Below the pieces are notes generated by a model. It was not told where the DNA came from. It worked only from the letters and a program-made list of their open reading frames with translations, and ran no database searches. Of a stretch of DNA of 64,000 nt, positions 1 through 64,000 are shown piece by piece (the first letter of the stretch is position 1; each line of letters starts with the position of its first letter). The translations under genes and the position numbers were made by a program. Source of the stretch: Lytechinus pictus (lineage: Eukaryota). The stretch lies in the NCBI RefSeq assembly GCF_037042905.1, contig NC_087250.1:28212001-28276000 (forward strand), in the 5' to 3' direction.

Positions 1-1375
1 CAAAACGGAATACATAAGATGCCTCATAGAAAAAATCGAAAGCGTGATGAAACGAATGCGATGGAGAGCACACTTTAATTCTTTCATACGGGATCATCTA
101 CAGGTGATAACGATGGCGACAGTGATACCGAGGAAGCACTGAAAAACTACGGCCTTCGGTCTAAACGCACACCACCCCAAGTTGAAGAAATGGCGGGTTT
201 TGAGATCGAAGGACATGCTCAGCATGGTGGACACCCTTCAATTCAGGCAAGTGAACAATCAATTTCAATCTAATCTCAATAAAGATAACCACTCTGAAAG
301 TGGAATGCCTCTGGCGGTCTCACCTGCATCACGCGATTCAATATAGCAGCAGTGCTGACTTTGAAAACTACTATAACTCGCACAAGATGTTCTCAGTGAT
401 ACCTGGTTACTCTTATTTCCACGTTTTATGAACTAGACCAATACACTTACATAGGTATGATGGTAATTCAACATATACCCCAACGTGGCCAAAGTTCATT
501 GACCCTAAATGACCTTTGACCTTGATCATGTGACCTGAAACTTGCACAGGATGTTCAATGGTACTTGATTAACCTTATATCTAAGTTTCATAAACTAGGA
601 CCATATACTTTCTAAGTTATGATGTCATTTCAAAAACTTAACCTCAGGTTAAGATTTGATGTTGACGCCGCCGCCGCCGTCGGAAAAGCGGCGCCTATAG
701 TATCACTCTGCTATGCAGGTGAGACAACAAATAAACACTTCTGAGAAGGTATTTGTCCAGGCGGATAAAACCAGAAATATGTATTTGATGAAACCTGAAA
801 AGTACAATAAAGCTACTAACCGATAATATCACTAAAAATATAAGAGAGCAGAACCAGAAGCAACAATAGGAATTCGACAGAATAACTGTGGCCCTTAACA
901 TCCGAGACCAAATAGGCAACACTGCTCATCATCCAGCTTTCATCACCATAAAAGACCATACAGAAAACTTCAGAAACAGCCCAAAAGCCAGACTAATAAA
1001 CCCCACCAAATCCGAACTATGTAAAGTAAGTAAACAGATGCTTGACCGTATAAACAACGACATTAGGAAGAAAACTAAAGAAAACCGGTGGATTACTGGA
1101 TTAGCACTGCGAATGTCATCGAATGGTTTACAAAGTTACCCGATAAAAACACGCTCACTTTTTTGGTCTTCTACATAGTCGACGTCTACCCCTCTATCTC
1201 CCAAGACCTCCTCCTCAAATGATTTAAGTGGGCTGAAAGGTACACCTCTCTCAGTAATATCGAAAAAGACACCATCATGCATGCTAGAAGAACTCTCCTC
1301 TTTGACAACAGCAATGAACCTTGGATAAAAAGGGAGGCACAACGCCAATTCGATGTCTCAATGGGGGCCTACGAC
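1..1375 (+). mobile_element. Penelope-like retroelement, decayed N-terminal/RT part (interrupted by the element at ~296-730)
   Basis: Frameshifted translation gives LIEKIESVMKRMRWRAHF, VFVQADKTRNMY, AFITIKDH..NFRNSPKARLINPTKSEL and FDVSMGAYD, which I recognise as typical PLE RT segments. It ends at ATG GGG GCC TAC GAC (1361-1375). Confidence 0.85.
296..730. mobile_element. Non-autonomous repeat with DINE-1/HINE (Helentron-associated)-like architecture
   Basis: Perfect 13-bp subterminal inverted repeat GTCTCACCTGCAT (317-329)/ATGCAGGTGAGAC (713-725), a (GCC)n tract and a 3' stem-loop. It interrupts the PLE reading frame. A partial second copy lies at ~57878-58040. The family label is inference. 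Confidence 0.6.
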
Positions 1376-1559
1376 AACTGTTAAGGTCTTAAAGTGTTAA
1401 CTACTGCTATCGCGTAACTCGCTCTCTAGCTTATTGAAAATGTGTCCAGTGTGTGCGCGCACTGCCTCTGTGTTTGCCTCTGTGTTGTTTGGGATCGGAT
1501 GCACGCATATATAGGATCCTCTACATGCACAAGCACACGATTGCCTCCTACATGTATGA

Positions 1560-4255
1560 TTTGCTCTTAATGAAAAATATGCTGCACTTTTTTACCAAGT
1601 TACTATATGTCCTAAATTTCTTTTTTATTTGTATTTTTAGAATGGACTTCAAACCAAAAAGGATGAAAAACTTAACCAGAAGCATATAGAGTGGTTTGTG
1701 CGTGAATATTTTACAAATTAGAATAACATGGATTGAAAAAAGTAAAGGCTGGGGCCAGTGGCGTACCGTGGGTCACGGCATTGGGGGGGGCACCTGCAAA
1801 AATTTTGAGTCACTTAGTGAGCGCGCGAAGCGCTCTCAGTTGCCAGGTATACTGACCCAATAGAGACACTGATTTTAAGGACAATGCCATTGAACAGATA
1901 TATGTATCTCACTGGCCAAATAATGCGAGCGCGAAGCGCGAGCTGAAAATTTTTGATATTCAGACCTAATAAGGGACATTATAGTCAAATTTTTGTAATC
2001 ATAATACGTATATCTGTCTCGCTAAACAATGCGAGCGCGAAGCGCGAGCTGAATTTTTTTATATATTGACCCCAAACGGAGATTTTAAGGACTATATTTT
2101 AGGAATCCATTAAGAGTACACCCATCTCACCATAGTCATCTAATGTGAGTGCCAAGCGCTTGCTGAAGTTTGTTGGAATAACATCTAAACACATGAAGCA
2201 CTTTTTGTAGTCATTGTAATCATGATTATCATACGCATCTCATTAATCAAATATTGCGAGCGCGAAGCGCGAGCTGAAAATTTAGATAATTCAGATCAGA
2301 AGTGGGAGCATTCTAAGGCTTGCTTGTAGGAATTCAGACCATACGTATTTCACTAACCAATCGATGCGAGCGCGAAGCGCGAGTCGAAAATTTTTGATAT
2401 TCAGATGAGAAAAAGGGACATTTTAAGGACTGATTTTAGGAATTCATGAAGGGCAGACATATCTCACCAATCCACTAATGCGAACGTAATCACGGACAGG
2501 AAATGTTTTTTTTTATTAAGACCTTAACATGGGGCAATCACTTTAAGCAGTCATGAAAAAGAAGCATATGTCACTACATTAAACAATAACTCGAAGTGCG
2601 AGGAAATATATTTGGTGTATATTGACTTGAAAACGGGGGGTTTTAGTAAAATAGGATTATATATCTCGTTAAGCAGACAATGCGAGCACCAGGAACAATG
2701 AAGACATAGGTCCTGAGCAAATTATGTTTCATAAAGTTATGATAAAAATGTCTGTTATGTAATGTAACATAACATAATTATAATATAGTATAACATTATA
2801 ATGAATAATAATGTCTTCTTTCCTACTACGTTTCTCTTCTTTTCTCCCTCTTTTTCTCCTTATTCTCCTTTTCCCCGTTTTTTTTTTTTTTTTTTTTTTT
2901 TGGTCAGCCGATTGGGGGGGCACGTGCCCCCCCATGCCCCCCCGTAGTTACGCCACTGGCTGGGGCAATGCTTAACATATTTTCATTTGGAGGGGGGGGG
3001 GGCAAAGACATAAGGGAACTTATATTCATCAGGTTATTATATGTCTTGAATTTCTTTTATTCTTATTTTTAGAATGGACTACAAACGAAAAAAAAAGGGA
3101 TAAAAAACTTAACCAGAAGCATATAGAGTGTTTTGTGCGTGAACCGTTACAAATTAGAATAACATGGATTCAAAAAGTAAAAGCTGGGGCGGCGCTTAAC
3201 ATATTTTTATCTGGAGGGGGGGGGGGTAGGCAAAGACAATAAGGGTACTTATATTTACCAGGTTATTATATGTCTAAAATCTCTTTTTTATTTGTATTTT
3301 TAGAATGGACTACAAACCAAAAAAGGAAGAAAAACTTAACCAGAATTAATAGAGTGTTTTGTGCGTGAAATGTTAAAAATTAGAATAACATGGATTTAAA
3401 AAGTAAATCTGGGGCAATGCTTAACATATTTTCATTTGGAAGGGGGGGGAGGCAAAGACCTAAGGGAACTTATATTCATCAGGTTATTATATGTCTTGAA
3501 TTTCTTTTATTTTTAGTTTTAGAATGGACTACAAACGAAAAAAAGGAGAAAAAACTTAACCAGAAGCCTATAGAGTGTTTTGTGCGTGAACATTTTACAA
3601 ATTAGAAAAACATGGATTCAAAAAGTAAATCTGGGGCAATGCTTAACATATTTTCATTTGGAAGGGGGGGGGGAGGCAAAGACCTAAGGGAACTTATATT
3701 CATCAGGTTATTATATGTCTTGAATTTCTTTTATTTTTAGTTTTAGAATGGACTACAAACGAAAAAAAGGAGAAAAAACTTAACCAGAATTAATAGAGTG
3801 TTTTGTGCGTGAAATGTTAAAAATTAGAATAACATGGATTTAAAAAGTAAATCTGGGGCAATGCTTAACATATTTTCATTTGGAAGGGGGGGGGGAGGCA
3901 AAGACCTAAGGGAACTTATATTCATCAGGTTATTATATGTCTTGAATTTCTTTTATTTTTAGTTTTAGAATGGACTACAAACGAAAAAAAGGAGAAAAAA
4001 CTTAACCAGAAGCCTATAGAGTGTTTTGTGCGTGAACATTTTACAAATTAGAAAAACATGGATTCAAAAAGTAAAAGCTGGGGCGGCGCTTAACATATTT
4101 TTATTTGGAGAGGGGGGGGGGTAGGCAAAGACAATAAGGGTACTTATATTCATCAGGTTATTATATGTCTTGAATTTCTTTTATTTTTATTTTTAGAATG
4201 GACTACAAACGAAAAGAAGGAGAAAAAACTTAACCAGAAGCCTATAGAGTGTTTC
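1560..4255. repeat. ~221-225-bp tandem repeat (about 7 units, poly-G in most), interrupted by a hAT-like MITE
   Basis: TTAACATATTTT..GG(G)n..GCAAAGAC recurs at ~2972, 3197, 3421, 3643, 3865 and 4090. A partial first unit lies at 1560-1755. Confidence 0.9.
1756..2958. mobile_element. hAT-like MITE
   Basis: TIR CAGTGGCGTA/TACGCCACTG and perfect 8-bp TSD GCTGGGGC (1748-1755, 2959-2966). Internal GCGAGCGCGAAGCGCGAGC repeats. Confidence 0.9.
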
Positions 4256-6572
4256 TACAATTTCCATAGTTCTCACCATAAAAACATTTTTTTGTCATCT
4301 TATGCATGGGTTTTTACGTTTTGTTTACAAAGGTTTTAAGAGCAATACTATTATATATTTTTTTATTTCAACCGACAATCATGACAATGTTGACTATTTG
4401 AGCATTTTCATTGATGCTTACTTCTACGCAAGACACATTGCTGCAGTAAAAAAAAAAAAAAAAAAAAAATTGTGCCTCTCGAAAGTAGATCAGCCACTGC
4501 TGTCCCTTTCAAAAATATTTTCAACTTCATTAAATTTCATGGGTGATCATCTGTATGTCAATCATGGCGTATTCGGAAGGGGTGTCTCCATCAACCCGTG
4601 TTTTTATTAAAGAAAAAATATTCCAGTTCATTCCATCACATTATTTCAAATATTACTAACAGGAAAAGTACGTATGCACATGAAATACAATCGCCGAAGA
4701 ATCACCATGATTTTAATTTCGTTGACGATTAACATATAAAAATTGAAATAAAAGATTTGAATCTGAAATTGAGCGGGAAAAGCTATATTATCAGCCTCAA
4801 CTTTCATGGGGTGCACGCCTTTCCCCTGTGTACTGCACTTGTACTAATTGGTACCTAGTGCACATATAAAAAAAAACGAAATGACTCATTGAACCATTTC
4901 CCTTCTCAAGCTCTTTCTCTTACTTATTTTCTCCCCCCCCCCCCCCCCAGTTTTAGAACTTTTGAGAATAGAGCCAGAGTCTCTTTCGTTACGCCAGTGG
5001 TTTGAATCATTAATAAACTAATTATTTTTTTCATAATAGTAAACAGAGTAGGATTATACGTTGTAAACGTGGGTATTTATTGCCATGTCAGAGGTGAAAG
5101 TTAGCATTTCAAATAGTAGAAAAACAAATTCTTATTAAGGTGAAAAACTCTTTGGGAAAACTTGTTTATTTGTAAAAGAAGAAAAGCAAGATCTGAAAAG
5201 ACATCGTTCTCTTAGTTTATTCTGATTTTGGCCTCGGAAAATTGTCAGCTCAGCGCATAGTATTTCTCTATAAATTAGCTAAATCGCCGTCTTGGTTAAA
5301 AGATAATTTCAGATTTTTCTCAGTCTTCTCGCGCTCATCTTTTCTCATAGACCGCGGGTCATACATCCAATATAAGCCTCACCTCTTGTATATTCCTATT
5401 TTTTGTCACATTTTAGAGAAAAAAAATTACCGAACATTAATTCATAACTCGTCAGTGTCAAAAGTGCATATTCGTCACATCTTTTCAATTCCACAATACT
5501 TTTACTGTGCTGGTGCTCACACACATTATTCATTATTTACATATATTACCCTAGCCCCTTGTCTATGGCCAAATACACGGTAAGCCCCTGGTTACCTAGC
5601 CCGAGAGCAGCCAAGACTGGCAAGAGCAGGGCTGCGCGGATCCAGGATTTCGTAGGGAGGGGGCCCAAATTCGACCTGATTTTGGCGCCCCTGTGTACTT
5701 TTCGGAAAAATGGCGGCCCCTCCCTCCCCCAGGCAATTATAAGTGCCTTAAATGCATGTTAAATTATCTAATTTCATAGGCACATGAAGAAGAGGCAATT
5801 GAATAATGGTTTTATAATGATGTGTTCATGAATAAATGCAATACCACTTTAAAAAAGAATCAATGCGAGCGCGAAGCGCGAGCGATTTCTATTTCAAACA
5901 TTTGATGCTTTCAATCTCGTTTAAGATCTCATCAGAGCAGGCCCTGCAAGAATTATGTGAGCGGGAGCCAGGCACGGATCCAGGATTTCTTAGGGGCCCC
6001 TAATTTCAAGTCAAGTAATAATCGTGCCAAAATGACTCCCACTGCCGAATGGGTAATGTCTAGTTACTTCACACATAAACCTCTCTTGCATTGTATAGGC
6101 ATACTTCGTTCTTCTGGGTACTCCCATTTTTTTTTCTACTTTTTGTTTCAGGGCTTGAAAAATCTTACGAAATAGATTGCTTGAATCTGTGAAATCATTA
6201 AGTCCAAAATTTTTTTATGCATGTTTGTATTATGTATGTAATAGTAATGGTAATTATACATCAATAGAAATGTTTTGACCTTGTCGGCAAATAATGGCTC
6301 TTTTTTGGGGGGGTGATATTCGGTTGGCAAGCAAAATCCACAGAGTGATGCACGAAATGTTGACGTGCGCACAAAATGTTCCAGTCTTTCTTTTGGTAAA
6401 TATCAAATATCATAGAGTCTATGTCAACTATTGTATGAGAAGGCCCCAAAGCAGGGTATGAAATGCACTGGAACTCAGCTCTAAGGCCGATTTTTTAGCC
6501 TCCCCATATGGACTAGCCGTCAGTCAATTATCCTCACAGGCTGGGGTTCAATGTATAACATACTAACATCAC

Positions 6573-8008
6573 CAACCGCGTAGCCAGGATTGCATTTTCG
6601 AGGAGGCGGTAAATGCACGCGAAGCGTGCCAGTACTTACAAAGCGCGCGAAGCGCGTTCCCTAGGGGGTGGGTGCAGGGAGTTCCCCCCCCCTCCCGCGC
6701 AAAGCGCGAAGCTTTCGGTGTTTCATAAATTAAAATCCAAAGGAGCCGTCTCTCTTGTCTCTAGTACCTATATCAGCCCCAATTCAGTTGACTATATTGT
6801 GATTTTAAACATAGTTTTCAAAAGTGATTGTGAACGCACAAAAAGGGGATAAAACGGAGGAAATTCAAATAATATTAACCCCGTGCGAAGCGCCGAAGCT
6901 AAAGCATTTTATCATTTTTCTGCAAAGAAAAGGGTCCCGAGAAAAAGGGTATTCTCTAATTCACATTGAATACTTTCCTTGGAAAGATCAGATTTGATTA
7001 CAAATAATTTAGCGACAGTGAATATCTTAACTCGCAAAACAGGTGAGAAGAAGGATATCTGCCGAGAGGAAGATATGCCTCTCCGCGCAGAGCAATGAAT
7101 CTCTGAAATTCAAAAAGGCAGACGTTTCAATCAATGCAGATATCTCTAATACCCCCATCGGCTCTAATTAAATTTTTTTTTATAAGATTATTGAACTTCA
7201 TTACAAGGAAAATAGTGTGCAAAAAGTTGAAACTTCTGAGATTTATTGAAATTATATAAAACGGGATGATGTATAATTTCTTTGACTTATCCTGATGCGC
7301 TTCATTTTGAATGAAAAAGAAACTCAAGTGTCATTCGCAATTTCACACTGAGGGCGCAAAAAATGCAGAACATGAGATGAAGTTAAGTAGAAGTTAAGAA
7401 AAATATTGTATTTTTTTATTTGATACGGCACGAATTTTATACCTTCCTCTTTTTAAATTAGGAACCTGTTTGCCCCCATATTATGGTTGTTTAGTATAAA
7501 AATGAGCTGAAAAGCGGGATAATTTGCCTATATTGAGCTGACGGCAGAAAGTGATATAAAGATTTTACCCGCCCGGAGCCGACCCGACCAGAAGTTACGC
7601 GATCAATTAAAAAAAACGATAACTTCATACTTCGGCCTATCCTTACTCTAATTTCATGTCCTAATGTATATTTGAACTTTAACTGGCAAGAAACACATAT
7701 AGCTGAGGTGGAAAAATAGAGTTATATAAAAAGGGTGAGGGAAACAAAGGAGAACTGCAATAATTATTGTCATTAAACGCGCGCAGCGCGGAAGCAAAAT
7801 TCATATATTTAAATTTAGAGCAAGAGTGAAGAAGTTTCTTCTTTGAGAAAAAAAAGAATAAAAAGAAAGTCCACAAAGCTACCTTTCTTCCCTTTCCTTC
7901 CTTCGCTTTTCCTTTTCTCCTCTTTTTTTCTCCTTTTTTTTTCTTTTTGGGGACGTTGGGGGGGGGGGGGGGGGGACCGTCCCCACCGCCCCCCTGGCTA
8001 CGCGCCTG
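6573..8008. mobile_element. hAT-like MITE
   Basis: TIR CAACCGCGTAGCCAGG/CCTGGCTACGCGCCTG; 8-bp TSD AACATCAC/GACATCAC (1 mismatch). Confidence 0.8.
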
Positions 8009-8127
8009 GACATCACTAAGGTCGAAATACATTCATGACTATGATGGTCAACTGGTCATGAGCTTTGAGCCATATTTCAAAGGAAACAAATATTCGATTT
8101 GGCATAACTGAACATTTTTTGCCGTGA

Positions 8128-8458
8128 ATTTTTTTTTGTTTTGTAATAGTATTTATCAAAGTCATTCAGTTCACAATCATACAAGTAATATAATATCAAC
8201 AAAACACTGTTCACAAAGTCAAATAAATAATTATTCATAATACAAAAAATTATACGTACAAAAAAAATACAGAATATAACATTCGAGTTATCTAGAACAA
8301 AGTACTAGTAAATACTTAGTCTGTAGAAAGAAAGAAAAAAAAAACAGACATAACACCAAAAAATGTATAGCAACGCAATTGAACTGAATGAGTAAAGAAG
8401 TAAAACACCCTCCCATCCCACTGCCCCCCCCCTCCATATCCCATCTAAGCCCAGCCCA
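8128..8458 (-). mobile_element. Probable distal 3' UTR and poly(A) tail of the L1/Tx1 LINE, separated from its body by the 13.4-kb element
   Basis: The minus strand ends ...ATAAATACTATTACAAAACAAAAAAAAA. The C-rich + strand composition continues across the CA target duplication into 21896 onward. Confidence 0.5.
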
Positions 8459-11400
8459 CCCTTACAAAAAATTCCTGCAGTACTTTAGTGGTACTCTGTT
8501 GTACCTGTGTGATACTTCTGTCATACACGACGGTACCGCAGAATTACCACAGGACTTCTGTGGTATCACTCTGTGATAGTTCTGTCATACTTCTGTGGTA
8601 CATGAAAATATGAAAATTTCCTGCAATACCTTAATGGTACTCTGTCGTACCTGTGTGATATTTATGTTGTACAAAACTGTATACAGAATTACGACAGGAC
8701 TTCTGCGGTATCACTCTGTGATAGTTCTGTCATACTTCTGTGGTACATGAAAATATGAAAATTTCATGCAATACCTTAATGGTACTCTGTCGTACCTGTG
8801 TGATACTTCTGTTGTACATAACTGTATACAATATCACTCTGTGATAGTTATGTCGTACTTCTGTTGTACATGAAAATTCTAAAATATCCTGCAGTACTTC
8901 TATGACAACCCTGCGATACTTCTGTTGTATATGAACATTTTTTTAATTTCCTGCAGTACTCCTATTACTACGCACTTCTATGGAAACCCTGTGATACTTC
9001 TGTGGTAAATGAAAATTTTGAAATTTCCTGCAGGACTCAATATAGGCACTTCTAAAATTCTATGGCAACCCCAGTGCTATACTTTCAAAATTTCCTGCGG
9101 TACTTCTCATGCAGCCACCCCAGAAATATGACTGAAACTGTATCACAGACGTTATGGTGTATTTTCTGTGGTACATGAAAAATTTAGTTTCCTTCAGTAC
9201 TTGCATGGAAGCCCTGTTTGTACCACAGACTAAATTTTTGTTATTTCCAGTGAAGGATTTATCTTTTTTCTTCAGTTTCGGGAGAGGTCAGTAGCGTATT
9301 GAGTCTTATATTTTTAGAAGGCCATTTGGCTTAAAAGGGCACCATTCATTTTAAAAAGTAAAATTTTTTATATGAAAAATTGTGACATATAGGCCCTATT
9401 TGAAAATTATATTTCACCCTGTCCCATTGTGTAGGTCTATATCAGCGAGGGGGGGTTATGCCTACTGAGACTCAGAGGTTTTAAGTTTGATAGCTTCTAT
9501 TTCTACGAGAAAGGGTACTATACGTACTAGATCAAAACTAGGAGCAAAGCGCGAACTGAAAAATTCGAAAAATTATTGACCCCAAAATGGGCAACTTATA
9601 TTTTGAGGACTCTTGTTCGTTTTCAGGGTTATTTCTTTTTCATGCGCTCTTTTAAATTTCAATTATCATTTGTTTTGTTTGTTCGCCACTTATTTTTCAT
9701 AAAAAACAGGATGAATAATAAAAAAATTGACTACATTTAAAAGGGTACGTGTTGAAATATACAGGACACACCTAACACCCTTAGAGCTTAATGGTTGTGA
9801 GGAAGCCGGGTTGAATTTCAAAGAGATATTGTAATGAATAAAAACATAAGCATGAACGTATTATTCTACTTCATCCATCTCTTTCTAACAATACAAGAAA
9901 ATAATTGAAGGGGAGGTCAAGGCTAGAGATAATCAATAAATAAAGTAAAATTCACAGAGCAAAATGCTTAAAATTTATTCAAAATCGGATGACAAATAAC
10001 GAAGTTAAGTTGAATTTTAAGGATTTGCAATATTCCCATGAAACAGTTTTATTTAGGCATGTCTCATGAATATTCAATAGGTGGGCTGATGATGTCATAT
10101 CCCATGTTCTTTTGTACCTTATATGAAATTAGGTTTATTCAACATATTTCTACCAAGAACTGAAACAATTGGAATGACAACTGATTAACCGCATTAGTTA
10201 TTTAATGCAGCAACTTCATTACAATGGAGACACATTATTTACACATGTATTGAAAAAATTAGATAATCATAATTTCATATCTAACATTAAAAAAGGAAAA
10301 TAGGAATGTCACATCATCAGCCCACCAAATGAATATTCATGACGATGTGCACACTATCTGTTTTCACAAAATATTGATAAACAATTAACATAAGAAAGTT
10401 CAGCGTTGAATGTTGATTAAAAAATAAATCTCAGTTAAAATGCTATCTAAGATTTTGTTTTAAATGTTTGATAACCAAGTTTTAATGCGATACTGGCCCC
10501 TTGAAGTTTTTATTGCGAGAAAATACATTTTTCCAAGTTTCCCATCTATTTTTTTTTTTTTTTTTTTTTTTGTAAAAAGGACCTATTTTCTTACAAATAT
10601 ATTTTTACAAATAAAATTACTTCAATATTTGTTCTCCTATTCACAATATTTTTTTCTATTTTACAGGTGGAATAGGATAAACTAAAAATAGGATATTTAA
10701 TTTCTATTTTAAGGCCTTTTTTTTTTTTTGCTTTATATCCCCGGTTTATATCTTTGCAACCTTGCAATATGTTAGCCAGGCTGGTTTATATTTATTTCTT
10801 TTTAAATCAAATAAATTTGTATATTTTCAATCTATTTTTATGATGCGAGGCTATATATAGTTTGTAAATATGTTTTTTAATTGCAAGAACAATCTTGTAT
10901 CTCTGTTCACATATGATGGCAGTTTATTTTGCTTCTTTTTTCTAATTTGTATGAAGTTTGTATCTATATATTTTCAAACTATTTTCCATCCTTAAAGTGT
11001 CACGACCGATGTCATATTATTTTTTTACCTCGTTGGCAAAGTTATTATCTTTTCTTATGTTTCGCTTCAAAATGGTATCTTTATATTTGCTTGTCTTGCT
11101 CCTCCACCCCTTATCAAAATACCCTGCCGGCACTTGATCTAAGATTATTTTCTTTTACTACTTGAACCTTATAAAGGGGTCTTTCCTTCGATCGCAAGAA
11201 AGGATAAAATGTGTGTTTTTGAAAATAACTAAAATGAAAAATACATAGGATTGGAGCTGTGATTTTCCTCATTGATTTCTTTGTCATCCTACTTGCATAC
11301 TAGTAGGCCTGTAAGGCTATATAACATATTTTCAGTAAAAGCCCTGGTTTTAAATTGTGAGACATGTTTTTAAATCCTATCCTTATATTAAAAAAAAAAA

Positions 11401-11584
11401 GAATTAATAAAGAGAAAGAAAAAATTAAAAGACATAGAAAAGAAAAAGAAAGGAAGAAGAAATAGATATTTGAATTTTACTTATTCAATTACTTTACGTT
11501 AATAATATGATATATATGATGGCGAAAATAGTCAAATTGTCTGGTTGCCAAGTAAAAAGTAAGACCCCCCCCCCTCCCCGTACA

Positions 11585-11700
11585 AACGCACGGACTGCGG
11601 CTAACTAGTAATTTGCACGCGTGTACGTGTATATATGTTTCCGGTTCCGCCATTTGAAAAAAAAAACGTTCGTAACTGCTCAGCTGGACCTGAAGCTTGA
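11585..11700 (+). promoter_or_regulatory. Putative promoter/TSS region inside the CACTA-type element
   Basis: CpG-rich stretch (11585-12040) with ETS-like TTTCCGG and YY1-like CCGCCATTTG (11647-11656), followed by an exon-like segment ending in a perfect GTAAGT donor at 11795. Confidence 0.45.
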
Positions 11701-11794
11701 TGAAGAAGGCCGTCAATATTTCAACAAAAACTAACAGAATATGGATCAGATTCGGACAACGACTTCTTAAGACATTCACACAACAGGCTAAACA
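11700..11794 (+). other. Putative first exon (MKKAVNISTKTNRIWIRFGQRLLKTFTQQAK, phase-2 donor); parent transcript unknown
   Basis: ATG at 11700, open for 31 codons + 2 nt, then CA|GTAAGT. Confidence 0.4.
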
Positions 11795-12052
11795 GTAAGT
11801 TAGATCCATTTTTCGTAGTTTGGCGCGGCATGCACTTAAATTTCTTCGACTTTTTAATCATTACCGTACGGCCACTGCACTGCCGTTGTTCCCGATCGCT
11901 TAACGGGTGGGGGCTGATCTGCGGTGTGCGCGGCCGGGGACGGCCAACGGCTGGCTAGTATTGATGGCGGCGGCGCGGTGAGGATGTTTGTATCGTTATG
12001 ATTGTAGCCAGGTCAGGGGTGGCCTGGAGGCGTTTGGGGAGTGAAAGTAATA

Positions 12053-14077
12053 TACCGTAAGGGTACCGTATGGGTATGGCAGTGTATCCTATTGCCGGAC
12101 ACCTTTATTTCAGTCCTTTAAAAATGACAACTAGAGGAAATACAATCAAGAAAAATTTGCACTAGCTATTCCAAATATTATGAAAATTATGAATAGGGCC
12201 TATGGTAAAATTATTTTATATTTACCAACCATTTTCTTTGCATCGCACTTGCCGCATACCCCTCCACGAAAAACAGTTATTTTCGTGCGTGACAAATTAC
12301 ATCATGATTCCGGACGCGCGCCGGACGGGTAAAGATATATTCTTGATTATAATGATGTAAGAACAAATTTGTGTGATTTTTTCTTCTTATATCATATCAT
12401 GAGTAAATTCTAAGTTTTTGTTTGCTGTTTTTATATCGATTCTGAGCAGATGTTGGTAATAAATTCGTGTTTGATAACTTATTTTATTTTTTCTTGTTAG
12501 CTACATGTTTCATGGAACTTTCCAATATTATTATGCCCCATATTATGCTCGTTCGTATCGTGACGCTCATCAACAAGTTCTATCGATGCGCTGCCGATCG
12601 TCGACGGCTCTATACTCACGGTAAACCTCACGCACGGGTACCTTGAGAACTAGCCGTCGACGATCACCCACAATACACCACACCTCATCATTCGATCGAA
12701 GGAGGAGCGGACGAGATTGAAATTCGGCAGATCAGACCCATATTTCCGTTAGAAAATATATCAATTGTTAATGCAAAACTATGTTATTTGATATTTTAAG
12801 CATTTTCTGTCATTTTAGAGATAAATAAGGTAAAGGTTGGATTTTTTCGCCTTATTTTAGCAATCCTGTTCTATGTATTGCTCTGTGAAATTGAATTGTG
12901 GAAGTCTTACGGTACGAAATTGTTTTCGTACGCAGTAATATGAGCGTCCGGAATCATGATAGTGTCCGGTAATACAATACGTCACTATACTAGTATTCAA
13001 CCCGGCATAATTCAAAGATTTTGATATATTCCCCAAAATATTTAGAAATGGGGAATTTATCTTAATTTCACACCTTTGTTATTTCCAGGGTAATCTGTTG
13101 TCGATATTTTCTTTGTCAATCTGTCAACTGTATGCGCGGAGGATCGAATTATGCGGCGATGGCCTTTTGCACTGAATGGTACTAGTATTCAACCTAGTGA
13201 GGATTGATAGCAAATCTCGAAAGGATTTAGATTGCTAAATTAGATCTAGATCTATGTAAGTCTTTGGCTTTGATTAATCCCCTGTTTGGTTTCATCTCAA
13301 ATGGTCTAGTCCATAGTCGGATGGGACAAGGGCAGATTGAGAGACAGGGCCATCTTTCATCGCTAGGTTGAATACTAGTATAGTGAGTGATTGTATTACC
13401 GACCGGCCTTGTATTACCGAACGCGCGCATCATACGCATCAGAAAAAAATTCATACATTCAAAATTTCGCAACATTCTTCCAAAGAGAACTTGAATAGAA
13501 AGATGATGAAAAATGGTCAAAAACTCATTTTCAAAGTCTTATTTCTCTTAATATTCTAAAAACAATAAAATTTGGTCAAAATAACTCATCAGTGATTTTG
13601 TTGTTTTCTCAACTTTTCCCATAGAAAACACGCGTTCGGTAATACGATACCTTTTTCAAGTGGCCAAAATATTTCACATGCGAAGAGGGGTCCGATTGGA
13701 AGCAAAAATCGTAAAAAGGAAAAACGATTTCGGCAAAAATTTTACATATTTATATTTTGTAGGTAATTGTGTATTTATGGTGAAAGTTTGGTGAATTTTA
13801 CGAGAATAATGTGCTTGATATGATTGAATTCATGAAAAGTGTTCGGTAATACGATCCACTACCATACCGACGGGTTGAATACTAGTACCAAAATCCGTCG
13901 CCGTAAAATTTGATCGCCCCCGCACACAGTTAACTGGTTGAAGAAAAAAATAACGGAAAAAGAATAACCAGCATTTGCTCTTGGAAATAAGACGGGTCTG
14001 AAATTCAGGTAAATTCTATATTTCTATATATTTGAGGAAACTCTCCAAACGGGTTGAATACTAGTGCCCTTACGGTA
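12053..14077. mobile_element. Nested cluster of palindromic MITEs
   Basis: Outer ends TACCGTAAGGG/CCCTTACGGTA. Long imperfect inverted arms at ~12990-13195 and ~13870-14065. Inner TIR elements at ~12080-12988 and ~13380-13865 abut TACTAGTA sites. Confidence 0.65.
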
Positions 14078-14280
14078 CTAGTAAGGCGAAACTGCATTAG
14101 CGCCAGATTGGGGACAACAACCTAACTAAATAGTAAATATTTATGACACCTCCAAACCTTCAACCTGTCAACTTCTTTCTTAATGATAGACGGTAGTGGC
14201 ATCACATGGAAAGCCAAGAGAGCACCGATGGGTGTATTACGTGCCGCTGTGTACAATGTCAACAGTTGCATGGCAATCCC

Positions 14281-14954
14281 TACCTCGAGCAAAGTTTGTG
14301 CATGCTCCACTCCACTTAACTACGGCTACACAACACTACGCTCCACCTACTCGAACTTCGAGACCATGAACTCGATCTGATATTCTGAGTGACAGAGGTG
14401 GGATTTTATGGGGGTGGGGAATATAAAATTCATGCAACATCTTGATTTTTAAAAAGAATTAAAACTAATATTCTTACTTTACACAAAGTTTCATTTAGTT
14501 CCATGCTTTTATCAGTCTCAAAATTGGTGATTTAGAGCCAACATGAAGTTCCTCACACATATTTATAATTCGCTGCCAATTTCAAAACATTGCATGCGGA
14601 TGCAATATGCGCGAGATACCGGGTCTGGTCTGACCCGACCGACCTCACGCGCATGCGATGTATTGAATATTGATACGTGTGAGAAACTTCATGTTGGCTC
14701 TAAATCATCAATTTTGAGACGGATAGAGGCATGGGGAAGAAGTGAAACTTTGTGGTCAGGAAGAATATTAGTTTTAATTTTTTTTAAAGAGCGTGATGTT
14801 GCATGAATTTTATATCCCCCCCCCCCCCCATAAAATCCCACTTTTTGTCACTCGGAATATCAGATCCAGTTCACGGTCTCAAAATTTGGGTAGGTGGAGC
14901 GTAGTGTAGCAATAGTGAAGTGGAGTGGAGCCTGCACGAACTTCACTCGAGGTA
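14281..14954. mobile_element. Foldback MITE with 9-bp TSD (Mutator-like)
   Basis: Long imperfect TIRs starting TACCTCGAG/CTCGAGGTA; perfect TSD GGCAATCCC (14272-14280, 14955-14963). Confidence 0.9.
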
Positions 14955-15355
14955 GGCAATCCCACAAATTTAAAAGAGGTTTCTATAAAATCAAGTCCGG
15001 CCTTCTATGAACATGACAAACTTACGAAAAGATGTGAAGTCAATTCACCCTAAATATCATCAATATCCCTCAAATAGCTTCATTTAAGCACTAATTTCTC
15101 TTCCGGTTGATAAAATATGGATCCGTCTTTAATTTCCAAAATTGTTCGTCTAATTAGCTAAAGGACGCATGTTTTATCTACATATTAAAGACACTACATA
15201 GAAAAGATCAGGCACAAAGACTATTATACATGTAAATCGATGCAAAGCATTACGCGATGTCGGCAAAGTGTCCAATCTTCTTATTGTAAAGACTTTAGCG
15301 ACAATAACAGACTGTGAGTAAGGTTAGAATGCTCCTCTACTTTTAATGTTTTCAT

Positions 15356-16406
15356 TAGTGCTGTTGTCGGGAACAAAAATCCATGTCTACATGTCGCTTA
15401 AAAATTGATCCCGACATCGACAATGTCGACATGAAAAAGGGACCGTAATATAGCCTGGGCTCCCTAACATAAAAAAAAGCATTCGATCGTGGAACAACAC
15501 TCTCAATCAAATATATTCACCTTGACACGAGTGATATCCCCACACTAGATCTATATAATACAGGCTCAGTTCGGGAAAACATATTTTTTACCAAGCTGGA
15601 GTGAATTCACTTCCAAAATCACTGATTTAATCCACATTTTTTTTCTGGAGAATCAAGTTTTTGTACCACGATCCGGTCTCGAAAGCATTGCGCAATAACA
15701 CTCGTAGCCAATTTGAGAATCACCAATTACAACAGTGATCATTGCGTAGTATATGCTGGTACCATGTGCTGCAAACGCAAGCTCCTCAATTTGACAATGA
15801 AAAATAATGAAAATCGACCGATAATTTCAGTATCACTTCCGAGGCGATCCGTGCAACGATCTCCAAACGAATGAAGGGAAGTTTTCTGTGACTTTGTGAT
15901 ATGAAGTAAGCGCTCAATTGCGGCGGTCACAACTTTGACAAAAACACGTGTTCGCTGCTGCTCACGTTTATGTGAAAAGTACATGTAATGCATTGAGGAG
16001 CAACGTATTATCAAGCACGGTGAATAGCGCGCGATGGGTAGATATTTCTGTGGATGGGTACGGTGAATGCTACTCTCGCTACGCTCGCTATAGCGGGATA
16101 TCGAGGGCGGCTCGATCAGGCAGGCCAGCCTGCACTGACGTATTTCTACTGCCGCACAGCTCGCAGGTATTCTTTTTTCATTTAATGCGCTGCTAAGCTG
16201 AATAAACCTTTTAATCGTGCCAATTACTGTGGATAAATGCTTCTAACTTTTCAGCTAATCTTTACACTCTTGACTGTAGGCTAGACCCCTTTTTATTTTA
16301 TGTTTACATGTCGATGTGGGTGCGTGCATGTCGACATGTCGGAATTTTGAAAATCCTTCGTATGTCGACATCAATGTCGATATGAAGCCTATCGACAACA
16401 GCACTA
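15356..16406. mobile_element. hAT-like MITE
   Basis: TIR TAGTGCTGTTGTCG/CGACAACAGCACTA; perfect 8-bp TSD GTTTTCAT; subterminal GTCGAC repeats. Confidence 0.9.
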
Positions 16407-16569
16407 GTTTTCATTGATTTTATGTTGAATATTATTAAAGAATATGACTCTTTGCACCTGAATTGTAACACTGAAATATGGAAATGAAGAAGTTTTATCA
16501 TCATATATTTTTATTAATCTGCAAATAAAATTTTACTATGTCACTCAAATTCATTTCATTTCATTAAAG

Positions 16570-17140
16570 ATTCAAAGAGGGATCTCTGGATGATCGAGCA
16601 GCAAGTCCAGCATTATGTGGGAAAGATACTACAGGTGTACACAGAAAAGGCCATGTTCATGTACAAGACACGGTTGGAGTTCATAAAAGGTGATTATGTA
16701 GGCATTCACTTCAGTAGATATTATAATTGCAAAATTAAGCAGATTGTATTCATGCAGTGGCATACAGTGTAATCCTTGTTAGAAGATGTAGATTTATTCT
16801 TCATTTTTTTTATTAAAGAGTTTCAATATGTGCTTATGACAATTTGTTTGCATTATAAATTGTTTGTCACTCTTCGGTTTAGTTTGCTTTATAAGCAAGA
16901 ATATGCTAAGAGAGATAGCCGCAAGGACCTCATGATCCGATAGGTATGTACTTGTGAAAAGAGATCTAGATGGTGGCAAAACACCTTATTTCTTGTATTT
17001 TTATGTTGTTCATGTTATCGTAATGGTACGTGTGTTTTTTTTCTACAGATTAAGCTGCCTCGTGCTATACAGACGTGGATAAAAACAAGCTGTCCAATGA
17101 ATGGTGACTACTCAAGAGGAGCCAGAAAGTCAACTAAGGC
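16570..17140 (+). pseudogene. Two putative internal exons (16570-16689 and 17049-~17140) of a gene remnant inside the CACTA-type element
   Basis: Higher-complexity segments follow acceptors ..TTCATTAAAG| and TTTTTTTTCTACAG|. Donors are weak (GTGTAC or GTGATT). No clean long spliced ORF. Confidence 0.3.
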
Positions 17141-17849
17141 CAGGGTATTTTGGGAGTTGATATGGCCGGGGGAGGGGGGGGGGGTTTCCAGGGCCCCCCT
17201 CCCTTGAGATCTCGACCGCACAATCGCGTCTAACATTGGCACATGGGTTGTCTAGGGCATAATTTACAAAATTAAATTGTAAATTATTTCACGCAAATTG
17301 TTATTAAGTGATAATACTAATTTATGCGTAATTAGAATACAAAATCATACTTTTTCCTCTATTGCATTGACTTTGTACACAAAATCACGTTTTTGAGCAA
17401 TTTTTGGTATGACATGTACTTACATAATGTCACGTTATTACAGAACCACGTACCGGGTGACACAAGATTGGTCTCAAAAGATGCACAAGACTAGAAAGAG
17501 GCATGTTTTAAAAAAATTGTGCGACAGCATGGTCGCAAAATTTTTGGAAGGGGAGGGGGTCAAATTGGTCCAATTTAACTAAGGGTTAATAACTGGGAGG
17601 CTGTTAGCTGCCTTTTTACTTTCAAGTCTTGCACATCTTTTGAGACCAAATTTGTGATGCCTGGGTACGCTGTTCCGAAATTTCGCAACATTTTTATGTA
17701 TTAATCCAACACAAATACTGTTTCTTGCTAAAAATTCACAATTAGTATACCAGTAATATACATTTATCAAGATTAAAGTCAAATTATTTAATTACATTTA
17801 TAATCATAAAAGCTTTGATAAAGTATAAAAAAAACCAAAGAGTTGTATG

Positions 17850-18808
17850 TAGGCCTGGGACTTTCGGGTTTTTTCTCTTCGGGTACCCGTGGTAATTTTC
17901 GGGCGGGTACCCGAAAATCATGTCACTTGAAATATGACTGGTGGAAAAACCCCATAGGTGACGTCATCAAGCCAATGCGATGCAAGCCAATTTATGAATG
18001 AAAATATAGTAAGCATGCGCATTGCAAGCCTCCAGTGCCCCACGCAGTATTCCATCGAAACAAGTTTCAATACTCTGTCACCTCGTACCAAAATCGACCT
18101 AGAATTCCACTTTCCTATATTTCATATGAATTATAAAAGGTTTTCTCACCGATACTGCACAGGTAAGCAAATTTTTATTACTTCTTGCTTTTCCGTCAAA
18201 ATCTTACGAAGTAGCGTCGATATTACATCGTGTTCGTGAGTTTGTATCGCTACGTGAACAAAGTCAATTGATTTCCGGGTTTCGGAGCGTCAAATGCGCC
18301 AGCCAATCACGATCGTGTTCCCATTTTCGGTTTATGATGAACTAAAAATGGTAACAAGAACGTGATTGGCTGGCGCTTCGTAGGTCGATTTTGGTATGAG
18401 GTGACAGAGTATTGCAGACTTGTTTTGACGGAATACTGCGTGGGGCTGAGGCTTGCAATGCGCATGCTTACTATATTTTCATTCATAAATTGGTTTGCGT
18501 CGCAGTGGCTGGATGACGTCACTGCGCTGCAAAAGAAACATGGCGATGATTGAACGATCTCGGTCACATCATCATCACTTGAAAACTTGTATATTTATGG
18601 ATATTTAGAGGGTAATTGGTGAAATTCAAAATGAGGCTTGTGTACTTTTGTGATGAGTTACAATCATGTCTTACACTACGCAATACAAATCAAATACATG
18701 TACATTATACTGGTGAGCAATTTTCGGGAATCGGGTATTGATTTTTCTACCCGGGTACCCGAGGCTTCCGGGCGGGACCCGGGTACCCGGGTTTTAGTCC
18801 CAGCCCTA
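17850..18808. mobile_element. hAT (Ac-like) MITE with an internal foldback
   Basis: TIR TAGG(C/G)CTGGGACT/AGTCCCAGCCCTA; perfect 8-bp TSD GTTGTATG; GGGTACCCG subterminal repeats; internal inverted pair ~17958-18100 and ~18384-18520. Confidence 0.9.
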
Positions 18809-19254
18809 GTTGTATGAAAATTTTCAAAAATAATGAAAGGTAAAAGAAAACAGAATTACAATGTCCATTGCAAGGGGGCTAGTCTATTCAGGATAATTGG
18901 GATTTTATTCAGTTTTTAATTGACATAACATTATGACAAGATCCCTCCATTTAGTGTATAAACAGCACATGGCCATGATTGAAATTCATATAACATTAAA
19001 GTATGCAAACCAGGCAGCTACATGTACATGTAGGACTCACTGCTTGTCAATTCTATTGTCTGCCAGGGTCAAGTGACATACAGTGCACATGTATAACGTG
19101 TGTGAAAGTACATAAGAAAATCAGCTTTTTATTTTTGTATTGTAACATTGGGTGAACTGGTGATCACTTTGGATATGATGCTCTTCATATTGGTTTATTT
19201 TATGTATATGAATTTTTGGATAATCATTAAGAATTAAAGCTATTTACTTAATAT

Positions 19255-19726
19255 ATGGAAGCATAAGCCCATCAAAAAAACAGAATTGTGTCATGTACAG
19301 CTAATTCATTTTGCGTGATATTACAATTGTAATTGTTTACTTGAGCAAGTAATTTGAATTGCTGCATGACCTAAACAATGACATGTTCCAATTCGAATAG
19401 TAACATGACCTAAAGAAGAGTTACTCCACGTCGATTGAGAGTGCTTATGTTAAATAATTGATGTTGCTACTTCAAATAATTGAGGTCAATCAAATTGGTC
19501 ATAATTATTCAAGTCAATTTTGAGCTATATGTCATAATTAATTAGGTCATATGCTAATTGAAATTACTAAATGACTCGAGTAGGTATGAATTCACGTTGC
19601 CACATGACCTTAATTATTTTATGTAGCAACATCAAGTATTGAACGTCATTTAGTTATCAATTATGACATGTAGCAAATCAAATTACATGCCGCAATTTCG
19701 TGTTTATGATGGGCTCATGCTTACAT
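19255..19726. mobile_element. MITE
   Basis: TIR AAGCATAAGCCCATCA/TGATGGGCTCATGCTT. Confidence 0.7.
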
Positions 19727-20211
19727 TCATATATAACCCTTCAATACGTAGTTGGAGCAATTCTTAGACAAGAAGACTGTGTAAAACAATGATATGCCTA
19801 TTCAATGTCAAAAAGGTTAATGTCTCAATAGATTTGATCTACGTTTTGGCAAAGTAATCTTATGTTCATATTTTTTCTAACCTATGGTGAACATTCTAAA
19901 TCATGTGAAATTCATTCAAAAATATCTTTCAGTATTTATGGACTTAAGTGAATTCTGAGCAAAATGAAGTGATTATGATTACGTTCATGTACTTTAAGTT
20001 TATACTGGTGATCAACACATCATAATTTCATCCCTTACTGTATGTGCACCATGCATTATCTGTACATGCAGAAGTGGTTATCCATTGTTTCATAACATGG
20101 TTGAGTAAAGGATGTTCTGCTTTTAGAATTAAGCCAATCGGGTGTTGACAAGAAGGGGAAAATGCAATTGCTCAGCTATTACAGGTTTTTTTTGCAACCA
20201 TAATACTGGTT

Positions 20212-20386
20212 AAGCCTTGGTTACATTCACCGGCTCGTGGCCTTACGTCGAGTCAAAATTAGCAGTTTTAATCATCCTTGTACCAGCTACTACCAGCTAC
20301 ACGTGGGTGGTTTGTACAGGAATACCTAAAACTGCTGATTTTGTCTCGCCGTAAGGCAACCGGTCAAGGAATGTGACCAAGGTATT
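20212..20386. mobile_element. Short palindromic MITE (related copies at 50270-50404, ~58698, ~63982)
   Basis: Ends CCTTGGTTACATTC/GAATGTGACCAAGG with inner CCTTACG/CGTAAGG. Confidence 0.65.
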
Positions 20387-21895
20387 AATAATAATCGCTT
20401 AATGTGTGTTAGAGGGAAGGATTCTGGGTCGAATCTAGCTTTCTTTATGTGATCTCAAAATGGCAGCAATGTATGAATAGTGAAAGTAGTTTATGTGGCA
20501 TCTCAATATTGGTGGATATAAATCTTTGTACATGTATTATCCTAAAGATGAAATGTTACTGCATTATTCTAGCAGTCATTTATGATATCAAAGATGTTCT
20601 ATACTGTGCATAGTACAACTCATACATAATAAAGGTATGTGAATATGCTTTTAACGTCTTTGCAAATTTGTGGGTTTTTTCACCCCTCTTTTCATTAGTC
20701 AAGATGACAAAGTTGTTGTGCTGGATCAAAGGAAATTCTTACAAACTACTACGCCTAGCAAACCAGTGCAGGACGGTGTCGTGAGAAAATCGCACAGACT
20801 ACTACAGGACAATACCATAGGATTGTCACAGGAAATCAACAAGAATACCCCTGCAGGATTACCACAGTAAAGTATCACAAGAAGGCTGCAGGATGAGACC
20901 AATAATGCCACAGAAGATATCAAAGAACAGTATCACAGGAATACCACAGGACAGTACTGCAGGAATTGTCCTGCGGTAAGGTCTCTTTGTATTCCTGCAG
21001 TACTGTCCTGTAGTACTGTTCTGTAGTACTTTCCTGTGATACTGGTCTGCGGAATTCCTAAAGTACTGTCCTGTCATACTGTCCTGTGATACTATTTATC
21101 ACCACAGGATAGTATCACAGGACAGTACTACAGGAATACCAGACCAGTATCACAGGACAGTACTACAGGAATACCAGACCAGTATCACAGGACAGTACTA
21201 CAGGAATACCAGACCAGTATCACAGGACAGTACTGCAGGACACAGTACCAGAAGCCTGCGGTATTCCTGCAGTACTGTCCTGTAGTACTGTTCTGTAGTA
21301 CTTTCCTGTGATACTGGTCTGCGGAATTCCTAAAGTACTGTCCTGTCATACTGTCCTGTGATACTATTTATCACCACAGGATAGTATCACAGGACAGTAC
21401 TACAGTAATACCAGACCAGTATCACAGGACAGTACTACAGGAATACCAGACCAGTATCACAGGACAGTACTACAGGACACAGTACCAGAAGCCTGCGTTA
21501 CTCCTGTAGTACTGTCCTGCGATACTGTCCTGTAGTACTTCCCTGTGATACTGGTCTGCGGAATTCCTGTAGTACTGTCCTGTCATACTGTCCTGTCATA
21601 CTATCATGTGATACTATCCTGTGATATTCCTGTGATACTGTCCTGTAGTACTAGTAGTAGTGTGGTAGTGGTTGTAGCGGTTGTAGCGGTTGTGGTGATC
21701 GTGTCCTGTCATACTTCCTGCCATACTTATGCGGTTATTACCACAGGAAGTATCACATGACACGGACCTGTTGTACTCCTGTTGTACATTTCTGTAGTAC
21801 CGTCCCAAATTACGTGCACGTAATTCCTGCTGTACTTTCCTGCGATACTTCCTGCAGTACATATCACAGAGTACTACAGGAATTTTTTGTAAGGG

Positions 21896-24800
21896 CAGGA
21901 AGCGCGGCCTGCTTCCCTCCCCATAACCTAGCTACCATTCATTTCGATCTGCATTCTGTGCCGCAACCATGATCTTACTTGTGCACCTAAATCCTCACTC
22001 CGAATGCAAAGAGACACTCCGGCCCCCAATCACACCCCTCCCAGAGATAGATAAAGAGACCAGTCACTCCAGAAGCGGAATCTACATCACAGAGAGCGCA
22101 CCATAGCTCCCACTGGAGCGAACAGCGTATATTTATTTTATATATGATTTTTTTTTTTTTCACTCCTGAAGTAACCACAATGCACCCAAAATATACAAAG
22201 CCCACCCCAAAATGACCGCCCCGATCCACTCCAAGAAGAGTGCAACAGTAGGGACCAGACCATCTCCCTCGCATTTAGAGTGTTTAACAACTGTATGCTT
22301 GAACTTTCTTAGCCCCAGCATCTCTAGAAAATAAACTTGTCCCATTTTCTGAAATGGTTTGTTAATAGACCTCTCTGTTCAGCTAGTTTTCTTTCTTCTA
22401 GTCTTTCTTCTTGTATTTTTTCCTTAATATGGTTAAGGGTCGGTGGATCTTTTGTGTTTCTACTATTCTTTAAAATCATATACTTTATTAGGATTATTAT
22501 ATGATTTAATAATTGAGCCTCTCCTTTAGTTGAACATTCCACGCCTACGTGTACACCTTTTTTATCTATATTTTTAATGATAGGGAGTTGAAGCATGTTC
22601 CCACATTCTTTCCATATAGTTTTTATCTTATCACATGAAAAAAAAAATGATCATATGTTTCTTCTTCTTTACTGCAGAATGAACATAAATTATCTGTTGC
22701 CAATTAAAATAAATATAAATGTTTTTTTGTGTATAGTATAATGTGTAATATTTTATATTGAAATTCTCTGAGTCTACTATTCAGAGTCGATTTTCGTGGT
22801 CTTAGAAAAATTTCAGAAATATCTTTTTTTGTTATATTTTATTTTTCCTCAAGCTTTTTAAATGCTTGGGGTATATCCGATTTCATACTTACAAACGTAT
22901 CATATATAATTTTTGATGTGATGTCTTGCAAGTCAAAAATCCTGCCCTTTAATTGAAAATCCAAAACTAACTCACTATCTATGGAACTTTGACCCTCTTT
23001 TTTTCAGCGAGTCCTTCCAAAAGTATGGAATATAATTAAAGATTTCGAGTATCTTTTCTATTTCAAAACGATCCAAACCCATTTTTTGAAAGGTCGAAAT
23101 AGACTTCATTTTCCCATCTTTATCTACAATATGATGGAGTTTATAAATTTTCTTCAAAAACAGCTTTTCATTATAATATGTTTGTCCTTTCAAACGGATG
23201 AACCTATTATTGAAAATGATCTCATTTCTTTTATTCTTCTCTTCTTTTTAAGTAAAAACAATTTCTTATTAAACCATACATCTAACATTTCTGTATAAAA
23301 TTCAGGGAGTTCAAATCCTATCAAATTCATTGTAAGGTTACTAAAAAAAATTAGCAATCCTCCCATACCGTGTGCTAAGTATCTAAAATATTGTTTCCAT
23401 TTAATTTTTGGCTCTCCCATTATAAGTCTTTTAATCCACATAATTCTTTGTGTCTTAATGAATAACTGAAAATCTGTCATTTTTAGACCAGCATGATCAT
23501 AATCTAAATACACAATGTCTCTTTTAATTTTATCTTTACCATCCCATAAAAATCCAAAGATCAATGTATTAAGATCCTCTATTACCCATGTCGGGATAAT
23601 GGTAAGAGAAGAAATGTATATCAATTTAGATAGTACAAATGTTTTAATTAACTGAATTTTGCCCATTAATGTCAAATCCCTTTGCTTCCACCACATCAAA
23701 AAAAAATGTATTCTACTAAGTATTTCTTTGTAATTTATTCTTATTTGACTTTCTCTATCTAATGAAAAATATATACCCAAGATCCTAACCATTTGCTCCA
23801 CTTTACCAAAAGGTAAAATTTGATCTATTTGTTCATGGTGTCCCAGTAACATAATAAAGGTTTTATCTTTATTCATCCTCAAACCTGACGTTTCGGCAAA
23901 ACATTCGAACAGCATATCTAACTTTTCAATGGACTGAGTGTCTTTTACAAAAATTGTCATATCATCTGCGTATAGAATTTGCTTAACTTCTGTATTTCCA
24001 AACTTAATTCCGTGAATTTCCGGATCAAGTATTATTCTGTTAGCCAATATTTCAATACATAAAATAAAGAGATAGGGGGATAACGGATCTCCTTGTCTTA
24101 CCCCTCTCCCTATATCAAAGTAACCTGTTGAAATACTGCCATTAAAAACACAACTTTCAGCTTTTTTATACAAAGAACTTATCCATTTACAAAATGAGGG
24201 TCCAAAACCAAAAGTTTGCAATACTTTAAATAAAAAACAATGTGAAACCGAATCAAATGCCTTTTCAAAATCAATGGCCAATAGATATGCCGATATATCA
24301 TTTTTTACTGAGTGAAAAATCATGTCATCTATAAGTCTAATAGCTTCCCCAATATTCCTTCCTTTTAAATATCCTACTTGGTCGACATTGATTATTTCAT
24401 GCAACACCTCCTTTATTCTTGTTGATAGTACCTTCGCCAAAATCTTGTAGTCTACATTTAACAGTGAGATGGGCCGATAATTTTTAATATATAATGGATC
24501 CTTTCCTTCTTTATGAATTAAAGTAATAATTGCTTGTCTTTGTGATGGCGAATGTTCTCCTCTTATAAAAGCATTATTTAAAGCATCAACTAAAACATCC
24601 CCAAACAGCGGCCAGAACACTAAATAAAATTCTACGCTAAGCCCGTCATTACCCGGTGATTTATTTAACTTCATCCCTTTTAAGGCAGCTAAACATTCAC
24701 CTTCCGTAATTTTCCCTTCACATGATTTCATCGATTCGTCTGATAATTTTGTTACATCGGAGAAAAAATCATCATCAAGGATTGTATCATCTCTCTTTGC

Positions 24801-26390
24801 ATATAACATGCTATAAAAATTCCTTATTTCATTTTTTATTTCCTTTTGATCAAAAGTTATTCTATCTCTTATTGATAATTTACGTATATTTGTTTTCTTT
24901 TTGTTGGATTCCATTAACTGAGTGAAGTACCTGGTATCCCTTTCCCCACTTTCATAAAAAGAAGCTCTCGATCTAATTTTAAGACCTTCGCTCACATAAT
25001 CATAACATGCCTTTAATTCTGTCTTTTTATTCTCTAATAAATCGATTGATTGTTTATTCATATTTGTTATTAATCTCGTTTGAATACCATCAATTTCTTT
25101 TTGTAAATCTTTGATTTTCTCTCTTCGTTTTTTAGCCTTTTCCTTTGAATATTTCCGAGAAAAATTGCTGATTTTCATTTTCAAGAAATCCCAAAAAATT
25201 ATCTTATCTTTGATTCTTCTTTAAAAGTTTCTTTCAAATTGATAATATCGTCTTTCATTTGTCGAGTAAAATCACCGTCTGTACACAGACTATTGTAAAA
25301 TTTTCAATAAGTGCCTTTAGATGTTTGAATTGACTGAGAGGGTTTATCAAAGAGTTGAAATACAACCGCCGAGTGATCTGGCGCTATAGACGGTATTATA
25401 TCACATGTTAAAACATATTCTCTAAAACTTTCTGTAATAAACCAATAATCTAACCTGCTTTGCATAAAGGGGTTAGTTTGTCTAAAAGTATACTGTCTCT
25501 TAACGCCATTAATTTCCCTCCAAATATCAACTAAATTTAAATCACACACAAAATTATCAAAGTTCTTCTGGAAAGAAGACTGAAACTGTCTTGTATTATT
25601 TATCATGTAGTCTAAGTCAATATTCCTTACTAAATTAAAATCTCCCCCTATAATAAGAGGAACACCTCGATCATGTTTTTCTTTTAAAACTATATTCAAA
25701 TTGTGTAAGACTGTGTTTCGCTCCATGTTATGACCTTGAACAGGGAAGTACACATTAACTAACACTAACTTTATATCTTGTAAAATGCATTCCATAATTA
25801 TAAACCTTCCGTTTTCGTCAGTCTTTGTGTCCAGAATCTGGATGCCTAACTTGGAGTTGATTAGTACACTGACCCCCCGACTATGACATGTACCGTTACT
25901 ATAGTATACGTTTCCATTCCACCCAGAACCCCATACTTCTTCGACTTCCCTTGTACTAAAAGTTTCTTGCAAGAAAACTACGTCTGCTTTCTTATCCTTC
26001 AACCAAGTAAAAATTATTTCTCTTTTTAACTTATCTCTTAAACCTTTCACATTCCAAGAAAGAGAACTGCAATTAACAGATAAACGATCCAAATCCATTA
26101 AGAAAAAAAAAATGAATGACAGATATTATATACCTCAAACTATTCTAGAGATGCTGAGACGAAGCTTGTTTCTAAAAGAGCCCTTTGAGTAGGGTTTTGA
26201 AAGATTATGTATACAAGAGAGATAAAAAAACGCACAGATGTAGAGACTGATGCGTGACGCGCTCCACCCCCTCCCTTCCCGTTCATTTCTTAAAGTCTTC
26301 CTCCCCCCCCCCCAAAAAAAAGCTCATAAACTAAGGCACCTGTCTGTCTTTGTATAATTTGACAAAGCATTAAATAAGAAGAAAAGTTAT
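21896..26390 (-). mobile_element. 5'-truncated L1/Tx1-clade non-LTR retrotransposon
   Basis: APE endonuclease, RT and a C-terminal Cys/His segment on the minus strand. A possible last fragment of ORF1 (VKLYKDRQVP*) lies at ~26330-26365. The 5' boundary is approximate. Confidence 0.85.
22324..26098 (-). pseudogene. LINE ORF2 (endonuclease-reverse transcriptase), disrupted
   Basis: EN motifs SWNVKGL, FLQET, GGDFN, SRLDYW, PDHSAV (25304-26098). RT motifs KSPGNDG, NYRPISLLNVDYKIL, IDFEKAFDSV, GVRQGDPLSPYLF, LYADD (23190-25184). Premature TGA at 25304 in the YW-KF motif and several frameshifts. CSFC..C segment near 22630-22690. Confidence 0.93.
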
Positions 26391-26722
26391 ATTTCTTTTC
26401 CAACGATTCATCGAATAGGTCAGGAATCAAGTATGTTTCATGCAACTTTTTCTCGACCGTGCGTCATTCATATTTTACGAAGAGGGTCTCATAAGTATGA
26501 AAAGAGAAGAAATGGATGTTTCAGTTATGAACTTTGATTTCCGAATATATAGCAGTAAAAGCCAGAAAAATCGTAAAAGTGCTCGTGCAAACGAAAATTT
26601 GGTAACACCATTTATACTGGCGTAAATCCGTGTTGATGGGTGGGGGATGACTGAAATATTTTGACATTTTTTTTCTGCAATCATGTTTTTAAATATGCAA
26701 GGAATTGTCATTGATATGTCCA

Positions 26723-27900
26723 CAGTGGCGTACCGTGAATCACCAGCAACATTTTTGAATCACTGAGTGAGCGCGCTGAGTTGCTAGTTATTCTGACCTA
26801 ATAGAGACATTTTAAGGACAATGTCATTAAACGGATATGTATCTCACTGATCAAATAATGCGAGCGCGAAGCGCGAGCTGACTTTTTTTATTTACACCTA
26901 AAAAGGGACATTGTAATCAAATTTGTGTAATCATGACAGGTACCTGTCTCGCTAAACATTGCGAGTGCGAAGCGCGAGCTGAAGTTTTCGTATATTTTGA
27001 CCCCAAACAGCGAGATTTTGAGGAATATATTTTAGGAATCCATTATGAGTATGGATATCACACCATAGCCATCTAATGCGAGTGCCAAGCGCTTGCTGAT
27101 TTTATTAGAATTACATCTGAACACATGAAACACTTTTTGTAGTCATTGCAATTATGATCATCATACGCATCTCACTAATCAAATATTGCGAGCGCGAAGC
27201 GCGAGCTGAAAATTTAGATAATTCAGATCAGAAGTGGGAGCATTCTAAGGCTTGCTTGTAGGAATTCAGACCATACGTATTTCACTAACCAATCGATGCG
27301 AGCGCGAAGCGCGAGTCGAAAATTTTTGATATTCAGATGAGAAAAAGGGACATTTTAAGGACTGATTTTAGGAATTCATGAAGGGCAGACATATCTCACC
27401 AATCCACTAATGCGAACGTAATCACGGACAGGAAATGTTTCATATATACGAAGATCTTAACATAGGGCAATCACTTTTTGAGTCATGAAAAAGAAGCATA
27501 TGTCACTACATAAAACAATGATAACTCAAGTGCTAGGAAAAATATTTGGTTTATATTGACTTAAAAACGGGATGTTTTAGTACACAGGTGGGTGTTTCAT
27601 AAAGCTGTTCGCAAGTTAAGAGCAACTTTAAGAGCGACTGGTGAACCTTTTTTGCATGCTAAATAATCACCAATGAACATTTAATTGTGAATATCATTTA
27701 CCACAAGAAAGGGTCACCAGTCGCTCTTAACTTACGAGCAGCTTTATGAAACGGCCCCCAGGATTATGTACTGTATCTCGTTAAACAGACAATGCGAGCA
27801 CCGGAACAAAGAAGACGTAGGCCCTAGGCAAAATGTGTTTCATAAAATTATGATAAAATTTTTTTATCATGTAATGTAATGTAACATAACATAATTGTTA
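26723..27900. mobile_element. Second copy of the hAT-like MITE at 1756-2958 (3' end lost), containing a small MITE at ~27590-27758
   Basis: Starts CAGTGGCGTACCGTG; ~27175-27440 is nearly identical to ~2245-2510. Inner element GGTGTTTCATAAAGCTG..CAGCTTTATGAAACGGCC. Confidence 0.85.
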
Positions 27901-28002
27901 ACATTTGTAACCTATGCAATTATAGGTATATGGCTTAAAAAGAATGCAACTTGTATAACTTATACTAGTTTCATTCTTTTTAAGCTATAGGCTACCCATA
28001 CA

Positions 28003-28443
28003 CAATTTCAGCGCCCCCTAGTTCTAACATCGATTTGGCGCCCCTAGTTCGAACATTCAATCGGCACCCCCCCCCCCCCGATGTCGAACATAAATTTTGC
28101 GCCCCTACGTCGAACATCAAGTCGGCACAACCCCCCCCCCCCCCCCCTACGTCGAACATCTATTTGGCCTCCCTAGGTCGAACATCAATTTGTCTCCCCC
28201 AAGTTGGAACATCATTTCGGCGCCCTCCTAGTTCGAATATCAATTCGGCGCCCCTACATGCAGGTCCAACATCAATTTGGCGCCCCTGGTTAGAATATCA
28301 TTTCGCCCCCCCCCCCCCCCCATAACTCGAGTATCAATTTGGCGCCCCCTAGTTTGAACATCAATATAGCGCCCCTACGTCGAGCATCAATTCGCCCCCC
28401 CCCCCCCGTTCGAACATCAAATCGGCCCCCAGTTTGAACATCA
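28003..28443. repeat. ~27-35-bp minisatellite (GGCGCCCC(C)nTAGTTCGAACATCAATT)
   Basis: About 14 degenerate units read directly. Confidence 0.85.
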
Positions 28444-28446
28444 TTG

Positions 28447-29209
28447 TCTTTCCTCCTCTTCCTCTTTTTTTCCTCTCGTGCTTCCCCCTGTTCCTTTCCT
28501 TTTTTTCATTCCCCCTTTCTCGCTCTTTTCTTCTCTTCTTTCTTCCCTCTTCCTCTCTCTCTCTCTTTCTCTCTTTTCTCCTTTTCCTTTCCCCCCTCTT
28601 CCTTTTTTCTCCCCCCTCCCCTCCCTTTCCCCTCTTCCTCTTTTTTCTCCCCTCCCCCTCCCATTTCTTCTCTTCCTTCCCCCTCTTCCTCTTTTTTTTT
28701 CTCTTTCTTTCCCCTCTTCTCCTTTTCTTTCCCCTCTTCTTTTCTTTTCCCTCTCTTTTTTCTCTTTCCTCCCTCTTCCTCTCCTTTTTTCTCTCTTTCT
28801 TCCCCCTCTCCCCTCCCTTTTCTTCTCTTCCTCTATCTCCTTTTCTTTCCTCTTTTTCTCTCTCTCTCTTTCCCCTCTCTCTCTCTTTTTTATCCTTTTC
28901 CTTTCCCTCTCTTTTTCCTTCTCTTTCTTTCCCCCTTTTCCTTCCCTTCCTTTCCCCTCTTCCCTTTTTCTTCTTCCTTCCCCTTCTTCCTCTCTCTTTT
29001 CCCCTCTCTCTCTCTCTTTTCTTCTTTCCTCCTTTTTCCTCTCTCTTTTTTCTCCTTTTCCTTTCCCCCTCTCCCCTCTCTCCTTTCCTCTTTTCTTCCC
29101 CCTTTTCCTCTCTCTTTTTCCTTCCCTTCTCCCCCCTCTTCCTTTTTTCTTTTTTCTTCTTTTCTTTCCCCTCTTTTTTCTCTTTCTTTCCCTCTCTTCT
29201 TTTTTTTTT
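28447..29209. repeat. ~760-bp polypyrimidine/polypurine low-complexity tract
   Basis: Almost only C/T on the + strand. It adjoins a MITE-type terminus (..GGTCCGCGCCTG, 29264). Confidence 0.95.
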
Positions 29210-29534
29210 GGTCGAAGGGGGGGGGGGGGGCAAGGCCCCCTCGGCCCCCCATGGTCCGCGCCTGCATGGGCAAGAGTATTCAATGCAATTACATACGAAT
29301 ATCGAATGAAATGCGTTAGACCATAGATTGTATAAATTCACGCGCCGAATTATATTACATAAACTGAAATTGTATTATTCTTTCTGTGGAATATTGATGT
29401 AGTACCGTCGTGGTACTGTGTACAACTGAACTGAAGTGATTTTCTCGCACAAACTCCCCATTCAGTGCGCGCGCGTACGTTATAATTGCAATGGAACACT
29501 TTATGGCGAACTTACCCGGCGAGTTACACGTTAA

Positions 29535-30128
29535 AGGGGAATCCAACCCATATAAAAACTTGTTTTTATAAGGAAAAGAAAAATCAGACAAGTTGATAGG
29601 TGAAAGTTTGAACAATATTGGACAAACAACAAGAAAGTTATAAATTTTTAAAAGTTGTAAATATTGGTAATCACTATACCCATGGAGACTTCAAATTGGC
29701 CGCATATGGGATGGCATAGCGATGTAAGGCAAGGACTACTCTTCCATGTACTCCAATACATATTATGGCTAAAATGTCATTTTGCCCAAAAGTTTTATTT
29801 CAAATTATATTTTTCTTTCATGAGGACATAAAACAATATACTACCTGGGTTATATTTAGATTACTGCCCCAGGGGAATGGGTACTTGGGGGAAAACCACA
29901 AATCCCTGATAATAAAGTACATGGCCTATGGGAAAGTTGTCCTTGCCCCTTGTCATAATTTACTTACCCAGTTGCCAATTTGAAATCTACATAGTATTAG
30001 TGATCTCAATTTTAAAGCAGCTATAACTTTCTTATTGCTTGACCGATTTCTTCCAAACTTTCACCATTCTGTTAAATTTTTTTTCTCCTTCCCAACACAA
30101 CATTTTATGGCCAAGGCTGGATTCCCCT
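29535..30128. mobile_element. TTAA-targeting MITE (Kolobok-like)
   Basis: TTAA|AGGGGAATCCA..TGGATTCCCCT|TTAA, with RR/YY termini and TTAA TSD. Confidence 0.85.
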
Positions 30129-30152
30129 TTAAGCTCGAGTCGCTTTTAAGAC

Positions 30153-30845
30153 GGGGCCGAAATCTGCAAACTTGTTTGGCATAACTATGCCCTATCGCAG
30201 TTGGAAACCAAATACATTGTCGGTCTGTACAGGGACGATGGACTGGCTACTTTAAGACGCACCTCAGGCAGCATGCAGGGCCGACAGAGATAGAAAAACA
30301 CTCATCAAAGTCTTCCAAGAACTCGGGCTGAGAATAACAGTGCAAACCAATCTGAAACGGGTAGACTACCTAGATGTAACCTTAGATCTCGAGAATAACT
30401 CCTACCAACCCTTCAGAAAACCCAACGACACCCGATGTGTGAACGCCAACTCCAACCATCCCCCTACCAATCACTAAGCAAATTCCCACATCAGTACAAG
30501 CAAGAATCTCATCCCTATCTTCAAATGAAGAAAAAATTAAGACCGCAGCACCGGTATACAACGAAGCCCTGAGTAACAGCGGTTACCATGGTGACATCAA
30601 ATTCGCCAAAAGCCAAAAGTCCAACAAAACCAGGAAAAAACGCCATGGAAAAGTCACGTGGTTATACCCTACAGCAGTAATGTCAAAACCAACATCACAA
30701 TTAGCTATATACAGCTGCATGAAAAACGTAAATTCGATCATCAAATCACACAACGAAAAAGTCATCAGAAAATCAAAAGAAAAAGAGAACCCTAGCTGCG
30801 GAAAAAAACATGAAACTGCCGAGGGAAGGAAGACTGCCCTCTACG
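30153..30845 (+). mobile_element. Penelope-like retroelement, remainder of RT/thumb and Cys linker
   Basis: GAEICKLV, VGLYRDDGLA (catalytic YRDD), VDYLDVTLDL, PFRKPND, NSNHPP and NCRGKEDCPL. Frameshifted; the GIY-YIG domain is not seen. Confidence 0.85.
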
Positions 30846-30949
30846 ATTAAAAAAGTAGTTGCACAATATGGATCCCCATGTGGAAATAAATGAACTGAAT
30901 TAAAGAAAAGATATATATCTAAATATCTAAATAGCTATCAATATCTATT

Positions 30950-31275
<326 letters not shown>

Positions 31276-31317
31276 TTCATGTTTATTGTTTCTTTGAAGG
31301 AGTCAATGCATTGATAG

Positions 31318-31574
31318 CACTAGCGTACCTACAGGGGGGGGGGGCAGACTGCCCCCTGCCCCCCCCCCCCCTGACGAGCCACACACCCATACAAAGGACG
31401 TATCCCTGCCCCCCTGACGAGCTTGAAGACCCTTTTTTTTTTTGCTTGCTTGTCAATTTTTTCCTGGTACGAAATCCTTTATTTGTGATTGAAGACCTTT
31501 TTTTTTTTGCTTGTAAATTTTTTTTTGGCGGACGCGGTTTTGCCGCCCTGTGGAAAATCCTAGGTACGACACTG
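31318..31574. mobile_element. Short hAT-like MITE
   Basis: TIR CACTAGCGTACCTA/TAGGTACGACACTG; perfect 8-bp TSD ATTGATAG. Confidence 0.85.
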
Positions 31575-31849
31575 ATTGATAGTCACAATAAAAATTACAA
31601 TACAGTGCTTTACCATGAGCCCTCACCCTCCCCCCCCCCCCCTTCTCGATCCGTTTCCATCCCTCACTCCCCACCCTTAATTCTCTTCTGCTCACATTGA
31701 CTCTGAAAGTCACCTACACAGACACACCCACATTTGTAGAATAAACGCCAGTCGTTCTTGAAATTGTAGAGACCTTGATCTATATCCTACACTCAAATAA
31801 TCTCGCAGGCTAGGCTGAAATACAAAGAAACACCTGATATGCGTTTATG

Positions 31850-31990
31850 CTACACGTATGTACGTCGTATACGTACACGTCGTCTGATCCCAGGCCATTC
31901 ATGACTTGCGATTTCAGCGGGGAGAGATAGTTCTCGAGGCCACGAAAAACTTAGTATTAGTATCAACCTCTCTTTTCAAGGAATATCATC
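31850..31990 (+). promoter_or_regulatory. Probable IDH1 proximal promoter/5' UTR
   Basis: CpG-rich (repeated ACGT cores) directly upstream of ATC-ATG in good context. Also contains a possible acceptor CTCTCTTTTCAAG|G at 31980/31981. Confidence 0.45.
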
Positions 31991-32006
31991 ATGTCTAAGA
32001 TTCAAG
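31991..32006 (+). CDS. IDH1: IDH1 coding exon 1 (MSKIQ-G)
   Basis: ATG TCT AAG ATT CAA G|GTGAGT; phase 1 matches exon 2. Confidence 0.85.
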
Positions 32007-35000
32007 GTGAGTGATCACGTCAAAATCAATCGTAAAGTAAGAAATGAAAACCCCCAGGTGATCGACTTAAGTCTGAAGAAGAAGGAACTGGGCCGGGCCG
32101 TAATTTTTAGGCTTTCTCAAAAAGCGAAAGCCATGGCCAATGGCAAAGCCAAAGGCAAAGGCAAGCCGGACGCGGGCTCGACTGTCGTCTGCGAGGAGGC
32201 CTACGCTACGGCTACAACAAAGTCCCGGTGAACTCCGGAGTGCGGGGATCATGAGATCATTAGATGGTGGTTTACTAATGGGTACATTATTGCCGCCGTC
32301 TACAGGAAAATTGAAGGCACAGCGCATGTGAAATTGAATCAAATTCCCACGAATTCCCCCCCCCCCCAAAAAAAAAAAATGTAAAAAATAAGTGTGGACT
32401 GTGGTGAGACTGAGAGTTAGACAGCTGGCAGCCGTCTGTTTCAAGTTTTTAAACATTTTTAAACATCGCTATCGACATCGTGCAGCCACCATTAGGGGAC
32501 TTGCAATGTAAAAAATCCCCCGTCGGGGCTCTTCAATTTTTGTCTTTAATCAATAAAAATTTTGAAAATTAATGCGATCAAAATGCAAATTAATATTCCC
32601 TCTTGGCATTAATTACCAAGGCAAGAAACTGAGAAAAATCAAGTTAAAAGGAACAAAAACAGTGACTTACCTCACTTTCCCGTTTTATCCGATCTTAAGT
32701 ACATTATACATAAATATATGGCCATTGAGTCCCCTGTATGGTGGTGTGACCTTAATTTGCACGTTACCTAATTTTGCGCAGGGTCGAATATCTCAATATC
32801 TAATATTTAGTAATAAATATATTGAAAAACTGATATCACTTACAGAAAAAGCGACTTAGAATTATTAAATATGGATATTTTCTTGAAGGTAAGGCCTCAA
32901 TTTGTGAAAATATTGGTATTAAAACATTGGCAAATTTTATTACCTTTTGCGTCTGCTCCGAGAAAATCCGAACTTCTCGGCAAGCATCAAGAAATCGCCA
33001 GTTTGTAAGCATAGGTCTCCAAATAGGTAAGTCAAATGTGATACCAACCGAATTTATGGCATTTTAACCTCCATCTGATACAATTAACTTACCTTTGTCT
33101 GCTTGATTTATTTTCTAAAGCTTTGCAAAACGTTTGTGCGCAAATTAAGGTCACACTTTTTTATGACACTTTTTCAGCCGAGCGTGCACTAGTAAATCAT
33201 CATGGAATTTTGAGATCGCGACACCGGCGAAACCCTTGGCCTACTTTATAATTCCGTCATGCTAATTTGACTTTGGAATCATGCCTTCCATTTGGTATTA
33301 ATGATTTTGATTAATTTTTTGTGAACTGTGAGAAATTTTAGATTGAAAATCAACTTCATGATAATTTTTAAAATGTGCGCAAATTATGGTCACCCCATCA
33401 TACAGATCGCGCTAGAATTTGGTGAGTGAAGCCAACAGAGTTCAGCTGAACAACCAACATAACAGAGACCGAAGCTTTTGGTCTAGGTGAGAGTGAGACT
33501 ACCACCTGTTTTGTTTTGAAACCGACCACATTGTCCTTGCGCGCGTTGAAATTATTGCAAACGATACGCTTGGGAGAGTAGGCGCAGTATCCATAGAAAC
33601 GGTAAGAATTGATTTTTCAATTCGCGTATATATCGGCGAACAACGAATACGACGGTTTTACATTTGCTCATTTTCACCCTTCTTTTGAAACTGACCGCCT
33701 GCGATACACTAAGTTTGCGGCCGATTCTTGTCGCAGTGGCGAAATATTTTGACTCTTTCAAATCAGTTCTATGTTTTTCATCAAAATTCGCTATTTTCCA
33801 GCATATTTTTCAAACGAAAAGCTGTTAAATTTATTTTGATTTCATGTAGGTCTTTAATGTGTCAGATATAATTTCATACTCGAGTCTAGTGTTACCGGTA
33901 ATTTCCTTTTTATTTAAATTTTTCAGGAGGAACCGTTGTTGAGATGCAAGGAGATGAAATGACAAGGTATTTATCCTCTTCTTTTTCTTCCTTTTGTTAT
34001 TTTCTTTTCCTTTTTACTTCGATCTACAGTTTAAATTTGTAGTTGATTAGCGCCATTTCAATTCCATTCCATTCCTTGTCTTTATTTGGCAATATGTCAT
34101 GATTGACTATTTTTGCCACCCATGCATGAAAAGTAGGGTACGGTAAAAATTTTATTTAGTATTATTATTTTTAATTATTTTTTTATTATTTCTTTCATTT
34201 TCATTCCTTTTTTCTATGACAAAAAAACGACTGACACTTGTCTGTATCACCTATAATGCATGGATTATACTCCTAGGCACATATGACTTCCAAATGATCG
34301 GTTATGTCCTCATGTACGCTTAACCAGTGTAAAGATGCGAAATACACATTGCGATGTGGATTTCTGTACCCTTATATGGAAGACCACTTTTGTTTCTAAT
34401 GGGGCGTTGAAAGAAACTTGCAATCAATTGCAAGTAAATTTTTGGTCCCTAAATCAATCATATATCTTGCAGTCAATTGCATATTAGTGATTGATTGCTA
34501 ATTTGCTCCTTGAAACAAGAAGATTAATCTGATTTGCTGCAGCTAACGTTCATGTATCAGTTGTAAAATTGCAACAGAATATTTGCAATTTCAAGATCGC
34601 AAATATGTTCTTGCAACACCCCCTAAGACTGCTTCATGCGTTCCCATTACACCTTTTACTGGGTTCCACAAAAATTGGTTTAAAAGAAAGCTGATGAGAA
34701 AGGGGTCATAATTTTGGCTGTTAATGTAGCTCACCCATGATAAGTTGGAGCAAAAATATTGAAAGCGAAAGCAAAACCCCACAAGCGCGCATGATATCTA
34801 CATCTTGGGCAGAATTGAACATTTACCCAGCAAGCCATACGCGTACGTTTTGCAGTCTAGCTCAATGAATTGAATCATATTGTGACGTCACCTCCTAAAG
34901 GTGTGCAGCAGTACATTTTGGACTGTACATACATTAATGTTGCTTGTTCAGCCTCCCCATGCCTTAATATCCATTACTATACCTGGGTGAAGAGTGGCAA

Positions 35001-38000
35001 TGATGGGCACCTTCTAATTAATACAATGTAAACCAGAGTATGCAGTGTACATGTTTTAAAGGTTAATTGTGCAATGCACATAATGTACATGTGAACTTGT
35101 GTATGAAGGTCTTCAAGTGTGAAAACAGCTAATGATTTGCCCTCATTCATTGATTAAAGATAGATAGAGACAATAGGCAAACAAACTTGTTGATATTACA
35201 CTTTACAGATAGTCTTAAAGTCACAGACCTTACATGTACTTGTAGCTCCCATTAGGGATAGATATAGGCAAATTGTTGAGGCCTGCGCTTTACAGACTTT
35301 AGAAGCCACAGACCTTAGTTCTCAATACACACATACAGGTATGTAGTAATAATCTTAAGTCACAGACCCCTGGGGGGGGGGTCACTTACATTGACGAGTG
35401 GATACCATGCGCGACCCCAAAACACGTAAAAAGGATGTCTTTTTCAAGATAGGGCACGTTACTTACGTAAAGTACACGAAAAAAGGGTATCTATTTTCGC
35501 TAGGAAGGCTACGTGTTTAGGGTCAAATTTGCGAGGGTATAACAAATTAATACTAAAATGTTTTATAAGGGATGTACTTTTAAGCACTACGTGTTTAGAA
35601 AAGTATGATTTGCGCGAGGTGTGGGAGGTGGGGCTGTACTATAAACCCAATGATTTAGGTAAAGGTGACGTCTGTATGTGACATAACAATTGAAATATCG
35701 CTGTACTTGTTTAGGGTGTAAATTCAGGGAAAACTTGCCAATAGTATTGTTTTGTTTCCAATACTTGTTAAGGGTAGGGTTTCACACGCCAATACTTGTG
35801 AAGGGGTGCATTTTCAGATTATGGAAAATACGTTTGGGTGCTTTTCGAGACCCCATGGTCGCGCATGGTATCCACTCGTCAATGGAAGTGGTCCCTCCGG
35901 GCACAGACCTTATTTCTCAATATAATGTCACAGATCTTAGTTCCATTCATCTGGCATGTTTTCACAAAATTGACATAGTCATTTGGGATTTACATTTGCA
36001 ATGGAAGTGTGAGAGTACTATAATAGGTGTGTACAAATAAAATAGATGTACATGTCCTGTAAAAAAAGGAAGTTATGGAATAATAATAGCCATCAATTTT
36101 AGAGGACAAGTCCACCTCAACAAAAAAAATTATTTGAATAAAAAAAGAAAAATCCAACAAGCATAACACTGAAAATTTCATCATGAATTGGATGTAAAAT
36201 AAGAACATTATGACATTATAAAGTTTTGGTTGATTTCATAAAACATTTATATGCACATCCTGGTGGGCATGCAAATGAGGAAACTGATGACGTGACCCAC
36301 TCACCTTTTGTATTGTTTTATAATATTCATTATTCTAATTATCTCCTCATTGTCAAGTAATTCACCCTTAACATGTAGAAATAGCATTGTTTTGATACTA
36401 TATGGTTCAATTGAGTTGATCCTTAAAGTCAAATCTGTAAAATAATGAAATATTGCATAATTCAAACAATAAAAAAACAAAAGGAGTATTGAGTGAGGGA
36501 CATTATCGACTGTCTCATTTGAATTGTGCCTATCACTGTTTAGTGAAAAATAGCATTCTTTAAAATGTCATAAAATTTTGTTATTTTACATCTGATTTTG
36601 ATGGAATTCTCAGCGTTAACCTAGTTAGGTTTTTCTGTATTCATACTAATCAACATTTTTCTGAGGTGAACTTAACCTTTAAGTGGAAGGTTTCTGATCA
36701 GGGAATATTTTATTCTTTATTTTTGAGTACTTCTTTAAGAACCATGTAAGTAGCGCTGCTAAACATAATACTAGTACTTGTTCCCAGTCTTATTTGGTCA
36801 GTAGTTGTTTACATTTGTTCTTTATCAATATGACATTGTGCTCTTCAGGGTTAAATGATAAGATAATGATTGAAGGTGACCTTCATGGATTCAGACTGGG
36901 AAATGAAAGACAAAGAGAGATAATTCATTCTTGAAATAAAGTTGGTAAAGTAATTGCTTGAGAGAGAGAGACGGACAGACCAACAGACTTTCACAGACAG
37001 ACATAATTTAAAGGGAGAGAAATGGTTGGGTCGGGGTGGTGTGAAAAATTTAACTTTTAAATAGTTTTGTGGGGGAAATATAACTTTTAGATCGTTTTGT
37101 GGGAAATATAACTTTAAGATAGTTTTGTATGTGTGTGGGGGGGATTTAACCTTTAGATAGTTTTGTGGGGGAAATATAACTTTTAGATAGTTTTGTGTGG
37201 TTAACTTTTAGATAGTTTTGTGGGGAAAATATAAGTTTTAGATAGTATTGTGGGGAAATAAAACTTTTAGATAGTTTTCTGGGGAAAATAAAACTTTTGG
37301 ATAGTTTTGTGGAGGAATATATAATTTTAGATAGTTTGATGGGAGAAATATAACTTTTAGATAGTTTTGTGGGGATATATCTTTTAGATAGTTTTGTGGG
37401 GGGGGGGGAATTATGGAACTTTTAGATAGTTTTGTGGGGGAAAATATTTTAGATAATTTTGTGGGGGAAAATACAACTTTGGTGGGGAAAATGTAACTCT
37501 TAGATAGTTTTGTGGGGAAAATATAACTTTTGGATAGTTTGTGGGGGAAAGTATAACTTTTAGATAGTTTTGTAGGGAAAAATTTAGATAGTAAGGGTCA
37601 GTTAATAGGCAATCAGAACAAAGCTCATATTTCTTTTCATTGTTCCAATGTTCTCAAATTTAGAGCTGTGATAGTTTGTAATGTATTGATCCATCAGACT
37701 ACGTTACATGTACATGTAACAGTCTCATGAGGGGCCATTTTGTCTCCTTAATGATTTTTTTCTACAGCATTCCATAGGAGGCCATCAAAATCAAACTTTT
37801 ATTTCCCTTCATTCAGAGTTATTCATTCAGAGATCTTTGGATAATACATCTGTTTGTCTCTAATATGTGTCTTTCTTTGTCTAATTAAAATACAGGATTA
37901 TATGGGAGACGATTAAAACCAAGCTGATATTTCCGTTCATTGATCTTAACATTCAGAGTTATGATCTTAGTATTCAGAACAGAGATGCAACAAATGACCA

Positions 38001-41000
38001 AGGTGAGTGACCTTTGTAAAAAACACACATACCCATCTATCACACATTACAAGATAAAGAAGAGCTTTTTATAAACCTACCTATCGATTGCACATTACAA
38101 GATAAAACAGACCTTCTTTCAGAAAACCTTCCTATCGATTGCACATTACAAGATCAAACAGACCTTCTTTCACAAAACATACCTATCAATTGCACATTAC
38201 AAGATAAAACAGACCTTCTTTCAGGAAACCTTCCTATCAATTGCTCATTACAAGATAAAACAGAGCTTCTTTCAGAAAACCTTTATATCGATTGCACATT
38301 AGAAGATCAAACAGAGCTTCTTTCACAAAACCTTCATATCATCTGCACATTACAAGATCAAACAGACCTTCTTTCACAAAACCTTTTTATCAATCGCACA
38401 TTACAAGATCAAACAGACCTTCTTTCACAAAACCTTCATATCAATCGCACATTCCAAGATCAAACAGACCTTCTTTTTATACAAATTACCTATCAATTGC
38501 ACATTACAAGATCAAACAGACCTTCTTTCCGAAAACCTTTATATCAATTGCACATTAGAAGATCAAACAGAGCTTCTTTTACAACCTACCTATCAATCGC
38601 ACATTACAAGATCAAACAGACCTTCTTTCACAAAGCGTTCTTATCGATTGCACATTATAAGATCAAACCTCTAGGTATCTGTTAGTCTTATTTTCATTTG
38701 AAATACTACAATGATTTGACTTGCGAGCTAATTGGGATATAAACTTCACTAATGCAAGGTCTGTGCAATGGATTGATTTACCAGCTCCCAGTCTGCTTTG
38801 TGAATTGGCAAGTATGCAGAACAAAAAAAAAAAATGCCTTGGTCAATCCCTGTACAGATTCTCATACACTGCAAGAAAACTTGCAAGCAATTTTCTCGCG
38901 ATGACAGAAAAACCGCAGGATGACTTTCGATGTTTCGTGTGGTTTTCATTGCGGCGTTTCACGCAGTTTTATTCTATTTCAGAAAAAAACGCAGAAAACT
39001 GTACAATGCTTTTTTGCAAAGTGAGAATAGCCCAATGACTGCAAGTTTGTTGATGGTGACTATGAATAATTTTGCTTTTACAAATTTGAATAGCATTTTT
39101 GGTCATAAGAAAAAAGCTCTCAAAGTAAAGTATAGATCTATGTAAAAATATGCTATTCAAAAGACTGCATAACAGTCTTTCAAAAATGAGGAGCAAATTG
39201 CGATGCGATACCAGGAAAACTACTAGTATTCCCTGAAGCATGACCAATGCTTGTAGACTTACTGTGCCAGACACATCTAGCATTACAACAACAAAAAAAC
39301 AGAAGCTTTCAGCTGATAGGCTACTACATCACCTGCACATTCATTGACCTACCAGCAAACACAAAATTATAAATCTCTTTAACAGTTTTTATTATTGATC
39401 ACCTCTACAATCACCAGATACATGTAGCAGATGGTAAATGGAAAAACATCAGGGCTTTTTTTTTTAATCAGTAGCAAATCATATCAATTTTCGTTGTAAC
39501 TTGTGATATATTTCTTGCAATTTGTTAATTTATCTTGATCTTAATTGATTGATCATTGCCAATAAATTTGTCCTCATTTTGAAAGCTGTGAATCATGATG
39601 TGTTAAAAAGAATTTTGTAACCCAGTACATGAGCAGTGTTTTACTCTAGAAAATACCTGCAAGAAAACACTGGAACTTAGAATACATGTGATAAGTGATT
39701 GCATTGATCATTGATTAATATCCCATACATGTACAAACAATCAATCACATGATTTAAGCTTTGAAGGTTCAAGTGGGCTACAAACATGTACTGTATTGTG
39801 CATGTGTGCAGCTGATTCCCAAACTTACCAGCAAGTTTATTTCTTTGATCTGTTGGTTTCACTGAGAGTTACATGTAAACCAAACCACTGTGGTCCAGTG
39901 GTTAGAGCATTGTACTCATTATCGCAAGGTTGTGAGTTCAAATCCCCACTCTGCCATTGTTTCCACTTTCAAATTGATAAAAAGGCCCAAGAGTAGGCCT
40001 ATACATGTATCTGTCGTCTATATAAAGGTCAGCCACTATAAACCTACATGTAGACATACAATTTTTCCTAGGTAATTGGTTATATACCAGCTTGGTGTTT
40101 ACCAGCGAAATGCTATCCCGCCGAATCCTACGGGAGTTTCAATAAACTGAAACTGATTGACTGATGAATTTTTCTGGGATGCAACATGTAGGTATATGAT
40201 TCAGAAAAAAAGTGAACCAAGTCCAAAATAACATGCAGTATCTTGTGTTGTTCCTGAATAAAAATTGAATAAGTTTACAATAAAACATGCTCAAACAATG
40301 ATATCAATTGCAAATTGGTAACTTTTTATTTATGATTATTTGTAATACAAGTTCATTTTAAATTGTATATATCCAGATTTACCTTTTTAAAAATGTCAAT
40401 CATTGCCAATTTGAGGAGTAAAAGTAGATTATGAATAAAACCTGTTTAAAAAAAACACTTGTGCACCTCTAATACAGTAGTTGGTTTATACGAATTTGGA
40501 ATTCTGAAATATTGCTTTTCAACTGATATATATGGTATTTCTTTTGTTTTATTCTACATGTAGTGACCGTTGACTGTGCTGAAGCTATCAAGAAATGTAA
40601 TGTAGGCATTAAGTGTGCTACCATTACACCAGATGAAAAGAGAGTTGAAGGTAAGTCTACTTAAATTAATTCAGAAATCTGGTGATTTTGACTCCTGTTG
40701 CCCGTAACACAAAGCTACATTGTAAGTGATCATAGAACAATTCTCTACGATTGATTCCTTTGACTACAATGTACAATCAATCGTGAAAATCAAGCGTACG
40801 ATTAATCGCTAACCTTTGTGTTATGGGACCAAGATCAAAGGATTGTTTATTCAGGGTCCTGTAACACGGTTTTTAGCGATTAATCGTACACTTGATTTTC
40901 ACGATTGATTGTGTATTGTAGTCAATGGAATCAATCGTAGAAAAGTGTTTTTACGATCATTGCTTAGCTTTGTGTTATGGGCCCCTGATCATGTTGGAAT

Positions 41001-44000
41001 CACCATTGTGTTGGGGACAGATCTGAGACTTCTAACTTGATGGTATGAATGTGTAATACCCAAGATATAATTAAAGAAAATCAATCAAGGAAATAATCAA
41101 TCCACAATCAAATCAATCACTTCAACTCAGCATCAGTTAAACTTTCCCCAAAATTCACATTCAATCTGACAGGATGATATGGTTCAGTGACTATATGAAC
41201 AAGTCTGGTATATGGACCTCCCTACCTTGTGAATTTTTTAATACAAAGTTTGCTTGGAAAATATTGACCAATGTATTTCAAATATTGCAGGACAATGTGA
41301 TTTTCTGACTGAATTGTCACTGCAGTGTACAGTATGTATTTTGATGCACAGCCTTTATAAAATCAATCAAAATCTGAAGGAATAAAAAAATAGGTCTTAA
41401 AACTAGACTTTGCCCATTTTTACTGCATTTTACCTCCTGTTCCACAATTATGGAAATGAAAATAATTACTTAAAAAACATTTTTTTGTCTCTTTTTAAGA
41501 GTGTTATTGTATTTTTATTTTCATGGATGATGATGGGAATCATTGTTATCATTTGTACGATCGTTATTAATAATGATAATAAATAAATAAATAAATAAAA
41601 TAAAATAAATCAAAATAGCAATAAAAAGGGAATAATAATGATGATCATCATCATAGAGAGTTGTACATTATATAGTGCATGTCACATATAATTATAACTT
41701 CTCTATGTATTATTATTATTTACATGTACCTCACCTGGGTTGAATGCAGCACAGTGTGGATGAATTTCTTGCTGAAGGAAACAAAGCCATGGTTCGGATT
41801 TTAACCCGCAACCCATTATTATTAAATTGCCCAAAAGCTACCATGGTTAATTTGCACAATGGGAGAGAAACAAAGATTCCCCTGAATGTTTGGTGAACAA
41901 TGATTTCCAGTATTATTATCTAGTATTGTGCTATTATTGTTAAATTTAAATTCATAAATTTATATGTATATACATTTTCTTTGAATATAGAATTCAACCT
42001 AAAGAAGATGTGGAAATCCCCAAATGGAACAATTAGAAACATTCTTGGTGGTACGGTCTTCAGGGAAGCTATCATCTGCAAAAACATTCCAAGACTGGTA
42101 GTTACATGGAATAAACCTATTGTTATTGGGCGTCATGCACATGCCGATCAGGTGAGGATGGATGGATGGAAGGTTGGTTGGTTGGTTGGTTGGTTGGTTG
42201 GTTGGATGGATGGATGGATGGATGGATGGATGGATGGATGGATGGATGGATGGATGGATGGATGGATGGATGGATGGATGGATGGATGGATGGATGGATG
42301 GATGGAGATGGATGGATGGATGGATGGATGGATGGATGGATGGATGGATGGATGGATGGATGGATGGATGGATGGATGGATGGATGGATGGATGGATGGA
42401 TGGATGGATGGACAGATGGATGGATGGATGTACGGACAGATGGATGGATGGATGTATGGACAGATGGATGGATTGATGGGTGGATGGATGGATGGGTAGA
42501 TTGGTAGGTGGGTGGATGGATGGATCGGTGGGTGGATAGATTGATAGAGCAATGGATAGATGGATGGATGGATGAATGAGTGAATCGATAGATGAATGGA
42601 TGGACCAATGGGCAGATACTCTCCATCTTATTCTTAAAGACATCTTCTCTTCTCTTCCTTTCTAACAGTACAAAGCAACAGACTTTGTAGTTCCTGGCAA
42701 GGGAAAGATTGAACTAACCTACACACCAGAAGATGGAAGTGAACCCAAGTCATTCACTGTTCATAACTTTGTAGATGGAGGTGGCGTTGCCATGGGAATG
42801 TTCAATACTGACGTATCTATTCAGAACTTTGCTCATTGTTGTTTCCGCTATGCTCTAGATCGGGGCTATCCACTTTACCTCAGGTTAGTTGGCATTGAAT
42901 GTTAAATGGTAGCCTGTTTTATTATATTGAGCTATATTATAATCAGTGGTAATCTATTCATGTAAAAGGGTTAAAATCAGGCTCCCATCAAATATCATAA
43001 AATGGGTTTCCTTTGAATATCATATAAACGGGTTAACATTGAATTCAAAATTACTGGTTTACCATTGTATACATTGCATACAGGTTACCATTGAATAAGA
43101 TAGGGTTACCATGTGATTAACTGGGTTGCCATCCTTTGAATATGATATAATGAACAGGTTATCATCAATATATTGTAGATTTGATACCATTGAATACTGT
43201 ATTTTAAACAGTTTTCATTGACTAATTACATAACCAGGTTACAATTGAATGTGAAATATTAATCATGATAATAAACAAAATACAATTGAATATACAAGAC
43301 AAATACAATATAGGTTACCACTGAATATAATAGGTTGCCATTGAATATTTAATCCTGTAATTATTTATTGCTATGATATTTCATCCCTCCTCAGCACAAA
43401 GAATACGATTTTGAAACGTTACGATGGTCGGTTTAAGGACATATTCCAGGAGATCTACGAGACGACATACAGAAGTGACTATGAGGCGAAGAATCTCTGG
43501 TACGAGCACAGATTGATTGATGATATGGTAGCCTTCGCAATGAAGAATGAAGGAGGATTCGTCTGGGCTTGCAAGAATTATGATGGAGATGTACAGAGCG
43601 ATTCTGTAGCACAAGGTAATAATAATGACTATTATGATGGTAATGTAGAGAGTGATTCTGTAGGACAGGGTAATAATAATGACTATTATGATGGTAATGT
43701 AGAGAGAGTGATTCTGTAGGACAGGGTAATAATAATGACTATTATGATGGTAATGTAGAGAGAGTGATTCTGTAGGACAGGGTAATAATAATGACTATTA
43801 TGATGGTAATGTAGAGAGTGATTCTTTAGGACAGGGTAATAATAATGACTATTATGATGGTAATGTAGAGAGAGTGATTCTCTAGGACAGGGTAATAATA
43901 ATGACTATTATGATGGTAATGTAGAGAGTGATTCTGTAGGACAGGGTAATAATAATGACTATTATGATGGTAATGTAGAGAGTGATTCTGTAGGACAAGG

Positions 44001-47000
44001 TAATAATAATGACTATTATGATGGTAATGTAGAGAGAGTGATTCTGTAGGACAGGGTAATAATAATGACTATTATGATGGTAATGTACAAAGTGATTCTG
44101 TAGGACAAGGTAATAATAATGACTATTATGATGGTAATGTAGAGAGTGATTCTGTAGGACAGGGTAATAATAATGACTATTATGATGGTAATGTAGAGAG
44201 TGATTCTGTAGGACAAGGTAATAATAATGACTATTATGATGGTAATGTAGAGAGAGTGATTCTGTAGGACAGGGTAATAATAATGACTATTATGATGGTA
44301 ATGTACAAAGTGATTCTGTAGGACAAGGTAATAATAATGACTATTATGATGGTAATGTAGAGAGTGATTCTGTAGGACAGGGTAATAATAATGACTATTA
44401 TGATGGTAATGTAGAGAGTGATTCTGTAGGACAAGGTAATAATAATGACTATTATGATGGTAATGTAGAGAGAGTGATTCTGTAGGACAGGGTAATAATA
44501 ATGACTATTATGATGGTAATGTACAAAGTGATTCTGTAGGACAAGGTAATAATAATGACTATTATGATGGTAATGTAGAGAGTGATTCTGTAGGACAGGG
44601 TAATAATAATGACTATTATGATGGTAATGTAGAGAGTGATTCTGTAGGACAGGGTAATAATAATGACTATTATGATGGTAATGTAGAGAGAGTGATTCTG
44701 TAGGACAGGGTAATAATAATGACTATTATGATGGTAATGTACAAAGTGATTCTGTAGGACAAGGTAATAATAATGACTATTATGATGGTAATGTAGAGAG
44801 TGATTCTGTAGGACAGGGTAATAATAATGACTATTATGATGGTAATGTAGAGAGTGATTCTGTAGGACAGGGTAATAATAATGACTATTATGATGGTAAT
44901 GTAGAGAGAGTGATTCTGTAGGACAGGGTAATAATAATGACTATTATGATGGTAATGTACAAAGTGATTCTGTAGGACAAGGTAATAATAATGACTATTA
45001 TGATGGTAATGTAGAGAGTGATTCTGTAGGACAGGGTAATAATAATGACTATTATGATGGTAATGTAGAGAGTGATTCTGTAGGACAAGGTAATAATAAT
45101 GACTATTATGATGGTAATGTAGAGAGAGTGATTCTGTAGGACAGGGTAATAATAATGACTATTATGATGGTAATGTACAAAGTGATTCTGTAGGACAAGG
45201 TAATAATAATGACTATTATGATGGTAATGTAGAGAGTGATTCTGTAGGACAGGGTAATAATAATGACTATTATGATGGTAATGTAGAGAGAGTGATTCTG
45301 TAGGACAGGGTAATAATAATGACTATTATGATGGTAATGTACAAAGTGATTCTGTAGGACAAGGTAATAATAATGACTATTATGATGGTAATGTAGAGAG
45401 TGATTCTGTAGGACAGGGTAATAATAATGACTATTATGATGGTAATGTAGAGAGTGATTCTGTAGGACAAGGTAATAATAATGACTATTATGATGGTAAT
45501 GTAGAGAGAGTGATTCTGTAGGACAGGGTAATAATAATGACTATTATGATGGTAATGTACAAAGTGATTCTGTAGGACAAGGTAATAATAATGACTATTA
45601 TGATGGTAATGTAGAGAGTGATTCTGTAGGACAGGGTAATAATAATGACTATTATGATGGTAATGTAGAGAGTGATTCTGTAGGACAAGGTAATAATAAT
45701 GACTATTATGATGGTAATGTAGAGAGAGTGATTCTGTAGGACAGGGTAATAATAATGACTATTATGATGGTAATGTACAAAGTGATTCTGTAGGACAAGG
45801 TAATAATAATGACTATTATGATGGTAATGTAGAGAGTGATTCTGTAGGACAGGGTAATAATAATGACTATTATGATGGTAATGTAGAGAGTGATTCTGTA
45901 GGACAGGGTAATAATAATGACTATTATGATGGTAATGTAGAGAGAGTGATTCTGTAGGACAGGGTAATAATAATGACTATTATGATGGTAATGTACAAAG
46001 TGATTCTGTAGGACAAGGTAATAATAATGACTATTATGATGGTAATGTAGAGAGTGATTCTGTAGGACAGGGTAATAATAATGACTATTATGATGGTAAT
46101 GTAGAGAGTGATTCTGTAGGACAAGGTAATAATAATGACTATTATGATGGTAATGTAGAGAGAGTGATTCTGTAGGACAGGGTAATAATAATGACTATTA
46201 TGATGGTAATGTACAAAGTGATTCTGTAGGACAAGGTAATAATAATGACTATTATGATGGTAATGTAGAGAGTGATTCTGTAGGACAGGGTAATAATAAT
46301 GACTATTATGATGGTAATGTAGAGAGAGTGATTCTGTAGGACAAGGTAATAATAATGACTATTATGATGGTGATGTAGAGAGTGATTCTGTAGGACAGGG
46401 TAATAATAATGACTATTATGATGGTGATGTAGAGAGTGATTCTGTAGGACAGGGTAATAATAATGACTATTATGATGGTGATGTAGAGAGTGATTCTGTA
46501 GGACAGGGTAATAATAATGACTATTATGATGGTAATGTACAAAGTGATTCTGTAGCACAAGGTAATAATAATGACTATTATGATGGTAATGTAGAGAGTG
46601 ATTCTGTAGGACAGGGTAATAATAATGACTATTATGATGGTAATGTAGAGAGAGTGATTCTGTAGGACAGGGTAATAATAATGACTATTATGATGGTAAT
46701 GTACAAAGTGATTCTGTAGGACAAGGTAATAATAATGACTATTATGATGGTAATGTAGAGAGTGATTCTGTAGGACAGGGTAATAATATAGATATATGGA
46801 CTGCTTTGAGAGGCATGGTTGTTTCTAGAGGCTCAAGGGGACTGCAACGCGACTATGCCCGAGGGCTTTGCCCGAGGGCATGGTCTGGCCGGTGCAGTAC
46901 CCGCGAGCCGAAAGAAACAACCATGTCTCGAAAATAAAGGCAGTCCATATATATTTTATGAACCGAATTAAACGTTAGATCTAGTCTAGGTATAACTTAG

Positions 47001-50000
47001 GCTAGATCGTATCCAAATTAAGCCTAAAACTAAAGCCCTAGCCCAGGCTAACGTTAGGCCCAAATTATTTTTTAGGCCCTAACAGTTAGGCCTATATTTA
47101 TTTTAGGAACCAAATTAGGGTCTGAAACAGATCTAGATTCTACAGTAGATCTGACTGAGCCTTATTCTTAATCTCCAATAGAGTCTAACTTTAGATCTAA
47201 CGTTAGATCCAACTTAGGCCTAACTTACGTCAGATCTGACTTAGATTAAATGGAACATTTAATACGTCTAACTTAGTTAGTTAGATCTAGGCTATCATCT
47301 AGATCTAGAGGGTTACATCTAGATCTAGTTCTACTCTAGTCTTACTTCTGAGCTAACGTAGGCCTAAGTTAGATCATCACTTTTATTAGAGTTTTGTTTA
47401 GACCTTACGCCCCGACCCAGCTTAACGTTATCGTTTGTCATAATGGTACCTGGCTACAACGTTAGAAAGTGCAATGATGACTCAGCCGACTCACCTTTTG
47501 CGAGCATGCATTTGTTTTTTAATGAACAGTCAACTGCAACAATACTTGATGATTGATACATCTGTTATGTCCTTAATAAATTCGTCTTCTTTTCAATAAT
47601 GCCGTATTTTTTAACAGGAGTAAACAAGCAAAACTCAAAGATCGGCATCGTTCCATCGATATGTCATATCCGTTGCGCGCACTTGCGCAATAAGCGCGTA
47701 AATGCGCGAATTGTCTAAAACTTTCGATCAAATCGCGCGGATATTTATGGTATCCGCAATTACCGCAGGAAGCAACATTTTGCACGCAATCAAATGGAGA
47801 TCTCAGCCAAATTTTGCCATGCCCGTCGTTAAGGGGCGGGTCAGGGGGCAACGGGCAGAAATCTTGTTAACTATGCCCGTTGCCCTTGGTAACCACCTTA
47901 GTTTGTTGTTTTGCAGGCATGGTTGATTACATGACCTCAATTTCGACCAATCAGAGGAACGGATTATTCGACATTCTTAAAGAGAGGTTTATAATAATGA
48001 CTATTATGATGGTAATGTAGAGAGTGATTCTGTAGGACAGGGTAATAATAATGACTATTATGATGGTAATGTAGAGAGTGATTCTGTAGGACAGGGTAAT
48101 AATAATGACTATTATGATGGTAATGTACAAAGTGATTCTGTAGGACAAGGTAATAATAATGACTATTATGATGGTGATGTACAGAGTGATTCTGTAGGAC
48201 AGGGTAATAATAATGACTATTATGATGGTGATGTACAGAGTGATTCTGTAGGACAGGGTAATAATAATGACTATTATGATGGTGATGTAGAGAGTGATTC
48301 TGTAGGACAGGGTAATAATAATGACTATTATGATGGTGATGTACAGAGTGATTCTGTAGGACAGGGTAATAATAATGACTATTATGATGGTAATGTACAG
48401 AGTGATTCTGTAGGACAGGGTAATAATAATGACTATTATGATGGTGATGTAGAGAGTGATTCTGTAGGACAGGGTAATAATAATGACTATTATGATGGTG
48501 ATATACAGAGTGATTCTGTAGGACAAGGTAATAATAATGACTATTATGATGGTAATGTACAGAGTGATTCTGTAGGACAGGGTAATAATAATGACTATTA
48601 TGATGGTGATGTACAGAGTGATTCTGTAGGACAGGGTAATAATAATGACTATTATGATGGTAATGTACAAAGTGATTCTGTAGGACAGGGTAATAATAAT
48701 GACTATTATGATGGTGATGTACAGAGTGATTCTGTAGGACAAGGTAATAATAATGACTATTATGATGGTAATGTACAGAGTGATTCTGTAGGACAAGGTA
48801 ATAATAATGACTATTATGATGGTGATGTACAGAGTGATTCTGTAGGACAGGGTAATAATAATGACTATTATGATGGTAATGTAGAGAGTGATTCTGTAGG
48901 ACAGGGTAATAATAATGACTATTATGATGGTAATGTAGAGAGTGATTCTGTAGGACAGGGTAATAATAATGACTATTATGATGGTAATGTAGAGAGTGAT
49001 TCTGTAGGACAGGGTAATAATAATGACTATTATGATGGTAATGTAGAGAGTGATTCTGTAGGACAGGGTAATAATAATGACTATTATGATGGTAATGTAG
49101 AGAGTGATTCTGTAGGACAGGGTAATAATAATGACTATTATGATGGTGATGTACAGAGTGATTCTGTAGGACAGGGTAATAATAATGACTATTATGATGG
49201 TAATGTACAGAGTGATTCTGTAGGACAAGGTAATAATAATGACTAGTATGATGATGATGTACAGAGTGATTCTGTAGGACAGGGTAATAATAATGACTAT
49301 TATGATGGTGATATGGTTCATAACCACTAGTACATGCATGGTAGGTTGGTAACTTTGCCCTTATGGCAACTGCCGTGGTAACAGTGTTCAACAGCCATTC
49401 AGGTTTCAATGGTAGGTATTAACTGCATTTATGTTAAAATTAATTGTCAATCCTTATGAAAATTGACCATGGTCACATTAGAATTCTCAACCAATTTCTG
49501 ATAGAAAAAGTGAAGAACGAGTGCTTTTGAGGCTGCTGTCTTTGACATGATATAATCTTTATTTTGATATTGTTTATGGACCCCTGGGTACGATGATACC
49601 AAGGCCCGTAACACAAAGCTTAGCAATGTTCATAAAACACTTTTCTACGATTGATTGCATTGACTACAATGTACAATCAATCATGAAAATCAAGAGTATG
49701 ATCAATCGCTAACCTTTGTGGAATGGGACCCAGATCTGTCCTGATGGAGGAAGTGAAGAACGATTGCTTTGGAGGCTTCTTTCTTTGACATGGTAAATTC
49801 TTTATTTTGATATTGAGTTATACATGTAGATCTACATGTATTAATGAGTCTCTGCTAGTACTCTCTCATTCCCGAGTAATCCATCTTTGACATGATAGAT
49901 TAATATATTTATTTTGATATTAGGTTATGGATCCCTGGGTATGATGACGTCAGTTCTGATCTGTCCCGATGGAAGGACGATTGAGTCCGAGGCTGCTCAT

Positions 50001-52260
50001 GGAACGGTGACAAGACATTATCGTATGCATCAACAAGGCAAAGAAACGTCTACAAACTCAGTTGGTAAGTACTACTGAGATTCACAAAATGCAAGCTTAA
50101 TACACTGTCATATTCTTATAGGCCACCGCACACCTTTTGGAATGAAGCGTCTAATCATTTGATGCAAATGTGTAGATGTGGATCCTCTCCTTGCGCAACG
50201 TTCCAAATCAACAGTGGGCTTACGACCGAGATTCAAAATTGCAAGTGTAAGACACTGTCATATTCCTTATACCTCGGTCACATTTGCTCTACGTCGGCTG
50301 TACGGCGAGTTGAAAACAGCCAATATGTAACTGGAAAAAAATATGTTAAAACGGCTGTCTTAGACTCGCCGTACGGCCGCCGTGGAGCAAATGTGACCAA
50401 GGTAAAAAGGCCACCGCACACCTTGCAATTGATCTGCAATCCAATTTTGGAATGAAGCGTCTTATAATTTGATGCAAATAAGTAGATGTGGATCCTCTTA
50501 TTGCACAACGTTGCGAATCATCAGTGGGCTTACTACTGAGATTCAAACATGCAAGCGTAAGACACTGTCATATTCCTAAAGGCTTCACATCTTACAATTG
50601 ATCTGTAATCCGATTTTGGAATGAAGCGTCTTATCATTTGATGCAAATAAGTAGATATATTGCACAACGTTGCGAATCATCATATGAATTCATATTTATA
50701 TTGAAATCTAAGACTGTACTATCCTCTTATTAGAATAAAATCAATTTCAGTATCTAATTATTATGACATCATAGCAATCGTACCATAGGCTACGAATTGA
50801 AGGGAAATTGGCGTTTACTCCATAGAAGTATTAGTACTATCAAATTGAATCCAAAATAGAAAGATTATATTCATACATATTTTCAGAAATAAGCAACATG
50901 CGATTAGATCTGAAATCATTTGTAATCCAGTTGTAAAATGTATGGTGTTCCTTAGGGGTTCATAATAATGTGTGTCTGGATAGTTGATCATCACCTACCT
51001 TACAAACTATGATATGGAAATATATCGTCCCCAATCAATACATTGAAGACAAAAACAAAATTAATATCTTTTTTTTCTGCTAAGACTGAAACGAGAATGG
51101 AGATGGGGAAAAATGATAATTATGGATTACTTTTTTCCCCATTTGCAAAAATTGTTTTCTCACAAGGTGACAGACTATTGTCTGATCATATTTATGTAAA
51201 AAAAAAGTTGAAATTTGGCAAATTTGCGACATATAGCATTCCCATGACAACAACAATGAAATCATTATGAAGTCACATTTATGAATCATTGTCATGTCAT
51301 GAGGTTCCACAATTTTAAGATGAATTCTGAGACTTGAATTATGAAATACATTTATTGTTATTAAAGTAATGATAAATTTATAAACTATATAGATTTTCTG
51401 AGCATTACTTTCATTACCCAATGCTGTTTGACTCATATTATAGCATCCATATTTGCCTGGACCAGGGGTCTTTCACATCGTGCTAAGCTGGACAGTAATG
51501 AAGCCCTTGCTAAGTTCTCTGCTGCTTTAGAAGAAGCATGCATCGAGACTATAGAGGGCGGTATAATGACCAAAGATCTTGCAATCTGCATCAAAGGAAT
51601 GGCAAAGTAAGTAATGTTTCATTTTGAGTATAGTGAGTTTGCTTAATTGGTCTATGCTAACTTTCATAGAATTTTTGCTTGGTTTAACTATGGAGAGCCA
51701 ATTGGGGCACGAATTCCTTACAATACACATTGACTTGACACCCTAACTTTTCATAATTGTCCGGGAATGATAACTGAAGTATTTTTCTTCATTATGAAAG
51801 CAAAAGGAAACATAATAGGAAACATACTTTTTGCTTTGTCTCATTCCACATGGTCTAATACTAGTTTGTCTTCATCCAATTTGTATTACACTGTTTAGTC
51901 TAATTGCCATTTAGCCCTTTGTATAATTTCCAGTTCGGCAAAATCCATCTTGTCCAATATGCACTTGTTGTTTATGATTTGATAAATTGTTTATGAAACA
52001 AGTTTTTCATTTGACAACATCCAAAATGATAATAGATAAAGTGAAAATTAGACTCTTTGGCCTGTAGTCTAAAGTCGGGTTTGAATTAAACTCTGACTAT
52101 GTCAACACGTTTGAATTCCTGAAGCCATCTCTTCTATGTGATTTTATCTTTTGTTTTTCTCTCTTTCATCTATTCTTACAGTGTTGTCCGTTCTGACTAT
52201 GTCAACACGTTTGAATTCATTGATAAAGTTGCTGAAGCTGTCGCTGCAAAGTGTAAGTGA
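31991..52260 (+). CDS. IDH1: NADP-dependent isocitrate dehydrogenase, cytosolic type; join(31991-32006,33927-33966,37896-38002,40564-40650,41991-42151,42669-42883,43395-43615,49924-50064,51444-51606,52182-52260), 1230 nt, 409 aa
   Basis: Spliced translation [152 protein letters not shown]. All 9 introns are GT-AG with matching phases. Confidence 0.96.
32734..33405. mobile_element. MITE in IDH1 intron 1
   Basis: TIR CTGTATGGTGGTGTGACCTTAATTTGCAC/GTGCGCAAATTATGGTCACCCCATCATACAG. Confidence 0.75.
33927..33966 (+). CDS. IDH1: IDH1 exon 2 ([13 protein letters not shown])
   Basis: TTTCAG| acceptor, AG|GTATTT donor. Confidence 0.95.
34401..34623. mobile_element. Short MITE
   Basis: Ends GGGGCGTTGAAAGAA/TTCTTGCAACACCCC. 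Confidence 0.65.
35368..35901. mobile_element. MITE with CCC..GGG ends
   Basis: Inner TIR CATTGACGAGTGGATACCATGCGCGACC/GGTCGCGCATGGTATCCACTCGTCAATG; 7-8-bp TSD CACAGAC(C). Confidence 0.85.
36103..36678. mobile_element. Kolobok-like MITE (related fragment at ~9908-10385)
   Basis: TTAG|AGGACAAGTCCACCTCA..TGAGGTGAACTTAACCT|TTAA. Confidence 0.7.
37045..37592. repeat. ~31-33-bp minisatellite (ATAACTTTTAGATAGTTTTGTGGGGAAAT)
   Basis: About 17 degenerate units. Confidence 0.92.
37896..38002 (+). CDS. IDH1: IDH1 exon 3
   Basis: [40 protein letters not shown]| and G|GTGAGT. Confidence 0.96.
38030..38668. repeat. ~50-51-bp minisatellite directly after the exon-3 donor
   Basis: Unit ATTGCACATTACAAGATCAAACAGACCTTCTTTCACAAAACCTTCCTATCA, about 12 copies. 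Confidence 0.93.
39885..40165 (+). mobile_element. tRNA-derived SINE
   Basis: A box TGGTCCAGTGG (39891), B box GAGTTCAAATCCC (~39934), simple-repeat tail AATAAACTGAAACTGA. Confidence 0.7.
40564..40650 (+). CDS. IDH1: IDH1 exon 4
   Basis: [34 protein letters not shown]| and G|GTAAGT. Confidence 0.96.
40695..40987. mobile_element. Two ~135-bp MITEs in opposite orientation (third copy at 49600-49733)
   Basis: GCCCGTAACACAAAG..CTTTGTGTTATGGG ends. Copy 2 (40852-40987) is the reverse complement of copy 1 (40695-40833). Confidence 0.85.
41991..42151 (+). CDS. IDH1: IDH1 exon 5 (contains the R100/R109/R132-equivalent residues)
   Basis: [60 protein letters not shown]| and CAG|GTGAGG. Confidence 0.97.
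42156..42605. repeat. (GGAT)n/(GGTT)n microsatellite filling intron 5
   Basis: Read directly; begins 4 nt after the donor. Confidence 0.97.
42669..42883 (+). CDS. IDH1: IDH1 exon 6
   Basis: [47 protein letters not shown]| and AG|GTTAGT. Confidence 0.97.
43395..43615 (+). CDS. IDH1: IDH1 exon 7
   Basis: [42 protein letters not shown]| and CAAG|GTAATA. Confidence 0.97.
43577..46788 (+). repeat. 54/56-bp tandem array derived from the exon-7/intron-7 junction, left block (~58 units)
   Basis: Unit GTAATAATAATGACTATTATGATGGTAATGTAGAGAGTGATTCTGTAGGACAGG compared with the exon end TATGATGGAGATGTACAGAGCGATTCTGTAGCACAAG|GTAATAATAATGACTAT. Confidence 0.97.
46789..47990. mobile_element. 1.2-kb non-TIR insertion with a 160-bp terminal hairpin (Crypton-like non-autonomous element?)
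   Basis: Flanked by an ATAATA direct repeat (46783-46788, 47991-47996). Hairpin at 46792-46952, no TIR, CCAATCAG near the other end. The family assignment is tentative. Confidence 0.75.
47991..49313 (+). repeat. 54-bp exon-junction array, right block (~24 units)
   Basis: Same unit, without the 56-bp variant; many units carry GGTGATGTACAGAGT, closer to the exon sequence. Confidence 0.97.
49924..50064 (+). CDS. IDH1: IDH1 exon 8
   Basis: [53 protein letters not shown]| and G|GTAAGT. Confidence 0.97.
50045..50690. repeat. ~150-170-bp degenerate tandem repeat beginning inside exon 8, with a MITE at 50270-50404
   Basis: AACGT..CAGT.GG..TACTACTGAGATTC..CACTGTCATATTC recurs at ~50045, 50197, 50507 and (partial) 50666. 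Confidence 0.8.
51444..51606 (+). CDS. IDH1: IDH1 exon 9
   Basis: [60 protein letters not shown]| and AA|GTAAGT. Confidence 0.97.
52182..52260 (+). CDS. IDH1: IDH1 exon 10 ([26 protein letters not shown])
   Basis: Long pyrimidine tract then TTACAG|; TGA at 52258-52260. Confidence 0.95.
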
Positions 52261-52281
52261 CTGGAAAGTAGCAAACTGTGA
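52258..52281 (+). other. IDH1: Candidate stop-codon readthrough extension encoding PTS1 (X-L-E-S-S-K-L-stop)
   Basis: TGA CTG GAA AGT AGC AAA CTG TGA. Confidence 0.75.
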
Positions 52282-52301
52282 ATCCTTAACTCCATAAATT
52301 A

Positions 52302-52307
52302 AATAAA
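52302..52307 (+). terminator. Candidate polyadenylation signal AATAAA (another at 52762-52767)
   Basis: Canonical hexamer 3' of both stops, with T-rich sequence downstream. The region is AT-rich, so the hit is not specific. Confidence 0.35.
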
Positions 52308-52870
52308 TTAAAGTCTTATTCTATGTCTTAATCGTATAAAGTCAAATGTATTTTTTTTTTCAGGCGGGAAATTCAGTAACAAATTTATGTCGGATCTTTT
52401 GTTTCAGCTGCTTGAAAGTTTATTTAATATGAAAATCATTTCATGAATGTAGTATTGATCAGTGAATATTGTCTGCATAGTGACACAAGGAAATCAATTC
52501 ATAGCCCTGTCTTACACATAGTGTTTTGATTGGTCCAATCAATCACAATTATGGAAAGCCAACAAATACCGAATGCATATGACTATTGAAAGTGTTTTCT
52601 AAATACAGTGTCAGCATCATTGTTGATAAGTCAATGTACATGTCTGTTTCCAGAGGGATGTTGTTTACATTTAATTTTAAAATTGATTTCCATAGTTGAG
52701 ACTGACTGGATCAGTTACAATCTTGTGTGAAACAAGCAATGATGAGATCAATTTAAGATATAATAAAAGAAAATGGATTTAGGATATTACGTTCTAATGG
52801 CTTCACAGAGCAGTTATATAAAAATGAGTTATTAAAATGTTGATTGACATAAAACGTCTTCCACCAAATC

Positions 52871-53292
52871 CAGAGGGGTCTTTTCATAAAGCTGTTTGAA
52901 AGTTATAAATGATTTTACTGATCACCCCTTCTTGAAGTAAATGATATACCCCAAATTTGTATTGGTATTGCTTTTATAGCTCCATTTAAATGATCCAATC
53001 ACCATGGCCCAGTCTTGAGTTATGAGAGTAGCTCCTTAGACAAGGTTACCAGTCACTTATAAAGTCATTTGTAACTAAGGATTAGTTTTATGAAACACCC
53101 ACCTGGGGACGTTTCATAAAGCTGTCTGTAAGTTAAGAGTGAATTTAAGAATGGCTGGAGATCCTTTCTTACACACCAATAAATCACCAGTCAGTGAACA
53201 TTTAATGGTGAATATGATATACCACAAAAAAGGATAACCAGTCGTTTTTATAGTCACACATACCTAAAGAATAGCTTTATGAAACATCCACC
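52871..53292. mobile_element. Two adjacent short MITEs of the TTTCATAAAGCTG family
   Basis: Ends TTTCATAAAGCTG..TTTATGAAACA; same family as ~27590-27758. Confidence 0.7.
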
Positions 53293-53464
53293 TTTAGGCT
53301 TAAATAGAATGAAAAGCCTTAAAGCATATACAAAAAAAAATCCACCTTGTGCTGTATTTTGATAATGAAAGACACAGTATTTACTTGTATATGATATTCA
53401 AACATCAATATTTGTTATGAATGTTATGAGCAGTTTAAATGTCATTTTATGATAAATCAACATT

Positions 53465-53764
53465 TGTTTGTTTGATAGGGGGTTGAATGAAAGGAAGATT
53501 AAGTTAGTGATAGCAGTGTTCATACATTTGTTTGATAGGGGGTTGAATGAAAGGAAGATTAAGTTAGTGATAGCAGTGTTCATACATTTGTTTGATAGCG
53601 GGTTGAATGAAAGGAAGATTAAGTTGGTGATAGCAGTGTTCATACATTTGTTTGATAGGGGGTTGAATGAAAGGAAGATTAAGTTAGTGATAGCAGTGTT
53701 CATACATTTGTTTGATAGCGGGTTGAATGAAAGGAAGATTAAGTTGGTGATAGCAGTGTTCATA
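53465..53764. repeat. 60-bp tandem repeat, 5 copies
   Basis: Near-identical consecutive 60-nt lines (TTTGATAGGGGGTTGAATGAAAGGAAGATTAAG..). Confidence 0.97.
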
Positions 53765-54646
53765 TAATGGCTTTGATTGATTAGGATTTACAGATTTTAT
53801 TAAAACTCTTAGGGTTCTATGTTCATTGTTTTTGTTCGGTTTTAATATTTTTGATTAATTTAACTTAGTTTTTACTGTGTGTGATTCTGATAGGTTTTGA
53901 CTTGTTATTCTAATTTTGTTGCTTTGCTTAATATTTTTGTTTCTTTCTAATAGGTGATCAATTGTATGTTTTGTGTAACCTTGATATAAGACTTGCATCA
54001 ATAACCAGTGTAGTTGTATATACATAGACACATTCCAGTCATGGCCTTTAAAAAAAAAAACACGATATGAATGATTCCCAAGATTTTGATAGATGTATGA
54101 ATTTAAAATTATCTGAGTTTTGTCTTAAACCTCGCAATATTGAATTGAAGATAGAATTTGATATGAGATGACTATTTTTTATGTATGATTCTGATGCGAT
54201 GACCTTGGTTCGTTGACTGGAAAGAAAATTTGGACTAAGAAAAATTAAGAGAAATATTGAAAGTTTGTAAAAAAAATCTATTTAAAAATGAGAGATTTGT
54301 GAATTGCCAAAGTTTCCATCTCTTATGCAAGCAGCTTTCCATTTATATTTGTGTAGCAAACGTGCAGCTTACAGGCAGGGGCAAAGCTGTGAAATTTCGT
54401 GCAAATAATTTATCATCAATTCACCATGCAATTATAGTTGTCATCATTCTTAAAAGCAACGCTGTAGAAATACATATTTAGAACATTGTTTAGAGCTGTG
54501 TATTTTTTCTACCCAATTTCTATTAAATTATTGATTGCACTTGAATATCAATTGTGATTTTTTTATGGGGAAGAGAAAGAGAGAGGGAGGGAGAGAAAGA
54601 GAGAGGGAGGGAGAGAAAGAGAGAGGGAGGGGGAGAAAGAGAGAGT

Positions 54647-54922
54647 GGAGGAGTCGTGATGTACTGGTTCTGACTCTTGCCTTGTAAACAGAGGGTTGTG
54701 TGTTCGAATCCCACCACGGTCTGGCGTCCTTTGGCAAGGTGTTAATCCACAATTTGCCACTATCGACCCAGGTGCTAAAAGGGTACCCGGTATGATGTGA
54801 AAGTCATTGTAGCTTGTCCAGTACTGTGTGCGCCTCACCGGCGACTGAATAGAATACTACCCAGGGAGTGGAGGATGTGCACACATTGTGTGCGGGAATG
54901 ACTGATTGATCCGATGACCGGG
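54647..54922 (+). mobile_element. tRNA-derived SINE with a conserved-core-like central domain
   Basis: B box GTTCGAATCCC; core CGACCCAGGTG..GGGTACC. A 5'-truncated copy with a (TAT)n tail lies at 58722-59027. Confidence 0.8.
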
Positions 54923-55275
54923 ATTGATGTGGGTGACAGACTGAGAGAGAGGGGGGGGGGGCGTTCTTGCTCTCTTTATCCCTCATTATCTCCTGAGCTC
55001 TGTCATTTATGTTGATGGCTTATTTTTCGGCTATTCCCCCGTCCACATCATGTATTGCCTTTCATTGAATCATGTTAAGTCATGACGAAAAAACACTGTC
55101 AAGTTTTGTGATCAGCAAAAATGGTAAATAAAGGTTCGCACGATGTCTTGTGACGTGTTCTGAGGCAACAACAGAATGTCTAAAGTCCAATAATTTAGAA
55201 AAACAAATACGAGTTGTGACATGCAGGCCTACGTGATGTTATAAGTGATAAACTTGCATTTCAGTTTCTTATTCG

Positions 55276-58200
55276 TAGTCAGGTCCAGATTTGAGAAAAG
55301 TAGACTGCCTTAGGCAAATCGTGTTAATGCTGAATTGAGAAGTGTTTTAGCATAATTTGAGAGCGCTGAGTCCAAATTTGATGTTTGCCAACCTTGATTT
55401 TGATGTTAAAATCCTCAAATTGGCAAAAACAATATATCCGCCATTCTACACCCATTTTTACTCTATTCTGACCCCAAAAACTTGTTTAAAAAATCTTTGT
55501 CAACGATTTTTGGTACTATTTGATCTCAGAAATAACAAACTAAAAATCCACCAAAATCGGGATCCGGGAATGTGGTTAGTTTTAAGATGGCGTCTAAGAT
55601 GGCCGCCATCAACTGAAAATTAAAATAACCGGCACTTTATCTACCCTAGACACCTTTTTCGGTGCATACATGTATTTAATGGTGTAGGGGGTTAAAGGAA
55701 AGAATGGACATAAGCACTCCAGGGTACCTGAAAATCAAAGATTGCGTAAAAATGGCTGCCATGGCCTAAAAATTCACAATTCATCGATTTCCTATTTTAA
55801 TGTATTTAATTTGGGTTTTATTCATTGGTGATTTTCAAGGGTCAAGAAGTAAACCGGGATAAGTTACAAGGCCGGTCAACGGTCCACTATGTCCAAAAAT
55901 CAAAGATGTCTTTTAAAATTGGAGTCTAAAATAGCTGTTGTTATCTAAAACCCCTTAAACCCAACATAGTTTTTTTAATAATATCTTCCTTGGGGATATG
56001 ATGTTGGTGTCTAACCAATGGTTTAATGGGTCAAGAAATACGTTGGGACAAGTAACAAAGATAGTCTATGGTCCATCATGTCCAAATATCCAAGGTGGTT
56101 TGCAAAAATGGAGTATAAAATGTCTGTCGTTAATTACAAACCGACATAGTGTTTAATAACCGCCTGGAGAATATGGATTTTTAGTATACCGCATGGTTTA
56201 AAGGGTCAAATATTAGATTGGGACAGATTACAAGGACAGTTAGCGGTTCCAGTATGTCCAAAAATCCATAATGGCTTCCAAAAATTGAGTCTATATAGGC
56301 CGTTCTTACCAAACAACCTGACATAGTTTGTTTAATATCAGCCTTGGGTATATGATTTTAGTGTTTAACCCATGGTTTAAAGGGTCAAGTAATAAATTAG
56401 GACAAACTACATGGACAGGCAGAGGTGCAGCATGTCCAAGAATTAAAAAAGGCATCCAAAATTGGAGTCTAACATGGCTATTGTTACCTTAAAACTGACA
56501 TAGTTTGTTCAATATCCGCCAGGGGTATATGATTATGTTGTCTTAAACTTGGTTTAAATGGTCAAGTGATACATTAGGATAAGTTACAAGGGCAATCAAG
56601 GGTCCCGTATGTCTAAAAATCCAAGATGGCTTCCAATTAAGGATTCTAAAATGGCTGCTGATGCTTAAAAATTGACATTATCTATTTAGAATCCATCTGG
56701 GAGATATGATTTTGGTGTCTACACTCTGATTTCAAGGGTTAAATAATACTTTTTGATAAGTTACAATGATATGAACTGTCCATTGTACCAATTATTTAAA
56801 GATGGCTTTCAAAATGAGTCTAAAAAGACTTCCATCACCTAAACATAGTCATAATTAGGTGAACAAAATCTACGCTAATGTGGTTTGAAGGCTGAAATAA
56901 TAAATCGGGACAAATAAAAAGGATTGTCAGTTTTTCTTTTCGTCATAAAAAGTCCAAAGCGACTCCTAAAATTGCGTAAAAATGACTGCTGTCCCCTAAT
57001 CTTGAGACCATATGATAGTCCTTAGCACATATAAATGACATGTCTTGAAATACTTATCAGTGAATTATGGAACTTTTAAGGTAAAAATTTACCTTAGCTC
57101 TTAAAATTTGTTTTTCGGATGTTTACTTATTGTTGCACCACCATCTAATTATGTCAAAAATTCTTGTAAAACGTATTTTCATGAGTCTTAAAAACAGAGG
57201 CACCAAAATAGTGGCACTAGATGGGGTATGAAGTATCGTCTTTTTTTTATCAATGGTGGCCAATTCGAATGTAATTTTTGGAACGTTCTTCAATTTTTTT
57301 TCAAAATGTACAACGGTGTATCCATGTAATTCGTCTTCACCTATTTAGTATTTGAACCTTGAAATCATTGGTAAGACACATTAATGTTTTTAGGTAGATA
57401 GTATATGCACTTTGGAGCCAGATTTTTAAGAAATAACTATTTTTCAGGCCATCATCATTTTTTTTGCAAGACTGCACCATTGATAAACCTTAAAATTTTT
57501 CCAATGTAATTTTTCCCTTTGGAACAATGATTTTTTATGTTTTATTTTATTCTTGGTAGACCCCAAAGTTATTTCTACCAGGTGGATATTATATGAATTT
57601 GGTCCATTTGAAAGATACAACGTCAAGACGTCCTATAGACGCCATTTTGCAAGATCATATTGGATTCTCTGACACACTCACCGACTATCTTGTAAACATG
57701 TCCTGTTTCATTATTAGCCTTGAAAGCTTTTTGATGATTTTGCTTTTGAGGATTTACTTTATTTTTGGAGTTAATGGTACAACGACTGCCGTTGTGGATG
57801 CTATGTTGGATTTCCAGGTAACCTTGACGACCTTTTTTAACTATAACCTGTCTCAATAGATTTGTTTAATCCTAACATGCCTAAGTTTCATGAAATAGAC
57901 ATCTATACCCTAAAAGTTATGACATTTCAAAAACTTAACCTCGGTTAAGATTTGATGTTGACTTGGCCGCCGCCATGGTCATTGCCGCCGTCGGAAAAGC
58001 GACGTCCATGTCTCGCTTCTGCTATGCAGGCAAGGAAAAAATGGCGGACACGTTAAAGATATCACGATGTGAATATGCCAGCATCGCCCCAAAATTATCA
58101 AACATTTGGACATATTATTTATCAATCAGCAGCTTTGAATCATGGCAGCCATCTTGGAATTAAAGATGGCTGACGAATCAATCGGACACATTATGTTTGC

Positions 58201-58468
58201 AACCCTGGGTATAAAAAATAGCACATAGATCCCAATTTCCGAAATACATTCACCCATAAAAATCGTTTAATATGGGAAACTGCAGTAAAAACGCCGCCAT
58301 TTTGTTTTTTGCCGATTTGAGGATGAAAACGTCGGAATCAAGTTTGGCAAACAGCATTTTTGGATTCAGCACCCCTAAATTACCTTAAAACAATTCATAA
58401 ATCAGCATTAACACAAAATGCCTAAAGCACTTTTTCTGAGCACATTAAAAAAAATCTGGACCTGACTA
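55276..58468. mobile_element. 3.2-kb non-autonomous DNA transposon, Academ-like
   Basis: TIR TAGTCAGGTCCAGATT/AATCTGGACCTGACTA. The 3-bp TSD TCG is confirmed by the empty paralogous site TTATTCGCTCA at ~59706-59716. Internal ~175-180-bp degenerate tandem repeats at ~55800-57000. Confidence 0.85.
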
Positions 58469-58721
58469 TCGCTCATTATCAGAGAATTATGTATATAAAT
58501 GTTAGAAATTATACAGGTACAACAGCTTTGTTTATTGCAACTTTTTTATTTAAATATTTTGTGAAAGACATGGATGAAGAGAACAATATATATATAAACC
58601 ATGTTGTTCTAAAACGTTTTGAACATGCAATCACTCCTGGCTCTGCCCTTCTACATTTTAGTTTTAAGAGACGATGCAAAGAAATACATTTTGCTTATAC
58701 CTCGGTCACATTTGCCATACG

Positions 58722-59946
58722 GCCTTGCAAACAGAGGGTTGTGTGTTCGAATCCCACCACGGTCTGGCGTCCTTTGGCAAGGCGTTAATCCACAATTTGC
58801 CACTCTCGACCCAGGTGCTAAAAGAGTACCAGGTAGGATGTGAAAGTCATTGTAGCTTGTCCAGTACTGTGTGCACCTCACCGGCGACTGACTAGAATAC
58901 TCCCCAGGGAGTGGAGGATGTGCACACATTGTGTGCGGGAATGACTGATTGATCCGATGACCGGGGTAATAATATATCTGTTAAGTGCTTAGACACGGCG
59001 TTCAGATGTATTATTATTATTATTATAGATAGAGATAAAAGCAGAAGGGTTGACAGCAGGTGGTAAAGATAGTGAGATGGAGGGAGATAAAGGAGAAATG
59101 GACAGAGAGAGCAGGAGGGAGAAATCTTGGTGGGGGGGGGGGGGTGAAGAGACATACATTAAATAGGCGTGACGTAGGAGGGTGGGGGTAAAAAGAAAAT
59201 GGGGAGAACAGACCGAACAAGAGGGGGGCGGGGAAATGTGGATAAAGGATAATGATCAGATCAGAGGGAAATGGAGAAAGGAGATAGAGAGAGGGAGAGG
59301 ACGGTTAAGATGAGGGAGGAAAAATGCCGGATATATAATAGAGAATGTACGTAGGAGTGATTTGGGTGACAGACTGAAAGAGAAGGAGAGAGAGAGGGGG
59401 GGGGGGACGTCCTTGCTCTCTTTATCCCTCACCTCATGAGCTCTGTCATTTATGTTGATGGCTTATTTTTCGGCTATTCCCCGTCCACATCATGTATTGC
59501 CTTTCATTGAATCATGTTAAGTCATGACGAAGAAACACTGTCTTGTGATCAGCAAAAATGGTAAATAAAGGTTCGCACGATGTCTTGTGACGTGTTCTGA
59601 GGCAACAACAGAATGTCTAAAGTCCAATAATTTAGAAAAACAAATACGAGTTGTGACATGCAGGCCTACGTGATGTTATAAGTGATAAACTTGCATTTCA
59701 GTTTCTTATTCGCTCAGTATCAGAGAATTATGTATATAAATGTGAGAAATTATACATGTACAACTGCTTTGTTTATTGCAACTTTTTTATTTAATCATTT
59801 TGTGAAAGACATCGATGAAGAGAACAATATATAAACCATGTTGTTCTCAAACGTTTTGAACATGCAATCACTCCTGGCTCTGCCCTTCTATTATCTACAT
59901 TTTAGTTTTAAGAGACGATGCAAAGAAATACATTTTGCTTATACCT
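58722..59946 (+). repeat. Local tandem segmental duplication of ~54680-58701 (without the Academ-like insert)
   Basis: 59383-59712 matches 54930-55275, 59713-59946 matches 58472-58701, and the SINE body is shared. Confidence 0.9.
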
Positions 59947-60189
59947 AAGTGGCGGATCAAGGGGGGGGCACAGGGGGTGCCCCCCCCCCTAAAAATGAAA
60001 AAAAAAGTAAAAGAAAGAAAAGGCGCCGCTTGAAAAAATAAAAATAAAGGAAAGAAAAGAAAAGAAAAGACGCTGCTTAAGAAATTATACACTGATATAA
60101 TATTAGCAACAGTAAAGGAAAGACAATCCCCCAGCAAAGCACAATCATATCATCTTCCTTATCTTTTCTTTGAACTACCCTTTTCCCAA

Positions 60190-60755
60190 CAACTTCGCCG
60201 GTTGAAAATAATCAGCAGTGCGCTGCCTGCATATAACTGGCCCCAATGAAGAATAATCAGCGCCACCTAAATCTAAATCGGCACCGGACAAGAATAATCG
60301 GCGCCATCTGGTTATAAATCGGCGCCGGTAAAGAAAAATCGACGCTGCCTGAGTTCTTAACCGGCGCCGATCAAGGATAATCAGCGCCACCTAAATCTAA
60401 ATCGGGGCCGGACAAGAATAATCAGCGCCATCTGGTTATAAATCGGCGCTGCCTGAGTCTTAACCGGTGCCGATCAAGAATAATCAGCTCCACCTAAATC
60501 TAAATCGGCGCCGGACAAGAATAATCAACATCACCTGGTTAAAAATCGGCGCCAGTAAAAAATAAACGGCGCCTCCTGGTTCTAAATCGGCGCCAGTCGA
60601 TTATGAATTGCCGCTGCCTGAATCTTACGTGACGCCGGTCAAGAATAATCAGCGTCCCCTGGTTCCAATAAATAGGCGCCGGTAGAATAATGAAGAAGGG
60701 CCTATTGCCAACCAAATCTAGATCGGCGCCGGTCAAGAATGATCAGCGGCACCTA
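60190..60755. repeat. ~20/40-bp GGCGCC-centred minisatellite
   Basis: Units such as AATAATCAGCGCCACCTAAATCTAAATCGGCGCCGGACAAG. Confidence 0.85.
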
Positions 60756-61584
60756 GCTGGTTATACATTTTATTGTTGAATGGTCATGACGAATAACAAA
60801 GCTTATCGCATGCCCTTACAGAGTGGACTGGGGCGGGGCAGTTGCCCACAGATGTCATGAAATCTTTAATTTGTTATTTAAGAAATTCCAGAATCATACA
60901 AAAGTGTAGAGCAAATCCTTTAATTTTGATCTTATTTTCCAATGCTTTAATAAAAAAAAGGTCAGTCACTTTTCTTCTTTACACATTCCACATTGTGCCA
61001 CCTCTATGGCCTTTAGTGTTAGACATGCAGCTACTATCATGACTATAGTGTTTTATGAAGATGATTCGATATTTTAGTCCAAAACTTTGCTAAAACCCGT
61101 TGCTAATACCGGGAGTGTATAATTACGCAACCAGATGTATATTCGTTAGACCTTAAACCACTAAATATCATTTTCAATGTATAAATACAGTTTGTCAATA
61201 CCTTTGTTTTAACGTTTAAATGTTTACGCCACAAAATTGGATTTATTTTCATCTTCAATTAAGTTAAATATTATTCATCTGATCACTCAGGAAGAAGTTA
61301 AAAAATAGATAACGATACCTGTAAAACTGGAGAACTATTTCCAAGGCTCTGTCTTGAAGAATCTCGTTCTGAATTCAGCATTATATCCAGTTTTATCAAA
61401 GTAATTATATAAAAATTACTCATCATTACAAATTGCATTATATTTAGTGAAAAGCATCACAATATATAAATACCAAATCTGTATATAGGCCTATACATCA
61501 TGTACATGAAAATTGAATGATAATATATAAACCTGGATTGGTGATGTATTCCAAATGATTCATGATGTAGTATCATTGTATATA

Positions 61585-63274
61585 CAGAAGCGTCGATCCT
61601 GTGGGGGGGGGGGGGGGGGTTAGGGGGGCGATCGCCCCACCAATGAAAATATTGGGGGGGGGGTGGCAAACATATTGTTGTGCCCCCCCCCCCCATGATT
61701 TCGCATGTGCAAAAATAAAATAAGATGGTAATGTTACACAGAAATCAGCAAGCGAAATTGAGCTACACAACTCGTTTTTTATTTAAAATCATGCTCAAAT
61801 TGTCCGCTTTTCAGATTGGAATATAAAAAATTTCAGCTCGCGCTTTGCGCTTGCATCATTTCTGTAGCAAAACCCCATACTTTTCATGATTAAATAGGTA
61901 AATAGAATGTCCCGTTTTCAGTTCTAAACCTCAAAAGAACTCCCGCTTCGATTTGCAGTAATCTTTTGTTGGATATAATCCTGTTCTTTATTAAAAACTT
62001 CAATTAAACTTTTTTTTCAGATCGAAATATCAAAATTTTAACCACACGCTTCGCGCTCGCATTTATTGTTTTTTTAGATACCCATCTTAATCATTGGTAC
62101 CAAAAATGCTTAGAATATCAAGCTTTCTGGTCAGAATATAAAGAAATTTCAGCTCGCCCTCGGCACTCGCATTATCTGTGTAGTGAGATATGTATCCTCC
62201 TCATGAGTTTAATACTACAAACAGTCCTAAACAGGCACCTTTTTCCTGTTTTCAGGTCAGTATACTAACAAATTTCAGCTCGCGCTCGCATTAATTTGTT
62301 GGTGAGATATGTGTCTCTATCTCATGAGTCATATAAATAAATAAATATATATATATACAGTGCGTCCCACAAAAAACGAAACCGAGATTTATCTATGATT
62401 TATCATAACTTAATCGCAAATACAATAGACAAATGACCTACCATTGTAAAGCTTATAATCTCTTCTTTCATATGAAATTACTTAGATTATTTCTCATTCA
62501 CGCATGAGTGAGCAAAAACAATTTGAAAAGGAAATACCAAAAAGTCACTTGGCGGGCCGTATCTGGGTTTTAAAAAGAAAACCACATTTAAAAAAAGTTC
62601 AATATCTGCTTTTTAATTTGATACCTCAATTACAGAAAATGGTCAAGAAATAACAAAGTTCTGGTTATTTGAAATAAGCCTTGAATTTCAATAATTTCAT
62701 AAAATGAAGAGGTTCTACAGGCTAGCGTTCAAACTCACTTGACGATCAGCCATGCATTAAGTCTTTTGTTACCCGAGCGATAGCTTCTGTGGGAAACCGG
62801 TGAAAACATGTTTATTTAATGAAATTATGGAAATACAAGCATTGTTTCGAGGGATCATAACTTTTTTACTACTTGACCATTTTCTGTGATTTAGGTATCA
62901 AAGAAAAGAGAAGATATTGAACTTTTTAGTCATGTGCTTTTCTTTTTGAAATTCAGATACCCCCCGCCAAATGAGTTTTTGGCATCCTTTCTTAGAATTG
63001 TTTTTGCTCAATCATGCGTGAATGAGGAATAATTTTAGTAATACCAGATGAAAGAGAAAATTCTAAGCTTTACATTGGTAGGTCATTTGTCTATTTTATT
63101 TATGATTAAGTTATGATAAATCATCGCTAAATCTCGGTTTCGTTTTTTCTGGGACGCACTGTATATATGCATATGTGTGTGTGCGTGTTTGTGTGTGAGT
63201 TTGTTTGTTTTGTGTGATCGAGCGCCTTTGGAAAGTTGATTGCCCCCCATCTGAAAAAAGGATCGACGCCCCTG
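61585..63274. mobile_element. hAT-like MITE
   Basis: TIR CAGAAGCGTCGATCC/GGATCGACGCCCCTG; perfect 8-bp TSD TGTATATA. Confidence 0.85.
62358..63161. mobile_element. Tc1/mariner-like foldback MITE
   Basis: TA|CAGTGCGTCCCA..AAACGAAACCGAGATTTA and its reverse complement at the other end, |TA; arms extend ~300 bp. Confidence 0.9.
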
Positions 63275-64000
63275 TGTATATAATATATATAGTTAATAAA
63301 AAATTGTATCTCAATTAATATACAAAAGTATTGGCCTCATCGCAATAAAAGGGTTAGTACACGAGATTTTGAAATCGCAAATAACATGCATAATTTGTGT
63401 TCCTTTTTGCTTGTTTCTTTCTTTAATAAGTTTTCAATCTCTCTCTATATATGTTTTAGAAATATTATATGTTTAAATTGATGTATATGTTCTGTTATAA
63501 TGAGATATGTTTAAGTGGACTTCAGGGAATGGTCGTACGCAGCAAGGGGGAGGGGGGGGGGGCAAATTCCCGATCAACTGTTGTGAATACACATTTTTTT
63601 TCTTAACATTTCATGAAAACTATGAAAAATGTGCAAATGTTAGATGTGCACCAAATACTTTTATTACACTTGTAAAAAAAAAAATAATCGCCCCATTGAG
63701 CAGCTCGGTCCGTTTACTCTATCGTTTTTATTTTATTTTTTTAAAATAAGTTCGAGTCTTGGCCCCCCCCCCCCCCGGAAATATTATTTTATTATCTGCG
63801 TGTTGTCATGCAAAATGGCATGACTGGTAATCCTACATTTTGAAAAGAGCATTTGACAGGGTCAGACTTTACCCCTTTTTCAACATTTTAATTTATGGCG
63901 CCGGTGAAGTGCAAAAATATGTGCGCCGCTCGGCAGTGCGACCCCCCCCCCCCCCTTCGCCAAAAGCTGGATCCGCCTATGTACCTCGTTCACATTTGCC

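Follow-up and report, generated by a model that had tools for sequence, protein, structure and literature searches.

The mobile elements closest to the insertion described here differ in their termini, target duplications and enzymes. Ginger1 and Ginger2 transposons are 2.6-7 kb long, with TGTNR termini, inverted ends of 40-270 bp, a 4-bp CCGG/CCGT or AT-rich duplication and a Gypsy-like integrase, and members can have introns, according to the available sections of Bao et al. 2010 (PMC2836005). IS3EU/GingerRoot elements have TA..TA (or TG..CA) termini and a 6-bp duplication in the available part of PMC10045372, and AGGGG...CCCCT ends with TTAA are given as a Kolobok-type signature in the accessible text of PMC9587614. 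According to the available sections of PMC3212892, animal Cryptons are without terminal repeats, and those of PMC13465315 describe Starships as elements of filamentous fungi only. In a 64,000-nt window of the Lytechinus pictus genome (NC_087250.1, positions 28,212,001 to 28,276,000; window coordinates are used below), we analysed a 28.8-kb insert that splits a Penelope-like element. Each superfamily tested failed a defining feature.

Direct reading placed MGAYD at 1361-1375 and DGAEIC at 30150-30167, both on the plus strand, with GAC on either side of the insert (1373-1375 and 30150-30152). The 3-bp overlap, taken at 1373..1375 (+), may be a short duplication, microhomology or a crossover core. 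In tblastn searches, the alignments of 15 of 24 related Penelope-type proteins stopped at 1375 and restarted at 30150 at the same residue, none of the 24 gave matches inside the insert, and one relative, P0008, was alignable from 8 to 30802 across the junction. No Penelope residue was lost or gained there in the alignment to relatives. The uninterrupted form was seen in two contigs of the public run X10, which leave at 1375 into continuous sequence with a single GAC, giving the empty site TACGAC|GGGGCC. The sequence-only reading, which had described one Penelope-like element split at a single codon and proposed an uninterrupted copy as the check, was borne out on both points.

The N-terminal coding piece of the split element (8..286, +; tblastn, P0008 residues 15-111) is decayed. 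Next to it, at 287..730, a separate repeat, called Helentron/HINE-like by resemblance, has inserted into the left Penelope half; its segments 318-329 and 713-724 form a 12-bp inverted pair, and the P0008 alignment picks up again at 731 with residue 115. A relative of this repeat was found at 57853-58030 by self-comparison. The left half of the reverse transcriptase (RT) spans 731..1375 (+; tblastn, X10 contigs) and ends with MGAYD, and the right half (30153..30850, +; tblastn relatives) starts with GAEIC and contains the YRDD motif and the thumb. The split element is collinear with relatives of 690-735 aa. Alignments stop at about 30850 and do not reach the C-terminal part of full-length relatives, where the GIY-YIG endonuclease is expected, and the right half breaks off about where this domain would start. 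With its stops, frameshifts and two insertions, this copy is dead. Its label rests on the MGxYDGAE and YRDD motifs, which we take to be Penelope-type, because the relatives are unnamed and a Pfam scan of five of the 24 matched no family. Compared with Penelope-like elements of the RT plus C-terminal GIY-YIG type, as described in the available part of PMC8557442, the split element shares both motifs, but the copy here is dead and ends near the expected start of the endonuclease.

At the left junction, AAC (1376..1378) belongs neither to Penelope nor clearly to the insert end; another copy differs before 1379, and one further contig starts at 1378. The left terminal module (1379..1474) starts with TGTTA. 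On the right, the inner module (29265..29534) is CpG-rich (CpG o/e 1.76), and the outer tip (30133..30152), located by motif search, carries GTCTTAAA inverted but has nothing to match the outermost 7 bp on the left. Three motifs are inverted and collinear between the two ends: GTCTTAAA at 1386-1393(+) and 30145-30152(-), G(C/T)GTAACTCGC at 1412-1422(+) and 29519-29529(-), and GCGCGCACTG at 1455-1464(+) and 29463-29472(-). All three had been noted earlier as shared in order by inverted ends, and all are present, but the right-hand repeat is interrupted by a nested MITE at 29535-30128. GCGCGCACTG occurred at these two places only in the 64 kb (0/100 shuffles reached two), as did the 11-mer G(C/T)GTAACTCGC with at most one mismatch (4/100 shuffles); GTCTTAAA by itself was common, with 9 sites. 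A plain alignment of the ends was weak (score 38, reached by 8/2000 shuffles and 3/2990 random windows). The collinear inverted chain measured 27 nt, and none of 12,772 other windows exceeded 22, with the nested MITE removed, a step decided after the sequence was seen. Using the letters that other copies carry at 1413, the middle motif becomes a perfect 11-bp inverted match. The start of the middle motif is 28 nt from that of GTCTTAAA at one end and 27 nt at the other, a conserved spacing over differing intervening bases, as would be expected of binding sites. These results support that the two ends belong together, and the three motifs are likely transposase-binding and cleavage sites.

The left end is supported as the terminus of a multi-copy repeat. 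Summed contig depth in run X10 was 899-9090 at 1387-1479 versus 34-180 on the Penelope half, and other flanks of the left module were found in runs X5 and X10. Record 9 of run X5 starts at 1379 beside another flank, has 5 differences over about 257 letters (98% identical) and reaches the 222-bp satellite. The 222-bp tandem array (1591..4254, about 6.5 units, also seen by self-comparison and interrupted by a nested element) is part of the element family, being linked to the left module at another locus. The left boundary at 1379 is based on this one other flank, from a run with 9 contigs. Because TGTTAAG (1379-1385) recurs there, seven of the ten junction bases that had been left unexplained are accounted for and about 3 nt (AAC) remain. 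Arrays had also been placed near both ends; the 222-bp array on the left stands, but the right-hand one (28015-28401) has a period of 26-27 bp, is set back from the end by about 1.7 kb and is not mirrored on the left. Some contigs part from the left module at 1407-1414, others at 1474, to continue in other sequence, so several families have the module in common and it is not necessarily specific to this unit.

A module followed by an array could also belong to a rolling-circle Helentron/HINE of the HLE2 group, in which GTGTAACTCGC would serve as subterminal inverted repeat and the 222-bp array as central repeat, the backbone having been captured by read-through. We regard this as quite improbable. 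The 11-bp inverted pair (1412-1422 / 29519-29529) falls within the HLE2 range of 11-17 nt given in the available part of PMC11417382, and the order of left module, microsatellite-like tract and tandem array is as in oyster Cg_HINE in that of PMC7492417. Six X10 contigs and one X5 contig leave the module 2-7 nt outside the GTGTAACTCGC motif, and high copy number and the absence of a real, clean target duplication are likewise shared with HINE, DINE-1 and Cg_HINE as far as the available sections of PMC4067079, PMC7492417 and PMC11417382 describe them. However, the available parts of PMC4067079 and PMC3627910 place the 5' repeat 0-4 nt from the tip of the element, and the motif here is 25-35 nt inward of the two junctions. 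The target is TACGAC|GGGGCC and not T|T, two further inverted motifs are unexpected, and there is no significant 3' stem-loop, the hairpins at the two tips being on a par with shuffled sequence (z 0.01 to 0.79). A Pfam comparison of 274 ORFs of at least 36 aa gave no trace of a Rep/helicase.

With moderate confidence, we read the insert as a single non-autonomous DNA transposon that entered the Penelope element, moved in trans, and was then enlarged in place. An element of roughly 7-10 kb would have had degenerate inverted ends of about 90 bp, keeping three short motifs, with the 222-bp satellite behind its left end. A cut-and-paste DDE-type enzyme acting in trans would have moved both ends and the backbone together to TACGAC|GGGGCC in the Penelope-like element, which was already dead. 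It would have left untidy junctions: AAC remains on the left, and the right tip, with 7 bp less than the left one, overlaps the target by the 3 bp GAC. Then hAT-like elements, MITEs and a LINE would have piled in to give 28.8 kb. A transposase had not been visible earlier, and none was found here, nor a recombinase or Rep, among 274 ORFs of at least 36 aa outside masked repeats, compared with Pfam at the cut-off. Since it holds no recognisable enzyme, the insert looks like a swollen hitch-hiking transposon.

The left end TGTTA favours this single-element reading in fitting the TGTNR of Ginger termini, and the inverted ends are within the 40-270-bp range of Ginger1/Ginger2 in the available part of PMC2836005. 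The right tip, in contrast, has no closing ACA and stops 7 bp short, only GAC is common to both sides in place of a 4-bp duplication, the length is 28.8 kb versus 2.6-7 kb, and the ends match in three motifs only. A Gypsy-like integrase gave no Pfam match at the cut-off in the 274 ORFs; a non-autonomous copy would lack one anyway. GAC plus AAC matches no target-duplication rule of Ginger, IS3EU or Kolobok, which argues against a single element, as do the asymmetric ends. For IS3EU/GingerRoot, the junctions fit neither the termini nor the 6-bp duplication. Kolobok and piggyBac were rejected as there is no TTAA at the empty Penelope site; a TTAA duplication is seen only at the nested MITE. Tetris-type foldback elements, in the available part of PMC7492417, are also large and non-coding, with a modular end and then an array of about 220 bp; in the insert, however, the array is on one side only, with no long mirror arms and no 9-bp duplication. 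Self-comparison found no long inverted match between the insert ends. This repeat end is abundant in the urchin and departs from the end and target rules of every family compared, which makes it worth curating.

The GAC overlap could instead be a recombination core. In that case the insert would have been moved by a tyrosine recombinase (YR), as a Crypton-, DIRS- or Starship-like element, through circle excision and recombination at GAC, with AAC as a coupling remnant of the previous site; we find this rather doubtful. The available parts of PMC13465315 and PMC3212892 describe for YR elements inverted ends that are short and asymmetric and a short direct repeat interpreted as microhomology, and here the joined ends flank a 10-bp spacer with an 8-bp inverted pair. 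In the other flank, too, AC stands five bases ahead of the terminus, a weak, post hoc match expected about 1 in 16 by chance. The insert shares with Cryptons and Starships the short direct repeat at the junctions and with Starships the asymmetric inverted ends, large size and cargo, as far as these sources describe them. Nevertheless, the available text of PMC3212892 states sizes of 4-6 bp for the repeats and 6-8 bp for the spacers, which exclude the 3-bp core and 10-bp spacer seen here, and gives animal Cryptons no terminal repeats. No YR motif or Pfam match was found in the 274 ORFs of at least 36 aa, no captain tyrosine recombinase was found as a first gene near either end among such ORFs outside masked repeats, and no circle-junction (ICR) copy was found in the window. 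CryptonA of animals was rejected, as the insert has inverted motifs and no YR was found. DIRS1-like elements were rejected because no non-self match of at least 18/26 to the circle junction was found, the best being 15/20, outside the insert. An animal counterpart of fungal Starships, that is, a family of large cargo elements with asymmetric, short inverted ends, a 3-bp core for recombination into targets, a few coupling bases kept from the previous site, an intron-rich transcription unit and a recombinase in trans or fragmented into small exons, is highly improbable. If true, as would be indicated by end-paired copies that carry a gene and differ in the few bases of the coupling remnant, it would mean recombinase-driven cargo elements in animals, which the available part of PMC13465315 describes for fungi only.

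About 72% of the insert consists of nested repeats and arrays, and the remainder is 7-8 kb. In this backbone, a CpG-island-like, promoter-like stretch (11481..12089, +; GC 0.47, CpG o/e 1.21) contains what we take to be a YY1/ETS-like motif near 11640 and a GTAAGT donor-like site near 11795. It is followed by a CpG-depleted part (16415..20769, +; CpG o/e 0.09-0.46) with exon-like pieces at 16569-16691, 17051-17140 and about 20700-20770. A search for a homologue of these pieces gave no usable match, and homology and Pfam searches of the backbone identified no host protein. Outside the insert, the likely start codon of the neighbouring IDH-type gene, presumably IDH1, lies at 31991..31993 (+; from sequence and IDH-type exons), 1.84 kb downstream of the right junction. 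The CpG o/e of the backbone resembles IDH1's own values of 1.08 and 0.41, a host-gene-like pattern of CpG island and depleted body in which the promoter role is putative.

This pattern counts against a single element and favours another reading, unlikely on the whole, in which two related transposon ends enclose a host segment, including a methylated gene body and a promoter, and moved with it as a composite, or the insert is a break-repair copy joined through GAC microhomology. The ends are alike in motifs only, the left module is common to families continuing differently after 1474, and the junctions show the filler AAC and GAC microhomology; filler bases and microhomology are typical of repair joins. 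Such an origin may have involved recombination between two different Penelope copies. A great difference in divergence between the halves had been named as an argument against one split element. The left half is about 90-96% identical to X10 contigs; against the bridging contigs, the right half is slightly more diverged, with 25/30 identical versus 82/85 for the left (Fisher p 0.028), or p 0.085 when the comparison is with 7.9%, the pooled divergence of the left half. However, protein identities of the left/right halves to four close relatives (62/60, 57/65, 57/63 and 69/63%) show no consistent difference. The absence of lost or gained Penelope residues at the junction, the paired motifs at matching distances from both junctions and the lack of a recognised host protein also speak against a composite or repair origin.

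For the single transposon enlarged in place, the sequence-only claim that one element landed and then grew holds for the split, the paired ends and the nesting. The backbone measures 7-8 kb rather than 28.8 kb, and the 3-bp overlap with its leftover AAC, the shorter right tip and the somewhat more diverged right Penelope half make the picture less tidy. The insert is a natural record of 29 kb accruing beside a housekeeping promoter, by one insertion into a dead retroelement and then layers of nesting. As had been proposed, most of the length comes from nested insertions, of which four have 8-bp target duplications and one has TTAA; some may already have been aboard on arrival at the site. The MITE at 29535..30128 (sequence reading; 594 nt, or 602 nt with TTAA), with AGGGG...CCCCT ends between two TTAA, was inserted after the outer element had formed, because it sits inside the right end. 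A hAT-like non-autonomous element with CAGTGG ends (1756..2958) is flanked by the 8-bp duplication GCTGGGGC, and other hAT-like elements lie at 6573..8008 (8-bp duplication with 1 mismatch), 15356..16406 (perfect 8-bp duplication GTTTTCAT) and 17850..18808 (perfect 8-bp duplication GTTGTATG). By self-comparison, the block at 26723..29264 holds a partial copy of the 1756-2958 element (26741-27582, 88% identical), a MITE, the 26-27-bp array and a CT tract that closes on a hAT-like end; no target duplication matching this block was found. A nested LINE on the minus strand (22324..26125; Pfam, ORFs) encodes an AP endonuclease and a reverse transcriptase and is frameshifted, with Pfam matches to Exo_endo_phos (E 5e-16) and RVT_1 (E 5e-39).

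The sequence-only reading had proposed that a Penelope-like reverse transcriptase (RT) was split at one codon, and this was confirmed. The translated motif MGAYD (1361-1375) lies on the left side of the junction and DGAEIC (30150-30167) on the right side. When 24 related Penelope-type proteins were aligned to the window, none matched inside the insert, and in 15 of them the left match ended at 1372-1381 and the right match started at 30150-30153, at the same or the next residue. The remaining nine gave a right match only (one), a left match only (five) or resumed further in (three). Since the relatives' alignments run across the junction, a chance meeting of two unrelated Penelope fragments was ruled out. 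The alignment of P0008, a related Penelope-type protein used as tblastn query, spanned window positions 8 to 30802, indicating that the Penelope element was nearly full-length when split. The same element holds a second insertion, a 444-nt Helentron/HINE-like repeat (287-730). This repeat carries a 12-bp inverted pair at 318-329 and 713-724 plus a GCC microsatellite, and has a relative at 57853-58030.

Comparison with uninterrupted copies, which that reading had called for, confirmed the empty site. In the public sequencing run X10, at least two contigs followed the left half to 1375 and then continued with GGGGCC into intact RT sequence, so the empty site of this Penelope family has a single GAC. 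These contigs may be paralogues of the present copy. As the empty site is without TTAA, a Kolobok-type outer element was rejected. Compared by eye, the right half was identical to the 30-letter contig continuation at 25/30 positions with one extra base, and the left half at 82/85 (Fisher p 0.028 for the difference; p 0.085 against the pooled left-half divergence of 7.9%). The right half is less like the bridging contigs than the left, but protein identities showed no consistent gap between the halves. On these alignments we read both Penelope halves as one split copy, recombination between different Penelope copies being the less likely origin.

Judged by sequence comparison, the left end of the insert is the terminus of a highly repeated element. 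Contigs on 860-1760 numbered 112 in X10 and 9 in a second run, X5; the account draws on 16 of the 122 pieces and 12 of the 40 loose ends. Summed X10 depth was 34-180 over the Penelope half, rose to 899 at 1387-1417, reached 9090 and 7781 over 1418-1479 and came to roughly 2000-2600 over 1542-1603, values that are no copy number and are read solely as "highly repeated". One X5 contig (record 9) started at 1379 behind 30 unrelated letters, had 5 differing letters in roughly 257 and extended into the first 222-bp satellite unit; another (record 8) started at 1378. By record 9, TGTTAAG is part of the left end and the 222-bp array is a component of the element family. Ten extra nucleotides had been reported at the left junction; TGTTAAG is now explained as insert end by this other copy, which leaves some 3 nt (AAC) to account for. 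Contigs departed at 1407-1414 (at least one in X5 and at least six in X10, with mixed flanks) and at 1474 (at least ten in X10 and at least one in X5), which indicates that the left module is common to several subfamilies. Runs X1 and X23 had no contig on 860-1760, which does not count as a test. X1 shares more of the insert interior than any other run (0.48 of words), and its lack of contigs even on the repeated end may come from software filtering or from a genuine difference. Run word shares for 11000-20780 were 0.33-0.48; the many MITEs there could account for them, and they carry no weight here. No RNA run was among the matching runs listed.

By their motifs the two insert ends form a pair, though a degenerate one. 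The right end (29265-29534 and 30133-30152) is interrupted by a 594-nt MITE flanked by two TTAA, so nesting continued after the ends existed. With this MITE removed, the ends gave a local alignment score of 38, a value that 8 of 2000 shuffles also attained. The three exact motifs form a chain of 27 nt, with order and position matching at both ends, while the chain never exceeded 22 nt in 12,772 other 110-nt windows. The outer two motifs have a conserved spacing (28 vs 27 nt), and the intervening bases differ. Other copies have T at 1413, and with this letter the 11-bp motif matches the right end perfectly in inverted orientation; within the 64 kb, both this 11-mer and GCGCGCACTG were found solely at the two insert ends. 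The ends had been described as imperfect inverted repeats sharing three motifs; this is confirmed, with the correction that the MITE interrupts the right one. Hairpins at both tips were no better than shuffles, and no circle-junction copy was found within the window by the ICR search. The end motifs had no match in viral contigs and 93 exact 16-mer matches in metagenome contigs, which were regarded as chance because none extended beyond 22 nt at the end. In the literature they matched solely papers whose titles concern unrelated subjects, and none occurred in the supplements of PMC4067079.

Growth by nested insertions was also upheld. By a hand-curated tally with some approximate limits, which includes the element's own 222-bp array, nested repeats and arrays make up 20,867 of the 28,774 nt of the insert (72%), leaving a backbone of 7.3-7.9 kb. 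Among the nested elements, four are flanked by 8-bp duplications, three of which are perfect, and one by TTAA; a LINE with frameshifts occupies 22324-26125. The supposed ~30-bp array at the right end has a period of 26-27 bp, and tandem-array and self-comparison evidence led to its rejection as a mark of the outer element's end. Three related hAT-like non-autonomous elements (1756-2958, 26741-27582 and 61780-62330) have internal units of ~110 bp bearing GCGAGCGCGAAGCGCGAGC; the first two share 88% identity over 865 nt. Arrays of related 13-bp-like units at 8440-9230 and 20770-21900, the latter with inverted blocks inside, each adjoin LINE-like sequence.

The earlier remark that no transposase is visible was borne out. 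The Pfam scan of 274 ORFs of at least 36 aa outside six masked repeat blocks yielded only weak matches under the cut-off (E 0.014-0.042); within the blocks it covered three LINE ORFs, and 92 ORFs of 30-35 aa lay below its size limit. Neither these 274 ORFs nor motif scans revealed a transposase, recombinase or Rep, and in the backbone the motif scan picked up no more than generic HxH strings and a single CxxC cluster at 14233. The backbone has 25 ORFs of at least 60 aa (shuffle mean 11.8), but the longest, at 128 aa, falls inside the 95% range of the shuffles (135). ORF 11492-11857 on the minus strand had Atlas matches of 0.75-0.76 only, which is chance level. For the exon-like piece at 16569 there was no usable Atlas match and no homologue by word search or among 1.84 billion representatives. 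A crude splice-site scan gave four candidates, none convincing, and Rfam had no match in 1-33000. The short frame with the Cys cluster (14190-14280, 14964-15050) has an acceptor-like site ahead and is broken by a foldback MITE (14281-14954) with a possible 9-bp duplication. At 4430-4470 on the minus strand, a long poly-T and CTGCAG are followed 19 nt on by GTAAGC, resembling a micro-exon.

A CpG-rich, promoter-like stretch at 11481-12089 (CpG o/e 1.21) is followed at 16415-20769 by CpG-depleted DNA (o/e 0.09-0.46) containing exon-like pieces. Gene-body methylation is an established pattern in invertebrates, and in its light this CpG profile suggests a putative transcription unit, either current or past. 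The window is animal DNA; its IDH-type gene, which is rich in introns, begins near 31991 and is taken to be IDH1, shows a like pattern (o/e 1.08, then 0.41-0.64). Together the two stretches inside the insert may represent a gene that is non-coding or decayed; no protein homologue was found. That a host segment arrived by composite or repair-driven transfer seems unlikely.

In its workings the insert resembles a non-autonomous DNA transposon of the inverted-repeat kind with a satellite. It was assigned to no superfamily because each one compared has a defining feature that the insert misses. Of the Ginger features, the left end shows TGTNR, but neither the duplication nor the right tip agrees (PMC2836005); a defining feature is likewise missing for IS3EU/GingerRoot (PMC10045372) and Kolobok (PMC9587614). 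The same holds for HINE/HLE2 (PMC4067079, PMC7492417, PMC11417382, PMC3627910), and a Helentron-type rolling-circle element is rather unlikely. A tyrosine-recombinase element has a similarly small chance; Crypton, DIRS and Starship each have a defining feature that the insert misses (PMC3212892, PMC13465315). The likeliest reading, at about even odds, is a single 7-10-kb non-autonomous element that a cut-and-paste transposase mobilised in trans. The transposase would read the conserved end motifs, the right junction would be left untidy on insertion into the Penelope element, and the element would then be enlarged by nested insertions, which may have taken place wholly at this site. The interpretation in the sequence-only reading is thus supported in part: its split, end pairing and nested growth are retained in this account, and the ten-nucleotide junction count and the right array as an end feature are dropped. 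The process is an ordinary one with an unnamed and oddly ended core element, whose family may already be catalogued in Repbase or Dfam.

Further repeats were observed to the right of the insert. A 54-bp minisatellite at 43577-49309 (~105 copies, 218-bp higher-order unit) has units consisting of an IDH1 exon end and its splice donor, and yields a 421-aa repeat ORF at 47981-49246. A local duplication of ~600 nt (54679-55275 and 58722-59712) has 92-96% identity, with one copy interrupted, and an 830-nt near-palindrome at 62345-63174, 79% self-complementary, is foldback-MITE-like.

What the first reader, a model, noticed from the sequence alone, without database searches (positions are those of the whole stretch)
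37981..52218. Recurring pattern: intronic duplications anchored on exon edges at up to six IDH1 junctions
Seen: beyond the exon-7 array, there are degenerate copies of the exon-8 acceptor plus exon start (49495-49820), a 150-170-bp repeat beginning in the last ~20 nt of exon 8 (50045-50690), and a 27-bp exact copy of exon 10 placed 100 bp upstream (52092-52118). Weaker cases are the intron-6 repeats CAGGTTACCATTGAATA resembling CAG|GTTAGTTGGCATTGAAT, and the 51-bp intron-3 unit sharing GAT-GCA..CAAG..GACCTT..ACATACC with the exon-3 junction. Inference: a mutational process, or a selective filter, repeatedly seeds tandem duplications at splice junctions while leaving one intact exon copy. Such a process could drive intron growth and junction sliding in this genome.
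Basis: partly seen in the sequence, partly recalled or inferred. Interest (0 to 1): 0.75.

Follow-up and report, generated by a model that had tools for sequence, protein, structure and literature searches.

The report
Splice-junction "mirage" repeats in urchin IDH1
In a sea-urchin isocitrate dehydrogenase gene, four exon edges (likely five) have partial copies in the neighbouring intron, a repeat type already described in lancelets and a few human genes; the copies are most likely tolerated by-products of ordinary local DNA duplication that lengthen introns without changing the protein.

Summary
The gene is an intact 10-exon Lytechinus IDH1 (409 aa, identical to an annotated L. pictus protein). 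The exon-8 donor is a likely fifth. A relative's contigs show a 113-nt exon-10 junction duplication with the same breakpoint and a 74-nt exon-8 donor unit, one contig each. This is the known "mirage" class (amphioxus; human F7 intron 7), and this scan noted it before in other genes of this genome and in other animals. Enrichment at junctions is unresolved: 4 of 18 against 11.9% (p=0.16) or 3.9% (p=0.005) local background, in a gene picked for the pattern. Intron growth is shown (exon-7 array is 71% of intron 7); junction sliding is not. Best reading: ordinary tandem duplication, kept because the exon-proximal splice site likely still wins.

The parts
31991..52260 (+). IDH1 (cytosolic NADP isocitrate dehydrogenase). 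Coding exons 31991-32006, 33927-33966, 37896-38002, 40564-40650, 41991-42151, 42669-42883, 43395-43615, 49924-50064, 51444-51606, 52182-52260; all introns GT-AG
   Evidence: 409 aa, no internal stop; exon 6 100% to two proteins named Lytechinus pictus; 0 differences from P0001, 1 from P0002
37607..37680 (+). Older decayed copy of the exon-3 5' part (new here)
   Evidence: 49/74 identities; BLAST E 0.016
37739..37842 (+). Decayed copy of the intron-2 end plus exon-3 start, 128 nt upstream; keeps a pyrimidine tract and AG, carries an in-frame stop (new here)
   Evidence: 70/109 identities; E 3e-5; z 5.5; contexts; codon table
38043..38668 (+). 51-bp minisatellite, 12.4 copies, starting 40 nt into intron 3; exon origin not supported
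42156..42604 (+). 4-bp microsatellite starting 4 nt after the exon-5 donor; not exon-derived
   Evidence: (E5 donor p=0.91)
42888..43379 (+). Degenerate repeats of the first ~55 nt of intron 6; junction-adjacent, exon contribution not above chance
43577..49309 (+). Exon-7 donor mirage array: 54/56-nt units (39 nt exon + 15 nt intron), 82 spare donors, 218-bp higher-order repeat in the left block
   Evidence: (z 12.5)
46788..47986 (.). About 1.2-kb insertion splitting the array, with an internal inverted repeat at 46792-46952; probably a mobile element (inferred)
49512..49821 (+). Exon-8 acceptor mirage: tail of copy A (49512-49537), copy B (49539-49780, AG lost, split by an element), head of copy C (49782-49821)
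   Evidence: (z 6.5); parts also on a relative's contigs, table 8
49603..49720 (.). High-copy short element inserted in copy B; same family as 40700-40983 in intron 4
   Evidence: summed contig depth >160,000 against ~30-50 beside it
50070..50690 (+). Intron-8 repeat, three decayed units, one split by a high-copy palindromic element (about 50267-50407); likely an old exon-8 donor mirage
   Evidence: relative's joint 50070 to 50011, table 5c
52092..52127 (+). Remnant of a 113-nt duplication of the intron-9 end plus exon-10 start: 27 exact nt, a 13-nt gap, 7 more nt; its left part is replaced by repeat DNA ending at about 52096
   Evidence: (z 12.9); relative's joint 52240 to 52128, table 5

Best explanation
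These are mirage repeats: local head-to-tail duplications of about 54-130 nt that cross an exon-intron junction, most likely made by the genome's ordinary duplication processes and likely kept because the splice site next to the intact exon still gives the normal mRNA. SHOWN: same-strand copies lie on the intron side of an intact exon, and those at the exon-3, exon-7 and exon-8 edges hold unspliced exon-plus-intron sequence; the protein is unchanged; copies have decayed, been hit by mobile elements, or (exon 7) grown into a 5.7-kb array with block-wise homogenisation; the exon-8 and exon-10 duplications are shared with a relative. INFERRED: duplications wholly inside an exon are purged; junction-crossing ones are near-neutral because the first donor or last acceptor is used; conserved exons keep such copies recognisable for longer than intron-only pairs; array growth is by slippage or unequal exchange.
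For: 4 of 18 edges significant. Local duplication is common here: 61 of 387 probes outside the gene have a same-strand copy within 1.2 kb, 11.9% per side, and mid-intron probes give 13.1% per side. Spliced exon-exon probes gain at most 6 score points over the better half at 8 of 8 junctions tested, so there is no sign of an mRNA template. The copies differ in age and state, and some spare acceptors are lost. The relative's 113-nt joint matches the window's breakpoint, with 2 nt fitting either side. RNA depth is 19.7 and 39.0 over exon 8 and 0 in the bins holding copy A and intron-8 unit 1. In human F7, identical downstream pseudo-donors stay silent because the most upstream site is chosen (PMC1557585, abstract and passages). 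Amphioxus mirages did not disturb splicing (PMC3087553 passages).
Against: Against the fairer 'edge of an array' background (30 one-sided hits in 387 probes, 3.9% per side), 4 of 18 is about fivefold high (p=0.005); doubling that background to allow for detection bias still gives p=0.047. Repeats also begin within 5 nt of the donors of introns 5, 6 and 8, though only 3 of 18 intron-side probes pass the strict cut-off. No RNA joint was displayed, so use of the exon-proximal site is not shown directly. RNA depth of 16.5 and 19.5 on the gene's strand at 51998-52100 is unexplained.
Confidence: 0.68

Rival explanations
1. Duplications arise preferentially at splice junctions, through transcription- or splicing-coupled breaks, R-loops, polymerase pausing or nucleosome edges at exon borders.
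For: About fivefold excess over the array-edge background. Arrays start within 40 nt of 5 of 9 donors (introns 3, 5, 6, 7, 8). The exon-8 donor carries repeats in both the window and the relative. The origin of amphioxus mirages is called unclear in PMC3087553.
Against: The gene was chosen for the pattern. Against the 'any copy' background p=0.16. 0 of 7 edges of a putative neighbouring gene show copies, though its exons are unverified. The one-sided geometry follows from selection alone.
Confidence: 0.17
2. The copies are used: alternative or recursive splice sites, or decoys that tune IDH1 splicing. The second exon-7 donor would add 18 residues in frame.
For: All 82 spare donors keep GT, and the first is in frame with no stop. 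The exon-3 copy keeps a good acceptor. In human 6-16 and CBS the nearest pseudo-sites are used (as described in PMC1557585, passage).
Against: Later donors shift the frame. The exon-3 copy has a stop. Exon-8 copy B and the exon-10 copy have lost the acceptor. RNA depth is 0 in the bins of copy A and intron-8 unit 1, at low coverage.
Confidence: 0.08
3. The copies are partial reinsertions of reverse-transcribed IDH1 RNA, or assembly errors.
For: The 27-nt exon-10 copy is exact and in the window lacks intron sequence on its left.
Against: Copies hold intron ends and no exon-exon joins. Most are 64-85% diverged and carry insertions. Exon-8 and exon-10 duplications appear in a relative's contigs. 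The length of the exon-7 array was not checked against reads.
Confidence: 0.04

Closest known systems
Amphioxus 'mirage' minisatellites (Adh3, globins BflGb6 and BflGb9, troponin C, PGBD5). PMC3087553 and PMC3902484, passages read; the original Adh3 paper was not held
   Same: Tandem copies of an exon-intron boundary at either donor or acceptor; unit sizes of 10-160 bp; many but not all copies keep AG/GT; homogenisation within clusters; proposed as a route to intron gain.
   Different: Here in a sea urchin; 4-5 edges in one gene; one array has 82 spare donors and a 218-bp higher-order period; several copies are old and split by mobile elements. No echinoderm case came up in searches, which cover only the open library.
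Human junction-spanning minisatellites: F7 intron 7 (37 bp), 6-16, CBS intron 13, LMNB2, PDGF intron 4. PMC1557585, abstract and passages
   Same: First monomer spans the exon-intron boundary, so the donor is reiterated; the most upstream site is normally used.
   Different: One array per gene with 5-25 pseudo-sites; donors only; splice-site choice tested experimentally there, not here.
Intron gain by tandem duplication and internal tandem repeats at exon-intron boundaries (PMC2812944, passages; PMC4974935, listing only)
   Same: Local tandem duplication of gene sequence that includes splice signals.
   Different: No new intron or shifted junction was found here; the coding sequence is unchanged.

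Membership tests
Mirage minisatellite | Same-strand tandem copies whose unit spans an exon-intron boundary | tested here: met
   Exon-7 donor, exon-8 acceptor, exon-3 acceptor; exon 10 through the relative's joint (one contig); exon-8 donor likely. Not met for the exon-3 and exon-6 donors.
Mirage minisatellite | Copies lie in the intron next to an intact exon | tested here: met
   Intact 409-aa ORF; all copies intronic.
Mirage minisatellite | Many but not all copies keep AG/GT signals | tested here: met
   82 spare GT donors; AG kept in exon-3 copy 1, an AG present at exon-8 copy C, lost in exon-8 copy B and the exon-10 copy.
Mirage minisatellite | Normal splicing is not disturbed | tested here: inconclusive
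Mirage minisatellite | Copy number varies between haplotypes or cells | tested here: inconclusive
   Only between-species differences seen: 74-nt exon-8 donor unit and 113-nt exon-10 unit in the relative. No haplotype data for the exon-7 array.
Mirage minisatellite | Concerted evolution within the cluster | tested here: met
   Exon-7 array: 16 unit types among 81 units, the commonest three in 24, 14 and 13 copies; 218-bp higher-order repeat at 97% in the left block only.
Intron gain or sliding by tandem duplication | A spare splice site is recruited so that exon structure changes | tested here: not met
   Protein identical to P0001 and the same length as P0003, P0008 and P0010. Intron positions in other species were not compared.
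Reverse-transcribed mRNA insertion | Copies contain spliced exon-exon joins | tested here: not met
   8 of the 9 exon-exon junctions tested; none gains more than 6 points over a single half.

The most novel reading that the evidence does not exclude
Sea-urchin genomes have a mutational bias that seeds tandem duplications at splice junctions, hitting roughly one exon edge in five in affected genes and recurring at the same junction in related species, so that introns grow outward from their own splice sites as a genome-wide process.
Probability: 0.17. Interest if true: 0.7.

Novelty: new member of a known kind. Interest (0 to 1): 0.3.

Why it matters
As it stands it is a dense, datable example of a known but little-studied repeat class, in a group where my searches found no published case. 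It shows that one junction array can supply 71% of an intron. It also offers a natural test of splice-site choice with 82 competing donors. It would matter much more if a genome-wide test showed real targeting of junctions, since that would link splicing to where duplications arise and explain mirages, whose origin the amphioxus paper calls unclear. In practice such copies can mislead gene prediction and read mapping.

Tried and rejected
No whole genome is held, so the genome-wide test could not be run; the window was used as background. Exon-3 donor as source of the 51-bp unit: rejected. Exon-6 end as part of the intron-6 repeats: rejected. The 30-bp array at 37046-37581 as a derivative of the exon-3 acceptor: rejected (p=0.20-0.82). 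The exon-10 copy as an alternative last exon: rejected by reading the sequence, since the nearest upstream AG puts it out of frame and its acceptor side is repeat DNA. Selection for weaker spare donors near exon 7: the first six are AGG|GT, but 56 of 82 are, so the run has about a 10% chance and is not claimed (counts). Spliced-mRNA origin: rejected. One search listed no indexed holder on record as RNA; two raw RNA runs of the same species label were laid instead. In one search three high-copy elements took most of the rows, so 70 joints, 377 differences and 1,272 loose ends were not shown, including any RNA joints. The original Adh3 mirage paper was not held. No supplements were read; the mirage alignments of PMC3087553 are in its supplements.

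Full report
GENE. The region is a 10-exon cytosolic NADP isocitrate dehydrogenase on the + strand, 31991-52260. All nine introns are GT-AG and the spliced frame gives 409 residues without a stop. Exon 6 is 100% identical to two proteins named Lytechinus pictus; the whole translation differs from them at 0 and 1 positions. No whole genome is held.

UNIFORM TEST. For each of the 18 exon edges I aligned the 40 exonic nucleotides (or the whole exon if shorter) to the nearest 1.2 kb of the flanking intron and compared with 300 dinucleotide shuffles. Four beat every shuffle: exon-3 acceptor (z 5.5), exon-7 donor (12.5), exon-8 acceptor (6.5) and exon 10 (12.9). BLAST agrees (E 3e-5, 1e-63, 3e-12, 1.5e-8). 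The other 14 did not pass.

EXON-7 DONOR. The unit is the last 39 nt of exon 7 plus the first 15 nt of intron 7. There are 83 donor motifs including the real one: 56 with AGG before GT and 27 with AAG. Spacings are 54 nt (65), 56 nt (16) and one of 1,262 nt where an insertion interrupts. The left block has a 218-bp higher-order period at 97%; the right block has only 54-nt units and is slightly closer to the exon (4.9 against 5.5 differences per unit). Use of the second donor would add 18 residues in frame; the third and fourth shift the frame. Without the insertion the array is 4,496 nt, 71% of intron 7 and 24% of all IDH1 intron DNA.

EXON-8 ACCEPTOR. The unit is about 114 nt (40 intron, 74 exon). 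The intron holds the tail of one copy, a full copy split by a short element, and the head of a third. The element is very high-copy and has relatives in intron 4. The full copy has lost its AG. Contigs of a related organism align to 49468-49571 and 49773-49947, so the duplication is older than the split.

EXON 10. The 27-nt exact copy starts 10 nt inside the exon, so in the window alone it does not span the junction. It continues, after a 13-nt gap, with 7 more exon nucleotides. One contig of the relative joins 52240 back to 52128, a 113-nt step, with 2 nt fitting either side; the window's copy ends at that same point, and 113 minus 13 gives the 100-nt offset. The copy is therefore most likely the remnant of a duplication of 54 nt of intron plus 59 nt of exon, whose left part was replaced by repeat DNA. 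The tool marks the letters between the two sides of that joint as not known, and it rests on one contig.

Two decayed copies lie at 37739-37842 (70/109) and 37607-37680 (49/74). The nearer one keeps a pyrimidine tract and AG and has a stop in the exon's frame; 4 of its 9 changed codons are silent.

EXON-8 DONOR. The intron-8 repeat is real (p=0.001). One contig of the relative goes from 50070 back to 50011 with 14 letters between, a 74-nt unit holding the last 54 nt of exon 8; summed depth there is 155-194 against about 34 for single contigs, which the tool warns is not a copy number. Taking 50011 as a prediction, the exon piece starting there matches 35 of 48 positions in the three window units at the expected place (p=0.001; 0.0007-0.017 over four lengths; whole 54 nt with free gaps p=0.024). 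I count it as a likely old mirage.

WEAK CASES. Adding the exon-3 or exon-6 end to the alignment gains nothing over shuffled exon ends (p=0.74-0.92 and 0.11-0.48; 0.62-0.87 and 0.63). The intron-6 repeats derive from the first ~55 nt of intron 6 (p<=0.003). The start of intron 3 is only marginally like the 51-bp unit (p=0.02-0.06). Both arrays sit next to a junction but are not shown to contain exon.

IS IT MORE THAN BACKGROUND? Of 387 probes outside the gene, 46 had a copy to the left and 46 to the right (11.9% per side); 30 had a copy on one side only (3.9% per side). Of 107 mid-intron probes, with the exon-7 array left out, the rates were 13.1% and 4.7%. Four of 18 gives p=0.16 against the first rate and 0.005 against the second; five of 18 gives 0.054 and 0.0005. 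The probes are not independent and the gene was chosen for this pattern, so these figures overstate the case. Seven edges of a putative neighbouring gene with unverified exons gave 0 of 7. Enrichment is suggested, not established.

RNA. Two raw RNA runs of the same species label were laid on 49320-52400 (2 of 3 such runs listed). Exon 8 has depth 19.7 and 39.0 and exon 9 15.6 and 21.5, all on one strand; the bins holding exon-8 copy A and intron-8 unit 1 have 0. No RNA joint was displayed because high-copy elements filled the tables. The bin 51998-52100 has 16.5 and 19.5 on the same strand; it overlaps dispersed repeat DNA, which probably explains it, but this was not resolved.

MECHANISM. Shown: same-strand copies holding unspliced exon-plus-intron sequence, no exon-exon joins at 8 junctions tested, an unchanged protein, different ages, sharing with a relative, and a high local duplication rate. 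Inferred: a duplication across a donor leaves the normal mRNA if the first donor is used, and across an acceptor if the last is used; duplications inside exons are purged; survivors decay or expand. The human F7 experiments support first-donor choice (PMC1557585, abstract and passages), in mammalian cells rather than sea urchin. I put this at about 0.68, junction-directed mutation at 0.17 and functional use at 0.08.

KNOWN KIND. Tandem duplications of exon-intron boundaries are named mirages in amphioxus Adh3, globins, troponin C and PGBD5 (PMC3087553 and PMC3902484, passages), and junction-spanning minisatellites are described in human F7, 6-16, CBS, LMNB2 and PDGF. Searches listed no echinoderm case and no genome-wide enrichment test; I judged most hits from listings, and subscription journals are largely absent. 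Earlier notes of this scan describe the same pattern in at least six other genes of this genome and in other animals; these are unchecked AI notes, and two gave me the F7 lead.

VERDICT. Observation partly confirmed, interpretation partly supported. A new, dense member of a known class; interest 0.3. The open question is whether junctions are truly targeted, which needs the genome-wide test.

Noticed in passing
window 46788-47986: About 1.2-kb insertion inside the exon-7 array with an internal inverted repeat (46792-46952, 72%); no other copy in the window; element class not determined.
   Followed up: partly
window 51998-52100: RNA depth of 16.5 and 19.5, almost all on the IDH1 strand, just upstream of the exon-10 copy; overlaps dispersed repeat DNA; source unresolved.
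   Followed up: partly
window 37046-37581: G-rich 30-bp minisatellite, 18 copies, ending just before the older exon-3 copy; no significant likeness to the junction.
   Followed up: yes
window 42156-42604: 4-bp microsatellite of about 113 units starting 4 nt after the exon-5 donor and filling most of the 517-nt intron.
   Followed up: partly
window 23190-26125, minus strand: Open frames of 676 and 273 aa that look like a broken LINE-type retroelement (reading by eye, not searched).
   Followed up: no
window 1-1380 and 30130-30850: Two fragments that look like decayed retroelement coding sequence of one family (by eye, not searched).
   Followed up: no
window 16570-20870: Four exon-like open segments on the + strand with splice-like ends; frames do not join cleanly, gene unidentified; no junction copies at 7 edges.
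   Followed up: partly
window 8467-9200 and 20993-21860: A family of 13/35/145-bp nested repeats present at two places, with internal inverted arrangement.
   Followed up: no
window 2960-4254, 53467-53764, 55857-56749, 60249-60597: Further minisatellites (222, 60, 177 and 41/103 bp) not linked to any exon found; they set the local background rate.
   Followed up: partly
window 51525 and 51580: RNA reads differ from the window in exon 9 (15/15 and 19/19 at 51525; 9/13 and 4/9 at 51580), most likely alleles.
   Followed up: no

Follow-up and report, generated by a model that had tools for sequence, protein, structure and literature searches.

The IDH1 gene of the sea urchin Lytechinus pictus, which encodes cytosolic NADP-isocitrate dehydrogenase, carries a candidate type-1 peroxisomal targeting signal (PTS1) hidden in frame behind its annotated stop codon. 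Within the window (the whole stretch of 64,000 nucleotides that was analysed), the 3' end of the coding sequence reads AAKCK-TGA-CTG-GAA-AGT-AGC-AAA-CTG-TGA, where the tail is LESSKL-stop. We consider it probable (roughly 0.7) that readthrough of the UGA gives rise to a 416-aa candidate peroxisomal isoform beside the 409-aa cytosolic enzyme. The hidden SKL after TGA-CT, as put forward in the original prediction, was confirmed in the sequence and is present in the mature mRNA. The tail is also missed by standard annotation, as had been expected; the annotated L. pictus protein stops at 409 aa. Coordinates are given in Table 1.

The gene was compared with the annotated protein P0002 (409 aa; PF00180 precomputed), which its source calls 'isocitrate dehydrogenase [NADP] cytoplasmic-like [Lytechinus pictus]'. 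tblastn showed the exons, which are interrupted by nine introns, to be 100% identical to P0002, and the predicted sizes of 409 aa, or 416 aa with readthrough, are therefore correct. Similarity over the full length, a start at MSKIQGG without an N-terminal presequence, and the existence of a separate mitochondrial paralogue identify the gene as an IDH1 orthologue. Inspection of the sequence near exon 2 revealed that 33911-33925 is not coding. The mitochondrial paralogue, an IDH2-like gene on contig C3, is 51-76% identical to IDH1 per exon and ends TAA-AGA, with no tag within the next 29 codons. The genome yielded no further IDH1-type gene bearing a constitutive tag, the matches being confined to C6, a near-identical copy on C34 and the C3 paralogue.

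Table 1. Coding exons of L. pictus IDH1, its stop codons, the in-frame extension and the signals downstream (positions in the window)
Feature	Position	Strand	Basis or remark
Coding exon 1, MSKIQ and first base of Gly6	31991..32006	+	ATG TCT AAG ATT CAA G, then donor GTGAGT; pattern match to P0002 N-terminus MSKIQG
Coding exon 2, residues 6-19	33924..33967	+	tblastn 100%; start approximate, behind acceptor TTTTCAG
Coding exon 3, residues 19-54	37894..38001	+	tblastn 100%; limits are match limits
Coding exon 4, residues 55-83	40563..40649	+	tblastn 100%
Coding exon 5, residues 84 to ~137	41990..42150	+	tblastn; 3' limit approximate
Coding exon 6, residues 137-208	42666..42881	+	tblastn 100%
Coding exon 7, residues 208-283	43390..43617	+	tblastn 100%
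Coding exon 8, residues 283 to ~329	49923..50063	+	tblastn; 3' limit approximate
Coding exon 9 (penultimate)	51444..51606	+	donor GTAAGT at 51607; joint 51606>52182 (GT..AG) in RNA
Last coding exon, through Lys409	52182..52257 (52260 with stop)	+	sequence, translation, tblastn
Annotated stop TGA (52258-52260) with CTG: short UGA-CU readthrough context	52258..52263	+	same in haplotig, RNA reads and related species
In-frame extension L-E-S-S-K-L, terminal SKL a candidate PTS1	52261..52278	+	translation
Second stop, TGA (TAA in relative)	52279..52281	+	makes SKL the C-terminal tripeptide
Overlapping poly(A)-signal hexamers ATTAAA, AATAAA, ATTAAA	52298..52312	+	pattern search; 17-31 nt past second stop

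Expression of the 3' end was analysed in raw, stranded RNA reads from a run labelled L. pictus, with a threshold of 10% for the listing of variants. Seven stranded reads span the last splice joint, which also occurs in spliced contigs of the one related species compared, and the first mates of all seven lie on the minus strand, indicating plus-strand RNA. The acceptor AG at 52180-81 places the beginning of the last exon at 52182. Read depth was 10.2 over 52216-66, 7.3 over 52267-317 and 3.4 over 52318-68, and varied between 1 and 6 thereafter; with a depth of 10.2 before it and 7.3 across it, the extension is part of the mature mRNA. Splicing or cleavage of the mRNA before 52281, which had been named as a result that would speak against the readthrough tail, is not the case, since RNA reads cover both the stop and the extension. 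Poly(A) signals were found only beyond the extension, with none before 52298. Depth approximately halves after the hexamers, and some transcripts continue to at least 52900. Two contigs from a seawater metatranscriptome (X9) also map to the stretch, one of which (207 nt, 52381-52587) is identical to the window; neither spans the stop.

The IDH1 TGA is real and does not stem from faulty assembly. On C34, the second copy, or haplotig, is identical to the window from 52135 to 52350, exon and extension included; the 9-10 RNA reads over 52245-52287 have exactly the window sequence, with no other letter; and TGA is present in a related species. The identity of the C34 copy makes a comparison of haplotypes uninformative as a test of conservation.

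Conservation of the extension was assessed in one related species (organism B), represented by the spliced contigs X11 and X20, the two runs of which do not count as separate lineages. The first stop TGA and the CTG and GAA codons behind it are unchanged. Further along, 52269 T>C (AGT to AGC) and 52272 C>T (AGC to AGT) are synonymous in Ser codons, 52278 G>A (CTG to CTA, in X11 only) is synonymous for Leu, and 52280 G>A replaces the stop TGA with the stop TAA. All of the listed changes in the 21-nt extension are silent (4/4 in X11, 3/3 in X20) and there is no indel; the differences listed are 11 of 12 for X11 and 21 of 24 for X20, and an unlisted one inside the extension is possible. Exclusively silent change is the pattern predicted by a translated readthrough tail. 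The expectation that the extension would align among relatives thus held for TGA-CT, frame and SKL, and its reach is this one species. By exact enumeration, the probability that four random substitutions, as in X11, leave LESSKL-stop intact is 0.0011, 0.0029 and 0.0067 at transition weights of 1, 2 and 4, respectively; the corresponding range for the three changes of X20 is 0.006-0.026. Four silent changes exceed the approximately one expected under the constrained model (estimated by hand from the rate of transitions in the UTR), which brings the likelihood ratio over neutrality down from the raw 1/0.003 to only about 20-30. Downstream of the extension approximately 17% of bases differ (6 listed substitutions in the 35 nt from 52282 to 52316), and X20 has indels at 52322, 52338, 52350 and 52357, the first of them 41 nt beyond the extension. 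Among the protein-search matches there was no echinoderm protein annotated with the tail through replacement of the stop by a sense codon, 409 aa being the greatest length, and residues 368-409 of P0002, used as a query, brought up no further echinoid sequences.

It could be argued that SKL-stop is neutral 3' UTR that happens to lie in frame, and that it is by luck that all four differences of the relative are silent. PTS1-like in-frame tails do arise by chance: when 7797 pseudo-stops on both strands of the window were used as background, the in-frame stretch ended in [SAC][KRH][LM] in 20 cases (0.26%) and in SKL in 4 (0.05%). The density of substitutions is, in addition, equal in the extension (4/21 nt) and in the UTR behind it, as it would be without constraint, and the comparison rests on a single relative. 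A TGA-CT context, on the other hand, was found at 202 of the pseudo-stops (2.6%), which puts the joint chance of this context and a consensus tail at about 7 in 100,000 per gene, and IDH1 is the sole case among the 7797 in which TGA-CT and SKL occur together. IDH was an a-priori candidate, insects and a mollusc having the same arrangement in this enzyme. The low probability of four silent changes out of four, the absence of indels until well past the extension, and a hidden SRL in MDH1 of the same genome likewise argue against coincidence. The occurrence of TGA-CT together with SKL in IDH1 is more than chance, and we regard luck as an unlikely account of the tail.

Coding-type conservation speaks for a translated tail and is silent on the route by which the stop is passed; A-to-I editing that turns UGA into UGG, insertion of selenocysteine or alternative splicing might serve in place of readthrough. 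With 9-10 reads over the stop, editing confined to a minor fraction of transcripts would escape notice, but at the 10% threshold the RNA reads showed no alternative letter at 52258-60. An Rfam search of 52100-54500, both strands, detected no SECIS family at E<=1, and hence no sign of a selenoprotein; its sole match was a weak mir-77-like one. The GTAAGT at 52253-58 resembles a donor and overlaps the stop, but splicing from it would delete the tail rather than expose it, and no joint from 52252 is among the joints listed (12 more exist). The conserved TGA-CT is moreover a known readthrough context, and we consider these other routes highly improbable. A further alternative, to which we give the least weight, is that readthrough occurs and the tail is selected, but for a role other than peroxisomal import, such as stability or a degron. 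Import is here predicted from sequence, and Glu at tail position -5 is not ideal for PEX5 binding, which it could weaken. Across lineages, however, the tails have in common only a first Leu, encoded by CTN, and a PTS1-type end (SKL, SRL, ARL, SKI or SHL); vertebrate and fungal orthologues have a constitutive PTS1, and the fungal NADP-IDH was shown to be peroxisomal (Stiebler et al. 2014, PMC4207609).

According to the readthrough model that we favour, most ribosomes would terminate at the UGA at 52258-60 and release the 409-aa cytosolic enzyme, while in a minority a near-cognate tRNA would decode the UGA, with UGA-CU acting as a weak terminator that needs no RNA structure. The latter ribosomes would add six codons and stop at 52279-81, giving a 416-aa product that ends ...K-x-LESSKL, and PEX5 would read the SKL as a PTS1. 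A small, fixed share of NADP-IDH would in this manner reach peroxisomes and supply NADPH there. Both readthrough above background and import by the tail are predicted steps. No stable RNA structure was found 3' of the stop: 52258-52340 folds with an MFE of -3.4 kcal/mol (z = +1.5), and 189 of 200 shuffled sequences reach an equal or better fold, which argues against stimulation by a stem-loop or pseudoknot. The CTG behind the stop provides C and then U and lacks the stimulating A at the third place. The published core readthrough motif is UGA CU, and A at the next place, which stimulates readthrough further in HeLa cells, only enhances it (Stiebler et al. 2014, PMC4207609); the rate of IDH1 readthrough may thus be low. 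A literature search for efficiencies of UGA CUG readthrough gave no usable figure. Contrary to what had been proposed, UGA-CUG is not a new variant of the motif, given the published UGA CU core and the CTG, CTT and CTA codons of metagenome loci.

Hidden PTS1 tails have been predicted for the IDH of Drosophila (TGACTA..SHL), Apis (..SKY), Tribolium (..ARL) and Aplysia (..SKL) (PMC4207609, Fig. S3, Table S2). Like these insect and Aplysia genes, urchin IDH1 has CU directly after a UGA, a short in-frame tail with Leu as its first residue and a PTS1 and stop at its end, and an annotated protein without a PTS1. It differs from them in belonging to Echinodermata, a deuterostome group, and in its third base, G (CTG rather than CTA). 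The urchin tail has 6 codons, as does that of Tribolium, compared with 13 in Drosophila and 19 in Aplysia. The IDH cases in that paper are sequence predictions, to which the urchin adds a test of silent substitution in a relative and coverage by RNA. Literature searches revealed no earlier report of a hidden readthrough PTS1 in echinoderms.

The same genome contains a second candidate. The gene for cytoplasmic MDH (MDH1), on C7, reads ..FIQQ-TGA-CCG.., with the extension PTARGMSTDKSRL-TGA and a hidden SRL behind TGA-C. In mammals, UGA-CUA readthrough reportedly gives rise to the peroxisomal isoforms MDH1x and LDHBx (Stiebler et al. 2014, PMC4207609; also Schueren 2014 and Hofhuis 2016). Those cases are UGA-CUA and experimentally shown, whereas the urchin enzyme is IDH1, read from sequence, and the SRL of urchin MDH1 follows TGA-CCG. 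Common to the mammalian isoforms and urchin IDH1 are a leaky UGA-CU, a hidden PTS1 and an NAD(P)-linked dehydrogenase placed in both cytosol and peroxisome, the urchin targeting being predicted. A related arrangement is known from yeast, in which pre-duplication IDP2 had a cryptic PTS1 in the 3' UTR that was exposed by translational 'error' through a +1 frameshift, and for which it was argued that such tails later become hard-wired genetically (Yanagida et al. 2015, PMC4526572). The enzyme family and the hiding of the peroxisomal signal in the 3' UTR are the same; in contrast to the frameshifted yeast signal, the urchin tail lies in the zero frame behind UGA-CU.

Vertebrate IDH1, the orthologue of the urchin enzyme and presumed to act likewise in both cytosol and peroxisome, carries a constitutive PTS1 (AKL in human, PKL in chicken; PMC4207609, Fig. 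S3), which places the signal on every molecule rather than on readthrough products only, as in the urchin. A constitutive [SAC][KRH][LMI] end was found in only 3 of 138 invertebrate-like IDH1 proteins (at least 380 aa, from protein searches). A metagenome scan with urchin IDH gave mostly bacterial IDH and a few animal transcripts of unknown taxon. It yielded 68 loci with a complete in-frame extension, 5 of which end in [SAC][KRH][LMI]; each of these 5 has TGA-CT and belongs to the loci that resemble the urchin protein most closely, whereas the tag occurs in 0 of the 63 others. The tails of these five metagenomic animal IDH1 transcripts end in SKL, SRL, ARL or SKI, with CTG, CTT or CTA after the stop. 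In a quick tree of the metagenome loci, L063 and L016 are mis-extracted ORFs with artefactual long branches, and L009 and L058 were not placed in a phylum. The original prediction had supposed that this lineage replaced a constitutive PTS1 with a hidden one. This is unsupported and probably reversed, given the 3 of 138 above and the hidden PTS1 in insects, Aplysia and the five metagenomic transcripts. It follows that the hidden form occurs widely and is more likely to be old, and the constitutive AKL of vertebrates would be the likelier derived state. It is conceivable, although we hold this view only tentatively, that bilaterians ancestrally had a readthrough-gated PTS1 on cytosolic NADP-IDH and MDH1, that arthropods, molluscs and echinoderms have retained it for >500 million years, and that the AKL-type end of vertebrates is a later hard-wiring of the tail.

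L. pictus IDH1 looks like a real new example of an arrangement already predicted for insect and mollusc IDH, in an echinoderm and hence a deuterostome. It extends the predicted class, in which dehydrogenases send a fixed small share to peroxisomes through leaky termination, to a deuterostome invertebrate, and it comes with evidence from sequence evolution that a six-codon tail is read as protein. Hidden tags on both IDH1 and MDH1 of one genome, together with the lack of a constitutive tag in nearly all invertebrate IDH1, argue that readthrough targeting is an old and general means of supplying NAD(P)H to peroxisomes, and that genome annotation systematically misses such isoforms. L. pictus is an experimental model, and the prediction is thus directly testable. 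If the ancestral reading is true, the hard-wiring of vertebrate IDH1 would repeat in animals what happened from IDP2 to IDP3 in yeast, and L. pictus would be a deuterostome model for the 'few percent to peroxisome' dosage logic in embryos.

Translation of window positions 52183-52281 confirmed the arrangement of the IDH1 3' end: the frame closes at a TGA, continues as CTG GAA AGT AGC AAA CTG and reaches a second TGA, so that a tail reading LESSKL, with the peroxisomal targeting signal (PTS1) SKL at its end, lies hidden behind the first stop. The exons match, one by one and with 100% identity, the annotated 409-aa protein P0002 (Pfam PF00180), recorded under the name 'isocitrate dehydrogenase [NADP] cytoplasmic-like [Lytechinus pictus]'; the original prediction was thus right in its description, its coordinates and its lengths of 409 and 416 aa. 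The hidden SKL is a real feature of this gene, and we regard it as a candidate readthrough-gated PTS1 that is most likely functional (probability about 0.7). The protein begins MSKIQGG, without a presequence. An IDH2-like paralogue is a separate gene on contig C3 of the 812 Mb assembly; it ends ...DKALK-TAA-AGA, with no PTS1-like end within the next 29 codons. A near-identical second IDH1 copy on contig C34, probably a haplotig, is identical to the window in the stop and tail region and therefore adds nothing on conservation.

Features of the IDH1 locus and the MDH1 3' end (window positions unless a contig is named)
Feature	Position	Strand	Remarks
Open frame upstream of IDH1	23193-25220	-	676 aa, reverse-transcriptase-like motifs (LINE-type retroelement); from the ORF list
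IDH1 gene	31991-52260	+	ten exons
Array in intron after exon 5	42115-42504		microsatellite-like, from the exon 5 donor; reads (GWMD)n in the exon's frame
Tandem repeats in intron after exon 7	43618-49922		unit about 54 nt, NNNDYYDG[ND]V[QE]SDSVGQG, derived from exon 7 (its 3' end); dozens of copies either side of a central flip
Short interspersed repeats	51655-51860, 52063-52113, 52522-52572, 52675-52725	both (RNA)	RNA depth 10-30x that of IDH1 exons
Partial duplicate of last-exon start	52090-52135		in last intron, decayed; ..CTGACTATGTCAACACGTTTGAATTC.., encoding SDYVNTFEF
Donor-like hexamer GTAAGT	52253-52258		perfect; overlaps last codon and stop (AAG TGT AAG TGA)
First stop, TGA	52258-52260	+	
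Second stop, TGA	52279-52281	+	
Poly(A)-signal hexamer cluster	52298-52312		
mir-77-like hairpin match	53066-53144	+	E = 0.047, 23.1 bits against a gathering score of 83; probably a chance match
MDH1 3' end	G000:C7:7512958-7513212 (locus L090:1501-1755)		outside the window

The last-exon duplicate precedes the genuine exon by about 95 nt, lacks an acceptor and adjoins a fragment of an interspersed repeat abundant in RNA; the C34 copy has 13 further bases of it (..ATTGATAAAGTAA). The intron after exon 7 measures about 6.3 kb on C6, where the window occupies G000:C6:28212001-28276000, and about 4.3 kb on C34, indicating that the two loci carry different numbers of the repeat.

Raw reads of a stranded RNA run with the same species label (X21) were aligned to 51400-52900. 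Seven reads span a GT..AG splice from 51606 to 52182, and in all of them the first mate lies on the minus strand, as for plus-strand RNA. Depth was 10.2 over 52216-52266, 7.3 over 52267-52317 and 3.4 over 52318-52368, then 1-6 as far as 52900, which together with the poly(A) hexamers places the tail inside even the shortest 3'UTR form. Splicing or cleavage of the mRNA ahead of 52281 would have spoken against the original prediction; neither was seen in the X21 reads. Of the 1692 aligned reads, 1646 aligned only in part, and most come from interspersed repeats of the intron and flanking sequence rather than from IDH1.

Other routes past the stop were weighed against readthrough. Editing of the first stop was absent at the 10% threshold from the 9-10 X21 reads over 52245-52287, all of which are identical to the window. 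Splicing from the GTAAGT hexamer was rejected as a route to the tail: no such joint occurs among the RNA joints listed, and a splice there would remove the tail from the mRNA. A search of 52100-54500 gave no match to SECIS or another relevant Rfam family, and the 83 nt beginning at the stop form no more stable a fold than shuffled sequences do (-3.4 kcal/mol, z = +1.5); readthrough, if it occurs, would therefore act by short context alone. As for chance, each of the 7797 stop triplets on the two strands of the window was taken as a pseudo-stop: an in-frame stretch ending in SKL follows four (0.05%), one ending in [SAC][KRH][LM] follows 20 (0.26%), and the TGA-CT context occurs at 202 (2.6%). 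The IDH1 stop is the single case in the window combining TGA-CT with SKL, a rarity that, in a gene with orthologues known to be peroxisomal, is suggestive of more than chance.

Conservation was followed in one relative, organism B, using Logan contigs of two runs (X11 and X20). Both runs hold IDH1 transcripts spliced across the 51606-52182 junction; exon 9 differs at 5 of 164 nt, and the last exon carries, up to the stop, one synonymous change (52245) and, in X20 only, K409M (52256 A>T), placing Met for Lys as the final residue before the stop. Echinoid orthologues carry K, N or Q at the corresponding residue; judged from these sequences, the final residue ahead of the stop is free to vary, with the stop position (409 aa) fixed. 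TGA-CTG-GAA is identical in organism B, and every listed tail change, 52269 T>C (AGT>AGC), 52272 C>T (AGC>AGT), 52280 G>A (TGA>TAA) and, in X11 only, 52278 G>A (CTG>CTA), preserves L-E-S-S-K-L-stop. The post-stop alignment proposed with the original prediction thus came out in its favour in this relative, with TGA-CTG, frame and SKL-stop kept. Immediately 3' of the tail there are at least six substitutions in 52282-52316 among the differences listed (11 of 12 for X11, 21 of 24 for X20), and X20 has indels at 52322, 52338, 52350 and 52357. By exact enumeration, four random substitutions in 21 nt would keep peptide and stop with a probability of 0.0011, 0.0029 or 0.0067 at transition weights of 1, 2 or 4, and three with a probability of 0.006-0.026. 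By a hand estimate from the UTR rate, roughly one change was expected at silent positions and four were seen, an excess that brings the likelihood ratio of constraint to neutrality down to about 20-30.

Hidden tails of this kind have been described for the same enzyme. The short readthrough motif UGA-CU(A) was defined by Stiebler et al. (2014, PMC4207609), who demonstrated in human cells that MDH1 and LDHB have peroxisomal isoforms and predicted NADP-IDH readthrough signals in Drosophila (TGA CTA, N10-SHL), Apis (N9-SKY), Tribolium (N3-ARL) and Aplysia (N16-SKL), set against constitutive AKL (human), PKL (chicken) and GKL (Ustilago). In yeast IDP2, cryptic 3'UTR PTS1s are reached by +1 frameshift (Yanagida et al., 2015, PMC4526572). 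The available supplementary cases of Stiebler et al. include no echinoderm ('Strongylocentrotus', 0 occurrences), and further literature searches found no echinoderm report of such tails; L. pictus IDH1 is the first echinoderm or deuterostome-invertebrate case found. Its 'UGA-CUG variant', as originally proposed, falls within the UGA-CU motif as published in that paper.

In the cytoplasmic malate dehydrogenase gene (MDH1), whose best PDB matches are cytoplasmic MDH (alignment over residues 264-332 of 334), the coding sequence closes with ...AFQFIQQ-TGA-CCG, and the same frame reads on as PTARGMSTDKSRL-TGA. Its 13-codon extension closes with ..DKSRL-TGA, a canonical PTS1 (SRL) hidden behind UGA-C, not UGA-CU, and is the urchin counterpart of mammalian MDH1x. 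Hidden tags are thus present in both a-priori candidate genes of this genome.

Two protein searches gave 138 IDH1-like sequences 380 aa or longer, most of them from echinoderms, molluscs and arthropods, and only three of the 138 have a constitutive [SAC][KRH][LMI] end. Echinoderm proteins, all of 409 aa, end AAKCK (L. pictus), AAKCN (S. purpuratus), TAKCQ (Diadema), RSQLQ (Apostichopus) and RAKLK (Antedon). Metagenome contigs searched with P0002 yielded 80 loci, 76 with a readable C-terminus and 68 with a complete in-frame extension. A PTS1-type tripeptide ends five of the 68 extensions and none of the other 63: L009 (TGACTG..ISKI), L010 (TGACTT..KSRL), L058 (TGACTA LARL) and L059/L060 (TGACTT..HSKL). 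Each of these five has a TGA-CT stop and belongs to the loci closest in sequence to the urchin protein; of the 76 loci with a readable C-terminus, 7 have TGA-CT, the remaining two being bacterial-like and untagged. A quick tree, its careful search unfinished, groups L059 with a sequence from a cockroach and L010 with those of molluscs, leaving L009 and L058 unplaced. The proposal that this lineage lost a constitutive PTS1 is unsupported, the hidden form being the usual one in invertebrates. A hidden tag ancestral to bilaterians and later hard-wired in vertebrates would be compatible with all the data, but this bolder reading is built on scattered taxa.
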